Below, one piece after another: positions 1 to 64,000 of a stretch of 64,000 bases of DNA. A program made the position numbers and the translations under genes. The notes under the pieces were generated by a model. The model did not search any database. It was given only the letters and a program-made list of their open reading frames with translations, and was not told the DNA's origin. Location of the stretch: IMG/VR virus record IMGVR_UViG_3300028864_000014, positions 62,001 to 126,000 of that record; one strand, 5' to 3'. Numbering within the stretch: the first letter of the stretch is position 1; every line of letters starts with the position of its first letter.

Positions 1-2
1 TT

Positions 3-236
3 AAAAATAATAGTGGTAAAATAGTAGCATCAAAAAAATCAGGAGTTGGTGTTACTTATATGATAAAGTATAATAATATACCTGAGTATTTAAAAAAATA
101 TTTTGTTAGTTTTAACTTTACAAATGACGCAGAACATAAATATATGAGAGCAATAAAAAGACATAACACAATTGAATTCATAGGATCAAAAGAAGAATGT
201 GAAATTAAAATATCAACAAAAAAATATAATTTATAA
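3..236 (+). CDS. 5'-truncated small protein ending in STKKYNL; paralog of 22797..23144
   Basis: Frame 3 is open from the window edge to TAA 234-236 (KNNSGKIVAS...MIKYNNIPEYLKKYF...STKKYNL). It is not in the ORF track. The stop overlaps the next ATG. Confidence 0.75.
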   Translation, partial: KNNSGKIVASKKSGVGVTYMIKYNNIPEYLKKYFVSFNFTNDAEHKYMRAIKRHNTIEFIGSKEECEIKISTKKYNL

Positions 237-679
237 TGATAATACATTTCAAGGAATTTATAACAGAAGGATTTTTAAATATATTCAATAAAAAAAAAGA
301 ATCTATTGAAAATGATAATGAGAAAATTCTCAGAATGATTTATGATAAAGAGCCAGAACTACAAAAGTATAAATTTGAAGTAGATTCTTGGAATAGAAGA
401 GGAGATTTATTACCAAGAGAAAAAAGAAATGATGAAATAATAACCAACCTAAATGGAATTGATGTTATTTTTGATACAGTAACAAAAATTTACGAAATTT
501 CTATTGCGCCTAGATACGATTTTGATTTTTCTCTTAGAATACTCAATTTAATTGATGAAAATTATGACACACTTTCTCATAATTTATACAAATCTAGTAT
601 ATCAACAAAATCAATATTATTCACAGAAATGAGTGAAGAAAGAAAATTTGAATTAGACACAAAAAAATATAATCTATAA
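236..679 (+). CDS. hypothetical protein with CTS-like N-terminus and KYNL C-terminus (candidate internal head protein)
   Basis: Starts MIIHFKEFITE and ends DTKKYNL. Confidence 0.7.
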   Translation: MIIHFKEFITEGFLNIFNKKKESIENDNEKILRMIYDKEPELQKYKFEVDSWNRRGDLLPREKRNDEIITNLNGIDVIFDTVTKIYEISIAPRYDFDFSLRILNLIDENYDTLSHNLYKSSISTKSILFTEMSEERKFELDTKKYNL

Positions 680-680
680 G

Positions 681-1073
681 ATGAAAAAATTTGATGAATT
701 TATAAAAGAAGATGCATTTGCAACTATGGGAAACACAGGAGGAATGGGTGCTATTGTAGCTGCTCAACCAGGAAGTATTCCAGGATCTCAAGGAACTACT
801 GGTTCTGGTGATATTAGTCAGCCTCTTGCTACATATTCTAAACCCGTAGTAAATTTAAAAAGACATAAAAAATCTAAGAAAAATAAAATGAGAAAAGTAG
901 AATCATTTGATATTTTCATGAAAGAAGAAAATGAGATAATAGACAATTTCACTGCAAGATATTATGATAATTATGATGATGAAGAAGAACCAAGTTATGA
1001 AGTAAATATTCAAGATATTGAAGAAAATAATATTAAAAAAATTCAAATGTACGAAAAAGATGAAAATAAATAA
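681..1073 (+). CDS. hypothetical protein with CTS-like N-terminus and possible internal start at 888
   Basis: Starts MKKFDEFIKE, has a Gly-rich linker, and carries a second motif MRKVESFDIFMKE at ATG 888. Confidence 0.7.
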   Translation: MKKFDEFIKEDAFATMGNTGGMGAIVAAQPGSIPGSQGTTGSGDISQPLATYSKPVVNLKRHKKSKKNKMRKVESFDIFMKEENEIIDNFTARYYDNYDDEEEPSYEVNIQDIEENNIKKIQMYEKDENK

Positions 1074-1356
1074 ATTTAGCCAACTAAATGAATCTAATGA
1101 AATACCATATAATAAATCATTAGGATATGATATGTCAATGATAGATTATCTAGCCAAAAGTTTTCAATTATGGACAGATGCATAAGATTTATCACCAAAA
1201 TCCGCTGATGAATATAGCATAGATGAATTAACAGATGTTCAGTATGATTATATAAAAAAATTCATAATTTTATGGGATTCAACTGAAGAATTTGAGAGAG
1301 ATTATAATATAAATGGAATTAAATTAGAACAAAAAGCAAAAAAATTTAATATATAA
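1060..1356 (+). pseudogene. CTS-like/KFNI-tagged small ORF interrupted by an in-frame TAA at 1183-1185
   Basis: Hand translation: MKINKFSQLNE...LWTDA*DLSPK...EQKAKKFNI*. Both terminal family motifs are in one frame. Confidence 0.7.
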
Positions 1357-1367
1357 AATAAGAAATA

Positions 1368-1913
1368 ATGGATAGTATAAGATCAAAATATCAGAAATAT
1401 GGAGTTAAAAATTTCTATGAATGGAATTTTGATCAATATAATAATCCGCATGAGCCAATAATACAAAAATCAATAAAATTTGTAAATGATAATTGGAATA
1501 TAAATTTCAACAAATCATTAGATTTGGCTGCAGGTAAAGGAGAAATTTCTAAAACATTAATAAATCTTGGATATAAAAACATTGATGCTTGTGATGCATA
1601 TTCATGTGATTACTACAAAACAAACGACAACACAAAATGTGAAAAAATATCATTTGATGATATCATAAACGGTTCATTAGATAATAAAAAATATAATATC
1701 ATAATTTGCAGTTTTGCACTACACTTATTAGAGCAATCAAAATTACCAACATTTCTATATAAATTAACTCAAATTAGTAACCAATTACTAATATTATCAC
1801 CTCACAAAAGACCAGAAATAAGAGAAGAATGGGGCTGGAAACTTCAAAATGAAATAGTTATAGAAAAAGTCAGAACTAGACTATTTGATAATATTTTTTC
1901 TAAACAATCTTAA
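1368..1913 (+). CDS. class I SAM-dependent methyltransferase
   Basis: Motif I LDLAAGKG, acidic DACD after strand 2, and an IICSFALHL post-motif. Confidence 0.8.
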   Translation: MDSIRSKYQKYGVKNFYEWNFDQYNNPHEPIIQKSIKFVNDNWNINFNKSLDLAAGKGEISKTLINLGYKNIDACDAYSCDYYKTNDNTKCEKISFDDIINGSLDNKKYNIIICSFALHLLEQSKLPTFLYKLTQISNQLLILSPHKRPEIREEWGWKLQNEIVIEKVRTRLFDNIFSKQS

Positions 1914-1953
1914 TAATTTTTTATATAACATTATAAAATAAAATTATAAAATA

Positions 1954-2961
1954 ATGGACTATAAAAAGGATTATTATAAAGAATTAGGATTAAATAAAGA
2001 TTCATCTGAGGAAGAAATAAAAAAGAAATATCGAAAGCTTGCAATAAAATATCATCCTGACAAAAATCAAGGAGATAAAGAAAGCGAGGAAAAATTCAAA
2101 TCAGTATCAGAAGCTTACGAAGTATTATCTGATAATTCAAAAAAACAAGAATATGACACGCGTAGTCCAAATGGAAATTCATTTTCACAATTTGGTGGGC
2201 AAGAATCAAGTTTTTTTGGAGGAGGCATGAATTCTAGTTTTTTCAATCAATTCTTTGGTGGAAATAGTCCATTTGGAAATTTTTCCGGTAAAGAAGAATT
2301 TTCTGAAAACTTAGACATAAACATAAATGTAGATATAGATTTTAAACAGATATATAAAAATGATAAAATTAAAGTAAAATACAACAAATTAATTAGTTGT
2401 GATGACTGCAAAGGTACTGGATTTGATAAATCTGGACATTCAGATGATTGTGATGTATGTGATGGTACAGGAATAAATAATGGAAGAGATTGTGAGTACT
2501 GTCAAGGTACTGGAAAAATTCATAGTGATAAATGCAAAAAATGTAATGGGGAAAAAGTAATATTAAAAGAAACTGAAATAGAATTACAAAACATATCGGA
2601 AATTAGATCCTCCAATAGAAATTTGCAATATGGTTATGGTAGTCAATCAAAATACTATAAAGATAGAGTAGGAAGCTTAATTTTAAATATAAATATTATA
2701 AATAGAAGTAAATGCAGCATAATAAATAATTATGATTTAATTTCAGAATTAGATATACATTTTCAAGATGCCATTGATGGAAGCAAAATATATTATACTC
2801 ATGTTGATGATACTAAATTAGAAATTAAATTACCTAATAAAACCAAGGACAAAGATACAATAAAAATAAAAGAAAAAGGTTTATTAAGACAGAATGGCAA
2901 AAGAGCAGATTTATATCTGAAATTAAATATTGTCATAGACTATGACAAATTAAATATATAA
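1954..2961 (+). CDS. dnaJ: DnaJ chaperone (J-domain, G/F region, Zn finger)
   Basis: KDYYKELG...YHPDKN J-domain, a G/F-rich segment, and [30 protein letters not shown] repeats. Confidence 0.95.
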
Positions 2962-2982
2962 TAAAAATAAAAATAAAATGAT

Positions 2983-3267
2983 ATGAAAAGAAACGATTTT
3001 GATGTTGCTGCAGGATTAATATATAGAATTGATAAACTTGAAAAAACCATTTTCGAATTACAATCAATAACAAAGTGTGATAAATTTAAAATAACAGGAC
3101 AAAGTTCTGATAAATTATTCAACATAAGTGAAGTTGAACTAAATACAGGTGACATTTCAACTGAAGTATTCTCTCAAGATATTCTTGAATATTTCATAAA
3201 TACACTAAATTTGGAATTAAATGAATTAAGAGAAAATTTTGATAAATTATTTTCAAAGGAAGACTAA
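2983..3267 (+). CDS. hypothetical protein
   Basis: 94 aa ORF co-oriented with dnaJ. Confidence 0.65.
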   Translation: MKRNDFDVAAGLIYRIDKLEKTIFELQSITKCDKFKITGQSSDKLFNISEVELNTGDISTEVFSQDILEYFINTLNLELNELRENFDKLFSKED

Positions 3268-3297
3268 TAAATTTAAAATATTTATATAAAAAGAAAG

Positions 3298-3801
3298 TCA
3301 ATCATAAGATTGACTTTCTTTTTCATTATCAAATATTTCTTGTAATTTAAGTTTACGTACAATTCTTTTAGATTCTGATAAAATTTCATCTTTTGATTTA
3401 TAACAAATAATATTATTCAAATCAATATACAATCTATCACTACATATTGAAGTTCTATAATATCTATACGTATCCATAGGAATATAGTCATCATAATATA
3501 TAGGTCTGCGTATTAAATATTTAAGATCATTATCAAGTAAGTATTTAAAATTATGCTGTACCTTTTTTAATATTTCAGAATAAACATCATTCCAATTTTC
3601 ACCAATTTTAGAATCCAAAAAATCAGACAAAGGTTTATTGTCATAATGATGACAATGATAATTGTCTCCATATTTTTTCATTGATTCATGATAAGGTAAA
3701 TCTGAAAACAAATCAATATCATTATTTCTTTTTGTTTTAACATATTGATATTGTCGTCTTGAAAAATTAGATCTTCTATATAAAAATTTATTTTTAAGCA
3801 T
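3298..3801 (-). CDS. hypothetical protein with RxxKL-type tag
   Basis: 167 aa ORF with IVRKLKLQEI near the C-terminus. Confidence 0.7.
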   Translation of the reverse strand: MLKNKFLYRRSNFSRRQYQYVKTKRNNDIDLFSDLPYHESMKKYGDNYHCHHYDNKPLSDFLDSKIGENWNDVYSEILKKVQHNFKYLLDNDLKYLIRRPIYYDDYIPMDTYRYYRTSICSDRLYIDLNNIICYKSKDEILSESKRIVRKLKLQEIFDNEKESQSYD

Positions 3802-3821
3802 AATTAGAAGTCATTAATTTT

Positions 3822-4268
3822 TTATGACTCCTTAATAAGATCTCTATATTTTGCAGCGGTTTCGTAATCTTCTACATTAACACAATCCAGCATTTTCTCA
3901 TTAAGAATTCCTTGTTGTATTCCACGTATTTCAGGATCATCATATTTATAATTTTCTATCAAATCTTGAAATATATTAAAATATTTTTCTGTTTCACGAA
4001 TAACATCTTCTTTTTTAAGATTAGCAACTTTAAACATATCTATCATATCAATATGTTCATTTACCTTTTTCATTTTATTATAAACACCATAAGCATCTAG
4101 CATAAGCTCATCAATATGTAAAACATTAGAATCCACTAAAACACTATCTATTGATATAGATTTATCAAGCAACATTTGATGATTAAATTTTTTGTGCTCA
4201 AATAAATAAAATGTTTGAACCCAAAAAATAAGGGTTCTGATGTCGTTAACATTAATCTTTGTTTTCAT
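3822..4268 (-). CDS. protein with C-terminal UVR (UvrB/UvrC-type) coiled-coil motif
   Basis: C-terminal EKMLDCVNVEDYETAAKYRDLIKE fits the UVR pattern (M..AV..EdYE.AA.lRD.I). Confidence 0.75.
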   Translation of the reverse strand: MKTKINVNDIRTLIFWVQTFYLFEHKKFNHQMLLDKSISIDSVLVDSNVLHIDELMLDAYGVYNKMKKVNEHIDMIDMFKVANLKKEDVIRETEKYFNIFQDLIENYKYDDPEIRGIQQGILNEKMLDCVNVEDYETAAKYRDLIKES

Positions 4269-4281
4269 AATTTCAATATAA

Positions 4282-4674
4282 TTATTTAAATTGTTTTATT
4301 TTTTCTTTTTCAATAATCTCATCAATAATAATCAAATCACTAAGAGATAAACTATTAAGAATATTATTAAAATCATCTAAATTTAGTGATTTTATTTTTT
4401 CTATTAATTCTTCAATAAATGGAATTTTTTCTAATCGTTCAAGTTTATCCGCTCTTTCTTTTTTTATATCTGGACCTGGTTTCAATTTACCTGATTTGTA
4501 TAAATCTATCAAATCTTTACTTTCTTTCAATCCTAATTTAGAATATTCTTTCATCATTTTAACAGACATAATATATTCAGTTCCTGAAATGTATGCTTCA
4601 AATTCAGATTTGTGATCAAATAAAATTTTTGCGCCTAATATTAAATGATCTGCATTAATAATTACTGAATTCAT
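4282..4674 (-). CDS. ribosomal protein bL12 C-terminal-domain-like protein
   Basis: MSVKMMKEYSKLGLKESKDLID resembles the bL12 signature I.VIK.VRE.tgLGLKEAKdLV. Confidence 0.6.
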   Translation of the reverse strand: MNSVIINADHLILGAKILFDHKSEFEAYISGTEYIMSVKMMKEYSKLGLKESKDLIDLYKSGKLKPGPDIKKERADKLERLEKIPFIEELIEKIKSLNLDDFNNILNSLSLSDLIIIDEIIEKEKIKQFK

Positions 4675-4715
4675 AATGAAATATTTTATTTAAAATTATA
4701 CATCTATTTATGCAG

Positions 4716-4746
4716 CAAAGATAATACAATATTTTTAAATAACAAA
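4716..4746 (-). promoter_or_regulatory. Bacteroidota sigmaA-type promoter (-33 TTTG / -7 TATCTTTG)
   Basis: Minus strand TATCTTTG at 4723-4716 with TTTG at 4746-4743 (19 nt spacing), upstream of 4674. Confidence 0.75.
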
Positions 4747-4748
4747 AA

Positions 4749-5060
4749 CTAATTGAATATTTTTTTCAATTTCTTTTTTCTTAGCATTTTTATTCCACCA
4801 ATAATCTCTACATTATCAAACTTAAATTCTTCACGTTCATTTTTTTTAGAAACATACAAAGTACTATACATTACTAACAAAAAGTATTGTTCTTTGAAAA
4901 GTGGATGGTCTTTTTTTATTTTATTTTTCAATTGAAATGTTTTCAATTGAAATAAATATGTAATAAAAGCATCACTTTTTGAAGATAACTCAATAGGATT
5001 TTTATTTTTTATATGAAAATCAATATCCTTAATGAAATCATATAATTGATAATTTGACAT
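4749..5060 (-). CDS. hypothetical protein with RxxKL-type C-terminal tag
   Basis: Ends MLRKKKLKKIFN. Confidence 0.7.
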   Translation of the reverse strand: MSNYQLYDFIKDIDFHIKNKNPIELSSKSDAFITYLFQLKTFQLKNKIKKDHPLFKEQYFLLVMYSTLYVSKKNEREEFKFDNVEIIGGIKMLRKKKLKKIFN

Positions 5061-5065
5061 AATTT

Positions 5066-6268
5066 TTAATCTAAATAAATAGTAGGAACAGATGATAAAT
5101 AATACAGATTTAAATTTTGATTAATTAATATAGCATCTGATGGCTGATAGCCTAATTCTCCATCATTAAATACAACATCATTAAATAATCCACAAATAAA
5201 CAATCCATTGTTAATTGTTCCTCCTGACCAAAATCCATTCCACCAAGTTCCATTATTGAATGTTCCATTTTCCCATATTCCTTCTAACCAAGTTCCATTA
5301 TTAAATGTACCATTTAAATGAGTACCTCCATACCAAGTACCATTATTCCATGTTCCTCCTGACCAAATAGTTCTATTATGATTATCTGACAATGATGTTA
5401 AACCTGATTGAATATTCAATCCTGAATGAAATTCTCCTTGATAAAATATACCATCATGCCAAATAACAGAAGGGAAAGCCAATTCTGTTGTACCAGACAC
5501 AGGCCATGAACCAAATCTACTTCTAACATTAATATCTGTTTGATTAAATTCACCATTCCACCAATGACTAGCAGAAGAGCCCAATGATTGAACAACTTCA
5601 GTATTACCAATAAAATCTCCTCCATTAAATTTTCCATTCCACCATTCATACCCTTGAAATGTTCCATTTAAAAATGTTCCATTAACCCACTCACTATTAT
5701 AAAATATACCATCTTTAAATATACTATCATTAACATAATAGCTCAACCAAACAGCATTTCTAAAAATACCATTATTAAATATACCAGTTTCCCATCTAGT
5801 ATGATAATAAATAATCTCACTATTTAACATTTGATCCCAAGTATCAACGTCTTTATCAGTACCTTGATCAATTCCTGGTCCGAAATATCCATTAAAAAAT
5901 TCGCCTCTTCTCCAAATACCACGTCTAAATTGTGAATATATTGGATTATTTTTTTCTATAATTCTTATATTTCTTTGTAATAATTGATTAGTATCAAAGC
6001 GATAAGAATAGAATTTTCCATTTTTCCATTCACCATCTTCCCATATTCCAGAATACCAAGTACCATCTTCCCATTCTCCTGCTTTCCAAGTACCTGAATA
6101 CCAAACCAATCCATAATCATCCTGTCCTATTATTGCATTCTCAATAATTGCATTTAATAACCAAATATATTTTCTTTTGATAATATCTGGTGTTAATCCA
6201 TCAATCATAACACAATTTAATAATGCATCAGAATAATTGGTTATATTATAAATTTTTGTTGTTGCCAT
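5066..6268 (-). CDS. (W/F)xxGx pentapeptide-repeat protein, probable beta-solenoid virion protein
   Basis: Many repeats such as WYSGTWKAGEWEDGTW and FNNGTWLEGIWENGTF; preceded by a TTTTTTTATATATAG motif. Confidence 0.7.
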   Translation of the reverse strand: MATTKIYNITNYSDALLNCVMIDGLTPDIIKRKYIWLLNAIIENAIIGQDDYGLVWYSGTWKAGEWEDGTWYSGIWEDGEWKNGKFYSYRFDTNQLLQRNIRIIEKNNPIYSQFRRGIWRRGEFFNGYFGPGIDQGTDKDVDTWDQMLNSEIIYYHTRWETGIFNNGIFRNAVWLSYYVNDSIFKDGIFYNSEWVNGTFLNGTFQGYEWWNGKFNGGDFIGNTEVVQSLGSSASHWWNGEFNQTDINVRSRFGSWPVSGTTELAFPSVIWHDGIFYQGEFHSGLNIQSGLTSLSDNHNRTIWSGGTWNNGTWYGGTHLNGTFNNGTWLEGIWENGTFNNGTWWNGFWSGGTINNGLFICGLFNDVVFNDGELGYQPSDAILINQNLNLYYLSSVPTIYLD

Positions 6269-6274
6269 ATTAAC

Positions 6275-6289
6275 CTATATATAAAAAAA
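6275..6289 (-). promoter_or_regulatory. candidate phage late promoter T(n)ATATATA
   Basis: TTTTTTTATATATAG 6 nt upstream of ATG 6268; the same motif precedes many structural and CTS-like genes. Confidence 0.55.
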
Positions 6290-6353
6290 CTTCATTTAAA
6301 ATAAAACATATAAAAAAATAATGACTAAAAAATAAAAATTAAATTGAATTAAT

Positions 6354-6710
6354 ATGGATATGAAAAAAACAATATTTCTTGATATTGATGGTACATTATT
6401 TAAACACAAAGGTAATTTATCAAATATACTATTTGAAGAGTCTGAAATTTTACCAGGAGTTATTGAAAAAATAAATAAATGGAATTCAGATGGACACAAA
6501 ATAATATTAACTACTGGAAGAACAGAATCTATGAGAAAAAGAACAGATGAACAATTACAAAAAAATGGAATATTTTATGATCAATTAATAATGGGATTAA
6601 CAAGAGGAGAAAGAATAATTATAAATGACAAGAAGCCAGACAATGACATGATTACTGCATCTGCTGTTGAAATAAATAGAAATGTAGGCTTAATAAATAT
6701 TAATATTTGA
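6354..6710 (+). CDS. HAD-superfamily phosphatase-like protein
   Basis: IFLDIDGTL motif I, LTTGR motif II, and YDQLIMG...INDK. Confidence 0.8.
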   Translation: MDMKKTIFLDIDGTLFKHKGNLSNILFEESEILPGVIEKINKWNSDGHKIILTTGRTESMRKRTDEQLQKNGIFYDQLIMGLTRGERIIINDKKPDNDMITASAVEINRNVGLININI

Positions 6711-6766
6711 TTTATATCAATGTAATTAAAATATTTTATATTACATTTACAAAAAATTAATGAATT

Positions 6767-7051
6767 ATGAAATTTTTTAGTATATTCAAAAAGAAAAAAG
6801 AAGAAGATAAAAAAGAAAAAAAGAAAAAATTCATACTTGATGACTCATCAAATATTGAAAAATTCAATTATTGGTTTTGTCATGAATATGAAGGTTATGA
6901 CGGAAGAAAAGGTGCAATTGGAATATTCAAAAGACTAGATAAACTATCACCTAACATGATAGAAGATTGGTTTAAACATTTGAATGTTTATTATGAATTC
7001 ACAGATATATCCAGAATGATAGATTTAATTAGATTAAATTGGAGAAATTAA
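6767..7051 (+). CDS. hypothetical protein
   Basis: 94 aa ORF followed by a terminator hairpin. Confidence 0.6.
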   Translation: MKFFSIFKKKKEEDKKEKKKKFILDDSSNIEKFNYWFCHEYEGYDGRKGAIGIFKRLDKLSPNMIEDWFKHLNVYYEFTDISRMIDLIRLNWRN

Positions 7052-7087
7052 AATAAAACCAAAACTTAATTGTTTTGGTTTTATTTT
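7050..7087. terminator. bidirectional intrinsic terminator
   Basis: AAAATAAAACCAAAAC-TTAATT-GTTTTGGTTTTATTTT between convergent genes. Confidence 0.75.
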
Positions 7088-7088
7088 A

Positions 7089-9434
7089 TTAGGCTATTGC
7101 ATCTACTATCGTGGTTGCATCAAATACTAATTTATTAACTCCTGTTGAACTAACAAATAAAATTTTTGTGTATGTAAGATAAACATAAGTTGATATTGTA
7201 AAATTAGAATGTGAAAAATTATTATTAACCTGATTTGACTGAAAATTACTACCAATAACATTAAACATAAAGTTACATCCGATATTATTTCCAGTAAAAT
7301 TATTTCCAACAGTATTTTGTGTATATTCATTTCCTATTATATTAACACTAAAATCACTTCCGATTACATTAGTAACAAAATTGTCTTCTATTGAGTTAGC
7401 TTGAAAATTCGAAATAATGTTATTATTACTGAAATTGGTTCCAATTCTATTACCTGCAAAATTGTCACCTGATATGATATTAATTTGAAATCTATCACCA
7501 ACAATATTAGACGTAAAATTATTATCTATAGTATTCTGATAAAATCCATTACCAATATCATTTGAATCAAATCCAGATTTAATATTATTCTGATAAAATC
7601 CATTTTTAATTGAATTAGAATTAAAAAGATTTGTGATTATATTATATCGAAAATTATACCCAATAATATTAATTTTAAAATTGTCACCAATTTTATTATA
7701 TTGAAAATTATCACAAACAATATTATTAATAAAATTAATACCAATAATATTATGATGATGCAGATTATTCATTATATTATATTGAAAATTAGACTTAATA
7801 ATATTGTTAAAAAATTGAATTTTAATATTATTATACATAAATGTTGCTCCAATTGAATTAGTATAAAAAGAATATTTTATCACATTAAGTACAAAATTCT
7901 TTGAAATTATATTTTTTGAAAAATTTTGTCCAATTGAATTTTGACTAAATCCATAACCAATTGAATTACCTTCATTAATATTTCCGTTATAATAACCAAA
8001 ATAATTACCAATTGAATTATTATTAAAATTGGATCCAATTGAGTTGTGCATAAACCCACTTCCAATTGAGTTATTATAAAAACTTTCACCAATTGAGTTA
8101 TTAGTAAAATTAAATCCTATCGTGTTACCATAAAATATATTTCCAAAAATAACACTAGTACAATTATTAAGAATATTATTATATCCATTATAAGATCCTA
8201 TATGATTATTATAAATATTACTAGTATATGACACAAACATAGCATAGTCTGAATATAATGTTGTACAAGGTATATTTGAGTTTATGTTATTATAATTAAT
8301 TGCAGTTGTACTCACATAACTTAAATTATTCCATTCAAATAATTTCCAAACATTGTCATTATCAGAAGATGGATTAATTCCAGTCACTCCACTATTTAAA
8401 CAAACATAAATAGTTACTCCACTATATAAAACTACATCATTATTGTTATATGTAGTTGAAGGATCCCAAATATTAGTAACATTTATTTGCCATCTACGAA
8501 ACTTAACATTTCTAAAATCAAAAGGAATATTATTATTCTGAAGAGTATCAATTCTTCTATAAATATAACCCTTTGTACAACCAGGTACAATTGCTTGATC
8601 ACTTACTGAATTATAATAAATTATATCTTTAGGATATAAAACTGAATAAGCTTCAGGTTTTAATGTGTTTGAGCTACTTGCAGTTACTAATAAAGGTTCT
8701 GTTATTCCACTATTGATATCAGAAGTACCTACAATAGTATGAACTGTCTGATAATCTGTAATCGAATAAGTTCTATTAATATTTAATCCATTAGAAAGGA
8801 TCAAAGCTCTCAAATCTGCATATAATATATTAGTGACACCTGATGTAGTATTTATTCCATTTATTCCATTTATTCCATTTATTCCTGATGTTCCATTTGT
8901 ACCACTCGCACCTGATGATCCATTAGTTCCATTTGATCCATTAGTTCCATTTATACCTGATGTACCAGTTTGACCATTTATACCTGATGTACCAGTTTGA
9001 CCATTTATACCTGATGTACCTGATGACCCAGCTGGTCCAATTGGAATATTAGTATATGACAGCACTCCATCAACATCTGAAACTAATATTTTACCTACTC
9101 CATATCCAGGAGATAAACAAGTAATACCAGATTCAATATTTATATTTTTAGTGTGTAGAGTATCAGTATCTGAGTCAAAATATAAAGTATCAGTTGTTGT
9201 ACCAGAATCTTCAAAAAAATACATTTGTTTTATTGTATTTTCTCCTACTCTCATCCACACATTTTCATCCGTTTCATTAAGAAAAAACTCTCCGATATAA
9301 ATATCAGTTGTTCTCCATGATGGTAGCAATGTATGATCATCATGTGATCCTCCCAACGCTGGAATTGTTGCAACATCACCAGAAACAGTATTTCGTTTTA
9401 CAATAACTCTACTATATTTTTCAACTTTAGACAT
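7089..9434 (-). CDS. tail fibre-like protein (GxxG low-complexity stalk plus N-x-IG-x-NF beta-helix repeats)
   Basis: GSSGTSGINGQTG repeats, then a long run of NNxIGxNF repeats. Likely start is ATG 9434 (MSKVEK) rather than TTG 9476. Confidence 0.7.
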   Translation of the reverse strand: MSKVEKYSRVIVKRNTVSGDVATIPALGGSHDDHTLLPSWRTTDIYIGEFFLNETDENVWMRVGENTIKQMYFFEDSGTTTDTLYFDSDTDTLHTKNINIESGITCLSPGYGVGKILVSDVDGVLSYTNIPIGPAGSSGTSGINGQTGTSGINGQTGTSGINGTNGSNGTNGSSGASGTNGTSGINGINGINGINTTSGVTNILYADLRALILSNGLNINRTYSITDYQTVHTIVGTSDINSGITEPLLVTASSSNTLKPEAYSVLYPKDIIYYNSVSDQAIVPGCTKGYIYRRIDTLQNNNIPFDFRNVKFRRWQINVTNIWDPSTTYNNNDVVLYSGVTIYVCLNSGVTGINPSSDNDNVWKLFEWNNLSYVSTTAINYNNINSNIPCTTLYSDYAMFVSYTSNIYNNHIGSYNGYNNILNNCTSVIFGNIFYGNTIGFNFTNNSIGESFYNNSIGSGFMHNSIGSNFNNNSIGNYFGYYNGNINEGNSIGYGFSQNSIGQNFSKNIISKNFVLNVIKYSFYTNSIGATFMYNNIKIQFFNNIIKSNFQYNIMNNLHHHNIIGINFINNIVCDNFQYNKIGDNFKINIIGYNFRYNIITNLFNSNSIKNGFYQNNIKSGFDSNDIGNGFYQNTIDNNFTSNIVGDRFQINIISGDNFAGNRIGTNFSNNNIISNFQANSIEDNFVTNVIGSDFSVNIIGNEYTQNTVGNNFTGNNIGCNFMFNVIGSNFQSNQVNNNFSHSNFTISTYVYLTYTKILFVSSTGVNKLVFDATTIVDAIA
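8851..9020. repeat. in-frame tandem repeats (9, 18 and 27 bp units)
   Basis: TTTATTCCA about 4 copies (8851-8886), GATCCATTAGTTCCATTT x2 (8917-8952), CCATTTATACCTGATGTACCAGTTTGA about 2.7 copies (8947-9020). Confidence 0.9.
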
Positions 9435-9490
9435 TAATAATTTATTATTTTTATTATATATTATTTTATTAAACAAAAAATATACACTTT

Positions 9491-11644
9491 TTATATATTA
9501 GAATTTTTACCACCGTCAATTAATGTATATAATAACGGAGGATTATTTGGTCCAGGTAAACTAACATCTAATCCAGAATCCATAATATCTCCTAATTCAT
9601 TTCCTTTCATACCATTCAAAGAATCTTCATCACCTCCATTCAAAACATTCCAATAAATTTCAATGGTAGAACCAGACAATACTGTTAAAGGAACTGGTAA
9701 TCTTGATTTTCTATCAGAACCAATATATACCAATTCAATTGTAGAAAAATATAAAAGAGGATCAGCATTTTTATCAATATTAGATCCTAAATTGAATAAC
9801 TTTAATATGAATTCATTATTTTCATTTTCATATAATAGTCCAGTAGCGTACAATCTAAAATACTTATCTAATACTAAAATATCAGCATATGATTTACAGA
9901 TATATTTTCTTTCATTATCATTTTTTTGAATATACCAATCATATGGAACATTCATATAAACTTGATATAATATATCTGATATGTTTAATAAACCATCTAT
10001 ATTTTGAATTGATATTATATCAGTAGCAGGATAAAAAGGAAATGATGAAGGTTTTTCAATTATCATTTCTGTATCATGAACACTATAAATTAAAGACTTA
10101 CCATTAATTATTACTCCTGATATATTAATATATGTATATTCTTTAAATTTATTTAATAATCCTCCTTGTGCATAAATAATTCTTATTCTATTATTATCAG
10201 TATATTGATATGTGAATCCAGTAAGTAAAAAATTATTATAAAGAGAATAATCTTCTTTGAATCCATTAGGTTCTAGTCTATTCAAATTATCGAATAACTT
10301 ATAACTAACATATTGATTATATGTAATAAAAGAATGATCAATCCAATTATTATTATCATTTAACGATATTTTCAATCCATCATAATCAAAATATTTATCA
10401 TATTCACAAATTTTTGCAGTAAATCTTATATCTAAATAATTTGTATTATAAGTTCTAACTTTTATATCATAATAATCAGAATATGGTGAGTTAAAAGACA
10501 ATTTATCAAGAGCATCTTCCCAACTTATTCCAACATTTAGATTTTCCACCGAAAATGAATTGGGTTTTAAATCATTCATTATTCTATTTGGAATAGTTTC
10601 TTCTAAAATTAAATAACCTGATTTAATATCCTTTATAAAGGTATTTAATTTTAGAATACTTATTGAATTTAAATCTAATGTATCACCACTATAAATATTT
10701 AACTCAATATAATCTCCTATCACACAATCAAAATATTGTGAATAAGGAATAGCAGTAAATCCTTTTAATATATTATTACTAATTTTATTGGTAATACCAG
10801 TAAATTCTGAACTAATAGTTAATCCTGATCTAATAATATATGAATTGTGATGATAATCTATTTTAGCAATTTCTGAAGATAAATACAAACTATTAATATC
10901 AAAATCTATTTCGTTATATTTTTCTGCATTAGTATTTAATTGTTTTCTTGCAACATCATAATCTGTAAAAAAAATTTTAGATGTACTTCCAGAATCCGAA
11001 TATAATCTTTCTAAATCATATTTAACTAAATTTTTAAGTATAAAAGATTTACCTTCAATAAAATATTTAACTTCTCCTGTAATTGGAAAAGTAGAACCTG
11101 CATTAGATAAAAAGAATTGTTTATCAGAATTATTACCTAATTTAACACTACAACTAAATTTATCAGATTTTTCTCTATTATTTAAAACATTAGAATTTAT
11201 TAAAAAATTTTTATTTGTTACAGTATAAATATCATTTTCTGACTCACTACCTATATTTTGATTTTTTAACAAAATTAAATGTCCTGGCTTGATATTAACT
11301 CCATTAATTTGAGTCCATTGTTTAGATATGTCAATGTGGGTATCTGCTGCTACATCTACAAATATTATATTTTTAAGTACTCTATCAATAACATCATATT
11401 CATTATACATATTAACAATAGAATAACCATCTCCTGTTAATAGATTTTCTTTATTATAAATATCATCTAAACTATTAATATATGTATATGTGACTCCTGT
11501 TAAATATTTATTAAATCTAAAATAAATATCTCCAACTGCAATAAATTTATCTTCATCATATTTAACAGAACGAGTTTTCTGAACAAATGTTCCATCATTT
11601 TGTTTAATCCAATCAAATTTTCTAGATTTTCTATTTTTTTGCAT
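9491..11644 (-). CDS. putative virion structural (tail/baseplate-associated) protein
   Basis: VDVAADTHIDI...INGVNIKPGHLILLKNQ...ENDIY resembles a recurrent phage tail-protein motif (IDGV.L..GDRVLVKNQ...ENGIY); preceded by TTTTTAATATATAC. Confidence 0.6.
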   Translation of the reverse strand: MQKNRKSRKFDWIKQNDGTFVQKTRSVKYDEDKFIAVGDIYFRFNKYLTGVTYTYINSLDDIYNKENLLTGDGYSIVNMYNEYDVIDRVLKNIIFVDVAADTHIDISKQWTQINGVNIKPGHLILLKNQNIGSESENDIYTVTNKNFLINSNVLNNREKSDKFSCSVKLGNNSDKQFFLSNAGSTFPITGEVKYFIEGKSFILKNLVKYDLERLYSDSGSTSKIFFTDYDVARKQLNTNAEKYNEIDFDINSLYLSSEIAKIDYHHNSYIIRSGLTISSEFTGITNKISNNILKGFTAIPYSQYFDCVIGDYIELNIYSGDTLDLNSISILKLNTFIKDIKSGYLILEETIPNRIMNDLKPNSFSVENLNVGISWEDALDKLSFNSPYSDYYDIKVRTYNTNYLDIRFTAKICEYDKYFDYDGLKISLNDNNNWIDHSFITYNQYVSYKLFDNLNRLEPNGFKEDYSLYNNFLLTGFTYQYTDNNRIRIIYAQGGLLNKFKEYTYINISGVIINGKSLIYSVHDTEMIIEKPSSFPFYPATDIISIQNIDGLLNISDILYQVYMNVPYDWYIQKNDNERKYICKSYADILVLDKYFRLYATGLLYENENNEFILKLFNLGSNIDKNADPLLYFSTIELVYIGSDRKSRLPVPLTVLSGSTIEIYWNVLNGGDEDSLNGMKGNELGDIMDSGLDVSLPGPNNPPLLYTLIDGGKNSNI

Positions 11645-11695
11645 CTATAAACTTTATTTCTTTAGTTGTATATATTAAAAATAAATAAGGTAATT

Positions 11696-11944
11696 ATGAA
11701 AGTCATAAAAAAAGGTAGCATTGTAACTCAGGATAAAAATTTTTTTTATTATTGGACATGTCCAAAATTTAAATTAGAAGTAATTAAAATTGATGGACGA
11801 ATAGCTTATTTTAAATATGACATTATAATGAAAAATTCAAATAATATAATGCAATCAACTAAAAGCATAAACATTGATTATATAAAAATAGACATATCAG
11901 AAACAAGAAAACAAAAATTATTAAAAATAAATGAGCGAATTTGA
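11696..11944 (+). CDS. hypothetical protein with RxxKL-type tag
   Basis: Likely start ATG 11696; ends ETRKQKLLKINERI. Confidence 0.7.
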   Translation: MKVIKKGSIVTQDKNFFYYWTCPKFKLEVIKIDGRIAYFKYDIIMKNSNNIMQSTKSINIDYIKIDISETRKQKLLKINERI

Positions 11945-12263
11945 TGAAATAAATTCCTTAAAAGAAGGAACAGAAAAAATAGATAAACTAATAAATTTCT
12001 ATAAAGTAACGGTAAAAATTAATGAATGGTTAAATGGGACAAATAAAAATTCTATTATACACTTCAAAGATAGAATTGAATATAAAAGAAATAATCAATA
12101 TCATAGACTAAATGGACCTGCTATTGATTATGAGAATGAAGACAAAAATAAATATTACTATAAGGGAATATTATACAATTCAAAAGATGAATGGTCGAAG
12201 ATTACACAAAAAGAAGTAAGAAAAACAAAACTAAAAAGAATAAAAAAAGAAAGTTCAGAATAA
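11931..12263 (+). CDS. HRxxGPA-motif protein with RxxKL-type tag
   Basis: YHRLNGPAIDY...YYYKG motif common in phage and giant-virus small proteins; ends EVRKTKLKRI. Confidence 0.7.
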   Translation: MSEFDEINSLKEGTEKIDKLINFYKVTVKINEWLNGTNKNSIIHFKDRIEYKRNNQYHRLNGPAIDYENEDKNKYYYKGILYNSKDEWSKITQKEVRKTKLKRIKKESSE

Positions 12264-12278
12264 TCTGAACTTTCTTTT
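12245..12278. terminator. bidirectional intrinsic terminator
   Basis: AAAAGAAAGTTCAGA-ATAA-TCTGAACTTTCTTTT between convergent genes. Confidence 0.8.
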
Positions 12279-12549
12279 ATTTTTTATAAATTATACAAAA
12301 TGGAGTATTATCACATATCTCTAAATAACTTTGATATTTTTTTCTCACCAATTCTGGATCAGGATTAGGATTAGAATCTGACAATGGAATTATCTTCTTT
12401 AATAATTTATAATTTATATCATTAGGCTCTCCTTTATATAAAACTTTATCTATTTTATCTGATAATATAAAATCAACAATATCTTCATTTAATTTTACTC
12501 TTTTATCATATGTTTTAAAATAAATATTTTCTTTAATATTAATTTCCAC
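12277..12549 (-). CDS. hypothetical protein
   Basis: 90 aa ORF with a GTG start. Confidence 0.55.
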   Translation of the reverse strand: MEINIKENIYFKTYDKRVKLNEDIVDFILSDKIDKVLYKGEPNDINYKLLKKIIPLSDSNPNPDPELVRKKYQSYLEICDNTPFCIIYKK

Positions 12550-12629
12550 AATAATTTCATTTTTTCTTAATATATAACTATTTAAGAAAAAAGTTTATAT
12601 TTCAAATGTTCATATCTAAATCAAATATA

Positions 12630-13691
12630 TTATACTATAAACCAATTATATCCATCAGTTATAAATGTTACAGTTTTATAAGCTGGTATAGAATACGGCG
12701 GAGCTACTCCATCAATATTACCGCCTAAAGAACCTACTGTTATAATTGATGAAGATGTGTTGATATATCTATATAAAGTTTTTATTACTCCATTTCCAGG
12801 ACTCATAAGGGATTCAGAATGAGTAGAAAATGTCGTTACTACAGTTTCAAAATTGCTCACTATATTTCTATTATAAAGTTGGTTATTAGAAATACAATTC
12901 TCAATTTTAAGCAATGGTAAATTTCCAGTAATTGTAATTTGAAATGTTCCACAATTCAATCCTTTTATAAATACATCATTTCCTGTAATATTTATTCCAT
13001 CTATCATCACATCAGCATTACCTGTAAGAGAAACAATATCAATCCACTGTCCATCAACTGTAAATTTATTTGTACCAAAAGTATAATTTGAAGGTGGTAC
13101 AATTATAGTGAATCTATTAGTTGCATCCGAGCTATAATCTCTGGCATTGGTATATGCATCTTGTAATTCAGCAGCATTAACATTAGAATCATAGCTATCA
13201 CCTTTTAATAGAATATAATTACTTCCCTGAAGACCACTCTTTGGTTCTTCAATCATCATTCTTAATACAGTACCTTGTGAAGCATCCAATGCGGTTCCAG
13301 TAGAACCCATAGTAAGATTGTTAGTTAACGTAATAGCTTCAATAAGATTTGATCCAGTACCACACCATAATTTATAATCTAAAATATTTACATATAATTC
13401 TCCTTTAATAGGACTGCCTTTTACAATCCATCCGGAACCAGTTTTTTTGTATATTAAACTTTGTGTAGTATTATAAGTTAAATCATTCAAATTACCTGCT
13501 TGAATAGGAAGATTAGTTGGACCAAAACTAATCAATTTATTGACCCTTCCAGACAATAATGGAGATTCCCAAAGCTGACTCACTGGTATTAAGTTATTCT
13601 CATAATTAGGATTTACACCGTCTATAGCACAAAACATTGTTGTATTGTCTATATTTATAATAGGTTTCTGAGACCATTTTTCATTTGCCAT
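12630..13691 (-). CDS. putative virion/tail-fibre-associated protein
   Basis: Rich in T, N, G and I; LQDAYTNA...TIIVPPSNY resembles the start of pectin-lyase-like folds; C-terminal DGYNWFI motif. Confidence 0.5.
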   Translation of the reverse strand: MANEKWSQKPIINIDNTTMFCAIDGVNPNYENNLIPVSQLWESPLLSGRVNKLISFGPTNLPIQAGNLNDLTYNTTQSLIYKKTGSGWIVKGSPIKGELYVNILDYKLWCGTGSNLIEAITLTNNLTMGSTGTALDASQGTVLRMMIEEPKSGLQGSNYILLKGDSYDSNVNAAELQDAYTNARDYSSDATNRFTIIVPPSNYTFGTNKFTVDGQWIDIVSLTGNADVMIDGINITGNDVFIKGLNCGTFQITITGNLPLLKIENCISNNQLYNRNIVSNFETVVTTFSTHSESLMSPGNGVIKTLYRYINTSSSIITVGSLGGNIDGVAPPYSIPAYKTVTFITDGYNWFIV

Positions 13692-13723
13692 ATTTTTTAT
13701 TTATTTTTTATACATTAAAAATA

Positions 13724-14626
13724 CTAATCAAATTTTTTCTTCAATTTTATATCTATATTACTCAAATATCCAGTTTTTATATGAACGTCATTTTCATCAT
13801 CATCAATAATATCATCAGTATCATATTCAAAATCAAAAATAAATAAGTCATAATCTTCTCTTTCTTTTGGTAATTTATCAAAATCATTATTCTTACTCAA
13901 ATACATATCATCATAATTCCAACCAACTACCAATTTATCTAATTCTTTATTTTTAATATTTAGTGGTTGATTATCTTCTATCATACCAGAATATTTAGAT
14001 GATTTATCTTTTTTGTATCCTCTCCAATATAAACAATAACCATGATTTATTTTTTTAATCGGATAATTAATAATACTATTAATCCATTCATCATCCTTTA
14101 TAATTTTAAATCCATCTTGAACATATATTTCTCCAAATAGTTCTTTTATTTTAGGTATGAATTTTTTAAGAAATTCAGGAATTGTCAATCTAACTCCATT
14201 ATAATATCCACCATCACTATCAAACCATCCAGAGTCTTTCAATCTTTCTATTTTTGATTTAATTATTATAAATTTTTTAGTATACTTACTAATATTTTTT
14301 ATTTTTTGAGTTTTTATCAATTCTTCATTTTCGTGAAACCATATTCGTTTTCTTGATCCATAACTTCCTACTTCAATTGAAGGGAATGCAAAAGGAGAAA
14401 TCTTATAATTATCACTTATTTTATCTCCATCTAATTCTAACTTAAATAAGGTAACAGGAGAATCACCAACATAATGATTCATACTTTTATTTCTTGTAGT
14501 TGAAATATTTGTAAATTTATAAGATGATATTGAATTTGTATTTAATATATATTCACACTTACTCAAATCAAATATATGATATAAACTACCCAATTGCTTA
14601 CCTTCATAACATTTTAAATACTTCAT
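13724..14626 (-). CDS. CTS-like protein with possible ADP-ribosyltransferase-like fold
   Basis: Starts MKYLKCYE; LYH, ISTTRN and ENEE occur in ART-like order. Confidence 0.45.
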   Translation of the reverse strand: MKYLKCYEGKQLGSLYHIFDLSKCEYILNTNSISSYKFTNISTTRNKSMNHYVGDSPVTLFKLELDGDKISDNYKISPFAFPSIEVGSYGSRKRIWFHENEELIKTQKIKNISKYTKKFIIIKSKIERLKDSGWFDSDGGYYNGVRLTIPEFLKKFIPKIKELFGEIYVQDGFKIIKDDEWINSIINYPIKKINHGYCLYWRGYKKDKSSKYSGMIEDNQPLNIKNKELDKLVVGWNYDDMYLSKNNDFDKLPKEREDYDLFIFDFEYDTDDIIDDDENDVHIKTGYLSNIDIKLKKKFD

Positions 14627-14648
14627 TTAGTTATTTATTTAATTTATA

Positions 14649-15074
14649 TTAAATATTGAATTTGCCTGCTATTGAATATAACTCAATATCAGATTCTTTC
14701 AAATTACGAATAATTTCAATCGCATCATTATAATATTTAACATCAAATGTAACAGAAAAATAATCCCAATAATTATCAATATGAGATTTATATGGCTCAA
14801 TTATAATATTATTTTCTATCAATTTATTTATAATTAAATCTGAAATAAATTCTATTTTAGGATCAAAATCATATGCAGTGAAACCTATACAAATTTTATT
14901 TTTATTTTTATTAATACTTATATAATTTTGATTTTTTTTATAATCATTACCTTCAAATTTAATTTCATTTTTTGATATGAAACAAGAAAAGTTATTATTT
15001 AATTTAAGACGCAAAGTATTTAATAATTCTGCTGAAAAAAATTTACTTTCGAATATTTTAAAATTTTTAATCAT
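14649..15074 (-). CDS. CTS-like/KFNI-tagged small protein
   Basis: Likely start ATG 15074 (MIKNFKIFES); ends AGKFNI. Confidence 0.75.
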   Translation of the reverse strand: MIKNFKIFESKFFSAELLNTLRLKLNNNFSCFISKNEIKFEGNDYKKNQNYISINKNKNKICIGFTAYDFDPKIEFISDLIINKLIENNIIIEPYKSHIDNYWDYFSVTFDVKYYNDAIEIIRNLKESDIELYSIAGKFNI

Positions 15075-15084
15075 ATTTTTCTTT

Positions 15085-15438
15085 TTATTCGTAAATTGAT
15101 TGTCCATGTTTATCATTATGTAAATCATGAATAGCAACAAAGTAATCACCACTAATATACAATGAATCCAATTTTATATACATATTAAAAATTACAGGAG
15201 TTTTAGATCCTGTCATCAAACTATATCTTCTGGCAATATCTATATCAGGAGAAAACCAAGTTCCATTTTTAAATTTACCTGTTCTTATTATTTTTTTTGA
15301 ATTCTCTCTATTTGTACCATGATACAATAAAATATATACATCACCGTCGATATACATTTTTTCAATTCCTCTATCAGTAACATTTTTTAAGTATTCATCT
15401 GACAAATGATTCTCATATATTTTAAATTCTATTATCAT
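15085..15438 (-). CDS. CTS-like protein with PARP/ART-like catalytic motifs
   Basis: Starts MIIEFKIYEN; LLYHGT...IIRTGKF..GTWFSPDIDIARRY. Confidence 0.55.
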   Translation of the reverse strand: MIIEFKIYENHLSDEYLKNVTDRGIEKMYIDGDVYILLYHGTNRENSKKIIRTGKFKNGTWFSPDIDIARRYSLMTGSKTPVIFNMYIKLDSLYISGDYFVAIHDLHNDKHGQSIYE

Positions 15439-15475
15439 AATATGTTATATATTATTTTTTACATATAAGAAATTG

Positions 15476-15490
15476 TTTTTTTATATATAT
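15476..15490 (+). promoter_or_regulatory. candidate phage late promoter
   Basis: TTTTTTTATATATAT 18 nt upstream of GTG 15509. Confidence 0.55.
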
Positions 15491-15508
15491 AAGAAAAAAC
15501 CAATTTCT

Positions 15509-18500
15509 GTGGACAATTCAAAGTATATTTTTTTCAATAAAGAAGGGTTTCCTCACAATTTTACATACAATAAATATTCTGAAAGTTGGAATGGTAAAAT
15601 AATATTTGATGAAAATTCAGATCAGACATTTAAAACACAAAGTTTATATATGTTTGAAAGTGTTAATCCAATAGATTTTACTGTTCCTGCAAATTTACTA
15701 TCAATGAACTATAACAATAATAGTGGAATGACAATTTCAGGATTATCTAAATCTGGTGATACTATTTATCAAAATGAAACAATAACCAACATAACAAAAG
15801 TCAATGATTCTACTGATTTTTATTCTAAGTGGATATATGGAATAGATTTTCATAAAAAATTCCCAGTAGGTACAGTGATTAATTTTTCAGGTATAACAAA
15901 CTCATCAGATTTTAGTAATGATAAATACTTCAATGTATTATCAGTTAAAAAGAACGCTTTTTTAATTATAACAAATACAAGTAATGACATTTTCAATTAT
16001 ACATTTTCATCTGGTACAACAAGTTCATTAAACATGATTTCTATTAATGATTATAATAGAAAATTATCAGATAATAATTTATTAATTCAAAATTTATATT
16101 CAGGAAAAGTTTTTTCATTAATAAACACTACACATAATGATGGAATTGTTAGTGTAATAGAATCTGGAACAACTAAATCATATTTAAATGAAATACAAAT
16201 TGATGATGAAATAGATAAAATTTTTACATTAACAATAGAATTATTCACTGAAAGACCAACTATTTTACAAAATAATATCATATTAAATTCTTCTTCATAC
16301 AATACTGGAACTCTTAATATTGGTAAATATGCATATTTATTAGCTCCTACTACAATTTATACAGAATCAGGAATAGAGCAATCTAAAATGAACGTAATAT
16401 TTGAAGATGATTTAGGTAATAAATTATTCAGTGGATATACTTTTACAATTGAATCATTAGTGACAGACAATATTTTAGGCGATAAATTTTTGAATTTCAA
16501 GACATTTTACGATTCATCTAATGTAAAATATAAATCATATAGTGTAACTAGTAATACAACACAATGGAACACTATTCAATTTGAAGGAACATTAGATATT
16601 AAAATTGGTAGTATAATACAACTAAATGGAGTAAAAGACATTAATAATACAGGTTCTACATTTTTAATGGATAATAGAGAATTTAGTGTCATAAATGTTA
16701 GTTATGATTTAAGTTCAGATACAACTATGTTATTTGTATCTGGGTATATTATAGATGAAAATAATTCAACTTATACAATAACACAGAAACTACAATCAAA
16801 TCAAATAAAAAATGTATATTTCACATCATCTGGTGACATATCTGAATTTAACAGAACTACAATTAGTAATGCATATTGTTATTCAACATCAAATATTATA
16901 AATTTATCACAAATGTATATTAGTGGAAAAACTAATAATATATCATATGATACTATAACAGTTTTTCTAAATAAATATAAAAACATATTAAATAGATATG
17001 GTATAGATGCTTATTATTCAAATAGAAATAATATTGATTATTTGTCTATTGAAAGTCTATATGGCACAAATAGTAATTATTTTTCAGTTTCTGGCTATTC
17101 AAATAGTGTTAAAATAAATGATAATTTTTATTTAACGAACAGCGGAACAACTACAAAATATGACATTATAATAAATGAAACTTTAATACAAGAAAAAACA
17201 AATAAATCTGATTTAGATTTATATAAAACTGATGCGCATTCAGAAATAGTACTAAGATTACAAAATGATAATGATAGATTTGGATTCAATTTAAAATTAA
17301 ATGGAAATGAATATAGCATAGGTTTTTCTATTGATTCACAAACTACTATTAATAATTTCATTAATACATACGGTGATATCATGTATAGTAATGGTTATAC
17401 TATATATAGTGGATATAGTATTAATCACACAGGTTATACTTTAAATATCAAGTCAGATAACGATATTTGGGATTTAGGCGTAATAATAAATATATTATCT
17501 ACATATGAAATAATTGAAAATCAAAGAAATAATGCGATATTATTATCTGGAAATGAAATAAAAACAGATACAAATCTATTTGATTTAAACTTGGCTACAG
17601 GAATGTTATTAAAAATTACAGGCAGTACATATGAAATTAATAACAAAGAATATAATATATTATATTTATCTGAATCAGCTATAATATTATCATATCAAGG
17701 AGTATTTAACACTGAATATAATTCAATAATTGGAGGAACAACAAGAGAGTTCATCAGAAAGCCAAGAGGAGAATATAATAAAGATGTATATTTAAAAGCA
17801 TACTGGGAAGTACCATATCAAGATGAAATTGATGAATCAATATTCTTCTATGATATATCTGGGGATCAACTAACTCCTTTTAATGACATTGATAAATTAA
17901 AATACACAGGACAAAAACCATTAATTGATTTAACTAATAATATAGTATTTCTTAATAATATACCAAATACTAATATTACACAGGTGAAAAATCCTAAATA
18001 TCAGCAAACAGTTTTTACTGGATTGACGTATAAATTAGAACAATTAGATTCATCAATTTCTCATAATTATATACCAGAGCCATTAGAAATTTTCATAGGA
18101 TATAATTCTACTGAAGAAGGTGTAAATACTAGAACATTAAAAATTGATAAAATTATAACTCCTGTGAATAATACTAATTATTTATCATTAAGTGGATATA
18201 CAAACTCTGGAAATACACTTTCATTGAATAATTTTACATTAAGTGGAAATGTTATTAATTTTTTATCTACATTTGATTTTAATTTTAAAAATTATTTTGA
18301 AATAGATCAACTAATAACAATAAAATTTGAAGACAAAAATAATAAAAATCAAATAATAAATGAAAATATAAACATCTATAAAATATCAGATTTAACAAGA
18401 AATAAAATATTTATTGACACTGGTTATACTTATGTAAATGATTCAAGTGGTTATACATATGATGACTCTGGATTTACATATTTTAATACTACTGGATCAA

Positions 18501-19762
18501 CATTTTATTATGACATTGAAATTCAGCCTAAAGAAATATTATCTTGTGTATTATATGGACAAACTGAGATCGAAGACATTAGATTTAAAGTAAATCTAAA
18601 TAATGTAGGGGTACAATTAGAAGATGATGTTTATAACATTTTATATCTATCTGATATTGAAGATAACGCAATAGATTATACTCTATTCAATCGCAAAAGA
18701 AAAGAAATGTTATTAAATTATAGAGAGGTTTATGATTATATTGGTTCATATAAAGCATTAATAAATGCTATCAATTTCTTTGGTTATAATGATTTATATT
18801 TATCAGAATATTACAGAAATATAGATAAATCATCAACACTTTACGGTAGTTTGCATAAAATATTAATTCCTGATATATTTGATAATAGTGTTCCTGGTTG
18901 GAATGAAACAGATTTTATAAGTAGTAAATATCAAAATAAAATATCATGGAAAAAAACAAATTTATTCAATCTATCATATTCAATAACTGATTACGATGGA
19001 AACAATATTTTAATCTATTCATTAGATGAAGTTCAAACAAAATTGACTAAATTAAAAACTTGGTTGAGAAGACATATAGTACCATTATCCACCAATTTAG
19101 TTGATATAACAGGAGTTTCTGATACTAGTCAAACACTATATCAAAATTATGATGAATCAAATCAAGTTAAAAAATCAGTAGTAGACAGAAGTTCATCAGT
19201 AGTAAATTTCAATTACACGGCAACTTTAAATTTTGGTTCAGATTATTTAGTTACTGTTAATTTCTATACTTTATTCGGTGCAACAGGCACTACAATAGAT
19301 AATAATGAAATACCTAATGAGTTTTCTGTTAAAATAAAAACTTTCTATCTTTCTGGTACAACATTTATTGAACCAACAGAAACTTTAATACCTGTTCAAT
19401 ATTTTAAATTACATAAAAATGATTTATCATCATTTAGTTTTAGTTTAAATAAAGATGTTGATCCATATATTTATGTTGAAACAACTACTTATGATAATGG
19501 AGGAAGTGGAATTGGATATGTTAATAATAAATTATTCTATTATGATGAGCCAAGAAATTATTGGTTAGTTAATAATAATTTTGATTTAACAAAAATGAAA
19601 TATTATCAAACTACTGATCATATAACAAATACTGTTCAATATTGGGACAATTCAAATGCTACTTATAATAATAGCAGCACAATTATTTCATCACCAGTGG
19701 AAACTATCGTAAAAGTAAATTCTTTAAATAAAACATACATATCTAAAATAATACCAAAATAA
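15509..19762 (+). CDS. large virion structural protein, probably baseplate wedge-type
   Basis: About 1417 aa, rich in N, S, T and Y. The GSYKALINAINFFGYNDLYLSEY segment resembles baseplate/tail-I-type domains. Likely start is GTG 15509. Confidence 0.55.
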   Translation: MDNSKYIFFNKEGFPHNFTYNKYSESWNGKIIFDENSDQTFKTQSLYMFESVNPIDFTVPANLLSMNYNNNSGMTISGLSKSGDTIYQNETITNITKVNDSTDFYSKWIYGIDFHKKFPVGTVINFSGITNSSDFSNDKYFNVLSVKKNAFLIITNTSNDIFNYTFSSGTTSSLNMISINDYNRKLSDNNLLIQNLYSGKVFSLINTTHNDGIVSVIESGTTKSYLNEIQIDDEIDKIFTLTIELFTERPTILQNNIILNSSSYNTGTLNIGKYAYLLAPTTIYTESGIEQSKMNVIFEDDLGNKLFSGYTFTIESLVTDNILGDKFLNFKTFYDSSNVKYKSYSVTSNTTQWNTIQFEGTLDIKIGSIIQLNGVKDINNTGSTFLMDNREFSVINVSYDLSSDTTMLFVSGYIIDENNSTYTITQKLQSNQIKNVYFTSSGDISEFNRTTISNAYCYSTSNIINLSQMYISGKTNNISYDTITVFLNKYKNILNRYGIDAYYSNRNNIDYLSIESLYGTNSNYFSVSGYSNSVKINDNFYLTNSGTTTKYDIIINETLIQEKTNKSDLDLYKTDAHSEIVLRLQNDNDRFGFNLKLNGNEYSIGFSIDSQTTINNFINTYGDIMYSNGYTIYSGYSINHTGYTLNIKSDNDIWDLGVIINILSTYEIIENQRNNAILLSGNEIKTDTNLFDLNLATGMLLKITGSTYEINNKEYNILYLSESAIILSYQGVFNTEYNSIIGGTTREFIRKPRGEYNKDVYLKAYWEVPYQDEIDESIFFYDISGDQLTPFNDIDKLKYTGQKPLIDLTNNIVFLNNIPNTNITQVKNPKYQQTVFTGLTYKLEQLDSSISHNYIPEPLEIFIGYNSTEEGVNTRTLKIDKIITPVNNTNYLSLSGYTNSGNTLSLNNFTLSGNVINFLSTFDFNFKNYFEIDQLITIKFEDKNNKNQIINENINIYKISDLTRNKIFIDTGYTYVNDSSGYTYDDSGFTYFNTTGSTFYYDIEIQPKEILSCVLYGQTEIEDIRFKVNLNNVGVQLEDDVYNILYLSDIEDNAIDYTLFNRKRKEMLLNYREVYDYIGSYKALINAINFFGYNDLYLSEYYRNIDKSSTLYGSLHKILIPDIFDNSVPGWNETDFISSKYQNKISWKKTNLFNLSYSITDYDGNNILIYSLDEVQTKLTKLKTWLRRHIVPLSTNLVDITGVSDTSQTLYQNYDESNQVKKSVVDRSSSVVNFNYTATLNFGSDYLVTVNFYTLFGATGTTIDNNEIPNEFSVKIKTFYLSGTTFIEPTETLIPVQYFKLHKNDLSSFSFSLNKDVDPYIYVETTTYDNGGSGIGYVNNKLFYYDEPRNYWLVNNNFDLTKMKYYQTTDHITNTVQYWDNSNATYNNSSTIISSPVETIVKVNSLNKTYISKIIPK

Positions 19763-19774
19763 ATATATAACAAC

Positions 19775-20080
19775 ATGACAGATTATGATACTCTTTATAT
19801 AAGAAGTTTTAGCGGTATGACTGGATCTACAATGAATAGTGGTATCACATCAAGTGGTACCACTGATTTTCATCAGTTTATAGATGAAAACGGTAATGTA
19901 TCTCAAATACCAAAAATTAAAAAAATAAGATATAAATATTACATTGACCCTGATACTCCTGATAGAATAATAACTGAATCTTGTGTAATAGGAGTAGATG
20001 ATGAAGAAAGTGGTCCATGTAGCTTCGGCGTAGCACTGGGCATTGGTGACGATACAATGTGCTTAGCTAAATATGATTAG
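19775..20080 (+). CDS. hypothetical protein, probably structural
   Basis: Rich in S, G and T; directly downstream of the large structural gene. Confidence 0.6.
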   Translation: MTDYDTLYIRSFSGMTGSTMNSGITSSGTTDFHQFIDENGNVSQIPKIKKIRYKYYIDPDTPDRIITESCVIGVDDEESGPCSFGVALGIGDDTMCLAKYD

Positions 20081-20384
20081 AAATATATTCTAAATATAAA
20101 TTATTCATAAATCTTTCAATATTAATACATATTGAAAATTTGCCATAGATATCATCTTTCTCATTATAACATCTGAATCCAACATTATCTACAAAAAACA
20201 ATCTAATAAGTTTATTATCAATTAATAAGCCTTGTCTTTTTGATAACATCTTAAGTTGTTCATCATCAAATTTAATCAATAAATTATCAATAGTATTATC
20301 AATGCTAATATCATATTTTTTGTTTTTAAGTTTTTCTAAACTATCTTTAAGTGAAAAAAAATCATTCATCATTTTTATCATCAT
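20067..20384 (-). CDS. hypothetical protein
   Basis: Part of an overlapping three-ORF minus-strand run. Confidence 0.6.
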   Translation of the reverse strand: MMIKMMNDFFSLKDSLEKLKNKKYDISIDNTIDNLLIKFDDEQLKMLSKRQGLLIDNKLIRLFFVDNVGFRCYNEKDDIYGKFSICINIERFMNNLYLEYISNHI

Positions 20385-20730
20385 TTTTTGAATCTGATAT
20401 GCATGTTTTTCCTACAATATTCAATTCTCCTTTTTTTATCATATCTAATAGAGTAGGAATTGTATATGTAATAACATCACTAATTAATATAAATGTATCA
20501 TATTTACCGTATTTATCACCATGTATAAATTCATCTAAATCCATTTTTGAGATTTCTTCTGTGCCATCTTTGAAAATTGTATTAACTACAACTAATTGAT
20601 TTTTTTTTAATTTATCATAACATTCATGAGTAGAAATATTTACACCATCTGTTAAATTATTTGTATCTGGATTAAGAACAAATAAAAATAAATTACCATC
20701 TATTCTTAATACCACGCCATCATACTTCAT
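20362..20730 (-). CDS. hypothetical protein
   Basis: 122 aa ORF overlapping both neighbours. Confidence 0.65.
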   Translation of the reverse strand: MKYDGVVLRIDGNLFLFVLNPDTNNLTDGVNISTHECYDKLKKNQLVVVNTIFKDGTEEISKMDLDEFIHGDKYGKYDTFILISDVITYTIPTLLDMIKKGELNIVGKTCISDSKNDDKNDE

Positions 20731-20971
20731 ATATCTTTATTAATTTTAAATATCTACTTAACTTTTTATTATTTTCTACTAATCTGTTTATATCTATTAT
20801 AACATCATTTATTGATAAAAAATCAATATTATTTAAATTATATGCAAAAAATTCTATTACATCAATTCTTTTTTCAAAAAATTTATTTTTTGGACTTCCA
20901 CATTTTTTAGCATAAACTAAGTGAAAACCATCAAAACTATCTATCTTATCATCAATTATTCCTTTTAACAT
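20720..20971 (-). CDS. hypothetical protein
   Basis: 83 aa ORF. Confidence 0.55.
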   Translation of the reverse strand: MLKGIIDDKIDSFDGFHLVYAKKCGSPKNKFFEKRIDVIEFFAYNLNNIDFLSINDVIIDINRLVENNKKLSRYLKLIKIYEV

Positions 20972-21023
20972 CTATTTTAAGAACTTGTTTTTATTTATAT
21001 ATAAAAAAAAATCAAAACAGTTT

Positions 21024-21737
21024 ATGATATTTATAGGATTAGATGTATCAAAAATTTCAACTGCACTATGTATTGAAAAAAATGGAATCACTAAATTATT
21101 TAGTTATTCTACTCAAAAAGATAATAATATATGGGTTAAAGATACCAACTCTATTATTAATTACAGACATATTAAATATTCATATCTAGATGAAGATGAT
21201 TATAGTAAATCTGAAATACTGAAGTTACAAAATTTTGATGAAGTTACAGATTTAATAATAAATGATATTTTTAATAATGTAGGAATATTAGATAGTATTA
21301 GAATAGGAATTGAAGGATTTTCTTATAATTCAAAAGGTCCAATATTTGATTTAATAGAATTTACAACTCTACTAAAATATAAATTATTACATAGAATAAA
21401 TAAATACGGGGAAATTCAAATTTTTTCACCAATAACACTTAAAATGGAAGCTTGTAAAATGGCATATAAACCTAGAATAGAAACTAAAGGAAAAAAGGTA
21501 ATTAAAGAAATAATACACAATGAAAATGATGAAGGTAAAAATGCTAAAGACTTTGATAAATGGGACATGCTTTACGCTTTAATTAAAAGTGATGTGAAAT
21601 TAGAACTAAAGGATTGGTGTGTAGAAAATATGGAAAAAATATCTAAGATAAAAAAAGTACCTAAGCCAATAGATGATGAGATTGATGCTATATTTCTATC
21701 ACAAATAATAAAAAAACAATATAATCAAAGAAAATAA
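21024..21737 (+). CDS. RuvC-like (RNase H fold) Holliday junction resolvase
   Basis: IFIGLDVS (Asp), IGIEGFSY (Glu) and DDEIDAIFL (Asp pair). Likely start is ATG 21024. Confidence 0.75.
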   Translation: MIFIGLDVSKISTALCIEKNGITKLFSYSTQKDNNIWVKDTNSIINYRHIKYSYLDEDDYSKSEILKLQNFDEVTDLIINDIFNNVGILDSIRIGIEGFSYNSKGPIFDLIEFTTLLKYKLLHRINKYGEIQIFSPITLKMEACKMAYKPRIETKGKKVIKEIIHNENDEGKNAKDFDKWDMLYALIKSDVKLELKDWCVENMEKISKIKKVPKPIDDEIDAIFLSQIIKKQYNQRK

Positions 21738-21890
21738 TTAATATATAATCATTGTATATTTCAAGCATTTAAGTGGGGGAAATATATAATATATATAGTA
21801 TATATATCATGATCTTGCATCTTTTTTATAAATGATTGATTATTAATAATATACAAACTAAGAAAATTATACAAAATTTAAAATTTAAAT

Positions 21891-22793
21891 ATGTTTGAAG
21901 ACGGTAAAGAATACAAATTTAAAAATAAAGACATAAAAGTATTTGGTCCAAAAGCTAATGAGGCTCAGCAGATTGATCCTAATATCATACCAAAATTTCC
22001 TATCAATAAACCTGTTAAATTTGATGTAGAACTAATGAAAAAGGCAATTAAGTATGGATTAGTTATACTTATTAATTATAGAGGTGAAGAAGATCGTTGG
22101 AAAGGTGGTAGAGAAAGAACTATTCAGCCTATGGTACTTGGTGTTAATAAAAATACTAAAAATATGTTGGTGAGAGGGTTTCATCTTGAAGGATGGTCAG
22201 TGTCTCAAAAAGCAGAAACAAAAAAAGTGTGGAGATTATTTAAAACTGATAATATTGTATCAATGACATTCACAGGAAACTTTTTCCGTTTACCTCCTAT
22301 TGGATATAAGATGAATGATAGGGTAATGACAGAAAAAATATTAGCCAAAGCAGATTTTAATGAAATAAGAAGAAACCAGAACACTTTATTAAAAGGTGGA
22401 CAGATACAATCAGAAGAAGAAACAACTATCTCCACCCCAACGGGAGGAGTAGTGAGCATTGAAATAACCAACTCTAATAGTCAGATAGATTTAAAAACAC
22501 CGTCAAAGAATTTACTTATAAACAAAAACAATTATGATCCTAATAGATTTTTGAGAGATTCAAGTACAAAATCTATGAAATTTTCAGTTATGAAAAGTAT
22601 GTTTGGTAATAATTATCTTGTATTAGTAGGTGCGATGGGTACAATTAATAGACAAATTAAAGTATATGATGGTAAAAAATTAATAGGTAATTATAGATGT
22701 ATTAAAACATTTTTAGGATCTGATTTAAGTAATAATAAAATTGTAGATGGTAAAAATATATTTGACTTATACGTATTTAATAGAAAAATTTAA
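21891..22793 (+). CDS. WYL-domain protein
   Basis: INY...RERTIQPMVLG...LVRGFH...WRLFKTDNI matches the WYL pattern (Y...R.I.P..L...L.a...R.Fr.drI). Confidence 0.7.
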   Translation: MFEDGKEYKFKNKDIKVFGPKANEAQQIDPNIIPKFPINKPVKFDVELMKKAIKYGLVILINYRGEEDRWKGGRERTIQPMVLGVNKNTKNMLVRGFHLEGWSVSQKAETKKVWRLFKTDNIVSMTFTGNFFRLPPIGYKMNDRVMTEKILAKADFNEIRRNQNTLLKGGQIQSEEETTISTPTGGVVSIEITNSNSQIDLKTPSKNLLINKNNYDPNRFLRDSSTKSMKFSVMKSMFGNNYLVLVGAMGTINRQIKVYDGKKLIGNYRCIKTFLGSDLSNNKIVDGKNIFDLYVFNRKI

Positions 22794-22796
22794 AAT

Positions 22797-23144
22797 ATGA
22801 AGCACTTAAGATTATTTGAGAATGAGTTATCGTATAAATATAAAGTAGGTGATTATGTATTAATTAACTATGATACTAAATCTAAAACATTATCAAAGTT
22901 GAAGGATTTTGTAAATATTCATATAGGAAAAATACTGTTTATTGACGATAAAAGTTTAATTATTCAATATAATAATCCACCAGATAAATTGAATCATTTT
23001 TTTTCTGATAAAGTAGTAGGCAATAAAAATATTAAAAATTCTGTGTTTTTTTGGAATAAAATAAATACAATAAGAAGATTGGCAACAGAAGATGAAATAT
23101 CAGAATATGAAGTAGTTAAAAATACAAATAAATTTAATATATGA
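22797..23144 (+). CDS. CTS-like/KFNI-tagged small protein (KVGDYV, SH3/KOW-like)
   Basis: Starts MKHLRLFEN, contains KYKVGDYV, ends NTNKFNI. Confidence 0.75.
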   Translation: MKHLRLFENELSYKYKVGDYVLINYDTKSKTLSKLKDFVNIHIGKILFIDDKSLIIQYNNPPDKLNHFFSDKVVGNKNIKNSVFFWNKINTIRRLATEDEISEYEVVKNTNKFNI

Positions 23145-23482
23145 AACATTTGAAATTATATGAATCTAATCTCATACCTAAATATAAAGTAGGTGATTAT
23201 GTTCATTTAGGTATGGAGCCAGATTTTACTTATGATGATTGCTTAGGACAAATACTTAAAATAGATAAAAACGGATTCATAAAAGAACCTGAAGAAACAG
23301 ATTCAGATAAAAATCATGATTATTATATTAATACATTAAATCCTTACCCATATAAAGTTAAAATATTAGATGGTAAATTCGATGCAGAAGAAGGTTTAAT
23401 AGATAGATATCTGAATAAAGATGAAATAGAATATTTTGAGTATTTATTAAAGAATAATGATACTAAAAAATTTAATATATGA
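23141..23482 (+). CDS. CTS-like/KFNI-tagged small protein (KVGDYV)
   Basis: Starts MKHLKLYES, contains KYKVGDYV, ends DTKKFNI. Confidence 0.75.
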   Translation: MKHLKLYESNLIPKYKVGDYVHLGMEPDFTYDDCLGQILKIDKNGFIKEPEETDSDKNHDYYINTLNPYPYKVKILDGKFDAEEGLIDRYLNKDEIEYFEYLLKNNDTKKFNI

Positions 23483-23739
23483 GTAAATTAATTAATGATA
23501 TACATAAAATGTTGGGGTATATTAAAATCATACAACAATATAATTTTTTTTCACAATTAGGAAACGAAGAAGAAATTGATTATTTAAGAGATAAAGTAGA
23601 TAACCTTTATTATATCGATGATACAGATAAACTCATAAAAGATTTTGAATGGTGTGCTGATATGGTTAATCAGCTTTACAATGAAGTTGATCCTGAATTC
23701 AAAAAGAAATTATTAAAAGAAGAACAAGAGCAAGATTAA
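23479..23739 (+). CDS. hypothetical protein
   Basis: 86 aa ORF with an ATGA overlap with the upstream gene. Confidence 0.65.
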   Translation: MSKLINDIHKMLGYIKIIQQYNFFSQLGNEEEIDYLRDKVDNLYYIDDTDKLIKDFEWCADMVNQLYNEVDPEFKKKLLKEEQEQD

Positions 23740-23740
23740 C

Positions 23741-23772
23741 AAAAAAACTCAGATTAAATCTGAGTTTTTTTT
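23741..23772. terminator. bidirectional intrinsic terminator
   Basis: AAAAAAACTCAGAT-TAA-ATCTGAGTTTTTTT between convergent genes. Confidence 0.85.
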
Positions 23773-24244
23773 ATCTACCATATCTATCACCAGGATATTT
23801 CTTATCAATTTCTTTCCACATTTCAAATGAACGTTTAAATAACTCAAATTTATTTTCAATGAAATCAGTTACCCCGTCATCTGTTGTACTATCTATATTA
23901 AAATGTTCAATAACATTTGATGGTAAATTCTCAAGATTGTTTTTTATTCCTAAAAAATAATATTTACTTTTTTCAGTTAAATAATAATTTATAGATTCAA
24001 TTAATTTTTTAATATAATCTGATTCACCATAATCCGATAATGTATCACCCATTAGACTTATTTTTCTTTCATCATTTTTCTCTCTTTCCACTGTATATGC
24101 ATCACTTGTTATTCCTTTTTGACTAGGATTTTTATCAAAGTCTTCATCTGAAATTGGTTTTTTATGTTCGCCATCAATTTTTCCACCATATGGAAATTTT
24201 ATATATTCTTTTATATATTCTCCATAGTCTACTATTTTTTTCAT
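23771..24244 (-). CDS. hypothetical protein with CTS-like N-terminus
   Basis: Starts MKKIVDYGEYIKE. Confidence 0.7.
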   Translation of the reverse strand: MKKIVDYGEYIKEYIKFPYGGKIDGEHKKPISDEDFDKNPSQKGITSDAYTVEREKNDERKISLMGDTLSDYGESDYIKKLIESINYYLTEKSKYYFLGIKNNLENLPSNVIEHFNIDSTTDDGVTDFIENKFELFKRSFEMWKEIDKKYPGDRYGR

Positions 24245-24262
24245 GCCTTTTATATTTTTTTT

Positions 24263-24607
24263 TTATATATTAAATTTATTAGTTGATATTAATAAATCCA
24301 AATCATCTCTTGTTATTATTGACCAATTATCCTTATTATTCCAATCATAATCTGGATATTTGTCTAATATATAATCTAATCTACGCTCTGCTTGTTTTGT
24401 TGTAAAAAAACAAGCTGTGTTATTAATATTATAAATTGTATTTGAATTAAATTTATTAATATCAATAGAAGATATTACATCACTAGATTCATATGGAAGA
24501 TTCATCAATATCAATTTATCACCTTTAGTTGGTCTATTCAAAATTAATAAATATTTTTGTTTATTTTCTTCTTTCTTTTTAAATATGTTAAATTTTTCTA
24601 CTATCAT
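24263..24607 (-). CDS. CTS-like/KFNI-tagged small protein, paralog of 24610..24948
   Basis: MIVEKFNIFK...YLLILNRPTKGD...STNKFNI. Confidence 0.75.
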   Translation of the reverse strand: MIVEKFNIFKKKEENKQKYLLILNRPTKGDKLILMNLPYESSDVISSIDINKFNSNTIYNINNTACFFTTKQAERRLDYILDKYPDYDWNNKDNWSIITRDDLDLLISTNKFNI

Positions 24608-24609
24608 AA

Positions 24610-24948
24610 TTATAAATTAAATTTATTTGTAGTGAATAAAAAATTCAACTCGTCAAAAGTTTTTATCATCCAATTATTTCTATTAGTCCATTGAGAATCA
24701 CTATATTTATGTAGTATATTATCTAATCTATCATTGGCTAATTCAATTGTAGGAAAACTTTCAATATTATTATTTTTCCCTTTTAGAATATTTATATTAC
24801 TTGAATTTATTTCATCAGTAGTAATAAAATCCTCAATTCCGTGAGTAAGTTTATATAATATAGAATAATCTCCTTCATTTGGTCTGTGTAAAATCAAGAA
24901 ATATTTTTCTTCTTTGTTTTTAAATATATTAAATCTTTCTATTATCAC
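24610..24948 (-). CDS. CTS-like/KFNL-tagged small protein, paralog of 24263..24607
   Basis: MIIERFNIFK...YFLILHRPNEGD...TTNKFNL. Confidence 0.75.
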   Translation of the reverse strand: MIIERFNIFKNKEEKYFLILHRPNEGDYSILYKLTHGIEDFITTDEINSSNINILKGKNNNIESFPTIELANDRLDNILHKYSDSQWTNRNNWMIKTFDELNFLFTTNKFNL

Positions 24949-24963
24949 ATTCTAATATTATTT

Positions 24964-25395
24964 TTATAAATTAAATTTCATAGTAGATTTTATCCATGTT
25001 GGAGTATAATTTACCGCATTTAGAAATAAATAGAATGAAAAAATGAAATATGAACTCTTCCAATCCATTGATGTTTTATTCGTATATTCTTCTATTTCAT
25101 AATATAATTTAGGAGTATTTTCTATTTTTGTTATTATAGAATTTAATGTATATTTTTTTATTTCTCTTTGAGTTTTTTTATCTTTCTTTTTATCCTCTGT
25201 TTTCCAGACATCAGGATGTTTATACATAAATATTAGCATAGAAAATTCATCATAACAAGAAATTGGTATATTTCTATATGTGTAATTATCAGTTATTTTT
25301 TCACCATATTTATTCTTATATATTTTTTCATAATTATTTATAAAAATTTCAGTATCAGAGCTAATTTTTATGACTATATTATTTTTTTCTATCAT
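24964..25395 (-). CDS. KFNL-tagged hypothetical protein
   Basis: Ends STMKFNL but lacks the CTS-like start; TAATTTTG box on the minus strand at 25430-25423. Confidence 0.7.
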   Translation of the reverse strand: MIEKNNIVIKISSDTEIFINNYEKIYKNKYGEKITDNYTYRNIPISCYDEFSMLIFMYKHPDVWKTEDKKKDKKTQREIKKYTLNSIITKIENTPKLYYEIEEYTNKTSMDWKSSYFIFSFYLFLNAVNYTPTWIKSTMKFNL

Positions 25396-25486
25396 ATTAA
25401 ATTTGTTTATAAGTACAATTTACAAAATTATAAAAAATACTCACAAAATATTAATAAATTGCATATTATTATATTTTTTTATATTA

Positions 25487-25924
25487 TTACAAGTTAAATT
25501 TGTTCGCATTTCTTATTAAATTCAATTCTTCAATAATAATTTTTTGTTTTTCTGTTATATTTCCATAAATAGTAAATGGTGAATTGACATTAATTCTATA
25601 TTCAATATTAGGATAATTTTTTAATATTAATGATAATATCACAAATTCTTTTTCTTTGTGTTGTAGTGTTCCTTTATATCCAACAGTACATTCATGAACT
25701 TTATCAATAATACCTGTACATCCTTCTACAATTGGTATGAATTCAAATAAACTATTATCATAACCATAATTAAAATTAAATTTAACTACTTTACCAGGAG
25801 CTAACAAATCTGTAATAAATTTTTTTATTTTATTCTGGTTTCCATTATAATAAATCATCAAATCATTTAAAATTAATGTTGTTTCATTTTCTACATTCTC
25901 AAATACTTTAAAATTTGTTATCAT
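25487..25924 (-). CDS. CTS-like/KFNL-tagged small protein, paralog of 25921..26343
   Basis: MITNFKVFEN...ILNDLMIYYNG...NANKFNL. Confidence 0.75.
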   Translation of the reverse strand: MITNFKVFENVENETTLILNDLMIYYNGNQNKIKKFITDLLAPGKVVKFNFNYGYDNSLFEFIPIVEGCTGIIDKVHECTVGYKGTLQHKEKEFVILSLILKNYPNIEYRINVNSPFTIYGNITEKQKIIIEELNLIRNANKFNL

Positions 25925-26343
25925 ATATTAAATTTTTTTGCTTCTCTTTTTATATTTATATCATTAACAATTTTTTTAATTTCATCAGGAACATAGCCAT
26001 AAATAGTAGTTGGAGAATTTGTGTCTACATCATGATCATATTTTATTCTTTTTAATATTATTGTTAAATATATATAATGAAATTCATTACTAAATCCATA
26101 TGATCTACCTCGTATTACACCTTTGTGATGTTTATTTGAATGCATAAAATTGGTTACTCCATTAATCATCATGGTACATTTTTTACAATCAAATTCAACT
26201 ATATTGTTATCATTATAATCAAGTAATTTAAATATGAAATTTCTTATTGAGTCATCATCACCATCGAAATAATCTATTACGTCATTTAAAATTATTGTAA
26301 TCTTATCTTCTGAGTTCTCAAATATTTTGAATTCTGTTATCAT
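25921..26343 (-). CDS. CTS-like/KFNI-tagged small protein
   Basis: Likely start ATG 26343 (MITEFKIFEN); ends EAKKFNI; ATTATATATATAC upstream. Confidence 0.75.
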   Translation of the reverse strand: MITEFKIFENSEDKITIILNDVIDYFDGDDDSIRNFIFKLLDYNDNNIVEFDCKKCTMMINGVTNFMHSNKHHKGVIRGRSYGFSNEFHYIYLTIILKRIKYDHDVDTNSPTTIYGYVPDEIKKIVNDINIKREAKKFNI

Positions 26344-26455
26344 GTAGGTATATATATAATTATTTTTCAAAAAATATAAACAATTTAAATATTTTTCTAT
26401 AATATAAAAAGTATAATTTTTTCAAATAATTATACAATATTTCAAATTAAATTGT

Positions 26456-26463
26456 TATCTTTG
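26456..26463 (+). promoter_or_regulatory. Bacteroidota-type -7 box TATCTTTG
   Basis: Intergenic, 40 nt upstream of the SbcCD fusion gene. Confidence 0.6.
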
Positions 26464-26503
26464 TAAAAACCACATAAGATAAAAAATAATATTCAATAAA
26501 TAT

Positions 26504-29500
26504 ATGAAAATTGCACACTTAGCTGATGTTCACATTAGAAATCTAGAAAGACATGAAGAATATGATAAGATTTTTCAAAAAATTATAAAAAAATTACAAG
26601 AATTACAACCAGATAGAATAGTTATTGTAGGAGATTTATTTGAAAGTTACATTGAAATTTCAAATGAAGCTGAAATTATCGCTGGAGATTTCTTGAATAA
26701 GTTATCAAATATTGCGAAAGTAATAATAGTCAGAGGTAATCATGACATAAGAAAGAAAAGTTTAAATAGAGTTGATAGTATAGAAACTGTAGTTAAACTT
26801 ATGAATAATCCAAATGTAACTTACTATGATAAAACTGGTTTTTATGATGATGATAATGATAATTTCGTTTGGGTTGTGTATGAGCACTCAGATAAAGATA
26901 ATGATCCATGGTTAAATAATAAAAAAACTGATGATAAAATTCATATTGGATTATTTCATGATCCAGTTTTAAATGTAACATCAAATACAGGAAAAGTATT
27001 TAATGATGCTAATAAATATAAAAATATAAATTATTTTAATAATAATGATTTTGTTCTTATTGGTGATATTCACAAGCGTCAATATTTAAGAAACGATAAA
27101 TCTGCAGCATATTGTGGTTCAACAATCCAACAATCTTATGGTGAAACTGTTGAGAATCATGGTTTTTTATTATGGAATATTAAATCACCTTCTGATTTTA
27201 ATGTTACTGAATATGATATTGAAAATGATCATACATTTATAAATTTATATATTGATGAATCATCAGACTATGATAATTTAAATTTATCTGCTAATAATAT
27301 TGGAAAAGACACTGAGATTAAAGTTCATTGGAAAGAATACTCTTCAATCATTAATACAGTAAATGAAAAGAAGATACGAGATTATATTAAAAATAAATTT
27401 AACACAATTAAGGTAGTTTTTGAAAAAAATTATTTATATACAGATATATTATCATCTAAGATGTTATCAGAATCTATTGATTTGACTGATACTGAAACTC
27501 AAAGAGAAATATTTAATGAGTATTTAGTAGAACAGAAGTATAAAAAAGATGACATTGAATCTATACTTAATATTGATGATATCATCAATAGTAGAATACA
27601 ATTAGTAGATGTTTTGAAGAATACAGAATGGAGTATTGATAAATTCTGGTTTAGTAATTTTAAGTCTTATGGAGACGACAATGTAATAGAATGGAAAGAT
27701 ATTAATGGAATTGTACAGATTCATGGTGAAAATCAGGAAGGAAAAACTACGATTCTTGATGCTCTTACTTATATTCTATATGGTAAAACTACAACAACAT
27801 TAAGTCCTGAAAAATTTGGAGACTCTAGATACATAAATAATAAAAGAGAATTAGATTTTGTTAATGGTGGAGCAGTAATTAATTCAAATGGTAATAAATT
27901 TGTAATTCAGAGAAAGACTGAAAGAGTTTGGAATAAGGCACACACATCTTTAACAAGTTGTCCTACATCTTTAGATTTCTATAAGAGTGAAGATATTTGT
28001 GAAAAAAATAAATTAACTGATGAAGTTAAAAGTAAAACTCAAAAAGAATTAGATTCTATTTTAGGAGATTTGAAGGATTTTATTAGACTATCATTCACCA
28101 ACGCTGATAATTTAAATGATTTATTATCTGAAAATAGAAGTATTTTCATGGATAATATTATTAGAGATGCTGGATATGATATATTTGAAACTAAATCAAA
28201 TGAATTTAAAGAATATAAAAAAGAAATTATAGAAGAAAAATTAATTGTAAATATTCAAGATTCAGAAGAAAATATAAAAGAATTAAATTCTGATATAGTT
28301 GATATTAAAGCAATAGTAGATACTAATATTTCTGAAATTGAAAGAATAGAAAAAGAATTATTATTGTATAATATCACTAGAGATGAATTAAATAAAAAAT
28401 TAAGTAATATTGATTTATCAATGTTAACTTTCAATGAAGATTTGAATTTAAATACAATTAAGAATTATAATACTAAAATTGAAGAATCTAAAATACAAAG
28501 AGTTAATTTAGAAAAAGAAATTGATAAATTACCTACTGAGTTTGATTCATCTAAACTTGATGATTTTAAAATTAAATTGAAGCAAACAAATTTAAAAATT
28601 TCAGAGTTAAAAGATAAAATTTCAACTTTAAAAAATTCATTGTTAGAATCAGATGGAAAGATTGATAAAGTTAATGTTAAGATTGAAGAACTGAAGCAAA
28701 ATGAGATTAAAAAAATACTATCAAAAATAACAGCAAATGATTTGCAAATTGAAGTTATTAAAAATAAAAAATCTAATATTATAAAAGATGAGATAAAAAA
28801 AATAACTTCTCAAATTCAAGTTTTTGAATTAGAATCCATAGAATTAGCATCGAATATAAAACTTTTACAAAAAGATGGTATTAATGCTAAAAAATCAAAT
28901 GATGAATTAGATAAAGAAATTGAAACATTTAAAAATTCAAAATCATGTCCTAGTTGCGGTAGAGCTTATGATAAAAATGATCCAAATTACTCAGAACACT
29001 TAGCTCATTTAGAAGATAAAATTAGAAGTCTTGAAATTAAAAAAGAACCAAATTTATTAATAATAAAAGATTGTTTATTGAAATATAAAGAATTGAAAAA
29101 TGATTCAATTGATTGTAATTCAAATATCTTTAATTATGAAGATATGAAAAAAAGATTAGAACAAGGTGATTATAATGAAGATATATTATCAAAATTAAAA
29201 GATGTCGGTAGTAGCAAGACATTGAGACAAGATAATATAGAATTGAATATATCAATTGAAAATATTGAAAATAATAACTTTGATAATTATTTAACATTAA
29301 ATGAAAATATTGATAAGGGTAAAACTCTAATAACAAACATAGAAAAAGGAAAAGATAATACTTTACAATTAATAAAAAACATCGAAGTAGAATTAAAAGA
29401 AATCAATATCGATGATATTGAAAATAATATTACAATAGAAGAAATTAAGAAAGATAATTTTGATTTGAGAAATAAAAAAATATCGAATAGAGATAATATT

Positions 29501-30256
29501 ATTTTGACACTTGAAAATTTTAATTTTAAAATTAAAGAATTAAAATCAGAAATTGAAAAATACCAAGAATATAAAGTTAAAATTGATGAAAATAAAAAAA
29601 TTCAAATTTCAATTGATGATGTAGATTATAATATTAAAAATTATAAAGAAAAAATAAAAGATTTTTCAAAAATAAATATTGATTTAGAAAAAAACATTCT
29701 TCTTAAAGAAACTGACATATTTAATATATCTACTAAAATAAAAAAATATTTAAAGCAAAAGAAACGAGATGAGTTATTAAAGGAGTATCAAAAATGTATT
29801 AGTCGTGATGGATTACCTACATTTTTATTAAAAAAATCCATTCATTTAATAAATAAAGAATTGAATGATTTACTGAGTAATGTTGATTTTACATTATTCT
29901 TTGATGAAAATTTGAATTTGAGACTTAGTGCAGATGATAGACTTGATACTAGTCAAAATGCTATTGAAAGCTCTGGTAAGGAAAGGACATTTTGTGCCCT
30001 TGCTTTGAAAATATCTTTGAGACAAATAAATGTAAAATCCAAATCTACTTTCATTGTTTTAGATGAAATTATGGGTAAATTAATTGATGGTAAGAAAACA
30101 AAATCTGTTCAACAATTTTTAGAATTTATTGATGAATTGAAATATAAAGTAAATAAAATAGTAATTATTGAGCAAGTGCATAATATAAATTTTGATGCTT
30201 CAATTGAAGTTGATAAAGACGATGAATTAATTTCTCACTTAGAATTAGTTTATTAA
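26504..30256 (+). CDS. fused SbcD-SbcC (Mre11-Rad50; T4 gp47-gp46-like) nuclease-ATPase
   Basis: Phosphoesterase motifs ADVH, VGDLF, RGNHD and GDIH; Walker A GENQEGKTT; coiled coil with CPSC Zn hook; SSGKE signature; Walker B IVLDE. Confidence 0.92.
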   Translation: MKIAHLADVHIRNLERHEEYDKIFQKIIKKLQELQPDRIVIVGDLFESYIEISNEAEIIAGDFLNKLSNIAKVIIVRGNHDIRKKSLNRVDSIETVVKLMNNPNVTYYDKTGFYDDDNDNFVWVVYEHSDKDNDPWLNNKKTDDKIHIGLFHDPVLNVTSNTGKVFNDANKYKNINYFNNNDFVLIGDIHKRQYLRNDKSAAYCGSTIQQSYGETVENHGFLLWNIKSPSDFNVTEYDIENDHTFINLYIDESSDYDNLNLSANNIGKDTEIKVHWKEYSSIINTVNEKKIRDYIKNKFNTIKVVFEKNYLYTDILSSKMLSESIDLTDTETQREIFNEYLVEQKYKKDDIESILNIDDIINSRIQLVDVLKNTEWSIDKFWFSNFKSYGDDNVIEWKDINGIVQIHGENQEGKTTILDALTYILYGKTTTTLSPEKFGDSRYINNKRELDFVNGGAVINSNGNKFVIQRKTERVWNKAHTSLTSCPTSLDFYKSEDICEKNKLTDEVKSKTQKELDSILGDLKDFIRLSFTNADNLNDLLSENRSIFMDNIIRDAGYDIFETKSNEFKEYKKEIIEEKLIVNIQDSEENIKELNSDIVDIKAIVDTNISEIERIEKELLLYNITRDELNKKLSNIDLSMLTFNEDLNLNTIKNYNTKIEESKIQRVNLEKEIDKLPTEFDSSKLDDFKIKLKQTNLKISELKDKISTLKNSLLESDGKIDKVNVKIEELKQNEIKKILSKITANDLQIEVIKNKKSNIIKDEIKKITSQIQVFELESIELASNIKLLQKDGINAKKSNDELDKEIETFKNSKSCPSCGRAYDKNDPNYSEHLAHLEDKIRSLEIKKEPNLLIIKDCLLKYKELKNDSIDCNSNIFNYEDMKKRLEQGDYNEDILSKLKDVGSSKTLRQDNIELNISIENIENNNFDNYLTLNENIDKGKTLITNIEKGKDNTLQLIKNIEVELKEINIDDIENNITIEEIKKDNFDLRNKKISNRDNIILTLENFNFKIKELKSEIEKYQEYKVKIDENKKIQISIDDVDYNIKNYKEKIKDFSKINIDLEKNILLKETDIFNISTKIKKYLKQKKRDELLKEYQKCISRDGLPTFLLKKSIHLINKELNDLLSNVDFTLFFDENLNLRLSADDRLDTSQNAIESSGKERTFCALALKISLRQINVKSKSTFIVLDEIMGKLIDGKKTKSVQQFLEFIDELKYKVNKIVIIEQVHNINFDASIEVDKDDELISHLELVY

Positions 30257-30279
30257 AATAAAAATGATCATAAAAGTAA

Positions 30280-30519
30280 ATGGGAGTTGTAAGAACTATT
30301 AAAGGAGATGATGGTAAGCCATATATATCATTGGAGGATTTGATTGGTGAAGTTGAAGAAGCCAGGAATTTTAGTATAGAATACAATAAAGAGGGTAAGA
30401 GAAAAATTGATTTTGTGGAGATTATATTATCAACATTACATAATATGGAAAAAGATTATTATGAGAAATATCTATTTAGAAGAAATGATGACGAAAAAAA
30501 AGATAATGATAAATTATGA
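30280..30519 (+). CDS. hypothetical protein
   Basis: 79 aa ORF. Confidence 0.65.
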   Translation: MGVVRTIKGDDGKPYISLEDLIGEVEEARNFSIEYNKEGKRKIDFVEIILSTLHNMEKDYYEKYLFRRNDDEKKDNDKL

Positions 30520-31085
30520 TAACAATCGACAGTAATTTTATTAATCGTGCGATCATTAAATGGAGTCCTATTATTAATACTTTAAATATCGATAAAAGAT
30601 TTGAAGAACCTATTTCTATTTTTTCTGAATTGTGCTCATTTAATCACAATAATTTACATATATCAAATAGTATTTATGATGATAATATTTTACCGATTTC
30701 AATAAGAACGTTATCAAAATTAAAATTAGAAAATGTCAAATTAGTTATAGGCACAAAAAATTATTATGAATTTAATACATATCAAATAAAAATTAAATTT
30801 TCTATTAATCAAGAAGAAGAATTTAAAATGATATCTGGAACAGATGTTATTACCATGTTATCATCATCATTTGTAGAAGAAATTTCCACCAATATTAATG
30901 ATAAAATAGAAAAAGAAAAACTTAACATTCTTATAATAGATAGTAATTTTATTAGTAATATTGAAAGATTTCCAGAGTGTGTTTTATTGTCATATAGATT
31001 TATATTAACCAGCATAAAAAAAGAAAGATGTGATAAGATAAATAAGATAAATAAGATAAATAAATATAAGCCTGGTGACTTATAA
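30516..31085 (+). CDS. hypothetical protein whose N-terminus resembles that of T4-like major capsid proteins
   Basis: IIKWSPIINTL versus T4 gp23 LNKWKPLLEG; loose RxxK-type tail ERCDKINKINKINK. Confidence 0.5.
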   Translation: MITIDSNFINRAIIKWSPIINTLNIDKRFEEPISIFSELCSFNHNNLHISNSIYDDNILPISIRTLSKLKLENVKLVIGTKNYYEFNTYQIKIKFSINQEEEFKMISGTDVITMLSSSFVEEISTNINDKIEKEKLNILIIDSNFISNIERFPECVLLSYRFILTSIKKERCDKINKINKINKYKPGDL

Positions 31086-31141
31086 ATTATATTATAAGCC
31101 TTATGACTTATAAATTATGTTTATAAGCCTTATGACTTATA
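31037..31141. repeat. 9-bp tandem repeat x3 followed by three ~29-bp dyad-symmetric direct repeats
   Basis: GATAAATAA x3 (31037-31063); TATAAG-CCT(GG/TA)TGA-CTTATA cores at 31065, 31093 and 31122. Confidence 0.9.
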
Positions 31142-31146
31142 TTTTA

Positions 31147-31407
31147 TTAATATATTTTCCAATTTTTGCTATTAACTTCATCTCTTTTTTTAGGATAATA
31201 TAAATTGCAGCAGCCATCAGAACTAACTTTGGATTTAACTTTTACATTTTTACAATAGTCATGCTCATAAAAAGAGCACTCATTACAACGAAATTTACTT
31301 TTCATTAATTCCATATATGATACATCTGGAGATTTCAGACGTTTTATGTTTTCATTATCATAATTTTCATTATCATAATTTTCAAATACTATAATATTAT
31401 TCATCAT
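31147..31407 (-). CDS. CTS-like small Cys-rich protein, HiPIP-like
   Basis: SY...RCNECSFY...CKNV...VSSDGCCNLY has HiPIP-like Cys spacing; N-terminal IIVFEN. Confidence 0.5.
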   Translation of the reverse strand: MMNNIIVFENYDNENYDNENIKRLKSPDVSYMELMKSKFRCNECSFYEHDYCKNVKVKSKVSSDGCCNLYYPKKRDEVNSKNWKIY

Positions 31408-31596
31408 TATTATTACTCAGTTATTTTTTATAACTGTATATATTAATTATAAAAACCTTGTTTTTAGCTTAATTTTTAAGTATTTAATGATTTTCACTGA
31501 TTAATATATACATATCATAAAATATAAAATATGTATTTTTTATTTTGTTTATAATCAGATAGTTAAATATATTATTGAAATATTATTATAATAAGT

Positions 31597-31627
31597 TTTG
31601 ATATTAGGAAAAAATGTTGTAAATTTG
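31597..31627 (+). promoter_or_regulatory. Bacteroidota sigmaA-type promoter (-33 TTTG / -7 TAAATTTG)
   Basis: TTTG at 31597-31600 and TAAATTTG at 31620-31627 (19 nt spacing), upstream of clpS. Confidence 0.75.
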
Positions 31628-31693
31628 CATTATCAATTACAATAAATAATTAAATGAAACTTTACAATAAAGTTTATATACATATAATAAGTT

Positions 31694-31987
31694 ATGGAGA
31701 AAACAAAAACAAAATCATTAGATGAAATTTTATCAGAAAATGGAATTTCTACTAATACTGAAGAAGAATTTAAATTGATATTATGGAATGATGATGTAAA
31801 TTCATTTGAATGGGTTATCACATGCTTAATGGCTTATTTAAAATTTCCACCTAAAAAAGCAGAAGCATCAGCCTATAATGTACATCTTATTGGTAAAGAT
31901 GTTATTAAAACTGGTTCAAGAGAAACATTAGAGCCTTATAAAAAATTATTAGAAGAGAGAGGATTATCTCTCACAATAGAACAATAG
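31694..31987 (+). CDS. clpS: ATP-dependent Clp protease adaptor ClpS
   Basis: KLILWNDDVNSFEWVITCL...AYNVHLIGK; the WNDD form is typical of Bacteroidota ClpS as I recall it. Confidence 0.9.
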   Translation: MEKTKTKSLDEILSENGISTNTEEEFKLILWNDDVNSFEWVITCLMAYLKFPPKKAEASAYNVHLIGKDVIKTGSRETLEPYKKLLEERGLSLTIEQ

Positions 31988-31988
31988 A

Positions 31989-32267
31989 ATGAAAAAATTT
32001 ACAATAGATTATATATTATATATTTATAAAACTTTTATATTAAAAAATAAAAGCGGAGATATTTATAAAAAATGGGCGAAATCATTAATGAGATTATTAG
32101 AATATACATACGATTTGTATATTTGGATTTTTGCCTTGATGTTATTTTTACCAGTTTTATTAATTTCTGTTACAATTGGTAAAAAAATAAAAATGAAAAA
32201 ATTTCAATTAATGAAAGCGTTCATTAAATACACTAACGATTACAATAACAATAATAAAATTAATTAA
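31989..32267 (+). CDS. small membrane protein
   Basis: Hydrophobic segment LYIWIFALMLFLPVLLISVTI. Confidence 0.6.
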   Translation: MKKFTIDYILYIYKTFILKNKSGDIYKKWAKSLMRLLEYTYDLYIWIFALMLFLPVLLISVTIGKKIKMKKFQLMKAFIKYTNDYNNNNKIN

Positions 32268-32276
32268 TTAAAGCCT

Positions 32277-34811
32277 ATGAATTACTCAAAAGAAGTAGAA
32301 GAAGTCATTAAAAAAAGTAAGGACATTGCTATTAAGATTAAGTCTAAATCAATCAGACCTGAACATTTATTTCTATCAATGATAGATGATGAATATTCTG
32401 ATGCATCTCAAATTATGAGGGATCTTAATCTAAATATTGATGCCATTAAGAAAACAATATCTGAGTGGTCTTCTGTGATGCAAGAACAAATTGGAGTAAA
32501 TTCACTCAGAAAAAATGCTTCAATTCCACTGGAATTAGAAACTGAAAAAATTCTAAAAGATTCTGTTGTTTTTGCGAAATCAATGGATTCAGATGAAGTT
32601 TGTATTGAACATGTTTTTTATTCAATATTGGATAATAGCAATAATCTTGTTTCAGAGTTATTTAATAAATCACCTGAAATTTTAAGAAGTTTGAAAAATA
32701 GATTGAAGAATGAAGAAGAAGAACTTAATATTAATGATGAATTAGAAAATGTTAATAATATGGACGAAGAACAAGAAGAAGTAACAGGAAGTTCAAAAAG
32801 TAAGTCAAAAACTAAATTGATTGATCAATTTGGTACAAATCTTACAAATCTCGCAAAAGAAGGAAAACTTGATCCAGTAGTTGGACGTGCAGATGAAATT
32901 AAAAGAATTACACAAATTTTATCCAGACGTAAGAAAAACAATCCTGTATTAGTTGGAGAACCTGGTGTAGGTAAATCAGCAATTGTTGAAGGATTAGCTC
33001 AATTAATCGTAGATGGACTTGTTCCTGAAAATTTACAAAACAAGAAAGTTATCACTCTTGATATGGGTTCATTAGTAGCAGGAACTAAATATCGTGGTGA
33101 ATTTGAGCAACGATTAAGAGGTATTGTAAAAGAGATGGAAGAAAATCCTGATATCATTCTATTTATAGATGAAATTCACACTATTATTGGAGCTGGAGGT
33201 GCTCAAGGATCACTTGATGCTTCTAATATGTTGAAACCAGGATTGGCAAGAGGAACATTCAGATGTATTGGTGCTACTACTCTTGAAGAATATCGTAAAT
33301 ATATTGAAAAAGATGCAGCATTAGAACGTAGATTTCAGAAAGTTGTTGTAGAAGCAACTAGCAAATCAGAAACATTAGAAATTCTTAAGAATATCAAAAA
33401 ACAATATGAAGATCATCACAAAGTTACTTATACTGATGATGCATTAGAAGCTTGTGTCAATTTATCTGACAAATATATATCAGAAAAATTCTTTCCTGAT
33501 AAAGCAATTGATGTTCTAGATGAGGCTGGTGCTATGGTTCATGTGAATGGTACAAGTGCTATTCCTGAAAAAATTGTTGAGCTTAGTAAGAAAATAAAAA
33601 TATCTATAGTAGAAAAACTTGATTGTATTTCTTCACAAAAATATGAACTTGCTGCTGATCATAGAGATAATGAAAAACAATGGAAAGCTGAACTTGAAAG
33701 TGAAAGAGAAGTATGGAGTCAAGAGCACTCAGATAATCGTGCAATGGTAACAGAAAAAGATATTGCTGAGGTTGTCGCTCTTATGACAAAAATTCCAGTA
33801 GATAATGTTTCTATTGATGAAAACAATAAGCTTAAATTTATGGCTGATAAAGTAAAAACTATTGTAATTGGACAAAACGAAGCTGTTGATAAGATAGTTC
33901 AATCAGTCAAGAGATCAAGAGTTGGAATTAATAGTCATGATAAGCCAGTTGGATCATTTATTTTCTCTGGTCCTACAGGAGTAGGTAAAACCTATCTTGC
34001 AAAAATTATGGCAAAAGAATTATTTGGTTCTGAAGATGCGATGATTAGAATTGATATGAGTGAATTTATGGAAAAATTCTCCGTATCTAGATTAGTAGGA
34101 GCACCTCCAGGTTATGTTGGATATGAAGATGGAGGTAAATTAACTGAAGCAGTAAGACGTAAGCCTTATTCTATTATTCTTCTTGATGAAATAGAAAAAG
34201 CTCATCCTGATGTTCAAAATATTCTACTTCAAGTATTGGATGATGGGGTATTAACTGATAGTAATGGCCGTAAAGTGGATTTTAAAAATACTATCATTGT
34301 TATGACAACAAATGCAGGTTCAAGAAAATTGAAAGATTTTGGAACTGGTATTGGATTTGGACTTTCTAAAAACAATCAAGATTCTAAAAATTCTGTTCTT
34401 AAAAAAGAATTAGAAAAAGTGTTTAGTCCAGAATTTTTAAATCGTGTTGATGAAGTTATAAATTTCAATTCATTAAGTAAAGAAAATATTTGTGGTATTA
34501 TTGATGTTGAATGTAAATCATTAATCTCAAATCTTAAAGAAAAAGGATATGATGTAATTATATCTCAATCACTTAAAGATTATTTATTTGAAAATGGTTA
34601 TGATGAAAACTATGGTGCAAGACCATTGAAGAGAGCTATTCAGAGTAATATTGAAGATAAACTTACTGATGCGATTATTGATCAAGAAATCTCAGTTGGT
34701 GATACATTATCATTAATATACGACAAAGATAGTTCATCTGTAAAAATTTCAAAATTATCATCTAAAGAAATTAAAAGTGGTAATATTTTAACTGAAAATA
34801 CCACAGTTTAA
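32277..34811 (+). CDS. clpC: ClpC-type AAA+ chaperone/protease ATPase
   Basis: Clp-N repeats (PEHL, IEHV); Walker A GEPGVGKS and GPTGVGKT; FIDEIH; UVR-like [10 protein letters not shown]; GAPPGYVGY; [10 protein letters not shown]. Confidence 0.95.
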
Positions 34812-34813
34812 TA

Positions 34814-35137
34814 ATGTCTAAATGGAAAGATTTAAATATAAATGATGAAATATTCTATGTTATCTTAAATAAAGATAACATAGAATCTTTTCTTAATAGT
34901 GAAATGAAAATAAAGGAGCTTAATATACTCAATATTACTAACAACAATGAAATTGTTATATTTGATACTGATATATTTGGTGATATTGAATTAACAATTC
35001 ATGAGTATAATTATGATAGCTATATTACTTCATATTTAGAAGAATCACTTATCATTTTATCCATAAATCACACTGGAATAATAAATGAATTAACAAAAAT
35101 ATTAGCAGAATTAAGAAAAAATAATTTTTATTCTTAA
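34814..35137 (+). CDS. hypothetical protein
   Basis: 107 aa ORF. Confidence 0.6.
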   Translation: MSKWKDLNINDEIFYVILNKDNIESFLNSEMKIKELNILNITNNNEIVIFDTDIFGDIELTIHEYNYDSYITSYLEESLIILSINHTGIINELTKILAELRKNNFYS

Positions 35138-35138
35138 T

Positions 35139-35170
35139 AAAAAACCTCTGATTTTTCAGAGGCTTTTTTT
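35139..35170 (+). terminator. intrinsic terminator
   Basis: CCTCTGA-TTTT-TCAGAGG followed by a T-run. Confidence 0.8.
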
Positions 35171-35188
35171 ATTAAAATTGAATTGATA

Positions 35189-35203
35189 TTTTTTTATATA
35201 TAA
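35189..35203 (+). promoter_or_regulatory. candidate phage late promoter
   Basis: TTTTTTTATATATAA upstream of 35248. Confidence 0.5.
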
Positions 35204-35247
35204 TGTTTAAAATTTGTTAAATAATTAGTATAAAAAATATCAAAAAT

Positions 35248-36351
35248 ATGTCAGATAAACATTATAAAATATATTTCCAGAGAAATTTTAAAACTTGTAA
35301 AAGATATAATGATTTTTACAATACATTACTAGACTTAGATATAAAAAATTTATTTGAAGTTCTACACAAATTAAGATTACCAAATGGTTTTTATAAAGCA
35401 TCAGTATCGACTGATTATAGTTATAGTTGGTTAAGAGATAATTTTTTTTGCTCATTTCCAGAATTATGGAATGATACAGAAAAATATATTCAAACATACC
35501 AAACATGGTTAGATTATTACAAAAATATAGAAGATCAGTATGGAAAATTTTCATCTTTGATTAAAAAAAAGAAAATAGATTTTGATTGGGAATTTCCAAA
35601 TCCAAGAATAAATCCAGATTTGACAGAGATTCATTCTGGTTGGAATCACATACAAATAGATCAAATAGGCTATTTTTTGTATGGTATTTCAATAGGAGAA
35701 AATAATGGATTGAGAATAATTAGGAATGAATCTGATATTAATATTATATCAAAAGTTATTCAATTACTAGATGCCATTGACTATCAAACTGTACCTGAAT
35801 CAGGTGCTTGGGAAGAAGGTAAAGAAGCTCCTAGAGCATCCACAATAGGAGTAATAGTTTCTGGCTTAAAATCAATTAAAATGTGTGATAATATTGATGT
35901 AGAAATTCCTGAGCATTTAATAGAAAATGGAATCAAAGCATTAAATAGTATATTACCAAATGAAACTCCTACCAGAAAATATGACTTAGCACAATTATTT
36001 CTTATTTATCCATTTAATTTATTGACAATTGAAATGACAAAAACAATATTAAAAAATATTGAAGATAATTTATTGGATGATAATGGAGTGTATAGATATT
36101 TAGATGATAAATATTATAATCATAATGGAGAAGCAACTTGGATATTTGGATTGAGCTATTTAGGATTAATATATTGTCAATTAGGAGATAAAGAAAAAGC
36201 AAGATATTTTTATGAAAAAATTATTAACGAATCAATTGATTATGAAATACCAGAGTTATATTATCATGGAACAAAAACTCCAAATGATAATAATCCTTTG
36301 AGTTGGAGTATTGCAATGACTATTGAATTGGCTCACATGCTCAAATCATAA
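35248..36351 (+). CDS. glycoside hydrolase family 15-like (alpha/alpha)6 protein
   Basis: YSWLRD, QIDQIG, GAWEE, GVYRY..D.Y, PELYY and PLSWS motifs. Confidence 0.8.
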   Translation: MSDKHYKIYFQRNFKTCKRYNDFYNTLLDLDIKNLFEVLHKLRLPNGFYKASVSTDYSYSWLRDNFFCSFPELWNDTEKYIQTYQTWLDYYKNIEDQYGKFSSLIKKKKIDFDWEFPNPRINPDLTEIHSGWNHIQIDQIGYFLYGISIGENNGLRIIRNESDINIISKVIQLLDAIDYQTVPESGAWEEGKEAPRASTIGVIVSGLKSIKMCDNIDVEIPEHLIENGIKALNSILPNETPTRKYDLAQLFLIYPFNLLTIEMTKTILKNIEDNLLDDNGVYRYLDDKYYNHNGEATWIFGLSYLGLIYCQLGDKEKARYFYEKIINESIDYEIPELYYHGTKTPNDNNPLSWSIAMTIELAHMLKS

Positions 36352-36422
36352 TATTATAAAAAATGCATCATTATCAATGATAATGATGCATAATATTAAT
36401 ATTTAATTTTGATACACAATTA

Positions 36423-37052
36423 TCAAACAACGTTATCATTATATCTTTCCTTATTAGAGCATTCTGGAATGACTCTTATTTTAGGTATTATAGGTATTTT
36501 TAGTTCTTTTTCTTCAGATTCTTTAATCTTAATTAATCCAAAAATTGCATAATTAATCATATCAAAATAATTTGCATCGATACCTTCCGATATTATTGTT
36601 TTTCCATCATTATCTTCAATTTGTTTAGTTCTATAAATTTTCATTAAAATCAAATCTGTATAAGATTCCATTCTCATTGATCTCCATGCCTCACCATAAT
36701 CATGATTTTTATTCATCATCAATTCCTTAGATTTCTGTATATATTTATCGTATAATTTTATTCCATCATCATATGATAAATCATCTGAATTTGAATATCC
36801 TAGTTCTAATTGAATTAACCCCATTATTCCATAATTTACAATAGCTATCAACTCAGAATTTATTCCTTCATTTATTTTTATTACCGATTTGGTTTCAATA
36901 CTTCTGATTCTATTCGCTTTTATGAATATCTGATCTGTAACAGAGGTAGGTCTTAATATTCTCCAAGCTGCACCATAATCTTTCATTTTTTTAGCGTAAA
37001 TATCAGAGCAATTGTTTATTATTTGATTAAATTGTTCATTTGTTTTATTCAT
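36423..37052 (-). CDS. DUF1599 (nucleotide-modification-associated domain 1) protein, two repeats
   Basis: KKMKDYGAAWR...DQIFIKANRI and NKNHDYGEAWR...DLILMKIYRT, each followed by NY.I.GLI. Confidence 0.85.
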   Translation of the reverse strand: MNKTNEQFNQIINNCSDIYAKKMKDYGAAWRILRPTSVTDQIFIKANRIRSIETKSVIKINEGINSELIAIVNYGIMGLIQLELGYSNSDDLSYDDGIKLYDKYIQKSKELMMNKNHDYGEAWRSMRMESYTDLILMKIYRTKQIEDNDGKTIISEGIDANYFDMINYAIFGLIKIKESEEKELKIPIIPKIRVIPECSNKERYNDNVV

Positions 37053-37662
37053 TGTTTTTTAATATTTTATTTAGTTTATCTGATCTTTTTTCCTTCACTG
37101 ATAATCTTTCATTATCATATAGAATTTTATCAAATTTGAATTTTACTTTCAATTTACTTAAACTACAGTACCCATTATTGAATTTGAAATTATTTTCAAT
37201 GTCAATAAATTGAAATTTTGTGTAACATAATGTTAATAAGTCAGATATCACAATTTTTACTGATATTTCTTTTTTGTCACTTATTAATTCCATTAATTTT
37301 TCATACGGTTGCATTCTATTGCCAATCATCTTACAATTAAAAACAAAAGTATTATCATTAATTTCACATATAGTATCAGATAATATTTTATCATCATCAT
37401 CTAATTCAAAATAAACAGAATAAGACAAATCATCTAACTCATCTTTTTTTTCACTTGATTTCCACATGGAACCATATGAGCTAACAGGTACTCCAGTATA
37501 AACACCAGGAGAACCATTATAAATAGTAGAATAATATGGATTTGTATTTGTATTTGTATATGTATCAGAACATGCACTAAAAATACCTGATGATATGTTT
37601 GATATTGAAGTAGCTGCAGATTTTGATTTACTTGATGCGTATGAACTTGTGTTTAATGACAT
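37045..37662 (-). CDS. hypothetical protein with RxxKL-type tag
   Basis: Ser-rich N-terminus; ends EKRSDKLNKILKNNE. Confidence 0.7.
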   Translation of the reverse strand: MSLNTSSYASSKSKSAATSISNISSGIFSACSDTYTNTNTNPYYSTIYNGSPGVYTGVPVSSYGSMWKSSEKKDELDDLSYSVYFELDDDDKILSDTICEINDNTFVFNCKMIGNRMQPYEKLMELISDKKEISVKIVISDLLTLCYTKFQFIDIENNFKFNNGYCSLSKLKVKFKFDKILYDNERLSVKEKRSDKLNKILKNNE

Positions 37663-37706
37663 TTTATTTTTTATTATTTTTATTATTTTTCTATTACAAA
37701 GTTTAA

Positions 37707-37720
37707 TTTTTTATATATAG
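37707..37720 (+). promoter_or_regulatory. candidate phage late promoter
   Basis: TTTTTTATATATAG 22 nt upstream of ATG 37743. Confidence 0.55.
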
Positions 37721-37742
37721 AAAAAAATATAATAACGACAAT

Positions 37743-39629
37743 ATGTCCAGTACTAAAAAAATGATAAAGATTAATCCAAATGTCTTAATGGAATGGACAT
37801 TTGATAATGAAAATAATGTAACAGAAAATTATAAAGTTATAACTAATCTTAATGAAAACAAAAAGAGAAGTTTTCTTTCTACTATAAGCAATAATAATAT
37901 AAATAATAATTTATTTTTATTAGATACTGTTCTTAGAAAATATACTACAATTAATACTGAAAAGTATAATTTTTTACAATATCAAGATTATAATACTGCT
38001 CCTATACCATATGATAATGTAAAATTATATTTACCTACAAATTATAATTTTGTTTTAAATGAATATGTTGGATTATATGTTAAAATTTATACATACGATT
38101 ATTATAATGAGAGTATGTATGAGTTAGCTAATATTTTTTTCGATTCAACAACAAAATCAACTTCAGGTATGACTTTATCTGTTCCATTTTTATATGATGG
38201 ACAAGAATGGGGTAAATATTATGAATTTCAAATACCTTCAATTGATTATGTTTCTAATCAAAGAACAACTACATTAACAGATAATTCTGTATTAAGTAAT
38301 ACAATCAATGATAATTTTACTCTTGGAATAGGATTAAGTCAAACATCTCCAATATTTGTAGATTTTAAATATTTAGTAACAAAAGAAAATGTTCTAGGTA
38401 CTACATATTATTATTCATCTGAATCTTATAATACGTCTTTTTCAAAAAGCGCAGATTATAATACATTAGCTGTTAATATTAAAGAATCTACTGAAGGTGA
38501 TTTCTTTGAAATTAATGGTACATATGGTAATTCAAATCAAAATTTAGATAATTTTATAAGAGAAATGGAAAATAAAGGTCGTAGAATGAGAATAGAATAC
38601 GATATTTATTTATTAGAAGAAAATATTCAAACTAATATGCAAACCGTTGTTGTTTCAGGAATAGGAATAAATGATGATTTTACAAAAACTATATTATATA
38701 GACCTATTTTAACTTTTTCAAATACCACTGCTGCAATAAGAGTTGTTATGAGGGTTATTGATTTGGTTGATATGAGTACCATTGAAAGAACATCAACATT
38801 AGGATTAGATAATAACATTCAAAAATACGGCAAAAAATTAATTAGTTTAAATATACAAAATTTGAATAAAATTAAAATTTATAATGCCAAACCAGATGAA
38901 ATTGTATTAGGAAATGATTATTTATCAGGAAATATAACAACAGAAATTGTTAAAGTAAATTCTCCTCAATTAATAGAAGTTGGAAAATTGATAGTTAATA
39001 GTTCTTCTAATAGTTCTTCTACTGCTTTAACAAATAATGATTATAAAACTATGGGATTATTGAATATTGTAATTACTCCATTTGATAATATTATTCAATT
39101 TAGATTAGCATCTCTTCAATCAACAAATAGTACAACAAATCAATTAGTTATATATGATTTATCTACAATCTTAAATAATTCTGAATTAGTTCTAATATTT
39201 AAATCTGATTCTGAAACTATAGAAAAATCAATATATAAAGAAGCTACAAACGATTATGTAAATGGTATAGTCAATTTTAAAATTTTAGAAAATGATTTAA
39301 CGGTATTGAAATCAATTTATAATAAAGGATTTACAAATTTTTATTTAACATTAGTTTCAAATAATCAATCATCAACTAGCTCAAGTCAAGTTATCGGATT
39401 AGATAAAGTAAGAACTTTATTATATTCTGGTACATTTACTTTATTTGAAGATATTACATTTGTTGATAATAGTGTTAATTATATATCTGATTCAAGTAGC
39501 TCTGTTCCTATATCATCAAGTATAACATCAACTGACACCACGACATCATCAGAGTCAATATGGCCTATGGCAGGAAGAACAGTTATAATTTATACTAAAT
39601 ATAAAGATACATCTTCTACATCAAATTAA
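37743..39629 (+). CDS. putative virion structural protein
   Basis: 628 aa, beta-rich composition high in N, S, T and Y; heads a late-motif operon containing Ig-domain and tube-fold genes. Confidence 0.55.
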   Translation: MSSTKKMIKINPNVLMEWTFDNENNVTENYKVITNLNENKKRSFLSTISNNNINNNLFLLDTVLRKYTTINTEKYNFLQYQDYNTAPIPYDNVKLYLPTNYNFVLNEYVGLYVKIYTYDYYNESMYELANIFFDSTTKSTSGMTLSVPFLYDGQEWGKYYEFQIPSIDYVSNQRTTTLTDNSVLSNTINDNFTLGIGLSQTSPIFVDFKYLVTKENVLGTTYYYSSESYNTSFSKSADYNTLAVNIKESTEGDFFEINGTYGNSNQNLDNFIREMENKGRRMRIEYDIYLLEENIQTNMQTVVVSGIGINDDFTKTILYRPILTFSNTTAAIRVVMRVIDLVDMSTIERTSTLGLDNNIQKYGKKLISLNIQNLNKIKIYNAKPDEIVLGNDYLSGNITTEIVKVNSPQLIEVGKLIVNSSSNSSSTALTNNDYKTMGLLNIVITPFDNIIQFRLASLQSTNSTTNQLVIYDLSTILNNSELVLIFKSDSETIEKSIYKEATNDYVNGIVNFKILENDLTVLKSIYNKGFTNFYLTLVSNNQSSTSSSQVIGLDKVRTLLYSGTFTLFEDITFVDNSVNYISDSSSSVPISSSITSTDTTTSSESIWPMAGRTVIIYTKYKDTSSTSN

Positions 39630-39640
39630 ATTAATTAATA

Positions 39641-40906
39641 ATGATAAATAATACTAATATAATATCAAATAGTAAAACCGATTTACTTAATGCATTAAAT
39701 ATGTCATCAGGTACAACCTTGAGTTATAATTCATCAATAGAAAATATTATAAATACGCAAGGAGGTACTATTTTATATTCATATGATAATATTATTATTG
39801 CTTCTGAAATTACAGAATCTTTTTATAATGAATTAAGCAAAAATCCTTATATTGAATATATTGATTCATTGCCTCTAAAAAAATATGGAGATATAAATTA
39901 TGATCTTATAAATCAAATTCAAACAAATACAGGAGGTACTTCAAATTTGAGTTCTATTCCTGCATCAAATTCAGGATCAACTCTTAATGGTCCAGGTAGT
40001 CAATACACTAACATATTCACAACTGGAATAAATGTAACAGGATTCACAAATGATATAACAAATTCAATAAATACTTTAAATACACTTACTACCACACTTC
40101 AAGATGGAGTATCAGGTAAGACTACTTTATCGAATAGTGGTGATATTCATCCAACTATAACAAATGAAATTTTTTCATTAAGTGCTGAAACAAATAGTTC
40201 ATTTAACTACATTATAACGGCAACAGGAACATTTCCTATTAAATATGAAATAATACCACCAAGTAATTATACTGGTACAATAGGAATTAATTTAAATAAA
40301 ATAAGTGGTGTCACATCTATGAATGGAGTATATAATTTTACATATAGTGCAATAAATTATTACGGATCAGCATCAAAAGATTTAGTTCTAACTGTTGTCG
40401 AGTATGTTAAAATAACTAACACAAATCTTATAATTAATAGTAGTTTTGGATCAAATATTACATACCAAATATTATCAAATGGTAATCCAATTTCATATGA
40501 TGCAAAATCTTTACCTGATGGATTAAGTATAAATCATTCAACTGGAGTAATTAGTGGAATTTGTAATTCTACTGGTAGTACAATTTCTGATATATCTGCA
40601 TCAGGATTAACAGGGAGTGATTCTAAACCATTATCTATTAATTCTGGATATTATCCTATCATTTCTAGTTCTGGCTCAGTTTCAGGTAGTCCATACACAC
40701 AATTTAGTTATGTTATATTATCAAATGATAGTAAATCTACATATAAAATCATAGGAAATTTACCATCAGGATTAAATTTTAGTAATAATACTATAAGTGG
40801 AACACCTAATTCTCCTGGAATAACAAATGTTTCAATTAAAGCGATTAACTCATTTGGAGAATCTACTAAAAATTTGACAATTACAATTTCAAATATTGTT
40901 ATATAA
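39641..40906 (+). CDS. putative Ig-domain (He_PIG-like) repeat protein
   Basis: YDAKSLPDGLSINHSTGVISG and GNLPSGLNFSNNTISGTP; N-terminal module shared with 40923..41171. Confidence 0.75.
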   Translation: MINNTNIISNSKTDLLNALNMSSGTTLSYNSSIENIINTQGGTILYSYDNIIIASEITESFYNELSKNPYIEYIDSLPLKKYGDINYDLINQIQTNTGGTSNLSSIPASNSGSTLNGPGSQYTNIFTTGINVTGFTNDITNSINTLNTLTTTLQDGVSGKTTLSNSGDIHPTITNEIFSLSAETNSSFNYIITATGTFPIKYEIIPPSNYTGTIGINLNKISGVTSMNGVYNFTYSAINYYGSASKDLVLTVVEYVKITNTNLIINSSFGSNITYQILSNGNPISYDAKSLPDGLSINHSTGVISGICNSTGSTISDISASGLTGSDSKPLSINSGYYPIISSSGSVSGSPYTQFSYVILSNDSKSTYKIIGNLPSGLNFSNNTISGTPNSPGITNVSIKAINSFGESTKNLTITISNIVI

Positions 40907-40922
40907 AATAATAAAATAATAA

Positions 40923-41171
40923 ATGGCAACATCGACTCAAAGTTCTCTATTCCAAGGATTAACATATAATGATGATATAACAAATGAAATAATATCAAGT
41001 GGAGGAACTATTGTTTTCACTAAGGATAATGTAATAATGGCATCTGAAATATCAGAAGCTGAATATAGATCATTATTAAGTAATCCAAATATATACAAAT
41101 TAGATGTATTACCATTAAAAAGATATGGAAATCAAGGAATTACTTCTACTGAAATAACAACAACACCATAA
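40923..41171 (+). CDS. stand-alone copy of the N-terminal module of 39641..40906
   Basis: GGTIVFTKDNVIMASEISE...LPLKRYG versus GGTILYSYDNIIIASEITE...LPLKKYG. Confidence 0.75.
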   Translation: MATSTQSSLFQGLTYNDDITNEIISSGGTIVFTKDNVIMASEISEAEYRSLLSNPNIYKLDVLPLKRYGNQGITSTEITTTP

Positions 41172-41193
41172 AACATAAAACATAAAATATAAA

Positions 41194-41583
41194 ATGAACT
41201 ATTTAAAAACATTTGAAAAATATGATAACTCTGATATTGATGATATTTTAAATCAGATTTCAAAATTCATAAAATCTAATTTGCGAAATCTATGGATATC
41301 TAATGATGAAATAAAAATATATATTAGAAAATCTAAAAGAAATTTTAAAGGTAATATGTATGATTTTTTTGATTTTGCTAGTATAGATGTAACTGAACCA
41401 AATAGTGGATTGTTCACAAAAATACTTAAAAAATTTGAAGAAGAATACCCAGATAAAAAAATATTTATTGAATCTGTATTAACTGAAAGATTTGCAGATT
41501 ATATTAAAAATGTTTTAAAATTTGAAGAAGAAACTCCAAATTATAGCAACAATTTTTATAAAATAAAAAGTAATATAATATAA
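41194..41583 (+). CDS. CTS-like protein with possible GNAT-like fold
   Basis: Starts MNYLKTFEK; FASIDVTEPNSGLFTKIL...IFIESV resembles GNAT motif A/B. Confidence 0.45.
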   Translation: MNYLKTFEKYDNSDIDDILNQISKFIKSNLRNLWISNDEIKIYIRKSKRNFKGNMYDFFDFASIDVTEPNSGLFTKILKKFEEEYPDKKIFIESVLTERFADYIKNVLKFEEETPNYSNNFYKIKSNII

Positions 41584-42230
41584 TGAGAATAAGTTCGCAA
41601 AACAATCAGGTACTTTTTCAATTACCAACAGATATTATATCTAAGGATGTTAATGATAGAATGAGTAAATATTTATATAAAAATTGGATACCATATTTAG
41701 ATCCAATATCATACCTTAACTCTACAATAAAAGAAGTTGTCTTTCCAAGTATTACATATGAAGGTTCTGAACAAACACTTAAATTTGGAAAGAAATTTGA
41801 GCACAAACCATCAACTAATGTTTATGATACTTATAATAGTACATTAGATATTACATTTAGAAGTGTAGATTCTCATTCTAATTATTTTATGATGCAACAG
41901 ATATTCAATGAATATTATAATAATACTAGAAAATATTATTTGCCACATATTAATTTATTTATTTTAGATAAAGATGGTGATTTTTTATATTCAGTAGTAT
42001 TCAGATCAGCATTATTTAAATCATTATCAGAGGTTAGATTTATGTATCAATCAATGGATGTGTCTGAGCAAACTTTTACTGTACAATTCAAATTTAATTT
42101 TATGGATGTTTATTGGGATATAAGTGAAACTCCTGATTATAAGCAAGATAATATATTTTCTTCTGAAACTTGGGATCACACCAAAGAAATATTGCCAATG
42201 ACTAGACCCCAGAATAATTATAATTTATAA
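41583..42230 (+). CDS. T4 gp3/gp19-like tail tube-fold protein
   Basis: KEVVFPSI, LDITF..VD..NY, LFILD, FKSLSEVRF and FTVQFKF occur in gp3/gp19 order. Confidence 0.65.
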   Translation: MRISSQNNQVLFQLPTDIISKDVNDRMSKYLYKNWIPYLDPISYLNSTIKEVVFPSITYEGSEQTLKFGKKFEHKPSTNVYDTYNSTLDITFRSVDSHSNYFMMQQIFNEYYNNTRKYYLPHINLFILDKDGDFLYSVVFRSALFKSLSEVRFMYQSMDVSEQTFTVQFKFNFMDVYWDISETPDYKQDNIFSSETWDHTKEILPMTRPQNNYNL

Positions 42231-42283
42231 TAAATAAAACTTTTTATCTCATATGGTATATAATCTATCATAACAGTTATATT

Positions 42284-42508
42284 ATGGTATATAAGAATTA
42301 CGGTAATTGGAATTTAGAAAATTCAATAGAGATTGATGATTTAGCTTATAAATTATATCTTATTGAGTTTGATAAAAAATATTTAAAAGGAAGTCCATAT
42401 TTAGATCAAAAAACTTTTCGTATGTATTATGTAAATGAAGATAAATATTACAAAAATGCAAAAAGAAAAATTAGACTTAAAAAAATAAAACAATTAGAAA
42501 AAAAATAA
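42284..42508 (+). CDS. small RxxKL-type protein, paralog of 56618..56881
   Basis: GNWNLENSIEIDDLAY; ends RKIRLKKIKQLEKK. Confidence 0.7.
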   Translation: MVYKNYGNWNLENSIEIDDLAYKLYLIEFDKKYLKGSPYLDQKTFRMYYVNEDKYYKNAKRKIRLKKIKQLEKK

Positions 42509-42581
42509 ACTTTCTAATATTTATAATATACAATAAAAACAAACAAACAAATAAATTATTAACTTTTTAAAAAAAAATAAA

Positions 42582-43736
42582 ATGAATACAGAATTAATAG
42601 TAGGTGTAAATATTGGTAGTTTACCTGATCCATTTCCAGAATTGAATAATAATAAAATTCGAAAAATAAAGAGTACTGGAGACTTGAATCAAGAATATCG
42701 AGATATGTACGAACAAATGGAGAAATCTTTATCAGGAATTAAAGAGGTTAAAGAAAATCAAGTTGTTACAGGTACAATATCATCAATTAATCAAAAAGAA
42801 ATCTTAATTGATTTTGGATTTAAAGATTTTATCTATGTAGAAAAACCTAAATTGAATACAGTTGTAACTGAATTACTAGTTGGTGATTCAATTGATGTTT
42901 TAATTACATCAGTTTCAGATAAACCATATTTAATCAAAGGCTCAATTACAGAACTCATCAAACAAAATGTTCATAATAAAATGAAAGAATATTATGAACA
43001 AAGATTACCACTTATTTCTGAAGTTAAATCAATGATACCAGCAGGTTATATGATGGACATTCTTATGGATAATGTTAGAGTTGAAGCATTTATGCCTAAT
43101 ACATTAGCAGATGTTAATAAATTATCTGATTCAGAATCTATATTGGGTGTAACATTTGAAGTAATGTTAGAAACATTACAACAAGAAAAAGGTGTTTATG
43201 TAGTATCAAGAAAGAAATATTTACAATCATTAATTCCAGATGAAGTAAGAAAATTGAAGCATGATATTACCTATGAAGGTGTTATCACAGGTACAACTCC
43301 ATTTGGTGTTTTCGTTCAATTTAAAGCCACTGAAAATGGTCCTAATTGTTTAACTGGAATGGTACATAAAGCTAATATTGGTGAAAAATGGCAAGAAAAA
43401 TGGAATGAAATATTACCTGGTATGACAATTGAATTCTATGTTAAGGAAGTTATCAAAAATAATAAAATTATTCTTACTCAAATTTTAAAAGAATCTATGT
43501 GGGATAGCATTAAAGTTGGTAAAGTATTAACAGGAAAAATCAGAGACATTAAAAACTTTGGTGCTCTTATTACTTTGGATGATGAAACAACTGGACTAAT
43601 TCAAACTGCATATATTAACAGAAATGAGAAAAAATATAATGTTGGAGATGAAGTCAAAGTGAAAGTAATCTCATTAATTAAAGATGATAGAAAAATTTAT
43701 CTAAACTTTGCTGATGTGAAGACAAAATTAGATTAA
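42582..43736 (+). CDS. rpsA: ribosomal protein S1-like protein (about four S1 domains)
   Basis: VTGTISSI...IDFG; VKSMIPAGY; GVITGTTPFGVFV...GMVH; GKIRDIKNFGALI...GLI...VKVKVI. Confidence 0.8.
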   Translation: MNTELIVGVNIGSLPDPFPELNNNKIRKIKSTGDLNQEYRDMYEQMEKSLSGIKEVKENQVVTGTISSINQKEILIDFGFKDFIYVEKPKLNTVVTELLVGDSIDVLITSVSDKPYLIKGSITELIKQNVHNKMKEYYEQRLPLISEVKSMIPAGYMMDILMDNVRVEAFMPNTLADVNKLSDSESILGVTFEVMLETLQQEKGVYVVSRKKYLQSLIPDEVRKLKHDITYEGVITGTTPFGVFVQFKATENGPNCLTGMVHKANIGEKWQEKWNEILPGMTIEFYVKEVIKNNKIILTQILKESMWDSIKVGKVLTGKIRDIKNFGALITLDDETTGLIQTAYINRNEKKYNVGDEVKVKVISLIKDDRKIYLNFADVKTKLD

Positions 43737-43753
43737 TATCACAATACATTAAT

Positions 43754-43785
43754 AAAAAAAGAGAATCAAATGATTCTCTTTTTTT
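43754..43785. terminator. bidirectional intrinsic terminator
   Basis: AAAAAAAGAGAATCA-AA-TGATTCTCTTTTTTT. Confidence 0.85.
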
Positions 43786-43792
43786 ATTATAA

Positions 43793-44302
43793 TTATTTTT
43801 CAAGAACATAAGTTTTTATTTCCTCTTTAAATTTATCATTCCATTTTTTTAAATATTCATCATATAAATTTTTATATGGTTGTAAAGTTTTGATATAAGG
43901 AAAATTTTTTCTCATATCTCTCAATAGTTTTGTTGATGCCTCAAAATTTGAAGGTTTCAGTGCTGCAATTAAAGCTGATCTTAACTCATCAATTGATATA
44001 TAATCTTTTTCTACTGTATAATCAACATTTTCAAATGTTCCTTCTGGTTTATATAAATCTAAATCTACTTTAAATTTATTATACCATTTTTTCAAAAATG
44101 CCATATAAATTTCTTTGTATGGAGATTCTGTTTTAATATAAGGATGATCATTTTTAATACTTCTAAGAAGTTTTACTGATGCCTCAAAATTATTAATCTG
44201 AAATATAGAATCTAACTGTTCTTCTAATTCTTCTGTTGATAAATATTCTTTTTGAATTATATTATCAGCATTATTCTCATTGAATGTTTTTAATTTTCTC
44301 AT
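43793..44302 (-). CDS. CTS-like protein with two copies of a helical repeat
   Basis: Starts MRKLKTFNE; EASxKLLR...PYIKT..PYK..Y..(F/Y)LKKW..KFK occurs twice. Confidence 0.75.
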   Translation of the reverse strand: MRKLKTFNENNADNIIQKEYLSTEELEEQLDSIFQINNFEASVKLLRSIKNDHPYIKTESPYKEIYMAFLKKWYNKFKVDLDLYKPEGTFENVDYTVEKDYISIDELRSALIAALKPSNFEASTKLLRDMRKNFPYIKTLQPYKNLYDEYLKKWNDKFKEEIKTYVLEK

Positions 44303-44406
44303 GTTTTTTATAATATATATATAATATCACATAATAATGTGCTATCATTTATATATTTTATATGTTAATTAACACATTTTATATTTTTATTATTATTTTA
44401 TTGTAT

Positions 44407-44446
44407 AAAAAAACCCTTGAAATGTATTTCAAGGGTTTTCTTTTTT
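44407..44446 (-). terminator. intrinsic terminator
   Basis: AACCCTTGAAAT-GT-ATTTCAAGGGTT with an A-run on the left (U-tract on the minus strand). Confidence 0.75.
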
Positions 44447-44705
44447 AATGTTCATATGAATTTATATCTTCTATAAATTTATCATGCCATTTATTTGTAT
44501 ATTCATTCCATAATTCTGAATATGGAGATTCAGTTTTTACATAAGGATATTCTTCTTTAATTCTTCTCAGAATATTCAAAGATTCTTCAAAATTGTTTGT
44601 TTGTATCACAGAGTCCAATTCGTCTCTTAGTTCTTCAATTGATACATATTCTTTTTGTAATATATCATCAGAAATGTTTTCATTAAATGTTTTTAATTTT
44701 CTCAT
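44445..44705 (-). CDS. CTS-like protein, single-repeat paralog of 43793..44302
   Basis: MRKLKTFNENISDDILQKEY...PYVKTESPY...KWHDKF; TTTATATATAC at 44730-44720. Confidence 0.75.
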   Translation of the reverse strand: MRKLKTFNENISDDILQKEYVSIEELRDELDSVIQTNNFEESLNILRRIKEEYPYVKTESPYSELWNEYTNKWHDKFIEDINSYEH

Positions 44706-44730
44706 TATTGTTTTTTTTTGTATATATAAA

Positions 44731-45243
44731 TTATTCTGAATCTTTTATAAATTGAGAATAAGTTAAATCTAAAATTACTTCTCTATCAAAAACGTTAACT
44801 GATACTTTAGATTTTTGCTTAGAATTATCCAATGTCTTAATGATTCCTTTGAACGTACTAAAAGGTCCATCTATTATTTTAACTTTTTCTTTGATATAAT
44901 ACATATCACCATTAACAAAAACTTCTTCTGTTGTCTTTTTTTCAAGTAATCTATCAACTTCAGATTGTCTCAAAGGTTTTTTTAATACTCCTTGAACTCC
45001 ACTAATATATTTAATATATCCTTCAACATTATCTATTGATTCACATTCAATAAAAATATAGCCAGGAATATTTATTTTTTCAATGTTAATTTTTTTGCCA
45101 TTCCTTAATTGCTGTGTTTTTACTGATGGTACTAAAATATTAGAAATTATATTTTCAATAGGATTAACTTTCAATTCAGTTTCTATTAATTCTTTGACTT
45201 TTTTCTCTTTGCCATTAGCAACTTTTATTACATAGTATTTCAT
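44731..45243 (-). CDS. nusG: transcription termination/antitermination factor NusG
   Basis: NGN domain (YYVIKVANGKEKKV...PGYIFIE) and KOW domain (VKIIDGPFSTFKG...VSVNVFDRE). Confidence 0.9.
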   Translation of the reverse strand: MKYYVIKVANGKEKKVKELIETELKVNPIENIISNILVPSVKTQQLRNGKKINIEKINIPGYIFIECESIDNVEGYIKYISGVQGVLKKPLRQSEVDRLLEKKTTEEVFVNGDMYYIKEKVKIIDGPFSTFKGIIKTLDNSKQKSKVSVNVFDREVILDLTYSQFIKDSE

Positions 45244-45300
45244 TTTTTAAAATTATTTTTATAATTAGTATATTAACATTTAATTAAAAAGTTCAAATAA

Positions 45301-45334
45301 AAATTCCTTATATTTTTATATAAGGAATTTTTTA
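45301..45334 (-). terminator. intrinsic terminator-like hairpin
   Basis: AAAATTCCTTATAT-TTTT-ATATAAGGAATTTT at the 3' end of 45332..45802. Confidence 0.65.
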
Positions 45335-45802
45335 AAATCTTCTAATAATAGTTTTTCTTTTTTGAGGTTCTATTGCAGGTTGTGAATAAGGTTCAAAAGA
45401 TTTATTGTCATTATATTCATCAGGAAAAAATTTATCATTGTCTGTATTATGATGTCTTTTTTTAGGCTCAAAGAAAGAATCATTACTCTCTCCTTTTTCT
45501 TCATCTCTCTTTAATCTTTGATTTATAAATTCTCTAACATAATTGTGTGCATCTTTCAAATCATCTTTCTTTTTATTTCTCAATCTTACACTTTCTCCAT
45601 CTTTATTTTTTTTGAAAATTTTACATATAAAAAAACCGCCTTTTTTCTGTATTCTTGCGAAGTAATATGGCTCAGAATTTCCTGATTTATATTTTATAAT
45701 TCCACCAAATACTGTTGGATCATATTTAGCTTTGCCACTAGTGAATAATTTATCATCTATAATATTGTCTTTCCAAGTTTCAAATGTTTTAATATTTTTC
45801 AT
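45332..45802 (-). CDS. hypothetical protein with CTS-like N-terminus
   Basis: Starts MKNIKTFET; TTTTATATATAAC at 45819-45807. Confidence 0.7.
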   Translation of the reverse strand: MKNIKTFETWKDNIIDDKLFTSGKAKYDPTVFGGIIKYKSGNSEPYYFARIQKKGGFFICKIFKKNKDGESVRLRNKKKDDLKDAHNYVREFINQRLKRDEEKGESNDSFFEPKKRHHNTDNDKFFPDEYNDNKSFEPYSQPAIEPQKRKTIIRRF

Positions 45803-45865
45803 ATGTGTTATATATAAAACTTTTTATATTATTTTTTATATATTATAAAAAATGAATAATATTCA

Positions 45866-46000
45866 ATGGGCAAAACTAGAAAAGTAAAAGTAGCGAAAGT
45901 AAAAAGAAATAATCAAAATTATTATAAAAATAGAAAAAGAATGCAATCTAATATTATAATAATTAATGAATTAAAAAAGATTAATGAATTAGAAAAATAA
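45866..46000 (+). CDS. small basic protein (44 aa)
   Basis: Hand translation MGKTRKVKVAKVKRNNQNYYKNRKRMQSN...ELEK*; below the ORF-track cutoff. Confidence 0.5.
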   Translation: MGKTRKVKVAKVKRNNQNYYKNRKRMQSNIIIINELKKINELEK

Positions 46001-46017
46001 TAAATAAAATAATTAGA

Positions 46018-46293
46018 ATGAAAAATTCTTTCTTAAAATTGAGAATAGATGATGATGAATATCAAAAATTTCAAGATGTATGTGAAAATAAAGGAAAATC
46101 TATGAGTGAAGTCATGAGATCTTTCATCAGTTCATATAACAATGGAAAAAATATTATTTTATTAGATATAGACAATGAAACATTTAATCAAAGTTTAGAA
46201 ATGTGCAAAAGTAAAAAAATTAAGCTTAATGATGTTGTAAAATATTTATTAAATAAAGCAATTAAAAATAAAGACAAAATATCATTCAAATAA
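46018..46293 (+). CDS. tandem ribbon-helix-helix DNA-binding protein
   Basis: LKLRIDDDEYQKFQDVC...SMSEVMRSFI, followed by a second RHH-like unit. Confidence 0.7.
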   Translation: MKNSFLKLRIDDDEYQKFQDVCENKGKSMSEVMRSFISSYNNGKNIILLDIDNETFNQSLEMCKSKKIKLNDVVKYLLNKAIKNKDKISFK

Positions 46294-46381
46294 ATCTGAA
46301 TAATATAAAAAAAATCATGAAAAATTTTATTTTTTCAAGATTTTTTTGTATCTTTGCATTTGAAATAAATTAAAAAATATT

Positions 46382-46416
46382 AAAAAAAGAGTTCTGTTTT
46401 CACAGAACTCTTTTTT
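46382..46416. terminator. bidirectional intrinsic terminator
   Basis: AAAAAAGAGTTCTGT-TTTC-ACAGAACTCTTTTTT. Confidence 0.85.
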
Positions 46417-46621
46417 ATACCCATTCTTCTTCTTCAAGAAGTTCTGGCTCATATCTTAATCCAAGTTCAAATATTTTTTCATAAATCTCATTTTTACTTT
46501 TTGCTTCAAAAATCTCATTTACTGTTTCAAAATCTCCTTCAATTTGTTTTAGTAATAAAACATCTTTGGTTTCATAATCCCAAACCAATTTCCATACATT
46601 GTTCTTTTCAATTTTTTTCAT
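46415..46621 (-). CDS. hypothetical protein
   Basis: 68 aa ORF ending at the terminator. Confidence 0.6.
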   Translation of the reverse strand: MKKIEKNNVWKLVWDYETKDVLLLKQIEGDFETVNEIFEAKSKNEIYEKIFELGLRYEPELLEEEEWV

Positions 46622-46845
46622 AGAGAATTAATTTTTTTTATTGTAAATTAAGTTGAATATTATTCAACTTTTTAAAAAATTTTGATATATAATTATAGTA
46701 TTTCTTACCCAAGTATATATTAATTAACATCTTTCAGATATTTCTATTTTTTATAAGTAACTTATTATCATATACTTATAAGTATCTGATTATTAGATAT
46801 TAAAAAAATAATTAGAAATAATTAAAAACAATTAAATATAAATAA

Positions 46846-47436
46846 ATGGCAAAACTCTATTTTAGATATTCCACAATGAATGCAGGAAAAAGTATAGATT
46901 TAATAAAAACAAACTTTAATTATACTGAGAATGGAAAAAAAACAATGTGTTTCACATCTAGTAAGGATGTTAGATATGGTTTAGGTAAAATAACATCAAG
47001 AATAGGATTATCAATTGATGCTATACCAGTTAATGATGATACAAATATTTATGATATAGTTGAAAAAGAATTAGATATATCTTGTGTTTTTGTAGATGAA
47101 GTTCAGTTCTTAACTAAGAATCACATTTTTCAATTGACAAATATAGTGGATGAATTAGATATTCCTGTGATTTGTTACGGATTGAGATCGTCCTATCTTC
47201 TTCAACCTTTTGAAAGTTCGAAATATTTAATGTCACTATCAGATTCAATTGAAGAGATTAAAACTATTTGTAGTCATTGTAAAACTAAAAAAGCAATAAT
47301 CAATGCTAAAATAACTGATAATAAAATAATTACAGAAGGTGAAGAAATTATAATAGGAGGTAACGATAGTTACAAACCTTTATGTAGAAAATGTTATAAA
47401 AAATTATTAAAAGAACAGAAATGGAAAAAAATTTAA
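46846..47436 (+). CDS. tdk: thymidine kinase (type II)
   Basis: YSTMNAGKS, VFVDEVQFL, CYGLRS, CSHC and YKPLCRKC. Confidence 0.95.
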   Translation: MAKLYFRYSTMNAGKSIDLIKTNFNYTENGKKTMCFTSSKDVRYGLGKITSRIGLSIDAIPVNDDTNIYDIVEKELDISCVFVDEVQFLTKNHIFQLTNIVDELDIPVICYGLRSSYLLQPFESSKYLMSLSDSIEEIKTICSHCKTKKAIINAKITDNKIITEGEEIIIGGNDSYKPLCRKCYKKLLKEQKWKKI

Positions 47437-47624
47437 AAGAAAAAATAGAAGAAGGATATAAAAGACTTTGTATAGTAAATGTGATTTGGTCATTAATATT
47501 ATTTCCTTTTGTTTTTTTATTCAGTGAAAATAATATACCAATATTTACAATTTTGTGGATGATTTGGGTTCTTATAGGATTATATTTATCACCTAAAATA
47601 ACTAAGAGAATATGGCGAAAGTAG
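47421..47624 (+). CDS. small two-TM membrane protein
   Basis: Two hydrophobic stretches. Confidence 0.6.
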   Translation: MEKNLKEKIEEGYKRLCIVNVIWSLILFPFVFLFSENNIPIFTILWMIWVLIGLYLSPKITKRIWRK

Positions 47625-48022
47625 ATTTTATAACACTTGCTAATATTATATTTAAAGATAAAGAAAAATATAAATTTGTAACTGATGATGAGAAAAAAGA
47701 TGCATTTTTTGTTCTCAATAGAAAGTTTGCATATAAAGATTTAAGAAAAGCTCAATTCTTTAATAATAAAAATATTAATAAATCATCTTCATTAGACATT
47801 TGGAATCAGTTTTTTTATGGATCAACTAATGGAACACCTGATTGGTGGTGGAAAACAAAAAATCCTTCAAAAAACAAAATAAAATCAGAATTTAGTAATA
47901 ATGATATTACATTAATTAAAGATTATTATGAAATTAAAAATAATGATATTCAATTCTTAATTAAATATTATAGTCAAGATTTGAAAGATGATATTAAAAG
48001 ACTGAAGAAATTTAAAAATTAA
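47612..48022 (+). CDS. hypothetical protein, possibly T4 gp62-like clamp-loader subunit
   Basis: FFVLNRKF and LIKDYY loosely resemble gp62 motifs; the function call is weak. Confidence 0.35.
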   Translation: MAKVDFITLANIIFKDKEKYKFVTDDEKKDAFFVLNRKFAYKDLRKAQFFNNKNINKSSSLDIWNQFFYGSTNGTPDWWWKTKNPSKNKIKSEFSNNDITLIKDYYEIKNNDIQFLIKYYSQDLKDDIKRLKKFKN

Positions 48023-48023
48023 T

Positions 48024-48059
48024 AAAAAAAAGAGTAGATTTAAAATCTACTCTTTTTTT
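48024..48059. terminator. bidirectional intrinsic terminator
   Basis: AAAAAAAGAGTAGATT-TA-AATCTACTCTTTTTT between convergent genes. Confidence 0.85.
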
Positions 48060-48900
48060 AGTTTTTTTTGTTTATTTTATTAGTTATATAATTATTACCT
48101 TCAATTTTTATTTTATCCTTATTTGTTCCATTTTGTAATATTATTATATCGTATGTATATTTTTTATTGATGTTTATTTCTTTGTATAGTACCAAATAAT
48201 GAGTATTAAATGACATTGATCCATTAGAACAAATTTCAAGATTATCTTCATTATACGTCTTCGATATAAATGGTTTTACTTGAACTGTGAATGTTTGATT
48301 GTTGAAAATGAATGAACCATCTATTCCATTAAAATCCTCTTTTGCGTTTTTTGGATAATTAACTTTAATCAAATCAGTCATGTTAATGTTTGGATTTGTT
48401 ATTTTTTTTGTTTCTTCATTGATATGTTTAATTTCTTTATATTTGTCATTTATAAACATTTCAAAATTACCTCTAGCGTATATTTCTGCTCTTGATCCTT
48501 TTGTAGAGCACTCTTCAACCGTATTATAATTATGAAAAAACATTTTACCAGAATAATGATATTGATTGAATAACTCACCATATCTTAAAAACCTAATGAA
48601 TGATTCTTTGTCTCTTATATCATTAATTTTCATCATATTCTCATATGTTTTTCTATTATTTGTGAATTTATTAATATATTCTGTATGATAATAAAATCCA
48701 CCAATCTCTAATAACTTATCATCAATATCACTACTATATAATGGATTTTTATAACCATGACTTTGGTATACTCTATATACATAATTACCAACCATATTTT
48801 TTATTTTCTTGAATTCTTCAAACGGTATATTAACCTGAACACATATATTATTATCATCTTTCCAACAAAATAATATATCACTTTTATCATTTTCTATCAT
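48058..48900 (-). CDS. putative PD-(D/E)xK-type nuclease
   Basis: AE...G..E, EDFNGID and FTVQVKP motifs; TATATTTG box at 48961-48954. Confidence 0.5.
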   Translation of the reverse strand: MIENDKSDILFCWKDDNNICVQVNIPFEEFKKIKNMVGNYVYRVYQSHGYKNPLYSSDIDDKLLEIGGFYYHTEYINKFTNNRKTYENMMKINDIRDKESFIRFLRYGELFNQYHYSGKMFFHNYNTVEECSTKGSRAEIYARGNFEMFINDKYKEIKHINEETKKITNPNINMTDLIKVNYPKNAKEDFNGIDGSFIFNNQTFTVQVKPFISKTYNEDNLEICSNGSMSFNTHYLVLYKEININKKYTYDIIILQNGTNKDKIKIEGNNYITNKINKKN

Positions 48901-48963
48901 TTATTTAAAAAACCTTAATTATTGTATTTTTAACTGTTTATTTTTTACTATTACAAATATAAT

Positions 48964-49094
48964 AAAAAAAAGTGAAACAACCTAATGTTCCACCTTCTTT
49001 CTTTTGTAAAATTGAAAAAAGAGAGATAGCTTACACACACCTAATGTAATTTTTTATATTACTTAGTCAGGACATTAACCTGAATCTCTCATTT
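48964..49094 (-). ncRNA. candidate structured small RNA (three-way junction) with its own terminator
   Basis: Stems GAGAGAT/ATCTCTC, TCAGG/CCTGA and CTAA-GTAAT/ATTAC-TTAG. GTGGAACA/TGTTTCAC hairpin plus U-run downstream; TATTTATATAA just upstream. Confidence 0.45.
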
Positions 49095-49110
49095 GTTATA
49101 TAAATACAAA

Positions 49111-49144
49111 AACCTAGCAAACTTTAAAAAAGTCTTACTAGGTT
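49111..49144 (-). terminator. terminator-like hairpin downstream of 49234..49785
   Basis: AACCTAG...CTAGGTT with a T-run on the minus strand. Confidence 0.55.
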
Positions 49145-49233
49145 ATTTTCATTTAATATTTTTATTATTAGATTTTTACTCATAATTATATACCTTATAT
49201 ATAAATATTTTTTATCTATTTTTCTATATATTT

Positions 49234-49785
49234 TTATTTACACAAACGATCAGATGCTGAACTAGACGCAAAACTATCTGGCTTACTCATTACTTTATAT
49301 TTATCTCCACATAACCAACCCATAACAGCAGTATAAACTTTATTTGATTTATTGTCTGATAATTTTGCTCCGTTTCTTGTATTTTTACTGGCATTTAAAT
49401 CAACATGAATTTCAACTAACTTATTGGGAGTAGATCCATCATAAAGATTAGTATCAAATTTATGTTTATAATCAATTTCAATTAATTTTTCATTTATAGA
49501 TTCCGCAACAGAATGAGCCAAATATACTTCATTCCACAATTTAGTTACAAGATCTTTAACCTTTGGCTCAGTATATGTTGCATAAACAACATGGGCACCT
49601 TTTTTTTTGTTCTCATTATAAAAAACTACAGTTACCGCATATTTAGTTCTATGCATATGACTATCTGAATCACATCCAACTATTACTTTGGATCCATTAT
49701 CAATGTTTTTTACATAATTTAGAACATAATCATTAATGTTTTCAATTTTTTCTCCATTTACTTTCTTCCATGCTAACTTTTTCAT
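49234..49785 (-). CDS. YkuK/DUF458-like RNase H-fold protein
   Basis: VIVGCDS, KLWNEV, VEIHVDLN and KPDSFASSSASD. Confidence 0.85.
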   Translation of the reverse strand: MKKLAWKKVNGEKIENINDYVLNYVKNIDNGSKVIVGCDSDSHMHRTKYAVTVVFYNENKKKGAHVVYATYTEPKVKDLVTKLWNEVYLAHSVAESINEKLIEIDYKHKFDTNLYDGSTPNKLVEIHVDLNASKNTRNGAKLSDNKSNKVYTAVMGWLCGDKYKVMSKPDSFASSSASDRLCK

Positions 49786-49965
49786 TTCTGTTATAATTTT
49801 TTGTTTTTTATATTAATGATAATGTATTTTATATTTTCAAATAAGTTTATTTTTATTTTAAAAAAGATAATGATTTATAACTTTATTTAAGTACAAATTA
49901 TAAACTTATCTATCAATTGTAAGTATAAACATCAATTCTATATGTAATAATTAAAATATAATGAT

Positions 49966-50679
49966 ATGTCTAAGATAAAAATTAATAATGAGTACGCTGT
50001 AAGAATAAATCATCCAGAACTTGGAGTTTTCTATTTCTCATATTGCGGGCTCAATGAAAAATTTAATCCGTTTGTTTTTACTAAAATTTTATCTAAAGTT
50101 CAAACTTGGAAAACTATAAAATTTGCAGAAAAACAAATAAATATAATTATATCACAGTTGGAATCTAATGAAGGTAAAATTTATTTATCTCTTGGAACAA
50201 ATATAGAGTGTGAATATACATCTAAAATTTTTCAATCCAGAAAAAAATATTATTATCTTATTGACTCGATACAAAATGTTAGATCAAAAATAAATTTAAT
50301 AACAGCAAATAAAAACGTTAACAATTTAAATGTTACATTAATTGAAGATTCAGAAGAAATTTGTAATGTTTATAAAAATATAAAAAATAATTTTTTCATA
50401 AATAAAATTAAAAAACTAGATAATTGTGATGTTGATTTTGATGAAATATTAAAATATTCAAATGATACATTATTATCTATAAATACATACAATGCAATTC
50501 AAAATGAATTAGTACTTAAAGTGAATAACTATCTTGAAGATATCTCATTATATAAAAAAGATATTTCAATCTTAGAAGATTCTAAAACTTATAAAGGATT
50601 ATATTTAGATATTATAGATGCATCTTATGGATTTAGAAGATTAAAATTAAATACACTTAATTTATTACAAGATAATTAA
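49966..50679 (+). CDS. hypothetical protein with RxxKL-type tag
   Basis: Ends FRRLKLNTLNLLQDN. Confidence 0.7.
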   Translation: MSKIKINNEYAVRINHPELGVFYFSYCGLNEKFNPFVFTKILSKVQTWKTIKFAEKQINIIISQLESNEGKIYLSLGTNIECEYTSKIFQSRKKYYYLIDSIQNVRSKINLITANKNVNNLNVTLIEDSEEICNVYKNIKNNFFINKIKKLDNCDVDFDEILKYSNDTLLSINTYNAIQNELVLKVNNYLEDISLYKKDISILEDSKTYKGLYLDIIDASYGFRRLKLNTLNLLQDN

Positions 50680-51899
50680 TTATACACTAATCCTGCCTGC
50701 CAATAAGTTTTTCCAGACACAGTTATATATTCATAGTCACTTAATCCATCAACAGTAATTTCATCTATTTCTGTTTCACTTGAATAATTAACTGGTTCTC
50801 CATTCCATGCTGATATATTAATTAAACTTGAAATTCTATCAATTCTGCAAGCCAAACCTACTTTATCAGAACCAGAAAAACATAATCCTATTATTTTTTT
50901 AGTTCCTGAAAAATCTGCAATTAACGCAGAACCAGAATCTCCATGCCAAATAGGATAATCACACATATCACTTATTGGTTGAGTTGTACCAGTTGTTGCT
51001 ACAAAAACTATAAGATCAGAAAACACAATAGGAGTACTAACTCCTTGAATATTATATGATACTGTTGCTACTGCAGGAGATTGATAAACTAATAATTTAG
51101 TGATATATTCACCTTTAGCTCCTGTTGTTCTACCTGCACTATATAATAATGGATTATATGATATATTACCTGGTTTTAATAAGTTATTTATTTCGTCTGT
51201 TGTTGCAAATGAGTAAGAAGATGATTCTAATCCTTCTTGATTATATGATGTTTTTTTATTTATGTAAGTTTGTCCAGAATAAATTGTTGTCAATGAAACC
51301 TCTGCATAATTATATTCAGTTTGCCTTATAGGATAATATCTTTTAACTATTCCAATTGGAAACATATCATTTGGTGTTTCATGTTTTTGTCCTACTATAT
51401 TACCTTTGATATTATATATTTCTCCATCTATTGATCTTTCTGAACATATAGAAGAATCATCAGAAAATACATGATTATTTGATACTCCAACTAATGAATT
51501 TGTTTCATTATCTATAGCTAAAAATCCCAATGTACCAGAATAATTATACATTGATGTAATATTACTACAAGAAACTCCACATTTCAATGGACGAAATGTA
51601 TTTCTGTTTGATGGGGGAATTGTTTCCCAATCATAAAAAGAATCATCACAAAATTTTTCATAGCTACCAATTACTACATCAGTTTTTATTGTTTCATCAC
51701 CAATAACTAATGAATCTGGTAATAATTGTTCTGGTTTCAATTTATCATTATCAATTTTATCTTTAACAGTAAAAACTATTGATAACTCATCAGATATTAT
51801 TCCACTAGTGGTTTTATACCCATATCCAACTCCAATTATATTATCATCAGTATTTTTATGATACTCTTCTAATTTTTTTAATAACTCTTCTTGATTCAT
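50676..51899 (-). CDS. trypsin-like (S1, Nal1-like) serine protease
   Basis: N-terminal GVGYG...VFTV...TDV; GTLG; SNNHV (His); AGRTTG; GDSGS (Ser); Glu at the expected Asp position. Confidence 0.8.
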   Translation of the reverse strand: MNQEELLKKLEEYHKNTDDNIIGVGYGYKTTSGIISDELSIVFTVKDKIDNDKLKPEQLLPDSLVIGDETIKTDVVIGSYEKFCDDSFYDWETIPPSNRNTFRPLKCGVSCSNITSMYNYSGTLGFLAIDNETNSLVGVSNNHVFSDDSSICSERSIDGEIYNIKGNIVGQKHETPNDMFPIGIVKRYYPIRQTEYNYAEVSLTTIYSGQTYINKKTSYNQEGLESSSYSFATTDEINNLLKPGNISYNPLLYSAGRTTGAKGEYITKLLVYQSPAVATVSYNIQGVSTPIVFSDLIVFVATTGTTQPISDMCDYPIWHGDSGSALIADFSGTKKIIGLCFSGSDKVGLACRIDRISSLINISAWNGEPVNYSSETEIDEITVDGLSDYEYITVSGKTYWQAGLVYN

Positions 51900-52492
51900 A
51901 TTTTTTTTATTTCATTTGGTATATGTATAAACAATGTCTTAACTTTAAGTTTTTTGTCAATTATCTCGAATGCATTATTTGTTATTGTGGTTGTTGTGGT
52001 TGTAGTGTATATATCATTTGATATAGTTGATGTGATAATTATTACCGTTGTATTGGCTGTACTTGTATTTATCTTTGATTCTAATTGTGAAACATTTAAT
52101 ACTTGTTCATTTGATTGATATAACGGATGACTAGATATTATTTTAGTGTTTTTCCATGTACTACCATTTGATATTCTAAAAACCAATTTATCTTCTGATT
52201 CGTATCTTATATCTAATATTGATGTTATAAAATATTGTAAAAATTTCTTTGTTGAAGTATTGTCAAAATTATAAGATAAATACTCATTTAAAGTATTTAT
52301 TTTTTTATTGATAAATTCTATAGGAATATTATTAATATTCAATTTCATATCTGCTAAAAATGAAATATTATTTATATTTAAAAAATCTTTTATGTTTTTG
52401 GACTCTCCTATATGAAGACTAAATGTCACCCAATGATCAATAAACCAGCATTTCGCAATTGGTAATTTTGAATATTCAACTGATTTTTTCAT
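51896..52492 (-). CDS. hypothetical protein with Thr-rich segment
   Basis: 198 aa ORF. Confidence 0.6.
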   Translation of the reverse strand: MKKSVEYSKLPIAKCWFIDHWVTFSLHIGESKNIKDFLNINNISFLADMKLNINNIPIEFINKKINTLNEYLSYNFDNTSTKKFLQYFITSILDIRYESEDKLVFRISNGSTWKNTKIISSHPLYQSNEQVLNVSQLESKINTSTANTTVIIITSTISNDIYTTTTTTTITNNAFEIIDKKLKVKTLFIHIPNEIKKI

Positions 52493-52498
52493 TTTATT

Positions 52499-53119
52499 TT
52501 ATTTTTTTATCAAATCATTTACTTTATCTAATTTACTTAATGGAAAAATCCATCCAGCCTTTTTTTCGCCAGTTTTAGGATCAGTCAAAAATTTATTATA
52601 TCTACATCCTAATTCTAATAAATCTTCTTTAATTTCTTTTGTTCCTTTTCCAAAAATAGCATATGCTTTATCTGAATATTTAACTAATTCAATATCAGAG
52701 TATTCTTTTTTATCAAATGTGGATATTGATTTTATGTGTTTTAATTCTGATATCTCTTTTTTTGGTTCTTTCAAAATATCCTTTTTATGTAGCATAAATA
52801 ATTCAGATAAAAGCATTTGATTTCCTTCTTCATCTTCCCAATGTTTAGAAAATTTGTGCTGAGATATCACATATTTTTTAAGCAGTGAATTTACTAAAAC
52901 AGAATCTATTTTTGTTTTTAAATTTCCTATTTTTATAAATTCCAAATCATCTTTCCACTCTCCTTTACCTAATCCTGTTTTAGCTTTAAAGCTATTTAAT
53001 TTAAGATATAAATCATCGTTACTCATATCTAATAATATTTTAGCCTCAACAGACTTATAATCATAATCCCATGAGTAATAAGACTTATTTGTTGCTAATA
53101 ATTTAAGATTTTCATTCAT
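52499..53119 (-). CDS. hypothetical protein with conserved C-terminal YSxKA...LG.RYN...GWIFP domain
   Basis: KYSDKAYAIFG..TKEIKEDLLELGCRYN...AGWIFP is a recurrent uncharacterised domain. Confidence 0.65.
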   Translation of the reverse strand: MNENLKLLATNKSYYSWDYDYKSVEAKILLDMSNDDLYLKLNSFKAKTGLGKGEWKDDLEFIKIGNLKTKIDSVLVNSLLKKYVISQHKFSKHWEDEEGNQMLLSELFMLHKKDILKEPKKEISELKHIKSISTFDKKEYSDIELVKYSDKAYAIFGKGTKEIKEDLLELGCRYNKFLTDPKTGEKKAGWIFPLSKLDKVNDLIKK

Positions 53120-53214
53120 TTTATATAAAATATGTTTTTTATTACTATTAATTAAATTATATATAAATAAAACTTTTTTTATTTTTTCTTTTATAATTAA
53201 AAAAACAAATTAAT

Positions 53215-53529
53215 ATGATTAACTTAGATATAAATATTGGTGTAGGTAATGGAAGTAATAAACTTACTATAAATGTAGAATCAATTAAATCATTCAATAG
53301 AAAAAAAGTAGAAATTGAAAAAATGTTAAGTTATTATTTTTTTGAATTTGATACAGAAAATGTCAGAAATGAGATAAAAGAAAATGTATTGAGAATTCTG
53401 AGTAATGATTTAATAAGTACCAGAATAGAAAAACTTAAAAAATTAAATGATATTTGTGAAGGTGATAATAAATTAAAAAATTATCATCAATACAATATCA
53501 TCAATAATATTGAAATAATAAAAAAATAA
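53215..53529 (+). CDS. tail-sheath C-terminal-like fragment with RxxKL tag
   Basis: YYFFEFDTENVRNEIKENV versus T4 gp18 YRLFELNNAFTRSSFR; TRIEKLKKL. Confidence 0.5.
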   Translation: MINLDINIGVGNGSNKLTINVESIKSFNRKKVEIEKMLSYYFFEFDTENVRNEIKENVLRILSNDLISTRIEKLKKLNDICEGDNKLKNYHQYNIINNIEIIKK

Positions 53530-53534
53530 TTATA

Positions 53535-54002
53535 ATGGCAATAGCACAGTTTTCTAATAGTTTGAATAGCTTACATGATGTAGAGCCTATTTATCTAACA
53601 CAATTTGAAGTTAGATTTAATAATACTTTTTTGACTGATAATTGTAGTTCTATAAAAAACGATATTATGATTTTTAATTTATATACTGTTAATGATGAAT
53701 TACAACCATTTCAGATTATAAATAATATGATTAATAATAATACTATTATAAATTATTTAGAAATTATAAATAGTAAAAAAGATGGTACTATAAAATATTG
53801 CTCTTTTTTGAAAAATTTCTCATTTGTCGAAATTTTAGGATTTCTTGATTTTGATTGGGATTCATGGGATAAAAGTGATTCAAAAATTAAAGATTTACGT
53901 GTAAAATTTAAATATGATAAAATGGATGTAGTCACATCAAAAAATTATAACAATTTTTTAAGAAAAATTAAACTTGAGTGCATAACTAAAAAAGATTCAT
54001 AA
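53535..54002 (+). CDS. tail-tube-like degenerate protein with RxxKL tag
   Basis: MAIAQFSNS...EPIYLTQFEVRF resembles N-termini of jumbo-phage tube proteins as I recall them; ends LRKIKLECI. Confidence 0.5.
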   Translation: MAIAQFSNSLNSLHDVEPIYLTQFEVRFNNTFLTDNCSSIKNDIMIFNLYTVNDELQPFQIINNMINNNTIINYLEIINSKKDGTIKYCSFLKNFSFVEILGFLDFDWDSWDKSDSKIKDLRVKFKYDKMDVVTSKNYNNFLRKIKLECITKKDS

Positions 54003-54018
54003 TATATGAATCTTTTTT
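53988..54018. terminator. bidirectional intrinsic terminator
   Basis: AAAAAAGATTCATA-AT-ATATGAATCTTTTTT (stem AAAAAAGATTCAT/ATGAATCTTTTTT). Confidence 0.75.
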
Positions 54019-54022
54019 ATTT

Positions 54023-54427
54023 TTATTCTTCTTTTTCTTCTTCTAAGAATTCAATCTCATCATCATCATCAATATTTATCAATTTTATATTATCATCATA
54101 TACTACAAATTCTTTCAATTCTTCTATCATATCATAAAAATCTGATTCATCTAAACTATCAAGAAGGTCTGCCAATTCATCTTTTGATGGTTCATAATTA
54201 TCTTCATCTTTATATCCATCTAAACTATTTATACCTTGATTATCTAGAATTTCTAATATCTGATCAATAGCATCATGTTTATATTCCCAAAATGATTCAG
54301 TATTGTCATTCACTCTAACTTCCCATTTATTTTCTATTTCTTCATCATTAGTGGTATTTTCTATTTCCTCGTCATCAAGAATATTTTCTTTTATATATTC
54401 AAATTCATTAAATTTTTTAAGAGCCAT
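54023..54427 (-). CDS. highly acidic protein with CTS-like N-terminus
   Basis: Starts MALKKFNEFE; TTTTTATATATAC at 54455-54443. Confidence 0.75.
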   Translation of the reverse strand: MALKKFNEFEYIKENILDDEEIENTTNDEEIENKWEVRVNDNTESFWEYKHDAIDQILEILDNQGINSLDGYKDEDNYEPSKDELADLLDSLDESDFYDMIEELKEFVVYDDNIKLINIDDDDEIEFLEEEKEE

Positions 54428-54503
54428 AATTTTTCTTTTTTTGTATATATAAAAATATAACTAACTATTTTTTATTTTCTTCTATTATATCATTTTTTAT
54501 TTG

Positions 54504-54511
54504 TATCTTTG
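54504..54511 (+). promoter_or_regulatory. Bacteroidota-type -7 box TATCTTTG
   Basis: 27 nt upstream of ATG 54539, at the head of the run of RxxKL-tagged genes. Confidence 0.65.
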
Positions 54512-54538
54512 TAATTCAAATAATTTAATAAAATTTAT

Positions 54539-55045
54539 ATGAAAAAATTTGAAACCGTATTTAAGACTTGGATAGGGAAAAATACGAATTCACAAATCAA
54601 AGCAATTGATAAAATTTCATCTGAAACAGGAATTGACGCCGAAGATTGGTTCTTTAATAATTTCTTACGTTTACAAACTGGTGATTTTAGTGGAACTGAT
54701 TTTTTAGAGGTACTACTTGAAAATTATTTATGTAATTTGACTCATAAATTTGAAAAAATTGTAGGAGAATATTTAGAAAGCACAGGAACTAGTTTTTATG
54801 GTGAGCCAATATATGATATAGATATTACATTGGATTATGATTATAAAAAAAATTGTATAGTTATTGACGAACAATATGGAAATAAATCTGATATTGAAAA
54901 AATAATAAAATCAATATCTCTTGATAATAAAATACTATTAACTAAAAATAAAATATTTACATACGTCATTAATGAAACAAAATTAAATATATTCTCAGAA
55001 AAAGAAGCAAGAATATTAAAATTGAAACAATTGAATGAAATATAA
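54539..55045 (+). CDS. hypothetical protein with RxxKL tag
   Basis: Ends EARILKLKQLNEI. Confidence 0.75.
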   Translation: MKKFETVFKTWIGKNTNSQIKAIDKISSETGIDAEDWFFNNFLRLQTGDFSGTDFLEVLLENYLCNLTHKFEKIVGEYLESTGTSFYGEPIYDIDITLDYDYKKNCIVIDEQYGNKSDIEKIIKSISLDNKILLTKNKIFTYVINETKLNIFSEKEARILKLKQLNEI

Positions 55046-55256
55046 AATTGGCGATATTATCATTTTTAATAAATCTAAAAAATCAAAATCAATCATAATA
55101 GAAATTATTCATCAACATTTATTTCATTATTATAGATTTAGATTTATTGATGAAAATAATACTCACATTATGAGTTGTGAAAATGTAGATAATTCATCAG
55201 AATTCTATATTAATTATATAAGAAAAGAAAAATTAAAAAATATAAATGAAATATAA
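55035..55256 (+). CDS. MKYKIGDI (SH3/KOW-like) cassette protein with RxxKL tag
   Basis: MKYKIGDII...IRKEKLKNINEI. Confidence 0.75.
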   Translation: MKYKIGDIIIFNKSKKSKSIIIEIIHQHLFHYYRFRFIDENNTHIMSCENVDNSSEFYINYIRKEKLKNINEI

Positions 55257-55471
55257 AATAGGTGATATTATCATTTTTGAAAGTTTCAAAACAAAAATAG
55301 TAAGAATTATTAATAGTAATAATTGTTATGAAATACATACATTTTTTAATAATCAAACATACACACAAGTTGTTCAATCTGAATATGTAGATAGATGCTC
55401 AAAAATAGATATTAAATCTATGAGAAAAGAAAAATTAAAAAATTTAAATGAAATATAAAATAGGTGATATT
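55221..55471 (+). repeat. two 49-bp direct repeats spanning gene junctions (one mismatch)
   Basis: AGAAAAGAAAAATTAAAAAAT(A/T)TAAATGAAATATAAAATAGGTGATATT at 55221-55269 and 55423-55471. Confidence 0.9.
55246..55458 (+). CDS. MKYKIGDI cassette protein with RxxKL tag
   Basis: MKYKIGDII...MRKEKLKNLNEI. Confidence 0.75.
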   Translation: MKYKIGDIIIFESFKTKIVRIINSNNCYEIHTFFNNQTYTQVVQSEYVDRCSKIDIKSMRKEKLKNLNEI

Positions 55472-55669
55472 GTGGTTGGCGAAATTTTAAAAATTAAAAT
55501 AGTAAGTATTTTAAATAATAAATATGAATATCGTTTAATGTGCTGTAAAAATCCAAAAGTCACAAATTGGACTACTGAATCAATAGACAATAAAACAGAA
55601 TTAGATAAACAATATTTAAGAAAAGAAAAATTAAAAAAATTATATGATACTTCAGCAATGGCTAAATAA
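55448..55669 (+). CDS. MKYKIGDI cassette protein with RxxKL tag
   Basis: MKYKIGDIV...LRKEKLKKLYD. Confidence 0.75.
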   Translation: MKYKIGDIVVGEILKIKIVSILNNKYEYRLMCCKNPKVTNWTTESIDNKTELDKQYLRKEKLKKLYDTSAMAK

Positions 55670-56225
55670 TCCTGATTTTTTGGATAAAAATCAGTTTGAA
55701 AAAAGAAAAGTATTAAAAAGAAGCATATTATCAGATAAATATTGTTTAGTAGGTAAAACATATATATGCTTTGATAATGAAAACTATTGCTCAAATATGA
55801 GATTTTATAGTTCTAATAGCTATTGTAATTTGACTATAGGTAAATCATATGAAATATTAGATCATAAAATTGGTAAGGTAAGAATACTAAATGATAGCAA
55901 CAAAAAAATTTGGACTACAATTAATAGATTTATATATTCAATAAAATATGAAAGAAAAGATAAATTAAAAAAAATATCTAAATCAGATGATGAAATTTTT
56001 ATTGACATATCAGAAAAAAAATTGATTTGTGTTTTATGCGGACAAGAATGGGGAATAGAAAATAAATTCACAAATACATGTGAAAATGTTGAATGTAATG
56101 GCTTTTGTACATGGGGATATTATCCAATGATACCAGAAAGTTTCACAATTGATGATAATGGATTTTGGCATTTAATACCTTTTCCTAAGGATTTAAAAGA
56201 ATTATATAATTATAAAATTAAATAA
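55644..56225 (+). CDS. hypothetical protein with internal RxxKL tag and C-terminal Cys-rich (Zn-binding-like) domain
   Basis: Internal ERKDKLKKI, then CVLCG...CENVECNGFC. Confidence 0.7.
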   Translation: MILQQWLNNPDFLDKNQFEKRKVLKRSILSDKYCLVGKTYICFDNENYCSNMRFYSSNSYCNLTIGKSYEILDHKIGKVRILNDSNKKIWTTINRFIYSIKYERKDKLKKISKSDDEIFIDISEKKLICVLCGQEWGIENKFTNTCENVECNGFCTWGYYPMIPESFTIDDNGFWHLIPFPKDLKELYNYKIK

Positions 56226-56227
56226 AT

Positions 56228-56617
56228 ATGTTAGATAAAAAATCAACTCAACGTATAAAAGACTATGTTATCAGCACAGGTAAAAAGATAACAGTAAAAA
56301 GTGGTAGATGTAGATATAATTTTAGATGTCAAATGAATGCAGTAAATGATGCATTATGTAGTGGTCAAACAACAGTAGGAATGTGTGTTTGTATTAATAG
56401 TGATAATTGTTTTATTCATTTTGTTAATATTTCAAAAAATAACACATTCATTGATAATACATTGGGACAATGGTCAGTTAAATATAAATATTATTTAGTA
56501 AAAATTATTGAAAAAAAAGATTTTTTAAATATAAATGATATTTTTCTTAAATATAGAAAAGAATTGCATCAAAAATTACCTTTATACTTGAGAATGGTAA
56601 ATACAATTGAATTTTAA
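56228..56617 (+). CDS. hypothetical protein with possible Cys-His-Asp triad
   Basis: FRCQMNA, FIHFVN and FIDNT in papain/transglutaminase-like order. Confidence 0.4.
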   Translation: MLDKKSTQRIKDYVISTGKKITVKSGRCRYNFRCQMNAVNDALCSGQTTVGMCVCINSDNCFIHFVNISKNNTFIDNTLGQWSVKYKYYLVKIIEKKDFLNINDIFLKYRKELHQKLPLYLRMVNTIEF

Positions 56618-56881
56618 ATGATAATTGATAAAGGTTGGGGATATTGGGATTTGAAAAATTCCACAAGACTTGATGATATTGCATATTATTCATTTGTTCA
56701 AGATTATGTGAAGGACTATAAAGATTCAATATCATTTATGTCAAATATGGATTATGAACCACCTGATCAAACTTGGTTTTATTATCAAAGAAATAAAAAT
56801 AGTCATTATTCTTATCATTACAATAGTGCAAATAATTTTTTAAGAAAAGAAAAACTTGTTAAATTAAAAGAAATACAATAA
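56618..56881 (+). CDS. small RxxKL-tagged protein, paralog of 42284..42508
   Basis: GYWDLKNSTRLDDIAY...LRKEKLVKL. Confidence 0.7.
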   Translation: MIIDKGWGYWDLKNSTRLDDIAYYSFVQDYVKDYKDSISFMSNMDYEPPDQTWFYYQRNKNSHYSYHYNSANNFLRKEKLVKLKEIQ

Positions 56882-56884
56882 ATA

Positions 56885-57562
56885 ATGAAAAAGAAAATAG
56901 TAATATTCACTGGTGCTGGAATAAGTGCAGAAAGCGGAATTCAAACTTTCAGGGATTCTGACGGACTTTGGGAGCAATATGATGTAAAAGACGTTGCAAC
57001 TATTGATGGTTGGAGAAAAGATAGACAATTAGTTTTAAAATTTTATAATGAAAGACATAAACAATTAGATACTGTAGAACCTAATTCAGCTCATTACTTT
57101 CTTGCTGAATTGGAAAAAAAGTATGATGTTCAGATAGTTACTCAAAATGTCGACGATCTCCATGAGAGAGCAGGAAGTACAAATGTTCTACATCTTCATG
57201 GACAATTAACAAAGATGAGAGCATTTAATAATTTTACTGTTTATGATTGGCCAAAAGATTTTGACATACAAACAGATAGTGTGGATGAAAATGGCGATAC
57301 ATTAAGACCACATATTGTTTGGTTTGGAGAAGCTGTTCCAAATATGGGTAAAGCTGAAAAAATAACAAAAGAAGCAGATATACTTATTGTAATTGGAACA
57401 TCATTACAAGTTTATCCTGCAGCAAATTTATTATATAAAGCAAATTTTAGAGCACCTATATATTATATTGATCCTTCTGATTCTGATATTGGTATAGATA
57501 TTAAAAATTTTACTCATATAAAAGAAACAGCAACAGAAGGAGTTAAAAAATTAAAATTGTGA
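56885..57562 (+). CDS. cobB: Sir2-family NAD-dependent protein deacylase
   Basis: GAGISAESGIQTFR, TQNVDDLHE, LHLHG, RPHIVWFGE and GTSLQVYPAA. Confidence 0.95.
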   Translation: MKKKIVIFTGAGISAESGIQTFRDSDGLWEQYDVKDVATIDGWRKDRQLVLKFYNERHKQLDTVEPNSAHYFLAELEKKYDVQIVTQNVDDLHERAGSTNVLHLHGQLTKMRAFNNFTVYDWPKDFDIQTDSVDENGDTLRPHIVWFGEAVPNMGKAEKITKEADILIVIGTSLQVYPAANLLYKANFRAPIYYIDPSDSDIGIDIKNFTHIKETATEGVKKLKL

Positions 57563-57879
57563 TGATAGAAAATAAAAGTGAAAAATACGGAAAATATTAT
57601 GGAGAGTTAGTTGATTTTGACTACACTGCAAATATGATATATTCAGATTGGAGCGAGAGAGAGACTTCAATGTTTTGTGAACAACTAGAAGAATACGGAG
57701 TAACAGAAATAATTTTTGACGTTGAAGATGGGGAAAATGAAAATAAATACTCATCAACATTATATATTGAAACAACAGATGAAACAGATTACAAAAAACT
57801 TATGATGTTAATTTTATCAAAACATCCTGATGAGTTTTCAGAAGAAACAAATAATCACTTTAGATTTTGGGTTGATTAA
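57559..57879 (+). CDS. acidic hypothetical protein
   Basis: 106 aa ORF overlapping the cobB stop. Confidence 0.65.
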   Translation: MMIENKSEKYGKYYGELVDFDYTANMIYSDWSERETSMFCEQLEEYGVTEIIFDVEDGENENKYSSTLYIETTDETDYKKLMMLILSKHPDEFSEETNNHFRFWVD

Positions 57880-57909
57880 AAACATTAAACAAATTAAAAA
57901 TATAATATT

Positions 57910-58350
57910 ATGCCAAGTGTTACAGAAAAATTAGAAGAATATTTAAAATTTTTAAAAACTCCTGAGGGAGAAGAAAGCATTCTTGAATTTCAAAAAGTAA
58001 TTCAATTGGAAGAAGATATCAAAAATATAAACATTGAAAGAGTAAAAAAAATGTTCAATGATCAAGAAACTTTTGATTCTTTAGTCAATAGAATAATAAG
58101 AAAAAATGGAGAAGAATGGAGGGACAAATGTTACAAAAATGGTTGTACCCCATATCCAACTCAACTATTATACTCGTTGTTTGATTTAGCAGAAAAAGAA
58201 GGAACTGAAATAACAGAATCTATTGATGATTTTACAAGTCATTTTCCGTCTGACATCTGTGAATATAACGGTTGGCAATTTGCTTTGACATATGGTCAAG
58301 GTACATGTAGTAGTATATACTACAATAAAAAATTAATGTATAGAGATTGA
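57910..58350 (+). CDS. hypothetical protein
   Basis: 146 aa ORF. Confidence 0.65.
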   Translation: MPSVTEKLEEYLKFLKTPEGEESILEFQKVIQLEEDIKNINIERVKKMFNDQETFDSLVNRIIRKNGEEWRDKCYKNGCTPYPTQLLYSLFDLAEKEGTEITESIDDFTSHFPSDICEYNGWQFALTYGQGTCSSIYYNKKLMYRD

Positions 58351-58604
58351 ATTCAATTAAAACAGTAAAATCAAGATATAGTATAACTACAATTTCACCA
58401 AATTTTTATAGTAATTTGTCATTAAGTGGCAATACAAATGATATTATTTCTGGTTCAACTGGATTATTAGAGCAAGGTTATATATTTGTTCCTTATATAA
58501 TGGCTACAACAACATCAATTATTACTGAATCAAGAGAACGTAAGATAAACAGACTAAGAGAAGAAAGAGTAGAAAAACTTAAAAAATTAGGATGGAATGA
58601 CTGA
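58347..58604 (+). CDS. small protein with gp23-like G-Y-x-x-x-P-Y motif and RxxKL tag
   Basis: LLEQGYIFVPYIMAT versus T4 gp23 DAGIYYAPYVALT; ERVEKLKKL. Confidence 0.55.
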   Translation: MNSIKTVKSRYSITTISPNFYSNLSLSGNTNDIISGSTGLLEQGYIFVPYIMATTTSIITESRERKINRLREERVEKLKKLGWND

Positions 58605-58875
58605 TAAAAAATATAAACAAGGAGATGAAGTTGTATGTATTAATAATGATGGAGGTTATGATAAATATTTAACAATTGGAAAAAAATATAAAATTCATTA
58701 TATTTATAAAGGAAAATTAACCAATTTAGATCATTTTAGGATAAAATCTGACAAAATAAATTCATTTTTTATAAGTCCATTAGGAATAATTTTTTTATCA
58801 CCAAATGAGTTTAAAATTAAGAAAAGAAAAGAAAAATTAGAAAAAATCAATAAATTAATTTTTAATGATATTTAA
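58597..58875 (+). CDS. GDEVVCI (SH3-like) protein with RxxKL tag
   Basis: QGDEVVCINN...LTIGKKY...RKEKLEKI. Confidence 0.75.
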   Translation: MTDKKYKQGDEVVCINNDGGYDKYLTIGKKYKIHYIYKGKLTNLDHFRIKSDKINSFFISPLGIIFLSPNEFKIKKRKEKLEKINKLIFNDI

Positions 58876-59113
58876 TCAAGGAGATGAAGTTGTTTGTATT
58901 CAAAATGTTGGTTATACTGATTTTTTAACAATTAGCAAATCATATAAAGTTTTACTTTCCTACTATGGAAGTGTAACAGAAACTGAACATATACGTGTTC
59001 AGAAAGATGATAAAAATGGTCATGTTGATATATTTAGTAGTAGATTTATATCTATCAAAGAATTCAAAAAAATAAAAAGAAAAGAAAAACTAAATATATT
59101 AAATCTAATATAA
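58865..59113 (+). CDS. GDEVVCI (SH3-like) protein with RxxKL tag
   Basis: QGDEVVCIQN...LTISKSY...RKEKLNIL. Confidence 0.75.
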   Translation: MIFNQGDEVVCIQNVGYTDFLTISKSYKVLLSYYGSVTETEHIRVQKDDKNGHVDIFSSRFISIKEFKKIKRKEKLNILNLI

Positions 59114-59141
59114 CATATAAATAATAAAAATAAAATAGGAT

Positions 59142-59363
59142 ATGAAAATTTTAAGAAAAAAAGACACTTTTAAGAAAGTACCTGACGCAAGCATTAATGA
59201 TGTTGTAGCTATCAAATCTTATATTGAACAAGGATGGAAGCATTGTTCAAAAAAAGAATATAAAGATTTTTTCAAAACTGCAGTTTCTGAGAAATTAGTT
59301 GAAAAGAAAATTGAAAAAGAAGAAATTAAAGAAAAAAAGAAAGAAAAGAAGCACGGCAAATGA
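59142..59363 (+). CDS. basic hypothetical protein
   Basis: 73 aa, Lys/Glu-rich. Confidence 0.6.
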   Translation: MKILRKKDTFKKVPDASINDVVAIKSYIEQGWKHCSKKEYKDFFKTAVSEKLVEKKIEKEEIKEKKKEKKHGK

Positions 59364-59794
59364 TTTTAGATATAATCAAATATGATGATTCTAACTCAGG
59401 AAAATTAAGAAAACTAAATGTAAATGTAAAAAAGGAAAATCCTTTTTTGCTTTCACTTATTAAAAATATGTTTGAAACTCTTAATTATCACAAATTTGAA
59501 TTTGGGTTATCTGCTCCACAAGTTGGACATAACTTAAATTTATTTGTTATTAATAATCCTGATTTAAAAGAAGTATTTATTAATCCAGAAATATATTTAG
59601 AAGGACTTTTTATTCAAAACAAAGAAAGATGTTTAAGCTTACCAAATTTAGAATTTCCTATAAATAGGAGATCAATTGTTAAGATTAAATATTATGATAT
59701 AAATTGGAATTATAAAATGTCTTCGTTTAAAGATTTAAATGCCATAGCTATTCAACATCAATTTGATCATATTAACGGAAAATTAATTATTTGA
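59360..59794 (+). CDS. def: peptide deformylase-like protein with degenerate active site
   Basis: GLSAPQVG, VFINPEI, ERCLS (canonical EGCLS) and QHQFDHING (canonical QHEMDHL.G). Confidence 0.85.
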   Translation: MILDIIKYDDSNSGKLRKLNVNVKKENPFLLSLIKNMFETLNYHKFEFGLSAPQVGHNLNLFVINNPDLKEVFINPEIYLEGLFIQNKERCLSLPNLEFPINRRSIVKIKYYDINWNYKMSSFKDLNAIAIQHQFDHINGKLII

Positions 59795-60177
59795 TGAATA
59801 TATTTAATAGAAAAAAAAGGGAATTAAAAAGGGAACTAAAATACAATGAACTGAACAAATTATTCAGGATTAAACATGGTATAATTTGTAATTGGAGGAT
59901 TAAAAAATATACTTTGCATCCAACTACAGTTGAAGGACTTGTTTTTGATGAAAAGTTTAATTCATTTTTTTTGAGAGAATATGGAATATTTCCACATTCC
60001 TTTAATGAGTTTGCTTGTATTAACTATTCCTTTGATCCAAAATTTGATAATTTTCCAGTTGATAAATTACAGGAATTATATAATAAAATTGAGTCTGTTT
60101 TTCCTGATCCATTTATTAAAATTAATAGATTAAAAAAATTAAAAAATATTAATTCTGTTAAATATGAAGAACGGTGA
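59791..60177 (+). CDS. hypothetical protein with RxxKL-type tag
   Basis: Ends INRLKKLKNINS. Confidence 0.7.
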   Translation: MMNIFNRKKRELKRELKYNELNKLFRIKHGIICNWRIKKYTLHPTTVEGLVFDEKFNSFFLREYGIFPHSFNEFACINYSFDPKFDNFPVDKLQELYNKIESVFPDPFIKINRLKKLKNINSVKYEER

Positions 60178-60394
60178 TAAAATTACTTATATTAGTAACG
60201 ATATTTGTGTTTTTGATAAATATAAAACATATACTATTATTAATATACACAATGATATTATAACATATGTGAGTTATCTTGATAATTATAAAAAGTTATG
60301 GTATATAGGTTGTAGTTATACTATGAATAAATTCATAACATATAATCAATATAGAAAATTAAAATTAAATAAAATTAATGAAAAAATATGTTAG
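60164..60394 (+). CDS. SH3-like small protein with RxxKL tag
   Basis: MKNGDKITYI...YRKLKLNKI. Confidence 0.7.
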   Translation: MKNGDKITYISNDICVFDKYKTYTIINIHNDIITYVSYLDNYKKLWYIGCSYTMNKFITYNQYRKLKLNKINEKIC

Positions 60395-60570
60395 TAAAAG
60401 AATTAATAGAAAAAATAGAAGAATTAAGAGTAATATATCCTAATATTGATGATATTGAAATTGGACCACTTTTTAATGGTGATTTAGTGATGATGATTAG
60501 TGATTTGACAATAGAAGAAGGCTCAGGATGGGAAACTGACGATGCAATTGGCATTATTTGGAATTGTTAA
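60388..60570 (+). CDS. hypothetical protein
   Basis: 60 aa acidic ORF (MLVKELIEKIEEL). Confidence 0.6.
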   Translation: MLVKELIEKIEELRVIYPNIDDIEIGPLFNGDLVMMISDLTIEEGSGWETDDAIGIIWNC

Positions 60571-60597
60571 GTTTTTATAAAAAATAATAAATATTAA

Positions 60598-60840
60598 ATG
60601 TTAGAAGAAATCATAAATAACTATCCAGATGAAGGAATTTTATCTGCTGATGGATTGGATGATGCAGTAATTGGATTAGAAATGAATTCAATGAGGTTAA
60701 TATATTCAGTATCTAAATGTATTGAAATTTTTATCAATGATGGAATGACAGAAGAAGAAGCATTAGAATTCTTTGAATTTAATACAGCAGGATCTTATAT
60801 GGGTGAACACACTCCAATATGGTGCTACGATGATTTTTAA
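60598..60840 (+). CDS. conserved phage hypothetical protein
   Basis: ADGLDDAVIG...YS..KC...GMTEEEALEFFEFN..GSYMGEHTPI is a family I recognise from environmental phages. Confidence 0.75.
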   Translation: MLEEIINNYPDEGILSADGLDDAVIGLEMNSMRLIYSVSKCIEIFINDGMTEEEALEFFEFNTAGSYMGEHTPIWCYDDF

Positions 60841-60900
60841 TTGATATAAAAATAAATAATTTTTTTATATCAATTATTTTCATTATATTTGTAAAAAAAT

Positions 60901-61101
60901 ATGAAAGATAAAAAATCAGATGAAATATATTCAAATTGGGTCAAAGAATCAGGAATAAAAGATTTAACTGGTAACCAATCAAAATTTGTCAAAATGATTA
61001 TATCAAATAGAAAAATTATCTGTGAAATCGGAAGTTTTAATAAAGTTTTTGTTAGCATTTATAAATATTTGAAAAATAATCGTGAAAAATTAGAAGATTA
61101 A
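60901..61101 (+). CDS. hypothetical protein
   Basis: 66 aa ORF. Confidence 0.55.
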   Translation: MKDKKSDEIYSNWVKESGIKDLTGNQSKFVKMIISNRKIICEIGSFNKVFVSIYKYLKNNREKLED

Positions 61102-61103
61102 AT

Positions 61104-61361
61104 ATGAAATCAATACTTTACAAAAAAGGTGAAAAATTTGTTTGTATAGATAATACATCTAGATATACTGGAGTAGAATTAGGCTATTCTTCTTTGACGT
61201 TATTGAAAATTGGCGGTGTTTACACATTTCGTGATATTAATAGTTATGGCGAAATGAATTTTTTGGAACTACGCGGATATAGTTTCAGAAAGCAAAGGTT
61301 TGTGAAATATTCAGAGTTAAGAAAGATAAAATTAGAAAAATTAAATACTATAAACATATAA
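61104..61361 (+). CDS. SH3-like small protein with RxxKL tag
   Basis: KKGEKFVCIDN...LRKIKLEKL. Confidence 0.75.
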   Translation: MKSILYKKGEKFVCIDNTSRYTGVELGYSSLTLLKIGGVYTFRDINSYGEMNFLELRGYSFRKQRFVKYSELRKIKLEKLNTINI

Positions 61362-61363
61362 TC

Positions 61364-62251
61364 ATGAGTCTAAAAGCATATGACGGTATGATGACCAGAA
61401 ATGGTTTAGCATACATACAAGAAGAAATCTTAAAAAGAATTGATAGATTTGAAGATGCATCACAAAATGAATTAGCAAAATGTTATGCTAAAGATATTAT
61501 ATTACATGTAGATGAAAAATGTGACATTATTCATCAAATGGAATATTTATCAATTAATGATAGTGAAGAATTAAAAAATAAAATAAAAGAAATTAGTATA
61601 AAAGAAGATACTACTTTGATGTCTTATTTATTTCAATCAGGTAAAATATTATCAAAAAGTCAATATAAAAATGATTTTATGGTTGATCTTAGTTTATCAA
61701 TTGATTGTAGAGATGATAAAATACTAATTTTTCCAAATATAAATGTAGGCGAGCATAGAACAATCCTTTTAGAATTTCTAAATGATTGGTATTGTCAAAA
61801 CCAATCTGATCCAGATGAAAATGTAAAAGAAGATGAATGGGATGAAAGAGAAAAAGATTGGTATGTATTTAATGAACATAAAGGATTATCAATGAAGATT
61901 ATGATATTTGATACAAATAATTATTCTAAAAATTTAAATGAACATTTTAGAGGTGAAATATTATATCAAAAAATACTCGAAAATATTCCTTCAGATGATA
62001 TTAGAAAAAGGAAAATAGTAACTAATATTTTAATTAGTGAGAAATTAAAAGATAATGATGATTATTCAACTGTTTGGAATATATTGGGAGAGTTAAAGAA
62101 AGATGACAACTCAGAAATAACTGAATATATAAACTCACATGATATTCAATTATTTAAAATTGATAAAGAATTTCTTGATACTGAATTATTAAAACCTAAA
62201 ACAGAACTTGATGAGTATATAAAAACTCATAATATTGAATTAAAAAAATAA
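61364..62251 (+). CDS. hypothetical protein
   Basis: 295 aa ORF. Confidence 0.7.
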   Translation: MSLKAYDGMMTRNGLAYIQEEILKRIDRFEDASQNELAKCYAKDIILHVDEKCDIIHQMEYLSINDSEELKNKIKEISIKEDTTLMSYLFQSGKILSKSQYKNDFMVDLSLSIDCRDDKILIFPNINVGEHRTILLEFLNDWYCQNQSDPDENVKEDEWDEREKDWYVFNEHKGLSMKIMIFDTNNYSKNLNEHFRGEILYQKILENIPSDDIRKRKIVTNILISEKLKDNDDYSTVWNILGELKKDDNSEITEYINSHDIQLFKIDKEFLDTELLKPKTELDEYIKTHNIELKK

Positions 62252-62257
62252 CAATTT

Positions 62258-62294
62258 AAATCCATCTATTTAAGATGGATTTTTTTATATATAA
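62258..62294 (+). terminator. intrinsic terminator whose T-run is also the start of a late-promoter-like motif
   Basis: AAATCCATCT-ATTTA-AGATGGATTT, continuing into TTTTTTTATATATAA (62280-62294) before 62318. Confidence 0.7.
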
Positions 62295-62317
62295 TAATAA
62301 ATAAAAAATAATTTATT

Positions 62318-62647
62318 ATGACAGTATATAGTTTTGATGAATATTATGGCAAGAAATATCAAGTAGATAGATATTATGATAATATGATGAGAGTAGTTGA
62401 TGATTATGTAAATACTAATGATGAATTTAGAAAAAACCACAAAGTTCAAAATTCACCTTATTTTGTTATAAAATCAGATAGTATACATAAAAGTTCACTT
62501 AAACCAGGAGGATATAATATAAATTACACTTTGAAAAAAAATTATCAAAAGGGAACAATAAATATAACTGATGAAGAATATAATGATTTAGTTGAATATA
62601 TGAAAGATACAGAATTATATAAATCTACAAAAAAATTCAATTTATAA
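62318..62647 (+). CDS. CTS-like/KFNL-tagged small protein
   Basis: Starts MTVYSFDEY; ends STKKFNL. Confidence 0.7.
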   Translation: MTVYSFDEYYGKKYQVDRYYDNMMRVVDDYVNTNDEFRKNHKVQNSPYFVIKSDSIHKSSLKPGGYNINYTLKKNYQKGTINITDEEYNDLVEYMKDTELYKSTKKFNL

Positions 62648-63447
62648 TGAGCAAAAAAGTCAAAGATTGGAATTCATTTATTTTAGAACAACAGAGTATA
62701 GAAAACTCTATATATTCAATATTTGATATTGATGATAATTTACTTATCATGAATACTCCTTTACACTTTCAACATTTTGAAAATGGTAAATGGATAAATA
62801 AAGATATATCAATTCAAGATTTTTCTAAAATAAGACTTGAATATCCAGATAATTATATTGATAATAATGAATGGAAATCAGACACTAAATATACATTTTC
62901 TGAATTTGGAGACAACGGTCCAAGATTAGATAATTCACTTGTTGATGATATTAAAAAATCAATAAAGAATAAAAATTTTGGTCCATCATGGGAGTCATTT
63001 TTAACAACTCTAAAAGAAGGTAGATTATTTGCTATCATTACCACAAGAGGACATGAACCTAATACTATACATTCATCAGTAAGATATATAATAGATAATG
63101 TATTAGACATAGATGATAAAAATATAATGATAACAAATATAGAAAAATATAATAAATTATTCAAATTTGAATCAACTGATAAAATAGAAAATTATTTAGA
63201 CTGCTGTTATTTTATTGGATTAATGTCTCAAGCATTCAAAGATGAGTTTTATTTTACTCCAACAATGAAAACAAGACATTTAGCTATACAAGATGCAACT
63301 AACAAATTTTCAAATTACGTTAAAGAAATTTCTCCTGGTACAATAGATTCATTCATTAGTAATGAGAAATCATTAGACTTTCCTGAATTTTATAGCATTT
63401 CTAATTCTGTCACCAATAAAACAGAACAAGTAAAAGTTAAAATATAA
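62647..63447 (+). CDS. HAD-like protein with CTS-like N-terminus
   Basis: Starts MSKKVKDWNSFILE; IFDIDDNL (motif I) and AIITTRGH (motif II). Confidence 0.65.
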   Translation: MSKKVKDWNSFILEQQSIENSIYSIFDIDDNLLIMNTPLHFQHFENGKWINKDISIQDFSKIRLEYPDNYIDNNEWKSDTKYTFSEFGDNGPRLDNSLVDDIKKSIKNKNFGPSWESFLTTLKEGRLFAIITTRGHEPNTIHSSVRYIIDNVLDIDDKNIMITNIEKYNKLFKFESTDKIENYLDCCYFIGLMSQAFKDEFYFTPTMKTRHLAIQDATNKFSNYVKEISPGTIDSFISNEKSLDFPEFYSISNSVTNKTEQVKVKI

Positions 63448-63507
63448 TAAATATCAAATATTTAATAAATATATCTTGAATAATTTTTTTATTCAAGATA
63501 TTTTTTT

Positions 63508-63515
63508 TATCTTTG
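63508..63515 (+). promoter_or_regulatory. Bacteroidota-type -7 box TATCTTTG
   Basis: 26 nt upstream of the ligA ATG at 63542. Confidence 0.65.
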
Positions 63516-63541
63516 TACTTCATAAACAAAAAATATAAAAA

Positions 63542-64000
63542 ATGAAAATATCAGAAATTTATCAATTATTAGAATATGGTATGTTTAAATCTGCTTCAGT
63601 TGAAGTTAAGAAACTAAATCAGAAATATCGTGATGGAGAACCTGAAATAAGTGATCCAGAATATGATAAATTGATTTCAACATTTCAAAATTTGGATCCA
63701 GACAATGAAATATTTGAATCTGGTGTAATTGAAGATAGTGGAACTGTCAATCCAGACAGAAAAGAAAATTTAAAATTTCCAATGTATTCATTGAATAAAT
63801 TTCATACTATTGAGGAAATTCACAAATGGTTATCAAACAAAGGAATATCATTAGAAATAGAATTGGTTTGTACATCGAAATATGATGGAATGTCAATTCT
63901 TAAAGATGAATATAAACAACTTGCTTGGTCAAGAGGTGATGGCATAATTGGAGAAACTATGCATAAGCATTATGAAATGATAAATGATAATAGTAAAAAA
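63542..64000 (+). CDS. ligA: NAD-dependent DNA ligase, N-terminal part (3'-truncated by the window)
   Basis: Hand translation: YRDGEPEISDPEYDKL, PMYSLNK, adenylation motif KYDG (Lys at 63878-63880) and SRGDG..G. Not in the ORF track. Confidence 0.92.
   Translation, partial: MKISEIYQLLEYGMFKSASVEVKKLNQKYRDGEPEISDPEYDKLISTFQNLDPDNEIFESGVIEDSGTVNPDRKENLKFPMYSLNKFHTIEEIHKWLSNKGISLEIELVCTSKYDGMSILKDEYKQLAWSRGDGIIGETMHKHYEMINDNSKK

Follow-up and report, generated by a model that had tools for sequence, protein, structure and literature searches.

Capsid-targeting-like leader peptides begin about one in six genes in a stretch of a huge, AT-rich phage genome

Introduction

Phage T4 has about five proteins of the IPI-III and Alt kind, which are packaged in the head, trimmed after a glutamate and injected; in phiKZ and SPN3US, 8-19 head proteins are processed. 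Encapsulins take up unrelated cargo proteins by way of cargo-loading peptides, which are short, lie at a terminus and attach to the inner face of an HK97-fold shell. Proteases of the gp21/S80 type cut C-terminal to Glu, and the propeptide of the T4 capsid protein gp23 comprises 65 residues (PMC5694885).

The 64,000 nucleotides analysed here (the window) belong to a huge phage in the "Mahaphage" group, known from a contig of at least 235 kb with 23% GC recovered from peat and fen metagenomes. A short peptide resembling the T4 capsid label begins about one in six genes of this very AT-rich stretch. A first-pass annotation had listed some 22 unrelated proteins sharing this leader; the enrichment proved real, but the list needs corrections.

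Results and Discussion

In the leader, which spans 9-13 residues, the initial M is followed by one to four residues, basic or aliphatic for the most part, then by a hydrophobic position, two more residues and F/Y, after which comes E or I/L/M-x-E. Roughly 17-20 of the approximately 100 window genes bear it. A PSSM trained solely on LR756501, a 735-kb relative in the "Mahaphage" clade, gave at least 6 bits for 17 of 100 window proteins (2.7 expected) and at least 5 bits for 22 (4.2 expected). With a regular expression drawn up post hoc, 18 of 99 N-termini matched, where internal windows predict 2.9. In a held-out 258 kb of LR756501 the PSSM matched 54 of 335 proteins (6.2 expected), and genome-wide 137 of 1010 reached at least 8 bits. 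Candidates make up 14-18% of the proteome, which in that phage means some 140-180 proteins. PTm1, a Bacteroidota jumbo phage of 29% GC taken as an AT-rich control, showed no clear enrichment by PSSM (3/67, 1.1 expected). Applied to 119 T4 proteins, the same PSSM placed IPII and IPIII (MKTYQEFIAE) among its four best; it does not pick up the T4 gp23 site or the Alt leader.

All 22 N-terminal strings of the first-pass annotation are found where it placed them, but not every one is an ORF start, nt 888 being an in-frame internal Met, part of a repeat inside ORF 681-1073. Sixteen of the 21 ORF starts score at least 5 bits and three lie at 4.5-4.9. The proteins are also only partly "unrelated": BLASTP joins eight of them in four paralog pairs and detected no other relationships.

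At the left end, 236-679 (plus strand, 147 aa; leader MIIHFKEFITE, C-terminal tail TKKYNL; 6.1 bits) is followed by 681-1073 (plus, 130 aa), whose leader MKKFDEFIKE, then D, has the window's best score (13.3 bits). The 41-aa ORF 1060-1185 (plus; MKINKFSQLNE, 6.4 bits) begins, in a different frame, before 681-1073 ends and is a doubtful gene. On the minus strand, 14649-15074 (141 aa; MIKNFKIFES, tail AGKFNI; 8.6 bits) starts at the third in-frame Met of its ORF, and in 15085-15438 (117 aa; MIIEFKIYEN, 5.3 bits) the leader precedes a minimal ADP-ribosyltransferase (ART)-fold domain. The neighbouring 13724-14626 (minus, 300 aa; MKYLKCYE) fits the motif poorly, ranking outside the best 34 PSSM scores and hence under about 2.5 bits; tail-fibre-like genes follow downstream of it on the same strand.

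The first paralog pair, on the plus strand, comprises 22797-23144 (115 aa; MKHLRLFEN, SH3-like body, tail NTNKFNI; 8.3 bits) and 23141-23482 (113 aa; MKHLKLYES, tail DTKKFNI; 5.5 bits; BLASTP E 4e-5). The other three lie on the minus strand: 24263-24607 (114 aa; MIVEKFNIF, tail STNKFNI; 7.3 bits) with 24610-24948 (112 aa, GTG start codon; (M)IIERFNIF, tail TTNKFNL; 6.9 bits; E 4e-23); 25487-25924 (145 aa; MITNFKVFEN, tail NANKFNL; 6.7 bits), both ends of which are kept in homologs of 51-81% identity, with 25921-26343 (140 aa; MITEFKIFEN, tail AKKFNI; 10.2 bits); and 43793-44302 (169 aa, internally duplicated body; 11.8 bits) with 44445-44705 (86 aa; 8.5 bits), both beginning MRKLKTFNEN. Unpaired leader proteins are 23771-24244 (minus, 157 aa; MKKIVDYGEYIKE, 5.8 bits), with an ortholog of identical leader in L011; 54023-54427 (minus, 134 aa, acidic; MALKKFNEFE, 10.4 bits); and 62647-63447 (plus, 266 aa; MSKKVKDWNSFILE, 6.1 bits), whose LR756501 ortholog (35% identity) starts differently, yet in leader-like fashion (MIKKYEDYSKNE). 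Marginal cases are 31147-31407 (minus, 86 aa; MMNNIIVFEN, 4.5 bits), 41194-41583 (plus, 129 aa; MNYLKTFEK, 4.9 bits) and 45332-45802 (minus, 156 aa; MKNIKTFET, 4.6 bits). The N-terminus of 62318-62647 (plus, 109 aa; MTVYSFDEYY, -0.5 bits) is a poor fit, and the protein ends in STKKFNL.

This ending is an instance of another shared signal, the tail K[FY]N[IL] at the C-terminus. In the window lineage about half of the leader proteins also end in a conserved C-terminal helix closing with this motif, and LR756501 has a different C-terminal tag, DPYGEExW. In the window, tails tend to go with leaders (8/10 tail proteins, odds ratio 22, a figure inflated by paralogy), and the two-ended proteins are similar in size, 109-147 aa. 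The 58-aa ORF 60-236 (plus; STKKYNL at its end) has a tail and no leader, as does 24964-25395 (minus, 143 aa; STMKFNL), so the two signals can occur separately. The tail is probably a second contact with core or shell, and we know of no T4 counterpart.

Comparison among homologs shows that the leader is modular. ART-domain homologs with an N-terminal extension have a leader-like start, those beginning at the domain have none, and in multidomain homologs with a leader it sits at the extreme N-terminus. The AF2 model of 22797-23144 (pLDDT 78) has a confident body (residues 13-97) and a C-terminal helix (98-113), with residues 1-12 below 50 and devoid of secondary structure; in that of 15085-15438 (pLDDT 85), residues 1-10 likewise fall below 50, outside the confident body. 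Within the family of 22797-23144, identity is 62% in the leader, 21% in the body and 57% in the tail, and invariant columns are confined to leader and tail; in general, bodies turn over fast while leaders stay.

The bodies vary in fold and size, including the ART fold, an SH3-like fold, a capsid N-arm copy, a CoaE kinase and proteins of 300-500 aa. The suggestion that 15085-15438 is ART-like is supported by Pfam, AF2 and Foldseek: ART-PolyVal matches at E 2.6e-5, short of the curated cut-off, and in 17/35 family members (PARP in 3/35), an HGT motif is invariant, and the top Foldseek matches are Tpt1/KptA, Rhs ART toxins and PARP16 (best E 3.8e-3). GNAT-, HAD- and HiPIP-like cargo had also been suggested, and no such Pfam match at E<0.1 was found among motif-bearing proteins. 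In LR756501 the leader genes are dispersed over the genome and most mature parts are acidic, not an evident fit for proteins lying in packed DNA; its CoaE-type kinase, with a 13-residue leader ahead of the P-loop, is an unexpected cargo.

The protein of 681-1073 links the leader to the capsid. It runs from the leader through a stretch that copies the N-arm of the capsid protein (ATMGNTGGMGAIVAAQP..GSGDI) and a Lys-rich linker to a second leader-like unit (MRKVESFDIFMKE, nt 888). Its family (39 homologs, in some of which the unit occurs up to three times) resembles a polyprotein of short Gly/Ser-rich units, each after a Lys-rich linker and leader-like site. By hhalign it matches residues 41-93 of the LR756501 capsid protein (MCP; probability 95.7%, E 1e-8), the leader Glu falling opposite the MNE that precedes the MCP N-arm, at the inferred maturation cut. 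The T4 gene 61.1 product (54 aa), whose leader hhalign matches to 681-1073 with 93% probability, is built alike, with a CTS-like leader (MKTFKEFIKED), a capsid N-arm copy and a Lys-rich end, but it has one unit only and copies T4 gp23, not the Mahaphage-type capsid protein. Its residues 2-38 align to gp23 residues 57-93, spanning the propeptide end, and it stands to the known gp23 E65/A66 cut as 681-1073 does to the MCP cut region. We found no report of gp61.1 as a head protein.

The head module is not seen in the window and is known from relatives; what ties the window to the lineage of L066 and L071 is no more than its GC content, the sample series and the K[FY]N[IL] tail that both carry. 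In the clade the module is T4-type, with a Gp20-type portal, a Gp23-type capsid protein and a gp21/S80-type protease. Phmmer searches of LR756501 with T4 proteins gave E 1e-29 for gp20, 5e-7 for gp23 and a weak 0.004 for gp21. GEFDHPD and VSSRAAG of the LR756501 protease align to GELNHPP and VSSRGLG of gp21, with GE(F/L)xHP and VSSR(A/G) in common. In Pfam, L066 matches Portal_T4 (7e-63), Gp23 (5e-24) and Peptidase_S80 (26 bits, cut-off 23.4), S77 staying below its cut-off (23.8 bits, cut-off 27). The clade protease forms one polypeptide with a scaffold-like region in which a 14-residue unit (xYSEYIAENLDxxI) is repeated 10-16 times in tandem; this fusion has the most internal motif matches in the LR756501 proteome, and about 60 IMG/VR relatives, the low-GC lineage included, share its architecture. 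In L066, L071 and L076, genes with both leader and tail sit between those encoding the portal and the protease-scaffold protein, where T4 has its core genes 67/68; in L068 and L096 such genes are found near the head genes, and in other phages leader arrays adjoin Baseplate_J and T4 neck-protein genes.

The head module, the scaffold repeats, the capsid alignment and the disorder, conservation and modularity of the leader together largely support the proposal that the leader is the equivalent of T4 capsid targeting. We favour, with moderate confidence, a capsid-targeting leader like that of T4 IPI-III and Alt, and by analogy infer binding, cleavage, packaging and injection of its bearers. As an unstructured N-terminal tag, the leader would bind a scaffolding core, in this clade the protease-scaffold fusion with 10-16 tandem copies of a near-identical YSEYIAE, so that the tagged protein would be enclosed as the Gp23-type shell forms. 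The gp21/S80-type protease would then cleave after the leader Glu, and the mature proteins would remain inside the capsid until they enter the host along with the DNA. The set delivered might include the ART-fold domain, SH3-like small proteins, the capsid N-arm copy and many orphans. The T4-type head protease of relatives carries the same peptide 10-16 times, and such phages may therefore package an unusually large set of proteins.

Alternatively, the leader may take proteins into the prohead core for cutting by the head protease, with most of them acting as core or scaffold mass or as size-setting filler that is degraded and expelled rather than injected. The polyprotein-like units of 681-1073 do resemble T4 gp67 and gp68, both processed to peptides, that protein copies the MCP N-arm, leader-plus-tail genes hold the gp67/68 position and the candidates are very numerous. 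We nevertheless judge this unlikely, given that several bodies are confident globular folds, an ART-fold enzyme domain among them, and that fast body turnover behind kept leaders fits host-interaction cargo like the T4 IPs. A little less probable again is an interaction or processing tag of another phage system, be it a cytoplasmic protease, a chaperone/unfoldase or sorting to a phage-made compartment, with the likeness to the T4 sequence and scaffold repeats reflecting a common binding or cleavage preference only. A chymotrypsin/3C-like protease (50676-51899, 407 aa), a ClpB-like protein (32277-34811) and DnaJ (1954-2961) are encoded in the window and ClpP about 5 kb beyond its right end (locus L001), the share of the proteome would be more natural for a sorting or turnover signal, and the C-terminal tags differ by lineage. 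These four genes, however, showed no link to the motif, LR756501 has the motif but no 3C-like protease homolog by BLASTP at E 1e-4, and the strongest links found are to the head protease-scaffold protein and the MCP cleavage region.

The four pairs, the tandem arrays and the similar size and association of the two-ended proteins could also suggest that the common ends are not signals but structural elements handed down within a single, fast-evolving family of small paralogs. This is improbable, since the leader occurs on bodies of differing folds and sizes, is disordered in the AF2 models, is kept or lost among homologs of one domain, and recurs within the scaffold protein. Least credible, and largely refuted by the controls, is a motif arising as a side effect of AT-rich codon usage or of mRNA needs in Shine-Dalgarno-free initiation. 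K, I, N, F and E are indeed the commonest residues at 23% GC, and Shine-Dalgarno sequences are not visible upstream of genes. Yet matches are 4-8 times fewer in internal windows and about 3-4 times fewer in windows from internal Met, PTm1, both AT-rich and Shine-Dalgarno-poor, shows no clear enrichment, and the motif also occurs in T4 and, in arrays, in a phage contig of 40.6% GC, so base composition does not explain it. Paralogous leaders moreover differ at synonymous sites, which argues for selection on the peptide, not the DNA.

Comparison with Known Systems

The candidates far exceed in number any known case. The putative capsid-targeting leader resembles the CTS of T4 IPI, IPII, IPIII and Alt in being an extreme N-terminal peptide of about 10 residues ending hydrophobic-hydrophobic-x-Glu (T4 MKTYQEFIAE, window MKKFDEFIKE) and in heading unrelated, fast-evolving proteins, one of them, as Alt, of the ART fold. 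Relatives of the window phage also have Gp20/Gp21/Gp23-type head genes, and the clade-trained matrix picks out IPII and IPIII. It differs in occurring on 14-18% of proteins, against a handful in T4, in a lineage-specific consensus often of the short form F/Y-E, in the fusion of the protease to scaffold-like tandem motif copies, and in the conserved C-terminal tail of many proteins.

Like phiKZ, 201phi2-1 and SPN3US, whose S80-type protease cuts at S/A/G-x-E, this would be a huge myovirus-like phage with many internal head proteins and a gp21-related protease cutting after Glu (PMC5694885); Peptidase_S80 is the clade protease's best Pfam match. In those phages, by contrast, the 8-19 processed proteins mostly have propeptides of 80-160 residues without a short common N-terminal motif, whereas the portal and capsid proteins of the present clade are recognisably T4-type by sequence. 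Encapsulin cargo-loading peptides may be analogous to the K[FY]N[IL] tail, with which they have no sequence similarity; by that analogy the tail might bind the shell.

Phage Group and Gene Content

The window has a GC content of 23%, is densely coding on both strands, and carries no tRNA genes in its 64 kb. It spans positions 62001-126000 of the 235,318-bp record IMGVR_UViG_3300028864_000014, and identical DNA was found in peat and fen metagenomes. Its nearest named relatives are "Mahaphage" genomes, from the huge phage genomes of Al-Shayeb et al. (PMC7162821), chiefly the 735-kb LR756501, to which a 628-aa protein and the SbcCD protein of the window show 42-44% identity. Gene products include a ClpB-like ATPase, the SbcCD fusion, a collagen-repeat tail-fibre-like protein, an S1-domain protein, and a chymotrypsin/3C-like protease; DnaJ, thymidine kinase, a NusG-like protein, and Sir2 are suggested by N-terminal sequences, and peptide deformylase was called in another contig on the same DNA. 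Sequence searches of large window proteins against the PDB returned no matches for two and weak matches for a third, and an ESM Atlas search with the 628-aa protein gave lectin-like leads only. The 1429-aa window protein is not homologous to the 1450-aa protein adjoining the leader array of L103. The 3C-like protease, a 407-aa protein (50676-51899, minus strand), matches PHROG 20754 "protease" (E 3e-18), with weak PDB matches to picornain 3C-type proteases; BLASTP found no homolog of it in LR756501.

Most genes that open an operon, on whichever strand, have a TATATATA-type element 10-60 nt upstream, for example, in the intergenic positions 15482-15491, 26349-26358, 44314-44323, 45809-45816, and 54444-54451. 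It is likely a promoter element, and because it precedes motif and nonmotif genes alike, we rejected it as the mark of a shared expression class.

A Leader Enriched at Protein N-Termini

Every N-terminus that the first-pass annotation had quoted as resembling the T4 capsid-targeting sequence (CTS) is present in the window. The strings at its ORF starts likewise exist, but position 888 falls at an in-frame Met inside ORF 681-1073; 15074 is a later Met of its own ORF, 1060 opens an overlapping ORF of 41 aa, and ORF 24948 has a GTG start. The proposed enrichment is borne out by a 10-column scoring matrix (PSSM), trained on LR756501 N-termini alone so as to avoid circularity, which replaced a first, harsher matrix that scored true leaders too low. 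At a threshold of at least 6 bits it retrieves 17 of 100 window proteins versus 2.7 expected (22 versus 4.2 at 5 bits or more), 7 of 29 in the 66%-identical relative L011 (expected 1.4), and 54 of 335 in a held-out 258 kb of LR756501 (expected 6.2), as against 3 of 67 (expected 1.1) in PTm1, a control phage with 29% GC and a Bacteroidota host. Sixteen of the 21 ORF starts proposed earlier reach at least 5 bits and three more score 4.5-4.9; 62318 scores -0.5 bits and 14626 falls outside the listed top scores. Post hoc regular expressions gave a 4-8-fold enrichment of N-termini over internal windows and about 3-4-fold over windows starting at an internal Met.

The motif is not explained by base composition, and its consensus differs lineage by lineage. 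In LR756501, 137 of the 1010 proteins, or 14%, reach 8 bits or more, and they are distributed over the entire length of the genome. On a phage contig of 40.6% GC, nine genes in a ten-gene stretch adjoining a Baseplate_J gene start with M[KR]HLKTYxLFE or a close variant, and on a contig of 27% GC five genes adjoining a T4 neck-protein gene start with MLSYK[QE][YF].

Leader and Candidate Cargo

The annotation's description of the proteins behind the leader as mostly unrelated holds only in part: BLASTP among about 100 called window genes revealed four paralog pairs, and no further relationships, among the motif proteins; the leaders of paralogs differ at synonymous sites. In one of these bodies, 43793-44302 (minus strand), there is an internal duplication, with residues 94-165 matching residues 13-84 of the neighboring 44445-44705. 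Within an SH3-like family of 12 members from the window and its relatives, sequences are on average 62% identical pairwise over the leader, 21% over the body, and 57% over the tail, and no column is invariant except M1, K2, and two tail positions. AlphaFold2 models from this alignment have a beta-rich body (pLDDT 75-89) preceded by 12 residues below 50 with no secondary structure; the model of 15085-15438 (pLDDT 85) similarly begins with 10 unstructured residues below 50. These models and comparisons indicate that the leader is separable from the folded body.

A varying linker joins the leader to the ART-like domain of 15085-15438 and its homologs, some of which lack a leader. Homologs with an N-terminal extension mostly have leader-like starts (MKYLKLFES, MRFKTFYLKEN, MLSYKQYLLEN, and others), those starting at the catalytic HGT motif have none, and in leader-bearing multidomain homologs the leader stands at the extreme N-terminus, 120-250 residues upstream of the domain. 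A dephospho-CoA-kinase-family protein of LR756501 carries a 13-residue leader before its P-loop. LR756501 orthologs are detectable for only two window leader proteins, the 681 family and 62647-63447, and the ortholog of the latter has an N-terminus that is different yet leader-like. Conserved core proteins lack leaders.

Of the cargo types suggested earlier, the ART-like one stands: 15085-15438 carries a domain with an ADP-ribosyltransferase (ART) fold. The protein has 71 homologs in a library of 1.84 billion proteins; in 35 family members the HGT motif is invariant and a Tyr near-invariant, with 17 matching the Pfam family ART-PolyVal and 3 PARP. Foldseek placed it best with Tpt1/KptA, Rhs ART toxins, and PARP16 (probability up to 1.0, best E 3.8e-3). 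The window protein itself falls short of the Pfam threshold (25.4 versus 31.2 bits), matching positions 8-62 of a 140-position model; its domain comprises only about 95 residues, and no catalytic Glu, in third position or equivalent, was identified in it. The reading of 15085-15438 and the next ORF as one frameshifted ART gene was rejected because the downstream piece has no ART match. A 266-aa homolog (P0087, L102 590-1390) combines the leader MQYIKTFESFLNE with a GNAT acetyltransferase domain and an ART-like domain. We found no support for the proposed GNAT-, HAD-, and HiPIP-like cargo within the window, where the HAD-like gene (6354-6710) lacks a leader. For the SH3-like barrel of the 22797 family, structure searches gave no significant match. 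Pfam and PHROGs matched next to nothing among some 20 motif proteins, so their function cannot be read from families.

A Copied Capsid Segment Behind the Leader

The top-scoring leader of the window (MKKFDEFIKE) belongs to 681-1073, a member of a family of 39 metagenomic proteins. The segment after it (ATMGNTGGMGAVVAAQPSSTPG..GSGDIGQ) matches the LR756501 capsid protein over residues 41-93 (hhalign probability 95.7%, E 1e-8), and the likeness to the capsid protein of the low-GC relative L066 is by eye still plainer. In this alignment, IKE/D of the leader lies opposite MNE/N of the capsid protein, directly before the N-arm, at the inferred end of the propeptide. T4 offers a parallel: residues 2-38 of gp61.1 (KTFKEFIKE-DMVAGDSGGNPENISIGTTSGAVVNKGP) align to residues 57-93 of gp23 (QAFGSFLTE-AEIGGDHGYNATNIAAGQTSGAVTQIGP) with 46% identity (E 3e-9), and Glu65 of gp23 is the last residue of the 65-residue propeptide removed by gp21 (PMC5694885), so that the T4 leader motif corresponds to the surroundings of a known site of gp21 cleavage. 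These alignments place the leader of the clade at what appears to be the homologous position. Longer members of the 681 family repeat it internally after Lys-rich linkers, in up to three units, a layout resembling that of a polyprotein cut at each unit.

T4 gp61.1 (54 aa; the gene is at L026 18966-19130 (-), listed alongside L015 8946-9365) combines a CTS-like leader (MKTFKEFIKED) with a copy of the gp23 maturation cut site and N-arm, and is therefore a candidate for an overlooked head protein in a model phage.

Head Module and Scaffold-like Repeats in Relatives

Searching the complete LR756501 proteome with T4 head proteins (phmmer) located three neighboring genes at 72-78 kb. Two encode homologs of the gp20 portal (E 1e-29) and the gp23 capsid protein (E 5e-7); the third encodes an 807-aa protein that aligns to gp21 over its first ~180 residues. 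Its GEFDHPD and VSSRAAG stand opposite T4 GELNHPP and VSSRGLG, the motifs that hold the catalytic His and Ser. The first 477 kb examined had yielded terminase and sheath only, the head module lying in the other 258 kb; among 10 large genes close to the terminase, PHROGs identified replication genes and no capsid genes. The T4 gp17-like large terminase of LR756501 is present as three far-apart pieces (609226-611493, 623865-624410, and 699854-701026), which may be a split gene or extra copies.

Scanning IMG/VR with the LR756501 capsid protein gave 68 loci, about 60 with a protease gene of 780-864 aa just upstream. Pfam identifies Portal_T4 (7e-63) and Gp23 (5e-24) in L066 (24% GC, peat), the protease of which scores 26 bits for Peptidase_S80 (cut-off 23.4) and 23.8 bits for Peptidase_S77 (cut-off 27). 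The trio of gp21-type protease, Gp20 portal, and Gp23 is seen in LR756501 and ~60 IMG/VR loci, including the low-GC L066 and L071, and is absent from the window and the flanks examined. For the cleavage specificity of the clade's protease we borrow from the literature on related enzymes: those of T4, phiKZ, 201phi2-1, and SPN3US cut C-terminal to Glu (PMC5694885).

When all LR756501 proteins were ranked by internal matches to the leader matrix, the protease-scaffold fusion stood well ahead of all others. In LR756501 (73913-76336), residues 262-480 form ~16 tandem 14-residue repeats, each with Y-[ST]-E-Y-I-A-E-[NH], and the low-GC lineage (L066 7525-9897; L071 7552-9897) has 11-12 repeats of YSEYIAENLDxSIx. 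This architecture is conserved in the ~60 loci, and, if leaders act as in T4, the correspondence of repeats and cargo tags would suggest like-with-like recruitment. Overall, the region fused to the protease is ~600 residues long; besides 10-16 repeats (xYSEYIAENLDxxI) it contains an acidic stretch rich in Pro and Glu. At its own N-terminus (MIKNVLIVEN, MKPVLIVEH) the protease is leader-like in shape.

Endonuclease-like genes, probably mobile, occur within or beside the relatives' head module, some with DUF7487, treble-clef zinc-finger, and REase domains and others TnsA-like (L066 5732-7369 (-) and 918-1445; L071 4536-6125 (-)); one in L066 sits between the core genes and the protease.

C-Terminal Motifs

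The tail [ST]-x-x-K-[FY]-N-[IL]-stop, with an acidic amphipathic helix ahead of it, closes ten window proteins as well as the small ORF 60-236, and eight of the ten also carry a leader. Since the distance to the following gene varies, the tail goes with the stop codon of its own gene and not with the start codon after it. Where the window has two leader-plus-tail genes, the relative L011 has six in tandem. Most such tails at the capsid protein loci fall in the low-GC sublineage, with L066 and L071 having the tail in common with the window, and none was found among 699 LR756501 proteins. LR756501 has DPYGEE, usually followed by x-W, in 64 of 699 proteins (258-735 kb), most often ~10 residues from the C-terminus or directly behind the leader; the window has none. 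This DPYGEExW may be another type of site (G-E-E) for cleavage or docking, and the K[FY]N[IL] tail, at a guess, would make a second contact with core or shell. The form [LIF]-D-P-Y-G-E-E-x-W also occurs between domains of larger LR756501 proteins.

Around 12 small window proteins end in a second, unrelated motif, R-K-x-K-L-x-x-[LI]-N-x-I (54539-61361, 11696-12263, and 42284-42508; L013 23594-27753), and a K-x-G-D-x-V SH3-like segment opens many of them. An analogous tandem array in LR756501, adjoining an SbcCD gene, ends in [KR]R[TS]xLIDxxL.

Interpretation

We favor, with moderate confidence, the reading of the window leader as a T4-type capsid-targeting and cleavage tag. We go no higher because the number of tagged proteins is unprecedented, the head genes of the window phage itself lie outside the window and the flanks examined, a metabolic kinase would make strange cargo, and the support comes from sequence comparison and structure models. 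The foremost rival, in our view rather unlikely, is that leader proteins are core filler and not injected effectors: at the capsid protein loci, small leader-plus-tail genes between portal and protease-scaffold occupy the position of T4 core genes 67/68, and the predicted ART fold is a less obvious filler. Next in rank, and less likely still, the leader would serve as a tag for a different protease, for a chaperone, or for a compartment; the correspondence with the gp21 cut site favors the head.

That leaders are the inherited structural ends of one protein family seems improbable; leaders precede bodies of different folds, ART-like and kinase domains among them. Last comes an artefact of composition or translation, consistent with the AT-richness of the window and essentially excluded by the controls.

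Returning to the capsid-targeting reading, a wider scheme for the largest phages, the Mahaphage group and its relatives, would join massively expanded T4-type addressing, protease-scaffold recruitment, a second tag, and effector-proteome delivery; taken jointly, we regard it as possible and rather doubtful. In it, >100 different proteins bearing leaders would be drawn into the prohead by a protease joined to a scaffold of tandemly repeated address peptides, a C-terminal tag particular to each lineage (K[FY]N[IL] in the window, DPYGEExW in LR756501) would refine the sorting, and the capsid would deliver a premade effector proteome into the host. The CTS concept and giant-phage propeptides are already known. 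Our literature searches found nothing relevant on the motif, DPYGEE, or Mahaphage head biology, no cultured clade member or virion proteome, and no account of short T4-like leaders borne by 14-18% of the proteins of the largest phages, of a protease-scaffold fusion of tandem leader-like repeats, or of lineage-specific C-terminal tags.

If leaders act as in T4, a sequence rule would pick out packaged and injected proteins of uncultured huge phages from metagenomes, yielding hundreds of candidate first-strike proteins, such as antidefence and host-takeover factors, nearly all orphans, and a testable picture of giant capsid core organization. A short natural tag with lineage variants could also carry T4-style protein packaging to other phage chassis.

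A T4-type CTS is a short leader (10-20 aa) at the extreme N-terminus that ends in hydrophobic-x-Glu and recurs on otherwise unrelated proteins, and the window has leaders of this kind. Applied to 119 T4 proteins, the Mahaphage-trained matrix gave its four best scores, 11-14 bits, to gp61.1, gp24.2, IPII, and IPIII; fewer than 0.1% of null windows reach 10 bits. IPII and IPIII, which are packaged internal proteins, share the N-terminus MKTYQEFIAE, and that of gp24.2 is MEQYDLYENES. The matrix did not pick up the gp23 cut site or the leader of Alt (MELITELFDED, of the same form by eye, with aliphatic residues), and those links therefore rest on alignment and inspection. The scaffold repeat peptide YSEYIAE is nearly the YQEFIAE of T4, and Alt, a packaged ART, parallels the leader and predicted ART fold of 15085-15438.

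Follow-up and report, generated by a model that had tools for sequence, protein, structure and literature searches.

A recurrent helical tail on small proteins of unrelated fold in a clade of AT-rich huge phages

About a quarter of the proteins encoded in the window, the 64,000-nt stretch analysed here (IMGVR_UViG_3300028864_000014, positions 62,001–126,000), bear a short tail of the pattern R..KL..[IL], whose defining positions are numbered R1, K4, L5 and I/L8. The tail is a clade-wide, phage-specific feature, modular across folds and under purifying selection at the protein level. It may be a portable helix that docks or addresses its carriers to a single putative partner common to all, a reading to which we give an even chance.

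The window is a piece of the genome of an uncultured huge phage with a GC content of 23%, and the clade carrying the tail consists of uncultured, very AT-rich huge phages whose hosts are probably Bacteroidota. This tailed-phage genome has bacterial-type genes for ClpS, ClpC, peptide deformylase and NusG, ClpP being found in a relative (L004), and its leaders are of the Bacteroidota type.

Occurrence of the tail in the window

Among 101 non-overlapping ORFs of the window the motif is present in 22, compared with 0.79 expected from per-protein shuffles (maximum of 5 in 2000 shuffles). It lies at most 12 residues from the C-terminus in 19 ORFs, against 0.07 expected, or 0.18 if only the last 25 residues are shuffled, and the motif read backwards gives a single match. 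With a position matrix built solely on instances in other genomes, 24 window ORFs scored above 99% of the null and 21 above 99.9%. Lys, Ile and Leu do make up 10%, 11% and 8% of residues in the window, as would favour a motif arising by chance from such a composition at 23% GC, and Lys-rich composition alone had been named in the initial annotation as what might undo its proposal. However, an origin in composition only is refuted by the shuffles, by the matrix scores, by the retention among orthologues of precisely the four defining positions and by equally AT-rich loci of other huge phages (LR756504, LR756500 and LR756501, around 41 kb each and of similar composition), in which no C-terminal motif was found; we regard its probability as negligible.

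The motif-bearing stretch extends from 3,298 to 61,361; ORFs are referred to by their first coordinate and lie on the plus strand unless marked (−). The motif was seen in all 21 ORFs originally named, at the places given, with the corrections noted below. The 167-aa ORF 3298–3801 (−) carries RKLKLQEI (nt 3334–3357) 11 residues before its stop, with no co-directional gene downstream, and the 103-aa ORF 4749–5060 (−) has RKKKLKKI (nt 4758–4781) 2 residues before the stop. The ORF originally listed as 11696 is 11666–11944 (92 aa; RKQKLLKI, nt 11906–11929), and it is followed by 11931–12263 (110 aa; RKTKLKRI, nt 12219–12242), which has a HRLNGPA-type body. A 205-aa protein, 37045–37662 (−), joins a Ser/Thr-rich N-terminus and a tail-tube/Hcp-like body to the tail RSDKLNKI (nt 37063–37086); its paralogue, the 155-aa tail-tube/Hcp-like protein 53535–54002, has RKIKLECI (aa 143–150, nt 53961–53984). 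The 87-aa ORF 56618–56881 bears RKEKLVKL (nt 56843–56866), identical in the L004 orthologue, and its 74-aa paralogue 42284–42508 bears the variant RKIRLKKI (nt 42464–42487), with Arg in place of Lys4. The next gene after the 237-aa ORF 49966–50679 (RRLKLNTL, nt 50635–50658) is convergent, so the tail coding sequence there has no downstream start to serve. In the 104-aa ORF 53215–53529 (RIEKLKKL, nt 53422–53445), said earlier to have its motif near the C-terminus, the motif is 27 residues from the end, and this description fits the L004 orthologue (3 residues) instead.

The 168-aa ORF 54539–55045 (RILKLKQL, nt 55010–55033) precedes three MKYKIGD-family paralogues, 55035–55256 (73 aa; RKEKLKNI, nt 55221–55244, the next ATG 1 nt past the motif), 55246–55458 (70 aa; RKEKLKNL, nt 55423–55446) and 55448–55669 (73 aa; RKEKLKKL, nt 55619–55642). 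In the two-part protein 55644–56225 (193 aa), an N-terminal part ending in RKDKLKKI (aa 104–111, nt 55953–55976) is followed by a Cys-rich C-terminal part; this internal copy, recognized from the outset, is kept in orthologues as RRDKLKNI and RRDKLKQI. Further carriers are 58347–58604 (85 aa; RVEKLKKL, nt 58566–58589) and 59791–60177 (128 aa; RLKKLKNI, nt 60127–60150), an ORF present in the relative L029 and absent from L004. SH3-like carriers comprise 58597–58875 (92 aa; RKEKLEKI, nt 58825–58848), the barrel 58865–59113 (82 aa; RKEKLNIL, aa 72–79, nt 59078–59101), 60164–60394 (76 aa; RKLKLNKI, nt 60353–60376) and 61104–61361 (85 aa; RKIKLEKL, nt 61320–61343).

Three ORFs were missing from the original list. 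The 83-aa ORF 20720–20971 (−) has a C-terminal RYLKLIKI (nt 20732–20755; weaker matrix score, 11.3) and the 189-aa ORF 30516–31085 the variant RCDKINKI (nt 31026–31049; borderline score, 10.2), with Ile in place of Leu5. The 130-aa ORF 4282–4674 (−) has RADKLERL (nt 4432–4455) 49 residues from its end, possibly by chance; it shows weak similarity to the L7/L12 C-terminal domain upstream of the motif. As proposed, the tail class is distinct from other recurrent ends in the window: none of the nine ORFs ending in KFN[IL] bears the tail, and ORFs with CTS-like starts form a separate set that does not overlap the carriers.

Bodies, spread and selection

The folds that carry the tail include at least two with no relation to each other, the SH3-like barrel and one resembling tail-tube and Hcp proteins. 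The AlphaFold2 model of 58865 (pLDDT 93.7) is a five-stranded barrel followed by a helix, as in chromo-barrel, PWWP and Sso7d-like small proteins; MRG15 chromo-barrel and PWWP were among its Foldseek matches, all of which are weak (E ≥ 0.03, TM about 0.5). Because the tail also occurs on the tail-tube/Hcp fold, a barrel-plus-helix family cannot define it. Other carriers have a Tad3 anti-Thoeris domain (E 3e-32), DUF6794 or Zn-ribbon-like bodies, which bears out the diversity originally reported; Tad3 is the only functional hint among them. Most carriers are basic (pI 8.5–9.8), with 53535 (pI 5.8) and 54539 (pI 5.1) as acidic exceptions.

In the sampled loci of the clade, 148 of 651 unique ORFs bear the tail, a count that partly reflects the expansion of one SH3-like family (about 30% of carriers), and in some arrays 29 of 32 genes do so. 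These carriers fall into 75 BLAST body clusters, 60 of which are beyond the reach of an iterative SH3 HMM that recovers 45 of the 148. Metagenomes contain 2880 cluster representatives of the SH3-plus-tail family, whereas 50,697 GenBank phages contain none. The SH3 body occurs without the tail in three Bacteroidota MAGs, and multi-repeat SH3 proteins also lack it. The class of about 21 proteins initially described is real but was drawn too small: across the clade, the tail marks metagenomic proteins in their hundreds to thousands. No description of the tail was found in the literature, PDB sequences or family libraries searched.

Selection acts on the tail as protein, in keeping with the shared module first proposed. 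Over 28 orthologue comparisons, R1 and K4 show no nonsynonymous change and L5 shows one nonsynonymous and nine synonymous changes, whereas 38% of codons in the carrier bodies are nonsynonymous. Carriers diverge more quickly than the genes around them (mean identity 63% versus 85%, p 6e-5). Orthologues of 37045 in relatives keep the tail down to 40% identity, and LR756502 and LR745206 keep its core as R-[NED]-x-K-[LI]-x-x-[LI].

Helix properties and known systems

In AlphaFold2 models the tail is the C-terminal half of a helix of 18–20 residues, forming its last two turns. The predicted helices span residues 64–81 in 58865 and 135–154 in 53535, both starting 8 residues before R1, and they support the short basic helix of the initial annotation. 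Its consensus is K-E-(hydrophobic)-R-K-x-K-L-x-K-[I/L]-N, and the fixed R1, K4, L5 and I/L8 share one helical face, within about 140 degrees of the helical wheel. The motif is trailed by 2–11 variable residues, largely an out-of-frame reading of the next gene's start. The 'basic' in the earlier term 'basic amphipathic' stands, with a mean net charge of +3.4 over 14 residues; amphipathicity is weak, the mean hydrophobic moment being 0.22 and the mean hydrophobicity 0.10, compared with 0.55–0.61 and 0.40 for the E. coli MinD and FtsA peptides. Like the MinD and FtsA C-terminal helices, the tail is short, basic and movable between proteins, but with this low moment the membrane targeting once suggested is unlikely, and a helix of the MinD/FtsA type was rejected as the tail is too polar for insertion. 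A coiled coil, which needs at least 3–4 heptads, was also rejected, the helix having only 18–20 residues and L5 and I/L8 as its only fixed hydrophobics; in coiled-coil register, Arg sits at the core position preceding L5/I8. The R-K-x-K of the tail fits the classical monopartite NLS pattern K-(K/R)-x-(K/R), to which importin-alpha binds; the genome, however, is that of a tailed phage with bacterial-type genes and leaders.

Several known systems attach one short element to many bodies. The T4 capsid-targeting sequence (CTS) is a short conserved peptide, the sole common element of diverse, fast-changing phage proteins, several of them anti-defence, which it brings to one destination (PMC3012670). 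The carrier with a Tad3 anti-Thoeris domain is a point of likeness, whereas the tail is C-terminal and helical, differs in sequence and marks about a quarter of ORFs. The CTS stands at the N-terminus, the prohead protease cleaves it off, and only a few proteins are known to carry it; a T4-type CTS (about 10 residues after Met, then a prohead-protease site) was excluded, the motif being C-terminal or internal in all 24 ORFs. The RxLR (oomycete) and PEXEL (Plasmodium) motifs similarly place one short trafficking motif on hundreds of rapidly diversifying small effectors with unrelated bodies; they are N-terminal, follow a signal peptide and serve eukaryotic secretion, whereas the phage carriers have no signal peptides and their motif is a C-terminal helix. 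The chaperone-addiction element (ChAD) of TAC antitoxins is reported to be recognised by a dedicated SecB-like chaperone (10.1101/2024.02.24.581848). The tail differs from it in sequence and in occurring on hundreds of genes rather than one per system, and no SecB-like gene was found among the roughly 70 window proteins scanned. ChAD is a C-terminal extension that can sit on unrelated antitoxin families.

P22 scaffolding protein docks inside the procapsid through basic residues of its C-terminal helices, and fusion to it loads foreign cargo; that element is a helix-turn-helix of one protein, unlike a tail on many carriers. Encapsulin cargo-loading peptides are C-terminal, Gly/Ser/Leu-rich and extended, with cargo encoded beside the shell gene; they were rejected as a model since the tail consensus is Lys/Arg-rich and helical and the carriers lie in small-gene arrays, and no window protein scanned matched an encapsulin shell family in Pfam. 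Short basic C-terminal peptides also lead to unfoldases, as in ClpX C-motif-2 of MuA (RRKKAI), SspB XB and the ClpC adaptors NblA and MecA. The phage resembles these systems in encoding ClpS and a ClpC-type unfoldase with an IGF loop, with ClpP in the relative, but the tail is a capped helix, can be internal or be followed by 2–11 residues, and shows no co-conservation with the ClpC N-domain.

Alternative explanations and a putative shared partner

The arrangement of the carrier genes raises a reading at the RNA level, in which the A-rich tail coding sequence serves translation of the overlapping gene downstream, as its initiation region or as a coupling element, and the peptide is a by-product. 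Tail genes overlap the next co-directional gene in 75% of cases (median −11 nt) compared with 23% of others (p 1e-17), the next ATG is mostly 1–14 nt past the motif, the trailing residues are the next gene's start read out of frame, and the leaders of these phages' genes are A-rich, with no Shine-Dalgarno sites. Nonetheless, L5 changes synonymously in 9 of 28 comparisons and uses four codons (TTA 12, CTT 5, CTA 3, TTG 2) that mirror genome usage, the spacing between motif and ATG varies (SD 28 nt), 16 of 131 tails, including 49966 and 3298, have no downstream gene, the preferences at K2, K7 and N9 are equal with and without overlap, and ordinary leaders in these phages lack the AGA...AAA-YTN pattern. 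We consequently rejected such an element as very improbable.

At the protein level, the helix might be an intrinsic element that caps or stabilises each small domain, or mediates self-association, with no common external partner; it would then have spread as a 'barrel plus helix' family expanded and gene ends recombined. A barrel with a C-terminal helix is indeed a common small-protein architecture (Foldseek MRG15 chromo-barrel, PWWP), SH3-like proteins are 45 of 148 carriers, and the pLDDT of 91–96 along the helix in the 58865 model is compatible with packing on its own body. We nevertheless think this unlikely, since residues that pack against a body should co-vary with it, whereas the same four residues recur on unrelated folds (60 clusters outside the SH3 HMM) and the helix is missing from SH3 homologues of the cellular and multi-repeat kinds; for self-packing, a single conserved a-d pair is too short for a coiled coil, and Arg and Lys, both invariant, would be unusual on the hydrophobic face. 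Equally doubtful is a basic helix by which the carriers are tethered to nucleic acid of phage or host (DNA, rRNA or mRNA); such tethering could also let them be packaged along with the genome. The net charge, the preference for Lys at positions 2, 6 and 7 regardless of downstream overlap and the basic pI of most carriers would suit nucleic-acid binding, and SH3-like Sso7d-type proteins bind DNA. But the invariant Leu5 and Ile/Leu8, exactly spaced at i, i+3, i+4, i+7, suggest a fit to a shaped groove and not to a phosphate backbone, some carriers are acidic, and Arg1 and Lys4 are never interchanged between orthologues, although the 42284 variant has Arg in place of Lys4.

If the tail is instead a docking helix, its carriers may bind a common partner. 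The candidate that can be named most concretely is a Clp system of the phage itself, made up of ClpS (31694–31987), a ClpC-type AAA+ unfoldase (32277–34811) whose IGF loop is accompanied by a UVR-like middle region, and ClpP, seen in L004, with the tail as a turnover tag or tether; we consider this improbable, if slightly less so than the two protein-level alternatives above. ClpS–ClpC synteny is kept across the clade, but in LR756502 and LR745206, which retain the tail core, no conservation of the ClpC N-domain (residues 1–180) was detected, and the tail works from internal positions too and is carried by a conserved Hcp-like protein. A degron that depends on a free C-terminus (ssrA-like, or a tail-specific protease substrate) was rejected, given the trailing residues and the conserved internal copies in 55644 and 53215. 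The partner might otherwise be a receptor on the virion or scaffold, following the logic of T4 capsid targeting, a host hub or nucleic acid.

Under the docking reading, the phage clade would attach the tail to small accessory proteins of unrelated body, a large repertoire that evolves fast, and the conserved R1/K4/L5/I8 face would insert into a groove, acidic as well as hydrophobic, of a single partner common to all. Many different bodies would thereby be brought to the same machine or place, with the logic of an address tag or adaptor in which the body may vary while the tail stays constant.

A C-terminal motif on diverse small proteins

The motif R..KL..[IL] (consensus R-K-x-K-L-x-K-I/L) occurred 22 times in 101 non-overlapping ORFs of the window, compared with 0.79 times in per-protein shuffles, and 19 of the 22 motifs lay within 12 residues of the C-terminus, where per-protein shuffles gave 0.07 and shuffling of the last 25 residues only gave 0.18. 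The reversed motif was found once. With a position matrix trained on 69 motif instances, all from other genomes, 24 window ORFs exceeded the 99% null and 21 the 99.9% null. The C-terminal motif was absent from 41-kb samples of three other AT-rich huge-phage loci (LR756501, LR756504 and LR756500). The initial annotation, which proposed this 'tail' as a docking or localisation module, had allowed that Lys-rich composition alone might account for its frequency; the shuffles and AT-rich controls showed otherwise and, with the reversed motif, rule out a composition artefact, and we consider it practically inconceivable that the tail is a product of chance. All ORFs named in that annotation (here called by their first coordinate) bear the motif, with small corrections (42284 has a variant, and the motif of 53215 is not terminal in the window), and three further ORFs, 20720, 4282 and 30516, were added.

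A second class of shared terminus, [KR]FN[IL] followed by a stop codon, was observed in nine window ORFs: 14649-15152(-), 22797-23144, 23141-23482, 24263-24607(-), 24610-24948(-), 24964-25395(-), 25487-25924(-), 25921-26370(-) and 62318-62647. None of the nine has an RKxKL tail, and the two classes are thus separate, as had been proposed. A start resembling the T4 capsid targeting sequence (M-x-K-x-F-x-x-F) was seen in ORFs 236, 681, 41194, 43793, 44445, 45332 and 54023, a set partly separate from the [KR]FN[IL] ORFs.

The bodies to which the tail is attached differ in fold. ORF 58865 forms a barrel of SH3-, chromo-barrel- or KOW-like type, and a tail-tube/Hcp fold is shared by 53535 and 37045 (the best 50 PDB matches were all tube or Hcp proteins, top E 5e-3). 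These last two are paralogues, of which 37045-37662(-) has a 70-residue Ser/Thr-rich N-terminus and 53535-54002 lies within an array of small accessory genes. The former adjoins, in conserved synteny, a 628-aa protein (37743-39629) that gave no PDB, Pfam or PHROG match and only a weak lectin-like lead, so that 37045 cannot be called the true tail tube. Across the sampled loci of the clade, 148 of 651 unique ORFs bear the tail. Once the helix was trimmed, BLAST grouped the bodies of these carriers into 75 clusters; 45 proteins were within reach of an iterative SH3 HMM. As the bodies have two unlike folds and make up 75 clusters, we rejected a single paralogous family as the full explanation.

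Among the carriers, just one has a functional annotation, a 202-aa protein on a related contig (L036:1301-1909(-)), which combines a domain of the type I Thoeris inhibitor Tad3 (E 3e-32) with the tail RLKKLKQI. Carriers on related contigs also include DUF6794 and Cys-rich proteins; searches of the carriers against Pfam, PHROGs and NCBIfam returned nothing beyond Tad3 and DUF6794, both from the related contig. Conversely, the SH3-like body (MFKPGDKVICI...) was found without the tail in three Bacteroidota MAGs, belonging to Bernardetiaceae, Cytophagales and unclassified Bacteroidetes (L038:6001-6300, L040:5989-6303 and L039 around 6001-6192), in two of which it comes immediately after a 442-aa unannotated ORF. 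Proteins with 3-7 SH3 repeats likewise have the SH3 body and lack the tail.

Constraint on the tail and its helical structure

Tail genes overlapped the next co-directional gene in 75% of cases (median -11 nt) compared with 23% of other genes (median gap +14 nt), the overlap being 8-26 nt at 53-62 kb of the window and in the related contigs L031, L034 and L036. The next ATG usually follows 1-14 nt past the motif, so that the residues after the motif are largely the first codons of the next gene read out of frame, as in the ending N-E-I-stop from ATGAAATATAAA. The upstream tail ORF lacks its own stop codon and terminates at the first out-of-frame stop, and the motif is therefore in effect the functional C-terminus. 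This association with the next gene is real, and it prompted a reading of the tail as a DNA- or RNA-level repeat or a leader of the downstream gene. However, the spacing between motif and ATG varies, no gene lies downstream of 16 of the 131 tails, codons within the tail vary synonymously, and the preferences at K2, K7 and N9 are alike with and without overlap. On these grounds the nucleotide-level explanation fails, and we regard it as very improbable.

The pattern of codon change also points to the protein. Leu5 is encoded by four codons in the proportions of genome usage, and position 8 by six. In 28 orthologue comparisons of the window with two close relatives (L004 and L029), R1 showed no nonsynonymous and one synonymous change, K4 was unchanged throughout, and L5 showed one nonsynonymous and nine synonymous changes; positions 6 and 7 differed in 57% of these comparisons, and 38% of codons had changed in the carrier bodies. 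Orthologues of 37045 retain R-x-D-K-[LI]-K-x-[IL] even at 40% identity. Together these data indicate constraint on four amino acids (R1, K4, L5 and I/L8) rather than on nucleotides. Carriers themselves evolve faster than their neighbours (63% vs 85% identity, p 6e-5) and are gained and lost between close relatives.

Across 89 instances, the motif extends to the consensus K(-3) E(-2) hydrophobic(-1) R K x K L x K [LI] N. In the AlphaFold2 models of both 58865 (pLDDT 93.7, helix 64-81) and 53535 (pLDDT 74, helix 135-154), the motif occupies the second half of a helix of 18-20 residues, which begins 8 residues ahead of R1. On a helical wheel, the four fixed residues and the flanking hydrophobic residues fall inside about 140 degrees. 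The tail has a net charge of +3.4, a mean hydrophobicity of 0.10 and a hydrophobic moment of 0.22; the last two values are far below those of the MinD and FtsA membrane helices, and a membrane helix was rejected on the moment. A coiled coil and a free-C-terminus degron were also rejected on anatomical grounds. ORF 55644 has an internal tail at a domain junction, which is retained in orthologues, and internal tails also occur in two-module proteins. For 53215-53529, the orthologue L004:1897-2139 ends 3 residues past the motif, and the window and L029 copies extend 25-27 residues further; a stop-codon shift has thus left a formerly terminal tail in an internal position.

Distribution of the tail and gene content of the phage

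A profile of the SH3-plus-tail family retrieved 2880 representatives among 1.84 billion clusters (E at or below 1e-3), and 114 of its 130 best small matches had the strict C-terminal motif; none of ten match names checked was useful. By tblastn, three carrier queries had no match in 50,697 GenBank phage records. Tails were dense on related contigs: L031 had 27 tail-bearers within 20 kb, an 11-kb array on L034 had 29 among its 32 ORFs, and L036 had 16 among 28 ORFs. Two distant huge phages, LR756502 and LR745206, had 5 and 6 C-terminal variant copies in 41 kb (expected 0.1). The tail profile found nothing significant among PDB sequences (best E 0.75 and 0.92, from AT-rich organisms), and the literature, PDB sequences and family models searched gave no description of the tail. 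Short address or docking peptides are already known in kind; the novelty of the tail lies in its sequence and position and, most of all, in its scale.

The window, with a GC content of 21-27%, matches roughly positions 62,001-126,000 of a 235-kb viral contig, IMGVR_UViG_3300028864_000014. GenBank matches to the 628-aa protein were confined to the Al-Shayeb huge phages (LR756501, LR756503, LR756502, LR745206 and LR756504), with 42% identity to LR756501 and LR756503 (735 kb), and a 711-kb contig holds a 65%-identical homologue of one small window protein. The window encodes ClpS, a 92-aa ORF and a ClpC-type AAA+ unfoldase with a GIGFG (IGF) loop and a UVR-like middle region (31694-34811), and ClpS-ClpC synteny is retained in relatives at 60-86% identity; in the syntenic relative L004, ClpP is a gene call farther on in the genome (L004:19024-19779). 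Also present are a full DnaJ with J domain, Zn finger and C-terminal domain (1954-2961), a 148-aa protein with a terminal UvrB/UvrC (UVR) motif as in McsA-like activators (3822-4268(-)), a 1250-aa fusion of an SbcD/Mre11-type phosphoesterase to an SbcC/Rad50-type ATPase (26504-30256), a 795-aa protein with a collagen triple-helix repeat (7089-9476(-)), probably a fibre, an S1-domain protein (42582-43736), NusG, thymidine kinase and an RNase H-like protein. Gene calls on a syntenic relative added Sir2, peptide deformylase and an NAD-dependent ligase alongside ClpP.

In the window and related loci, only 1% of start-codon leaders had a Shine-Dalgarno sequence; leaders were A-rich at -20 to -10 with A at -3. 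A-rich leaders lacking a Shine-Dalgarno sequence are typical of initiation in Bacteroidota. Cellular homologues of the main carrier body were confined to Bacteroidota MAGs. No sign of stop-codon recoding was seen, long conserved ORFs being unbroken and orthologous genes ending with all three stop codons.

Possible roles of the tail

An intrinsic structural helix seems an unlikely role for the tail, and a nucleic-acid binding element is similarly doubtful. The four fixed residues on one face, the independence from the body, the phage specificity and the fast-evolving repertoire favour binding to one shared partner through a short linear docking motif in helical form, to which we give an even chance. 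The most concrete candidate partner would be the phage's own ClpS-ClpC-ClpP, since it forms a complete machine whose synteny is retained across the clade; against this, phages that keep the tail core show no detectable conservation of the ClpC N-domain. Tails and ClpC co-occur among five distant huge phages, a suggestive observation that we kept out of the evidence, as it comes from 41-kb samples of what are probably sister genomes. A TPR protein beside ClpC (35248-36351) was dropped as a receptor, being conserved in the closest relative only. McsA/McsB-type arginine phosphorylation of R1, prompted by the UVR protein 3822-4268, is speculation, and no McsB-like kinase was found among the window proteins scanned. 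Among the basic tail-bearers lie small, strongly acidic proteins (pI about 4.1-4.2; 60598-60840, 60388-60570, 57559-57879 and 54023-54427(-)), which are far better conserved than the tail-bearers (60598 has 96% and 89% identity in two relatives) and are candidate partners of the basic helix.

More tentatively, the tail may be the address of a phage-encoded, proteome-scale sorting or turnover system, in which hundreds of rapidly evolving accessory and anti-defence proteins would present a nine-residue C-terminal helix to one receptor, which would thereby set their location or lifetime while huge Bacteroidota phages infect their hosts. That receptor might be the phage ClpS-ClpC-ClpP, a virion or scaffold site, or a compartment gate. 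In its logic, the tail most resembles the T4 capsid targeting sequence, the only feature common to diverse anti-defence internal proteins (PMC3012670). Such a sorting or turnover system would be to phages what RxLR/PEXEL is elsewhere, or a counterpart to the T4 sequence, but spread over at least a fifth of the proteome.

Huge phages carry hundreds of small genes without assigned function, and a tag on a quarter of them (up to 29 of 32 in some arrays) offers a handle on these. The tag delimits a fast-evolving protein repertoire that is probably host-directed, one member of which is an anti-Thoeris homologue, and the motif is a simple metagenome marker of this uncultured clade. A single receptor is predicted, for which a 15-residue peptide could serve as bait. 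Should the tag direct turnover or packaging, phages would be seen to sort their own proteome by a signal, and a small portable means to load or destabilise proteins in Bacteroidota systems would be at hand.

What the first reader, a model, noticed from the sequence alone, without database searches (positions are those of the whole stretch)
4282..4674. bL12 C-terminal-domain mimic under its own host-type promoter
The motif SVKMMKEYSKLGLKESKDLID matches the bL12 helix that binds translational GTPases, but it is embedded in a protein lacking the bL12 N-terminal dimerisation domain. It is followed by a loose RxxKL-like ERADKLERL. Known: bL12-like genes occur in some phages. Inference: a GTPase-factor decoy or recruiter, expressed early.
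Basis: partly seen in the sequence, partly recalled or inferred. Interest (0 to 1): 0.6.

Follow-up and report, generated by a model that had tools for sequence, protein, structure and literature searches.

The report
Phage protein with bL12 factor-binding hairpin
A small protein of a huge, very AT-rich phage has truly inherited only the two-helix hairpin that ribosomal protein bL12 uses to touch translation factors, set in a phage-specific all-helical scaffold, so it is a stripped-down relative of known phage bL12-like genes; its function has not been tested.

Summary
The ORF is real (4282-4674, minus strand, 130 aa) and so is the bL12 resemblance. A 38-member family profile matches only bL12 chains in the PDB (best E 1.9e-6). 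It aligns to an 80-species bL12 CTD profile at 96.9% probability (E 1.7e-10), and reversed and shuffled controls fail.

The homology covers only bL12 residues ~50-93: the beta1-equivalent segment plus helices alpha4-alpha5, the factor-contact hairpin. The bL12 N-terminal domain, the hinge and beta2-alpha6-beta3 (the uL11 contact) are absent. The AlphaFold model (pLDDT 83) is entirely helical. So this is a hairpin-only derivative, not a full CTD mimic and not a ribosomal protein.

Factor-contact positions are kept (K70 38/38, I69 37/38, L80 36/38, K84 36/38). The same hairpin also occurs in 2-6 tandem copies in many non-ribosomal proteins, so conservation does not prove factor binding.

The family is confined to one lineage of huge phages (contigs up to 711 kb), probably of Bacteroidota. 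It always sits in a conserved five-gene block next to a UVR-motif protein.

No sigma-70 promoter stands out. A Bacteroidota-type TTTG-N19-TAnnTTTG element is conserved upstream.

The decoy or recruiter role remains untested. Verdict: new variant of a known kind, moderate interest.

The parts
4282..4674 (-). CDS of the 130-aa hairpin-only bL12-like protein (P0001)
   Evidence: ORF. Identical protein on 20+ contigs up to 243 kb. 38-member family A2. dN/dS 0.43-0.63.
4501..4620 (-). Residues 19-58: segment homologous to bL12 residues ~49-90 (beta1-equivalent, alpha4, alpha5)
   Evidence: hhalign. PDB profile hits. Translation checked.
4504..4566 (-).
   Evidence: Residue mapping and family conservation.
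4288..4467 (-). Residues 70-129: phage-specific C-terminal helical domain (long helix 70-95, helices 99-108 and 111-129) with invariant R74 and K77
   Evidence: AF2 model, alignment. No bL12 NTD homology. Translation.
4432..4458 (-). ERADKLERL (residues 73-81): the most conserved family motif, R..KL..L
   Evidence: R74 and K77 invariant; L78 and L81 at 90% or more.
4716..4746 (-). Candidate Bacteroidota-type promoter TTTG-N19-TATCTTTG; the box ends 41 nt before the ATG
   Evidence: coordinates. TAnnTTTG conserved in 6/6 lineages with a gap. Consensus from PMC9723704. Window-wide enrichment is weak.
3822..4268 (-). Downstream partner gene: 148-aa protein with a C-terminal UVR motif, 13 nt after the target
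   Evidence: PF02151 E 1.7e-7. Orthologous and adjacent in all 7 lineages, 45-80% identity. Family A6.
4749..5060 (-). Upstream partner gene: 103-aa protein of unknown function
   Evidence: Orthologous in all lineages, 59-90% identity. No family hit.
5066..6268 (-). First gene of the conserved block: 400-aa W/G-rich repeat protein
   Evidence: Orthologous at 57-85% in 5 of 6 loci; L010 is cut off there. No family or PDB hit.
3298..3801 (-). Last gene of the conserved block: 167-aa protein of unknown function
   Evidence: Orthologous at 45-66% in 5 of 6 loci, displaced by an RtcB/GIY-YIG insertion in L010 and L012. Weak LmuA hit, E 3e-4.

Best explanation
Shown: the gene encodes a 130-aa, all-helical, two-domain protein of a small family confined to one lineage of very AT-rich huge phages. 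Residues ~19-58 descend from the first part of the bL12 C-terminal domain. That part is the alpha4-alpha5 hairpin, the surface that EF-G, EF-Tu, IF2, RF3 and EF4 touch on the ribosomal stalk. Nearly all factor-contact positions are kept. Everything else that makes bL12 a ribosomal protein is missing and replaced by phage-specific helices: the N-terminal dimerisation/bL10-binding domain, the hinge, and beta2-alpha6-beta3 with the uL11 contact. Inferred: it cannot join the stalk. It most likely acts off the ribosome as a docking surface for host translational GTPases, presented by its conserved C-terminal helical domain (invariant R74/K77), probably as part of a phage complex encoded by the conserved five-gene block (rep400, p103, target, UVR-motif protein, p167). 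The effect would be to hold or redirect factors during infection of an SD-less, probably Bacteroidota, host. Whether it sequesters (decoy) or delivers (recruiter) is open. Confidence in the anatomy and homology is about 0.9. Confidence in the factor-docking mechanism is about 0.3, which is the figure given.
For: Homology: 25/38 members hit PF00542 individually; 96.9%, E 1.7e-10; controls fail. Contact residues: NMR shifts at bL12 66-70 and 80-85 (PMC3505967). The family keeps K70 as K/R 38/38, I69 as V/I 37/38, R73 as K/R 36/38, G79 33/38, L80 36/38, K81 as K/R 36/38, E82 as E/D 31/38 and K84 36/38; many of these are charged and so probably surface residues. Missing parts: NTD; no sheet, no alpha6 signal. 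The lineage invests in translation: a bS1-like protein in the window, bS21 beside the block in a sister phage, RtcB beside it in another. Conserved block. Precedent: phage bL12-domain proteins exist, and one gave a peptide in 70S preparations (PMC6375957).
Against: There is no direct evidence of factor binding. The same hairpin with the same conserved residues occurs in 2-6 tandem copies in at least 110 non-ribosomal proteins, 41 of which have N-terminal hydrophobic segments, so the residues may simply maintain the hairpin. Free bL12 CTD binds factors only at 0.1-0.4 mM, and here the domain is single-copy with no proven oligomerisation. None of the four block partners has a translation-related signature. 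Selection is only moderately purifying, and the target is the least conserved gene of the block.
Confidence: 0.3

Rival explanations
1. The hairpin is a general-purpose helical interaction or structural module with no link to translation factors. The protein is a subunit or assembly factor of a phage-specific complex made by the conserved five-gene block, for example pairing through its C-terminal helices with the UVR helical-hairpin protein.
For: The hairpin is widespread in non-ribosomal, often membrane-anchored or zinc-ribbon proteins, in 2-6 copies, and is fused to an orthocaspase (PMC8283722). Gene order is strictly conserved with 11-44-nt spacing to the UVR gene across lineages that differ in all other neighbours. 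The partner family has the same narrow distribution. Fibre-like genes lie just upstream (collagen/CBM protein).
Against: No function is known for any non-ribosomal hairpin protein, so this explains little. Charged contact residues are conserved beyond what a two-helix fold obviously needs. No evidence for the complex was obtained.
Confidence: 0.35
2. It is a small helix-turn-helix-like nucleic-acid-binding regulator. The N-terminal four-helix unit binds DNA or RNA.
For: The best structural matches of residues 1-66 are HTH, Myb, homeodomain and winged-helix domains (Z 4.3-5.6).
Against: Those Z values are in the range the tool itself calls a common arrangement for small helical bundles. The protein is mildly acidic (pI 5.8, family median 5.6) and the head is near neutral. 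The sequence signal is specifically bL12 (14/14 PDB hits).
Confidence: 0.1
3. It is a functional stalk protein that replaces host bL12 on the ribosome, with the C-terminal helices acting as a displaced (circularly permuted) bL12 N-terminal domain that binds bL10.
For: HMMER repeatedly paired tail residues ~88-111 with bL12 helix 1 (0.3, 2.4 and 4.7 bits). hhalign of tail vs NTD gave P 0.0055. Mizuno et al. found a phage bL12-domain protein peptide in 70S preparations.
Against: The reversed tail (14.3) and reversed NTD (14.4) score the same as the real pair (15.1), so the signal is amphipathic periodicity. The tail profile finds no bL12 in the PDB. No member hits PF16320. The uL11-contact half of the CTD is absent.
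Confidence: 0.04
4. It is a ClpS-like adaptor for the phage ClpB/ClpA-type unfoldase, paired with a UVR protein as in the plant ClpF-ClpS1 binary adaptor (recalled from my own knowledge, not looked up here). ClpS and the bL12 CTD share a fold class.
For: The window encodes a Clp_N-bearing double AAA+ protein and DnaJ. The neighbour has a UVR motif.
Against: There is no ClpS (PF02617) signal in any of the 38 members. The model is all-helical and lacks the alpha/beta ClpS fold. The Clp gene is 28 kb away.
Confidence: 0.03

Closest known systems
Bacterial ribosomal protein bL12 (L7/L12), C-terminal domain (PF00542; PDB 1CTF, 1DD3)
   Same: Residues 19-58 align to bL12 ~49-90 with 31% identity over 42 columns, covering alpha4-turn-alpha5 including the GLGLKEAKD-type turn. 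The factor-contact positions 66-70 and 80-85 are retained.
   Different: No N-terminal dimerisation/bL10-binding domain and no hinge. No beta2-alpha6-beta3, so no sheet and no uL11 (K95) contact. The beta1-equivalent segment is predicted helical. There are 70 extra residues of phage-specific helices. Scores fall below the Pfam and TIGRFAM cut-offs.
Phage-encoded bL12-domain proteins (Mizuno et al. 2019, PMC6375957; e.g. Ralstonia phage RSB3, Dinoroseobacter phage DFL12phi1, Salmonella phage FSL SP-076)
   Same: A bL12 CTD-derived segment without the stalk-anchoring domain, encoded by a phage and embedded in non-ribosomal sequence. The proposed role is an interface for translation factors.
   Different: Those were reported in phages under 80 kb, with HHpred probabilities of 96-99.9% to the domain and conserved uL11-contact residues. 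This family is in huge phages (83-711 kb contigs) and keeps only the hairpin. It has its own all-helical scaffold and a fixed five-gene context, and it has no detectable sequence match in 50,697 deposited phage genomes.
Non-ribosomal proteins with tandem bL12-hairpin repeats (partial PF00542 matches at profile positions ~10-40; often also DUF6793)
   Same: The same ~35-40-residue unit (short helix, alpha4, alpha5) with the same conserved K, GLGLKE.KD pattern. Per-copy scores to the family head profile (median 26.7 bits) are comparable to genuine bL12 (median 23.1).
   Different: They carry 2-6 copies, often behind a membrane anchor or zinc ribbon, and look cellular. The phage protein has one copy and a distinct conserved C-terminal domain. 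Their function is unknown.

Membership tests
Ribosomal protein bL12 (L7/L12) | N-terminal dimerisation / bL10-binding domain (PF16320) | tested here: not met
   No PF16320 hit in 38 members. The tail profile finds no bL12 in the PDB. hhalign gives 0.2-6.7%, and reversed controls score the same.
Ribosomal protein bL12 (L7/L12) | Complete alpha/beta C-terminal domain (beta1-alpha4-alpha5-beta2-alpha6-beta3), scoring above the curated cut-offs | tested here: not met
   PF00542 19 bits vs 25.9. TIGR00855 21 vs 84.4. Family alignments stop at bL12 ~93. beta2-alpha6-beta3 alone gives 0.1%. The AF2 model (pLDDT 83) has no strands.
Ribosomal protein bL12 (L7/L12) | alpha4-alpha5 hairpin with conserved factor-contact residues (66-70, 80-85) | tested here: met
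   hhalign 96.9%, E 1.7e-10 with failing controls. Conservation table. Contact residues from PMC3505967.
Ribosomal protein bL12 (L7/L12) | Incorporation into the 50S stalk; stimulation of factor GTPase | not testable with these tools
   Needs biochemistry.
Phage-encoded bL12-domain proteins (Mizuno 2019) | Encoded in a phage genome | tested here: met
   Identical gene on IMG/VR viral contigs of 95-235 kb. Relatives on contigs up to 711 kb. Phage-like gene content.
Phage-encoded bL12-domain proteins (Mizuno 2019) | Significant profile match to the Ribosomal_L12 domain, with residues for both uL11 and EF contacts | tested here: inconclusive
   The family-level match is significant, but only for the EF-contact hairpin. 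The uL11-contact half is absent.
Tandem bL12-hairpin repeat proteins (non-ribosomal) | Two or more tandem hairpin copies | tested here: not met
   One copy in the protein and in the whole window. 110 of 114 non-family hits have 2-6 copies.
ClpS-type adaptors | ClpS domain (PF02617) with an alpha/beta fold | tested here: not met
   No hit. All-helical model.
Bacteroidota sigma-A promoter | -7 box TAnnTTTG with -33 TTTG about 19-21 nt upstream | tested here: met
   TTTG-N19-TATCTTTG at 4716-4746(-). The box is conserved in 6/6 lineages with a gap. The -7 box consensus is from PMC9723704; the -33 TTTG and its spacing are recalled from my own knowledge.
Bacteroidota sigma-A promoter | Motif enriched upstream of genes genome-wide; mapped transcription start | tested here: inconclusive
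   Bipartite pattern 6 vs 4.5 expected. 9/76 genes with the box upstream vs 4.1+-1.9 in shuffles, with no coding/non-coding density difference. No transcript data.

The most novel reading that the evidence does not exclude
A lineage of huge Bacteroidota phages has cut the translational-GTPase docking hairpin out of bL12 and mounted it on its own scaffold, inside a dedicated five-gene module. This would create an off-ribosome factor-capture device that reprogrammes factor supply (EF-G, EF-Tu or IF2) during infection. It would be a new class of phage translation-takeover protein. It would also imply that the many cellular tandem-hairpin proteins are GTPase-factor tethers.
Probability: 0.15. Interest if true: 0.75.

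Novelty: new variant of a known kind. Interest (0 to 1): 0.4.

Why it matters
Phage-encoded ribosomal-protein fragments are known, but what they do is not. This family is a clean natural experiment. It keeps only the bL12 surface that touches translation factors and discards everything that ties bL12 to the ribosome. If it binds factors, it shows the hairpin is sufficient as a docking unit. That would give a handle on how huge phages of SD-less Bacteroidota, which also carry bS1- and bS21-like genes, take over translation. It would also suggest a function for the many uncharacterised cellular proteins with tandem copies of the same hairpin. If it does not bind factors, 'Ribosomal_L12' hits in phage annotation should be read as a generic helical module and not as evidence of ribosome remodelling.

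Tried and rejected
- **Shallow structure model.** AlphaFold with 5 close homologs gave pLDDT 55 and was unusable. The 38-sequence alignment fixed this.
- **Whole-model structure searches.** Foldseek against the PDB found nothing with E below 1. VIA-align wide gave only generic small-helical matches, Z 5.6 or less. BFVD top rows were phage 'bL12 CTD-containing' proteins, but at E 0.26-0.6.
- **Permuted bL12 (tail = NTD).** Rejected by reversed-sequence controls.
- **Extension of homology into alpha6.** Single-sequence alignments reached bL12 ~112-116. The family profile and the isolated beta2-alpha6-beta3 test do not support this.
- **Complex prediction, target + UVR neighbour.** No verdict, score 0.00. 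This is not evidence for or against binding.
- **Sigma-70 promoter.** No qualifying site in the gap, and counts are at chance.
- **Deposited phage genomes.** No DNA or protein match.
- **IMG/VR scans.** Only 5 loci. The full family alignment was too divergent for pattern search.
- **PHROGs.** Only weak hits to unknown-function families over the hairpin. The four partners gave no hits.
- **PADLOC.** Nothing for the target.
- **Partner proteins vs PDB.** Nothing meaningful.
- **ClpS adaptor idea.** No signal.
- **Model coordinates.** Not available to scripts, so exposure of the contact face could not be measured.

Full report
**The object.** Window 4282-4674 holds a 130-aa ATG-to-stop ORF on the minus strand. 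The window has 21-27% GC and no tRNA. It matches nothing in 50,697 deposited phage genomes at DNA or protein level. The identical protein occurs on more than 20 metagenomic contigs up to 243 kb, and relatives occur on contigs up to 711 kb. These include IMG/VR viral contigs of 95-235 kb. Gene content fits a huge phage: DnaJ, a ClpB/ClpA-type AAA+ protein, an SbcCD fusion, a collagen/CBM fibre-like protein and a multi-domain S1-like protein.

**Is the bL12 resemblance real?** Alone, the sequence is sub-threshold but consistent.
- Pfam Ribosomal_L12 gives E 0.0018, 19 bits against a 25.9 cut-off.
- TIGR00855 gives 21 bits against 84.4.
- The 14 best PDB matches are all bL12, best 1dd3 at E 9e-4.

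A profile search of 1.84 billion representatives found about 30 full-length relatives of 98-137 aa. With the close homologs these give a 38-member family at 25-92% identity (A2). 25 of the 38 hit PF00542 individually, best E 2.5e-6. The head profile (residues 5-66) hits 14/14 bL12 chains in the PDB, best E 1.9e-6. I then built a bL12 profile from 80 species fetched from genomes. Against its CTD, hhalign gives 96.9% probability, E 1.7e-10, score 49.8. Reversed head or reversed CTD score 10-13, and 60 column shuffles give 8.8+-2.0 with a maximum of 14.6. The homology is therefore established.

**How far does it extend?** Every family-level alignment covers only bL12 residues ~49-93: the beta1-equivalent EF.. 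segment, alpha4 and alpha5. The beta2-alpha6-beta3 segment tested alone gives 0.1%. Single-sequence alignments that ran into alpha6 are not backed by the family. With the 38-sequence alignment, AlphaFold gives a confident model (pLDDT 82.9) that is entirely helical. The helices are 8-20, 22-29, 34-45 and 49-61, then a linker, then 70-95, 99-108 and 111-129. So the three-stranded sheet of the bL12 CTD is absent. Structure searches give nothing specific.

**Is the tail a displaced bL12 N-terminal domain?** HMMER repeatedly paired residues ~88-111 with bL12 helix 1, with scores rising with alignment depth (0.3, 2.4 and 4.7 bits). hhalign of the tail against the NTD profile gave P 0.0055. The reversed tail (14.3) and the reversed NTD (14.4) score as well as the real pair (15.1), so this is amphipathic periodicity and not homology. 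The tail profile also finds no bL12 in the PDB. The protein has no stalk anchor.

**Factor-contact residues.** NMR titrations place the EF-G/EF4 contact on E. coli bL12 residues 66-70 and 80-85, with Kd 0.1-0.4 mM. They place the uL11 contact around K95 and 103-109 (PMC3505967). Using the hhalign register, the family keeps the contact positions as follows:

| bL12 residue | Family residue | Count (of 38) |
|---|---|---|
| K65 | K | 28 |
| V66 | L/I | 36 |
| I69 | V/I | 37 |
| K70 | K/R | 38 |
| R73 | K/R | 36 |
| G79 | G | 33 |
| L80 | L | 36 |
| K81 | K/R | 36 |
| E82 | E/D | 31 |
| K84 | K | 36 |
| E88 | D/E | 36 |

The uL11-contact region has no counterpart. The caveat is important. The profile search also found 114 non-family proteins, 110 of which carry 2-6 tandem copies of just this hairpin. 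These match PF00542 strongly (to 1e-38) but only over profile positions ~10-40 of 67. 41 of them have N-terminal hydrophobic segments and 8 have zinc-ribbon-like CxxC pairs. A Ribosomal_L12 domain is also reported fused to a cyanobacterial orthocaspase (PMC8283722). The hairpin is thus a mobile module with the same conserved residues in contexts that are clearly not ribosomal. Conservation alone cannot show factor binding.

**Context.** In the window and in six independent related lineages the gene sits in the same block: a ~400-aa W/G-repeat protein, a 103-aa protein, the target, a 146-166-aa protein ending in a UVR motif (PF02151, E 1.7e-7), and a ~167-aa protein. The target-to-UVR gap is 11-44 nt. 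Other neighbours differ between lineages.
- The window group and L009 have DnaJ and a HAD phosphatase nearby, and L009 also has bS21.
- L010 and L012 have RtcB, and L010 also has PPK2 and GIY-YIG.

The target is the least conserved block member, at 39-66% against 45-90% for the others, with dN/dS 0.43-0.63. The UVR partner family is as small and lineage-restricted as the target family. None of the partners has any other recognisable family or solved relative. A complex prediction for target plus UVR protein returned no verdict and is not used as evidence.

**Promoter and host.**
- The sigma-70 scan finds no qualifying site in the 74-nt upstream gap, and the region's site count is at chance (30 vs 32.3).
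- The TATAAT at 4695-4700 is one of 339 in the window (323+-18 expected).
- Aligning the gap across lineages shows a conserved TAnnTTTG box in all six lineages that have a gap (TATCTTTG, TATTTTTG, TACTTTTG, TATATTTG).
- In the window the element reads TTTG-N19-TATCTTTG (4716-4746, minus strand), ending 41 nt before the ATG.
- TAnnTTTG is the sigma-A -7 box of flavobacteria (PMC9723704). The -33 TTTG and its spacing are recalled from my own knowledge.
- Window-wide enrichment is weak: the bipartite pattern occurs 6 times vs 4.5 expected, and 9/76 genes have the box upstream vs 4.1+-1.9. The argument therefore rests on conservation at this locus.
- In L010 the gap is only 13 nt, so an own promoter is not universal.
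- Only 2 of 76 genes have an SD-like motif, and leaders are 55-70% A.
- Together with bS21 in a sister phage, and published huge bS21 phages of freshwater Bacteroidetes (PMC9723584), this points to a Bacteroidota host. That is an inference.

**Interpretation.** Shown: this is a hairpin-only bL12 derivative in a phage-specific all-helical scaffold. It is single-copy, mildly acidic (pI 5.8) and fixed in a five-gene block of a huge-phage lineage. Inferred: because it lacks every ribosome-attachment element, it cannot be a stalk protein. The most specific hypothesis is an off-ribosome docking surface for translational GTPases. This fits the retained contact residues and the lineage's other translation genes: bS1-like in the window, bS21 and RtcB in relatives. 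The equally weighty rival is that the hairpin is a generic helical interaction module and the protein is a subunit of an unknown phage complex. HTH-type nucleic-acid binding, stalk replacement and a ClpS-like adaptor role are less likely, for the reasons given under the rivals.

**Comparison with the known.** Phage bL12-domain proteins were described by Mizuno et al. 2019 (PMC6375957). They were found in phages under 80 kb, often embedded in larger proteins, with conserved uL11 and EF contact residues. One gave a peptide in 70S preparations, but its tagged form could not be used to purify ribosomes. The present family differs in several ways. It keeps only the EF-contact hairpin, has its own conserved C-terminal domain (invariant R74/K77), occurs in huge phages and has a fixed gene context. 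It fails the membership tests for bL12 itself (no NTD, incomplete CTD, below cut-offs). I file it as a new variant of a known kind, of moderate interest.

Noticed in passing
window 42582-43736 (+): 384-aa multi-S1-domain protein matching ribosomal protein S1 models over ~340 residues (E 3.5e-34, below the equivalog cut-offs): a phage bS1-like gene.
   Followed up: partly
window 32277-34811 (+) and 1954-2961 (+): A ClpB/ClpA-type double-AAA+ unfoldase with a Clp_N domain (844 aa) and a full-length DnaJ (J domain, CXXCXGXG, C-terminal domain): a phage-encoded proteostasis set.
   Followed up: partly
window 26504-30256 (+): 1250-aa fusion of an Mre11/SbcD-type phosphoesterase with an SbcC/Rad50-type ATPase in one polypeptide.
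   Followed up: no
window 7089-9476 (-): 795-aa protein with collagen triple-helix repeats and a weak CBM_5_12 hit, probably a fibre. It lies just upstream of the conserved block.
   Followed up: no
window 15473-19762 (+) and 9491-11644 (-): Very large ORFs (1429 aa and 717 aa) with no Pfam hit at all.
   Followed up: no
whole window: The genome is effectively Shine-Dalgarno-less: 2 of 76 genes have GGAG/GAGG/AGGA at -20..-5, and leaders are 55-70% A. GC is 21-27% and there is no tRNA in 64 kb. This fits a Bacteroidota-type host.
   Followed up: partly
L009 6349-6543 (sister phage, 83-kb contig): A bS21 gene sits between the p167 gene and the p94/DnaJ genes. The window has no gene at the corresponding spot.
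   Followed up: no
L010 1622-5674; L012 3621-5048: In a more distant lineage, RtcB RNA ligase, a GIY-YIG nuclease and PPK2 are inserted right after the UVR gene, splitting p167 from the block.
   Followed up: no
window 3298-3801 (-): The 167-aa last gene of the block gives a weak PADLOC hit to LmuA (Lamassu) at E 3e-4 over residues 16-125. Probably not meaningful.
   Followed up: no
L017 4001-4396: This ortholog of the target carries a short internal tandem duplication (FDAYLSGTG twice) just before the hairpin, so that loop tolerates insertion.
   Followed up: no
proteins P0016-P0153: A large, apparently uncharacterised class of cellular proteins with 2-6 tandem bL12 alpha4-alpha5 hairpins, often behind a membrane anchor or zinc ribbon. 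Some are annotated 'ribosomal protein L7/L12' by source pipelines. P0047 has six full CTDs plus LRV repeats.
   Followed up: partly
window 35248-36351 (+): 367-aa protein with a glycoside hydrolase family 15 segment followed by TPR repeats.
   Followed up: no
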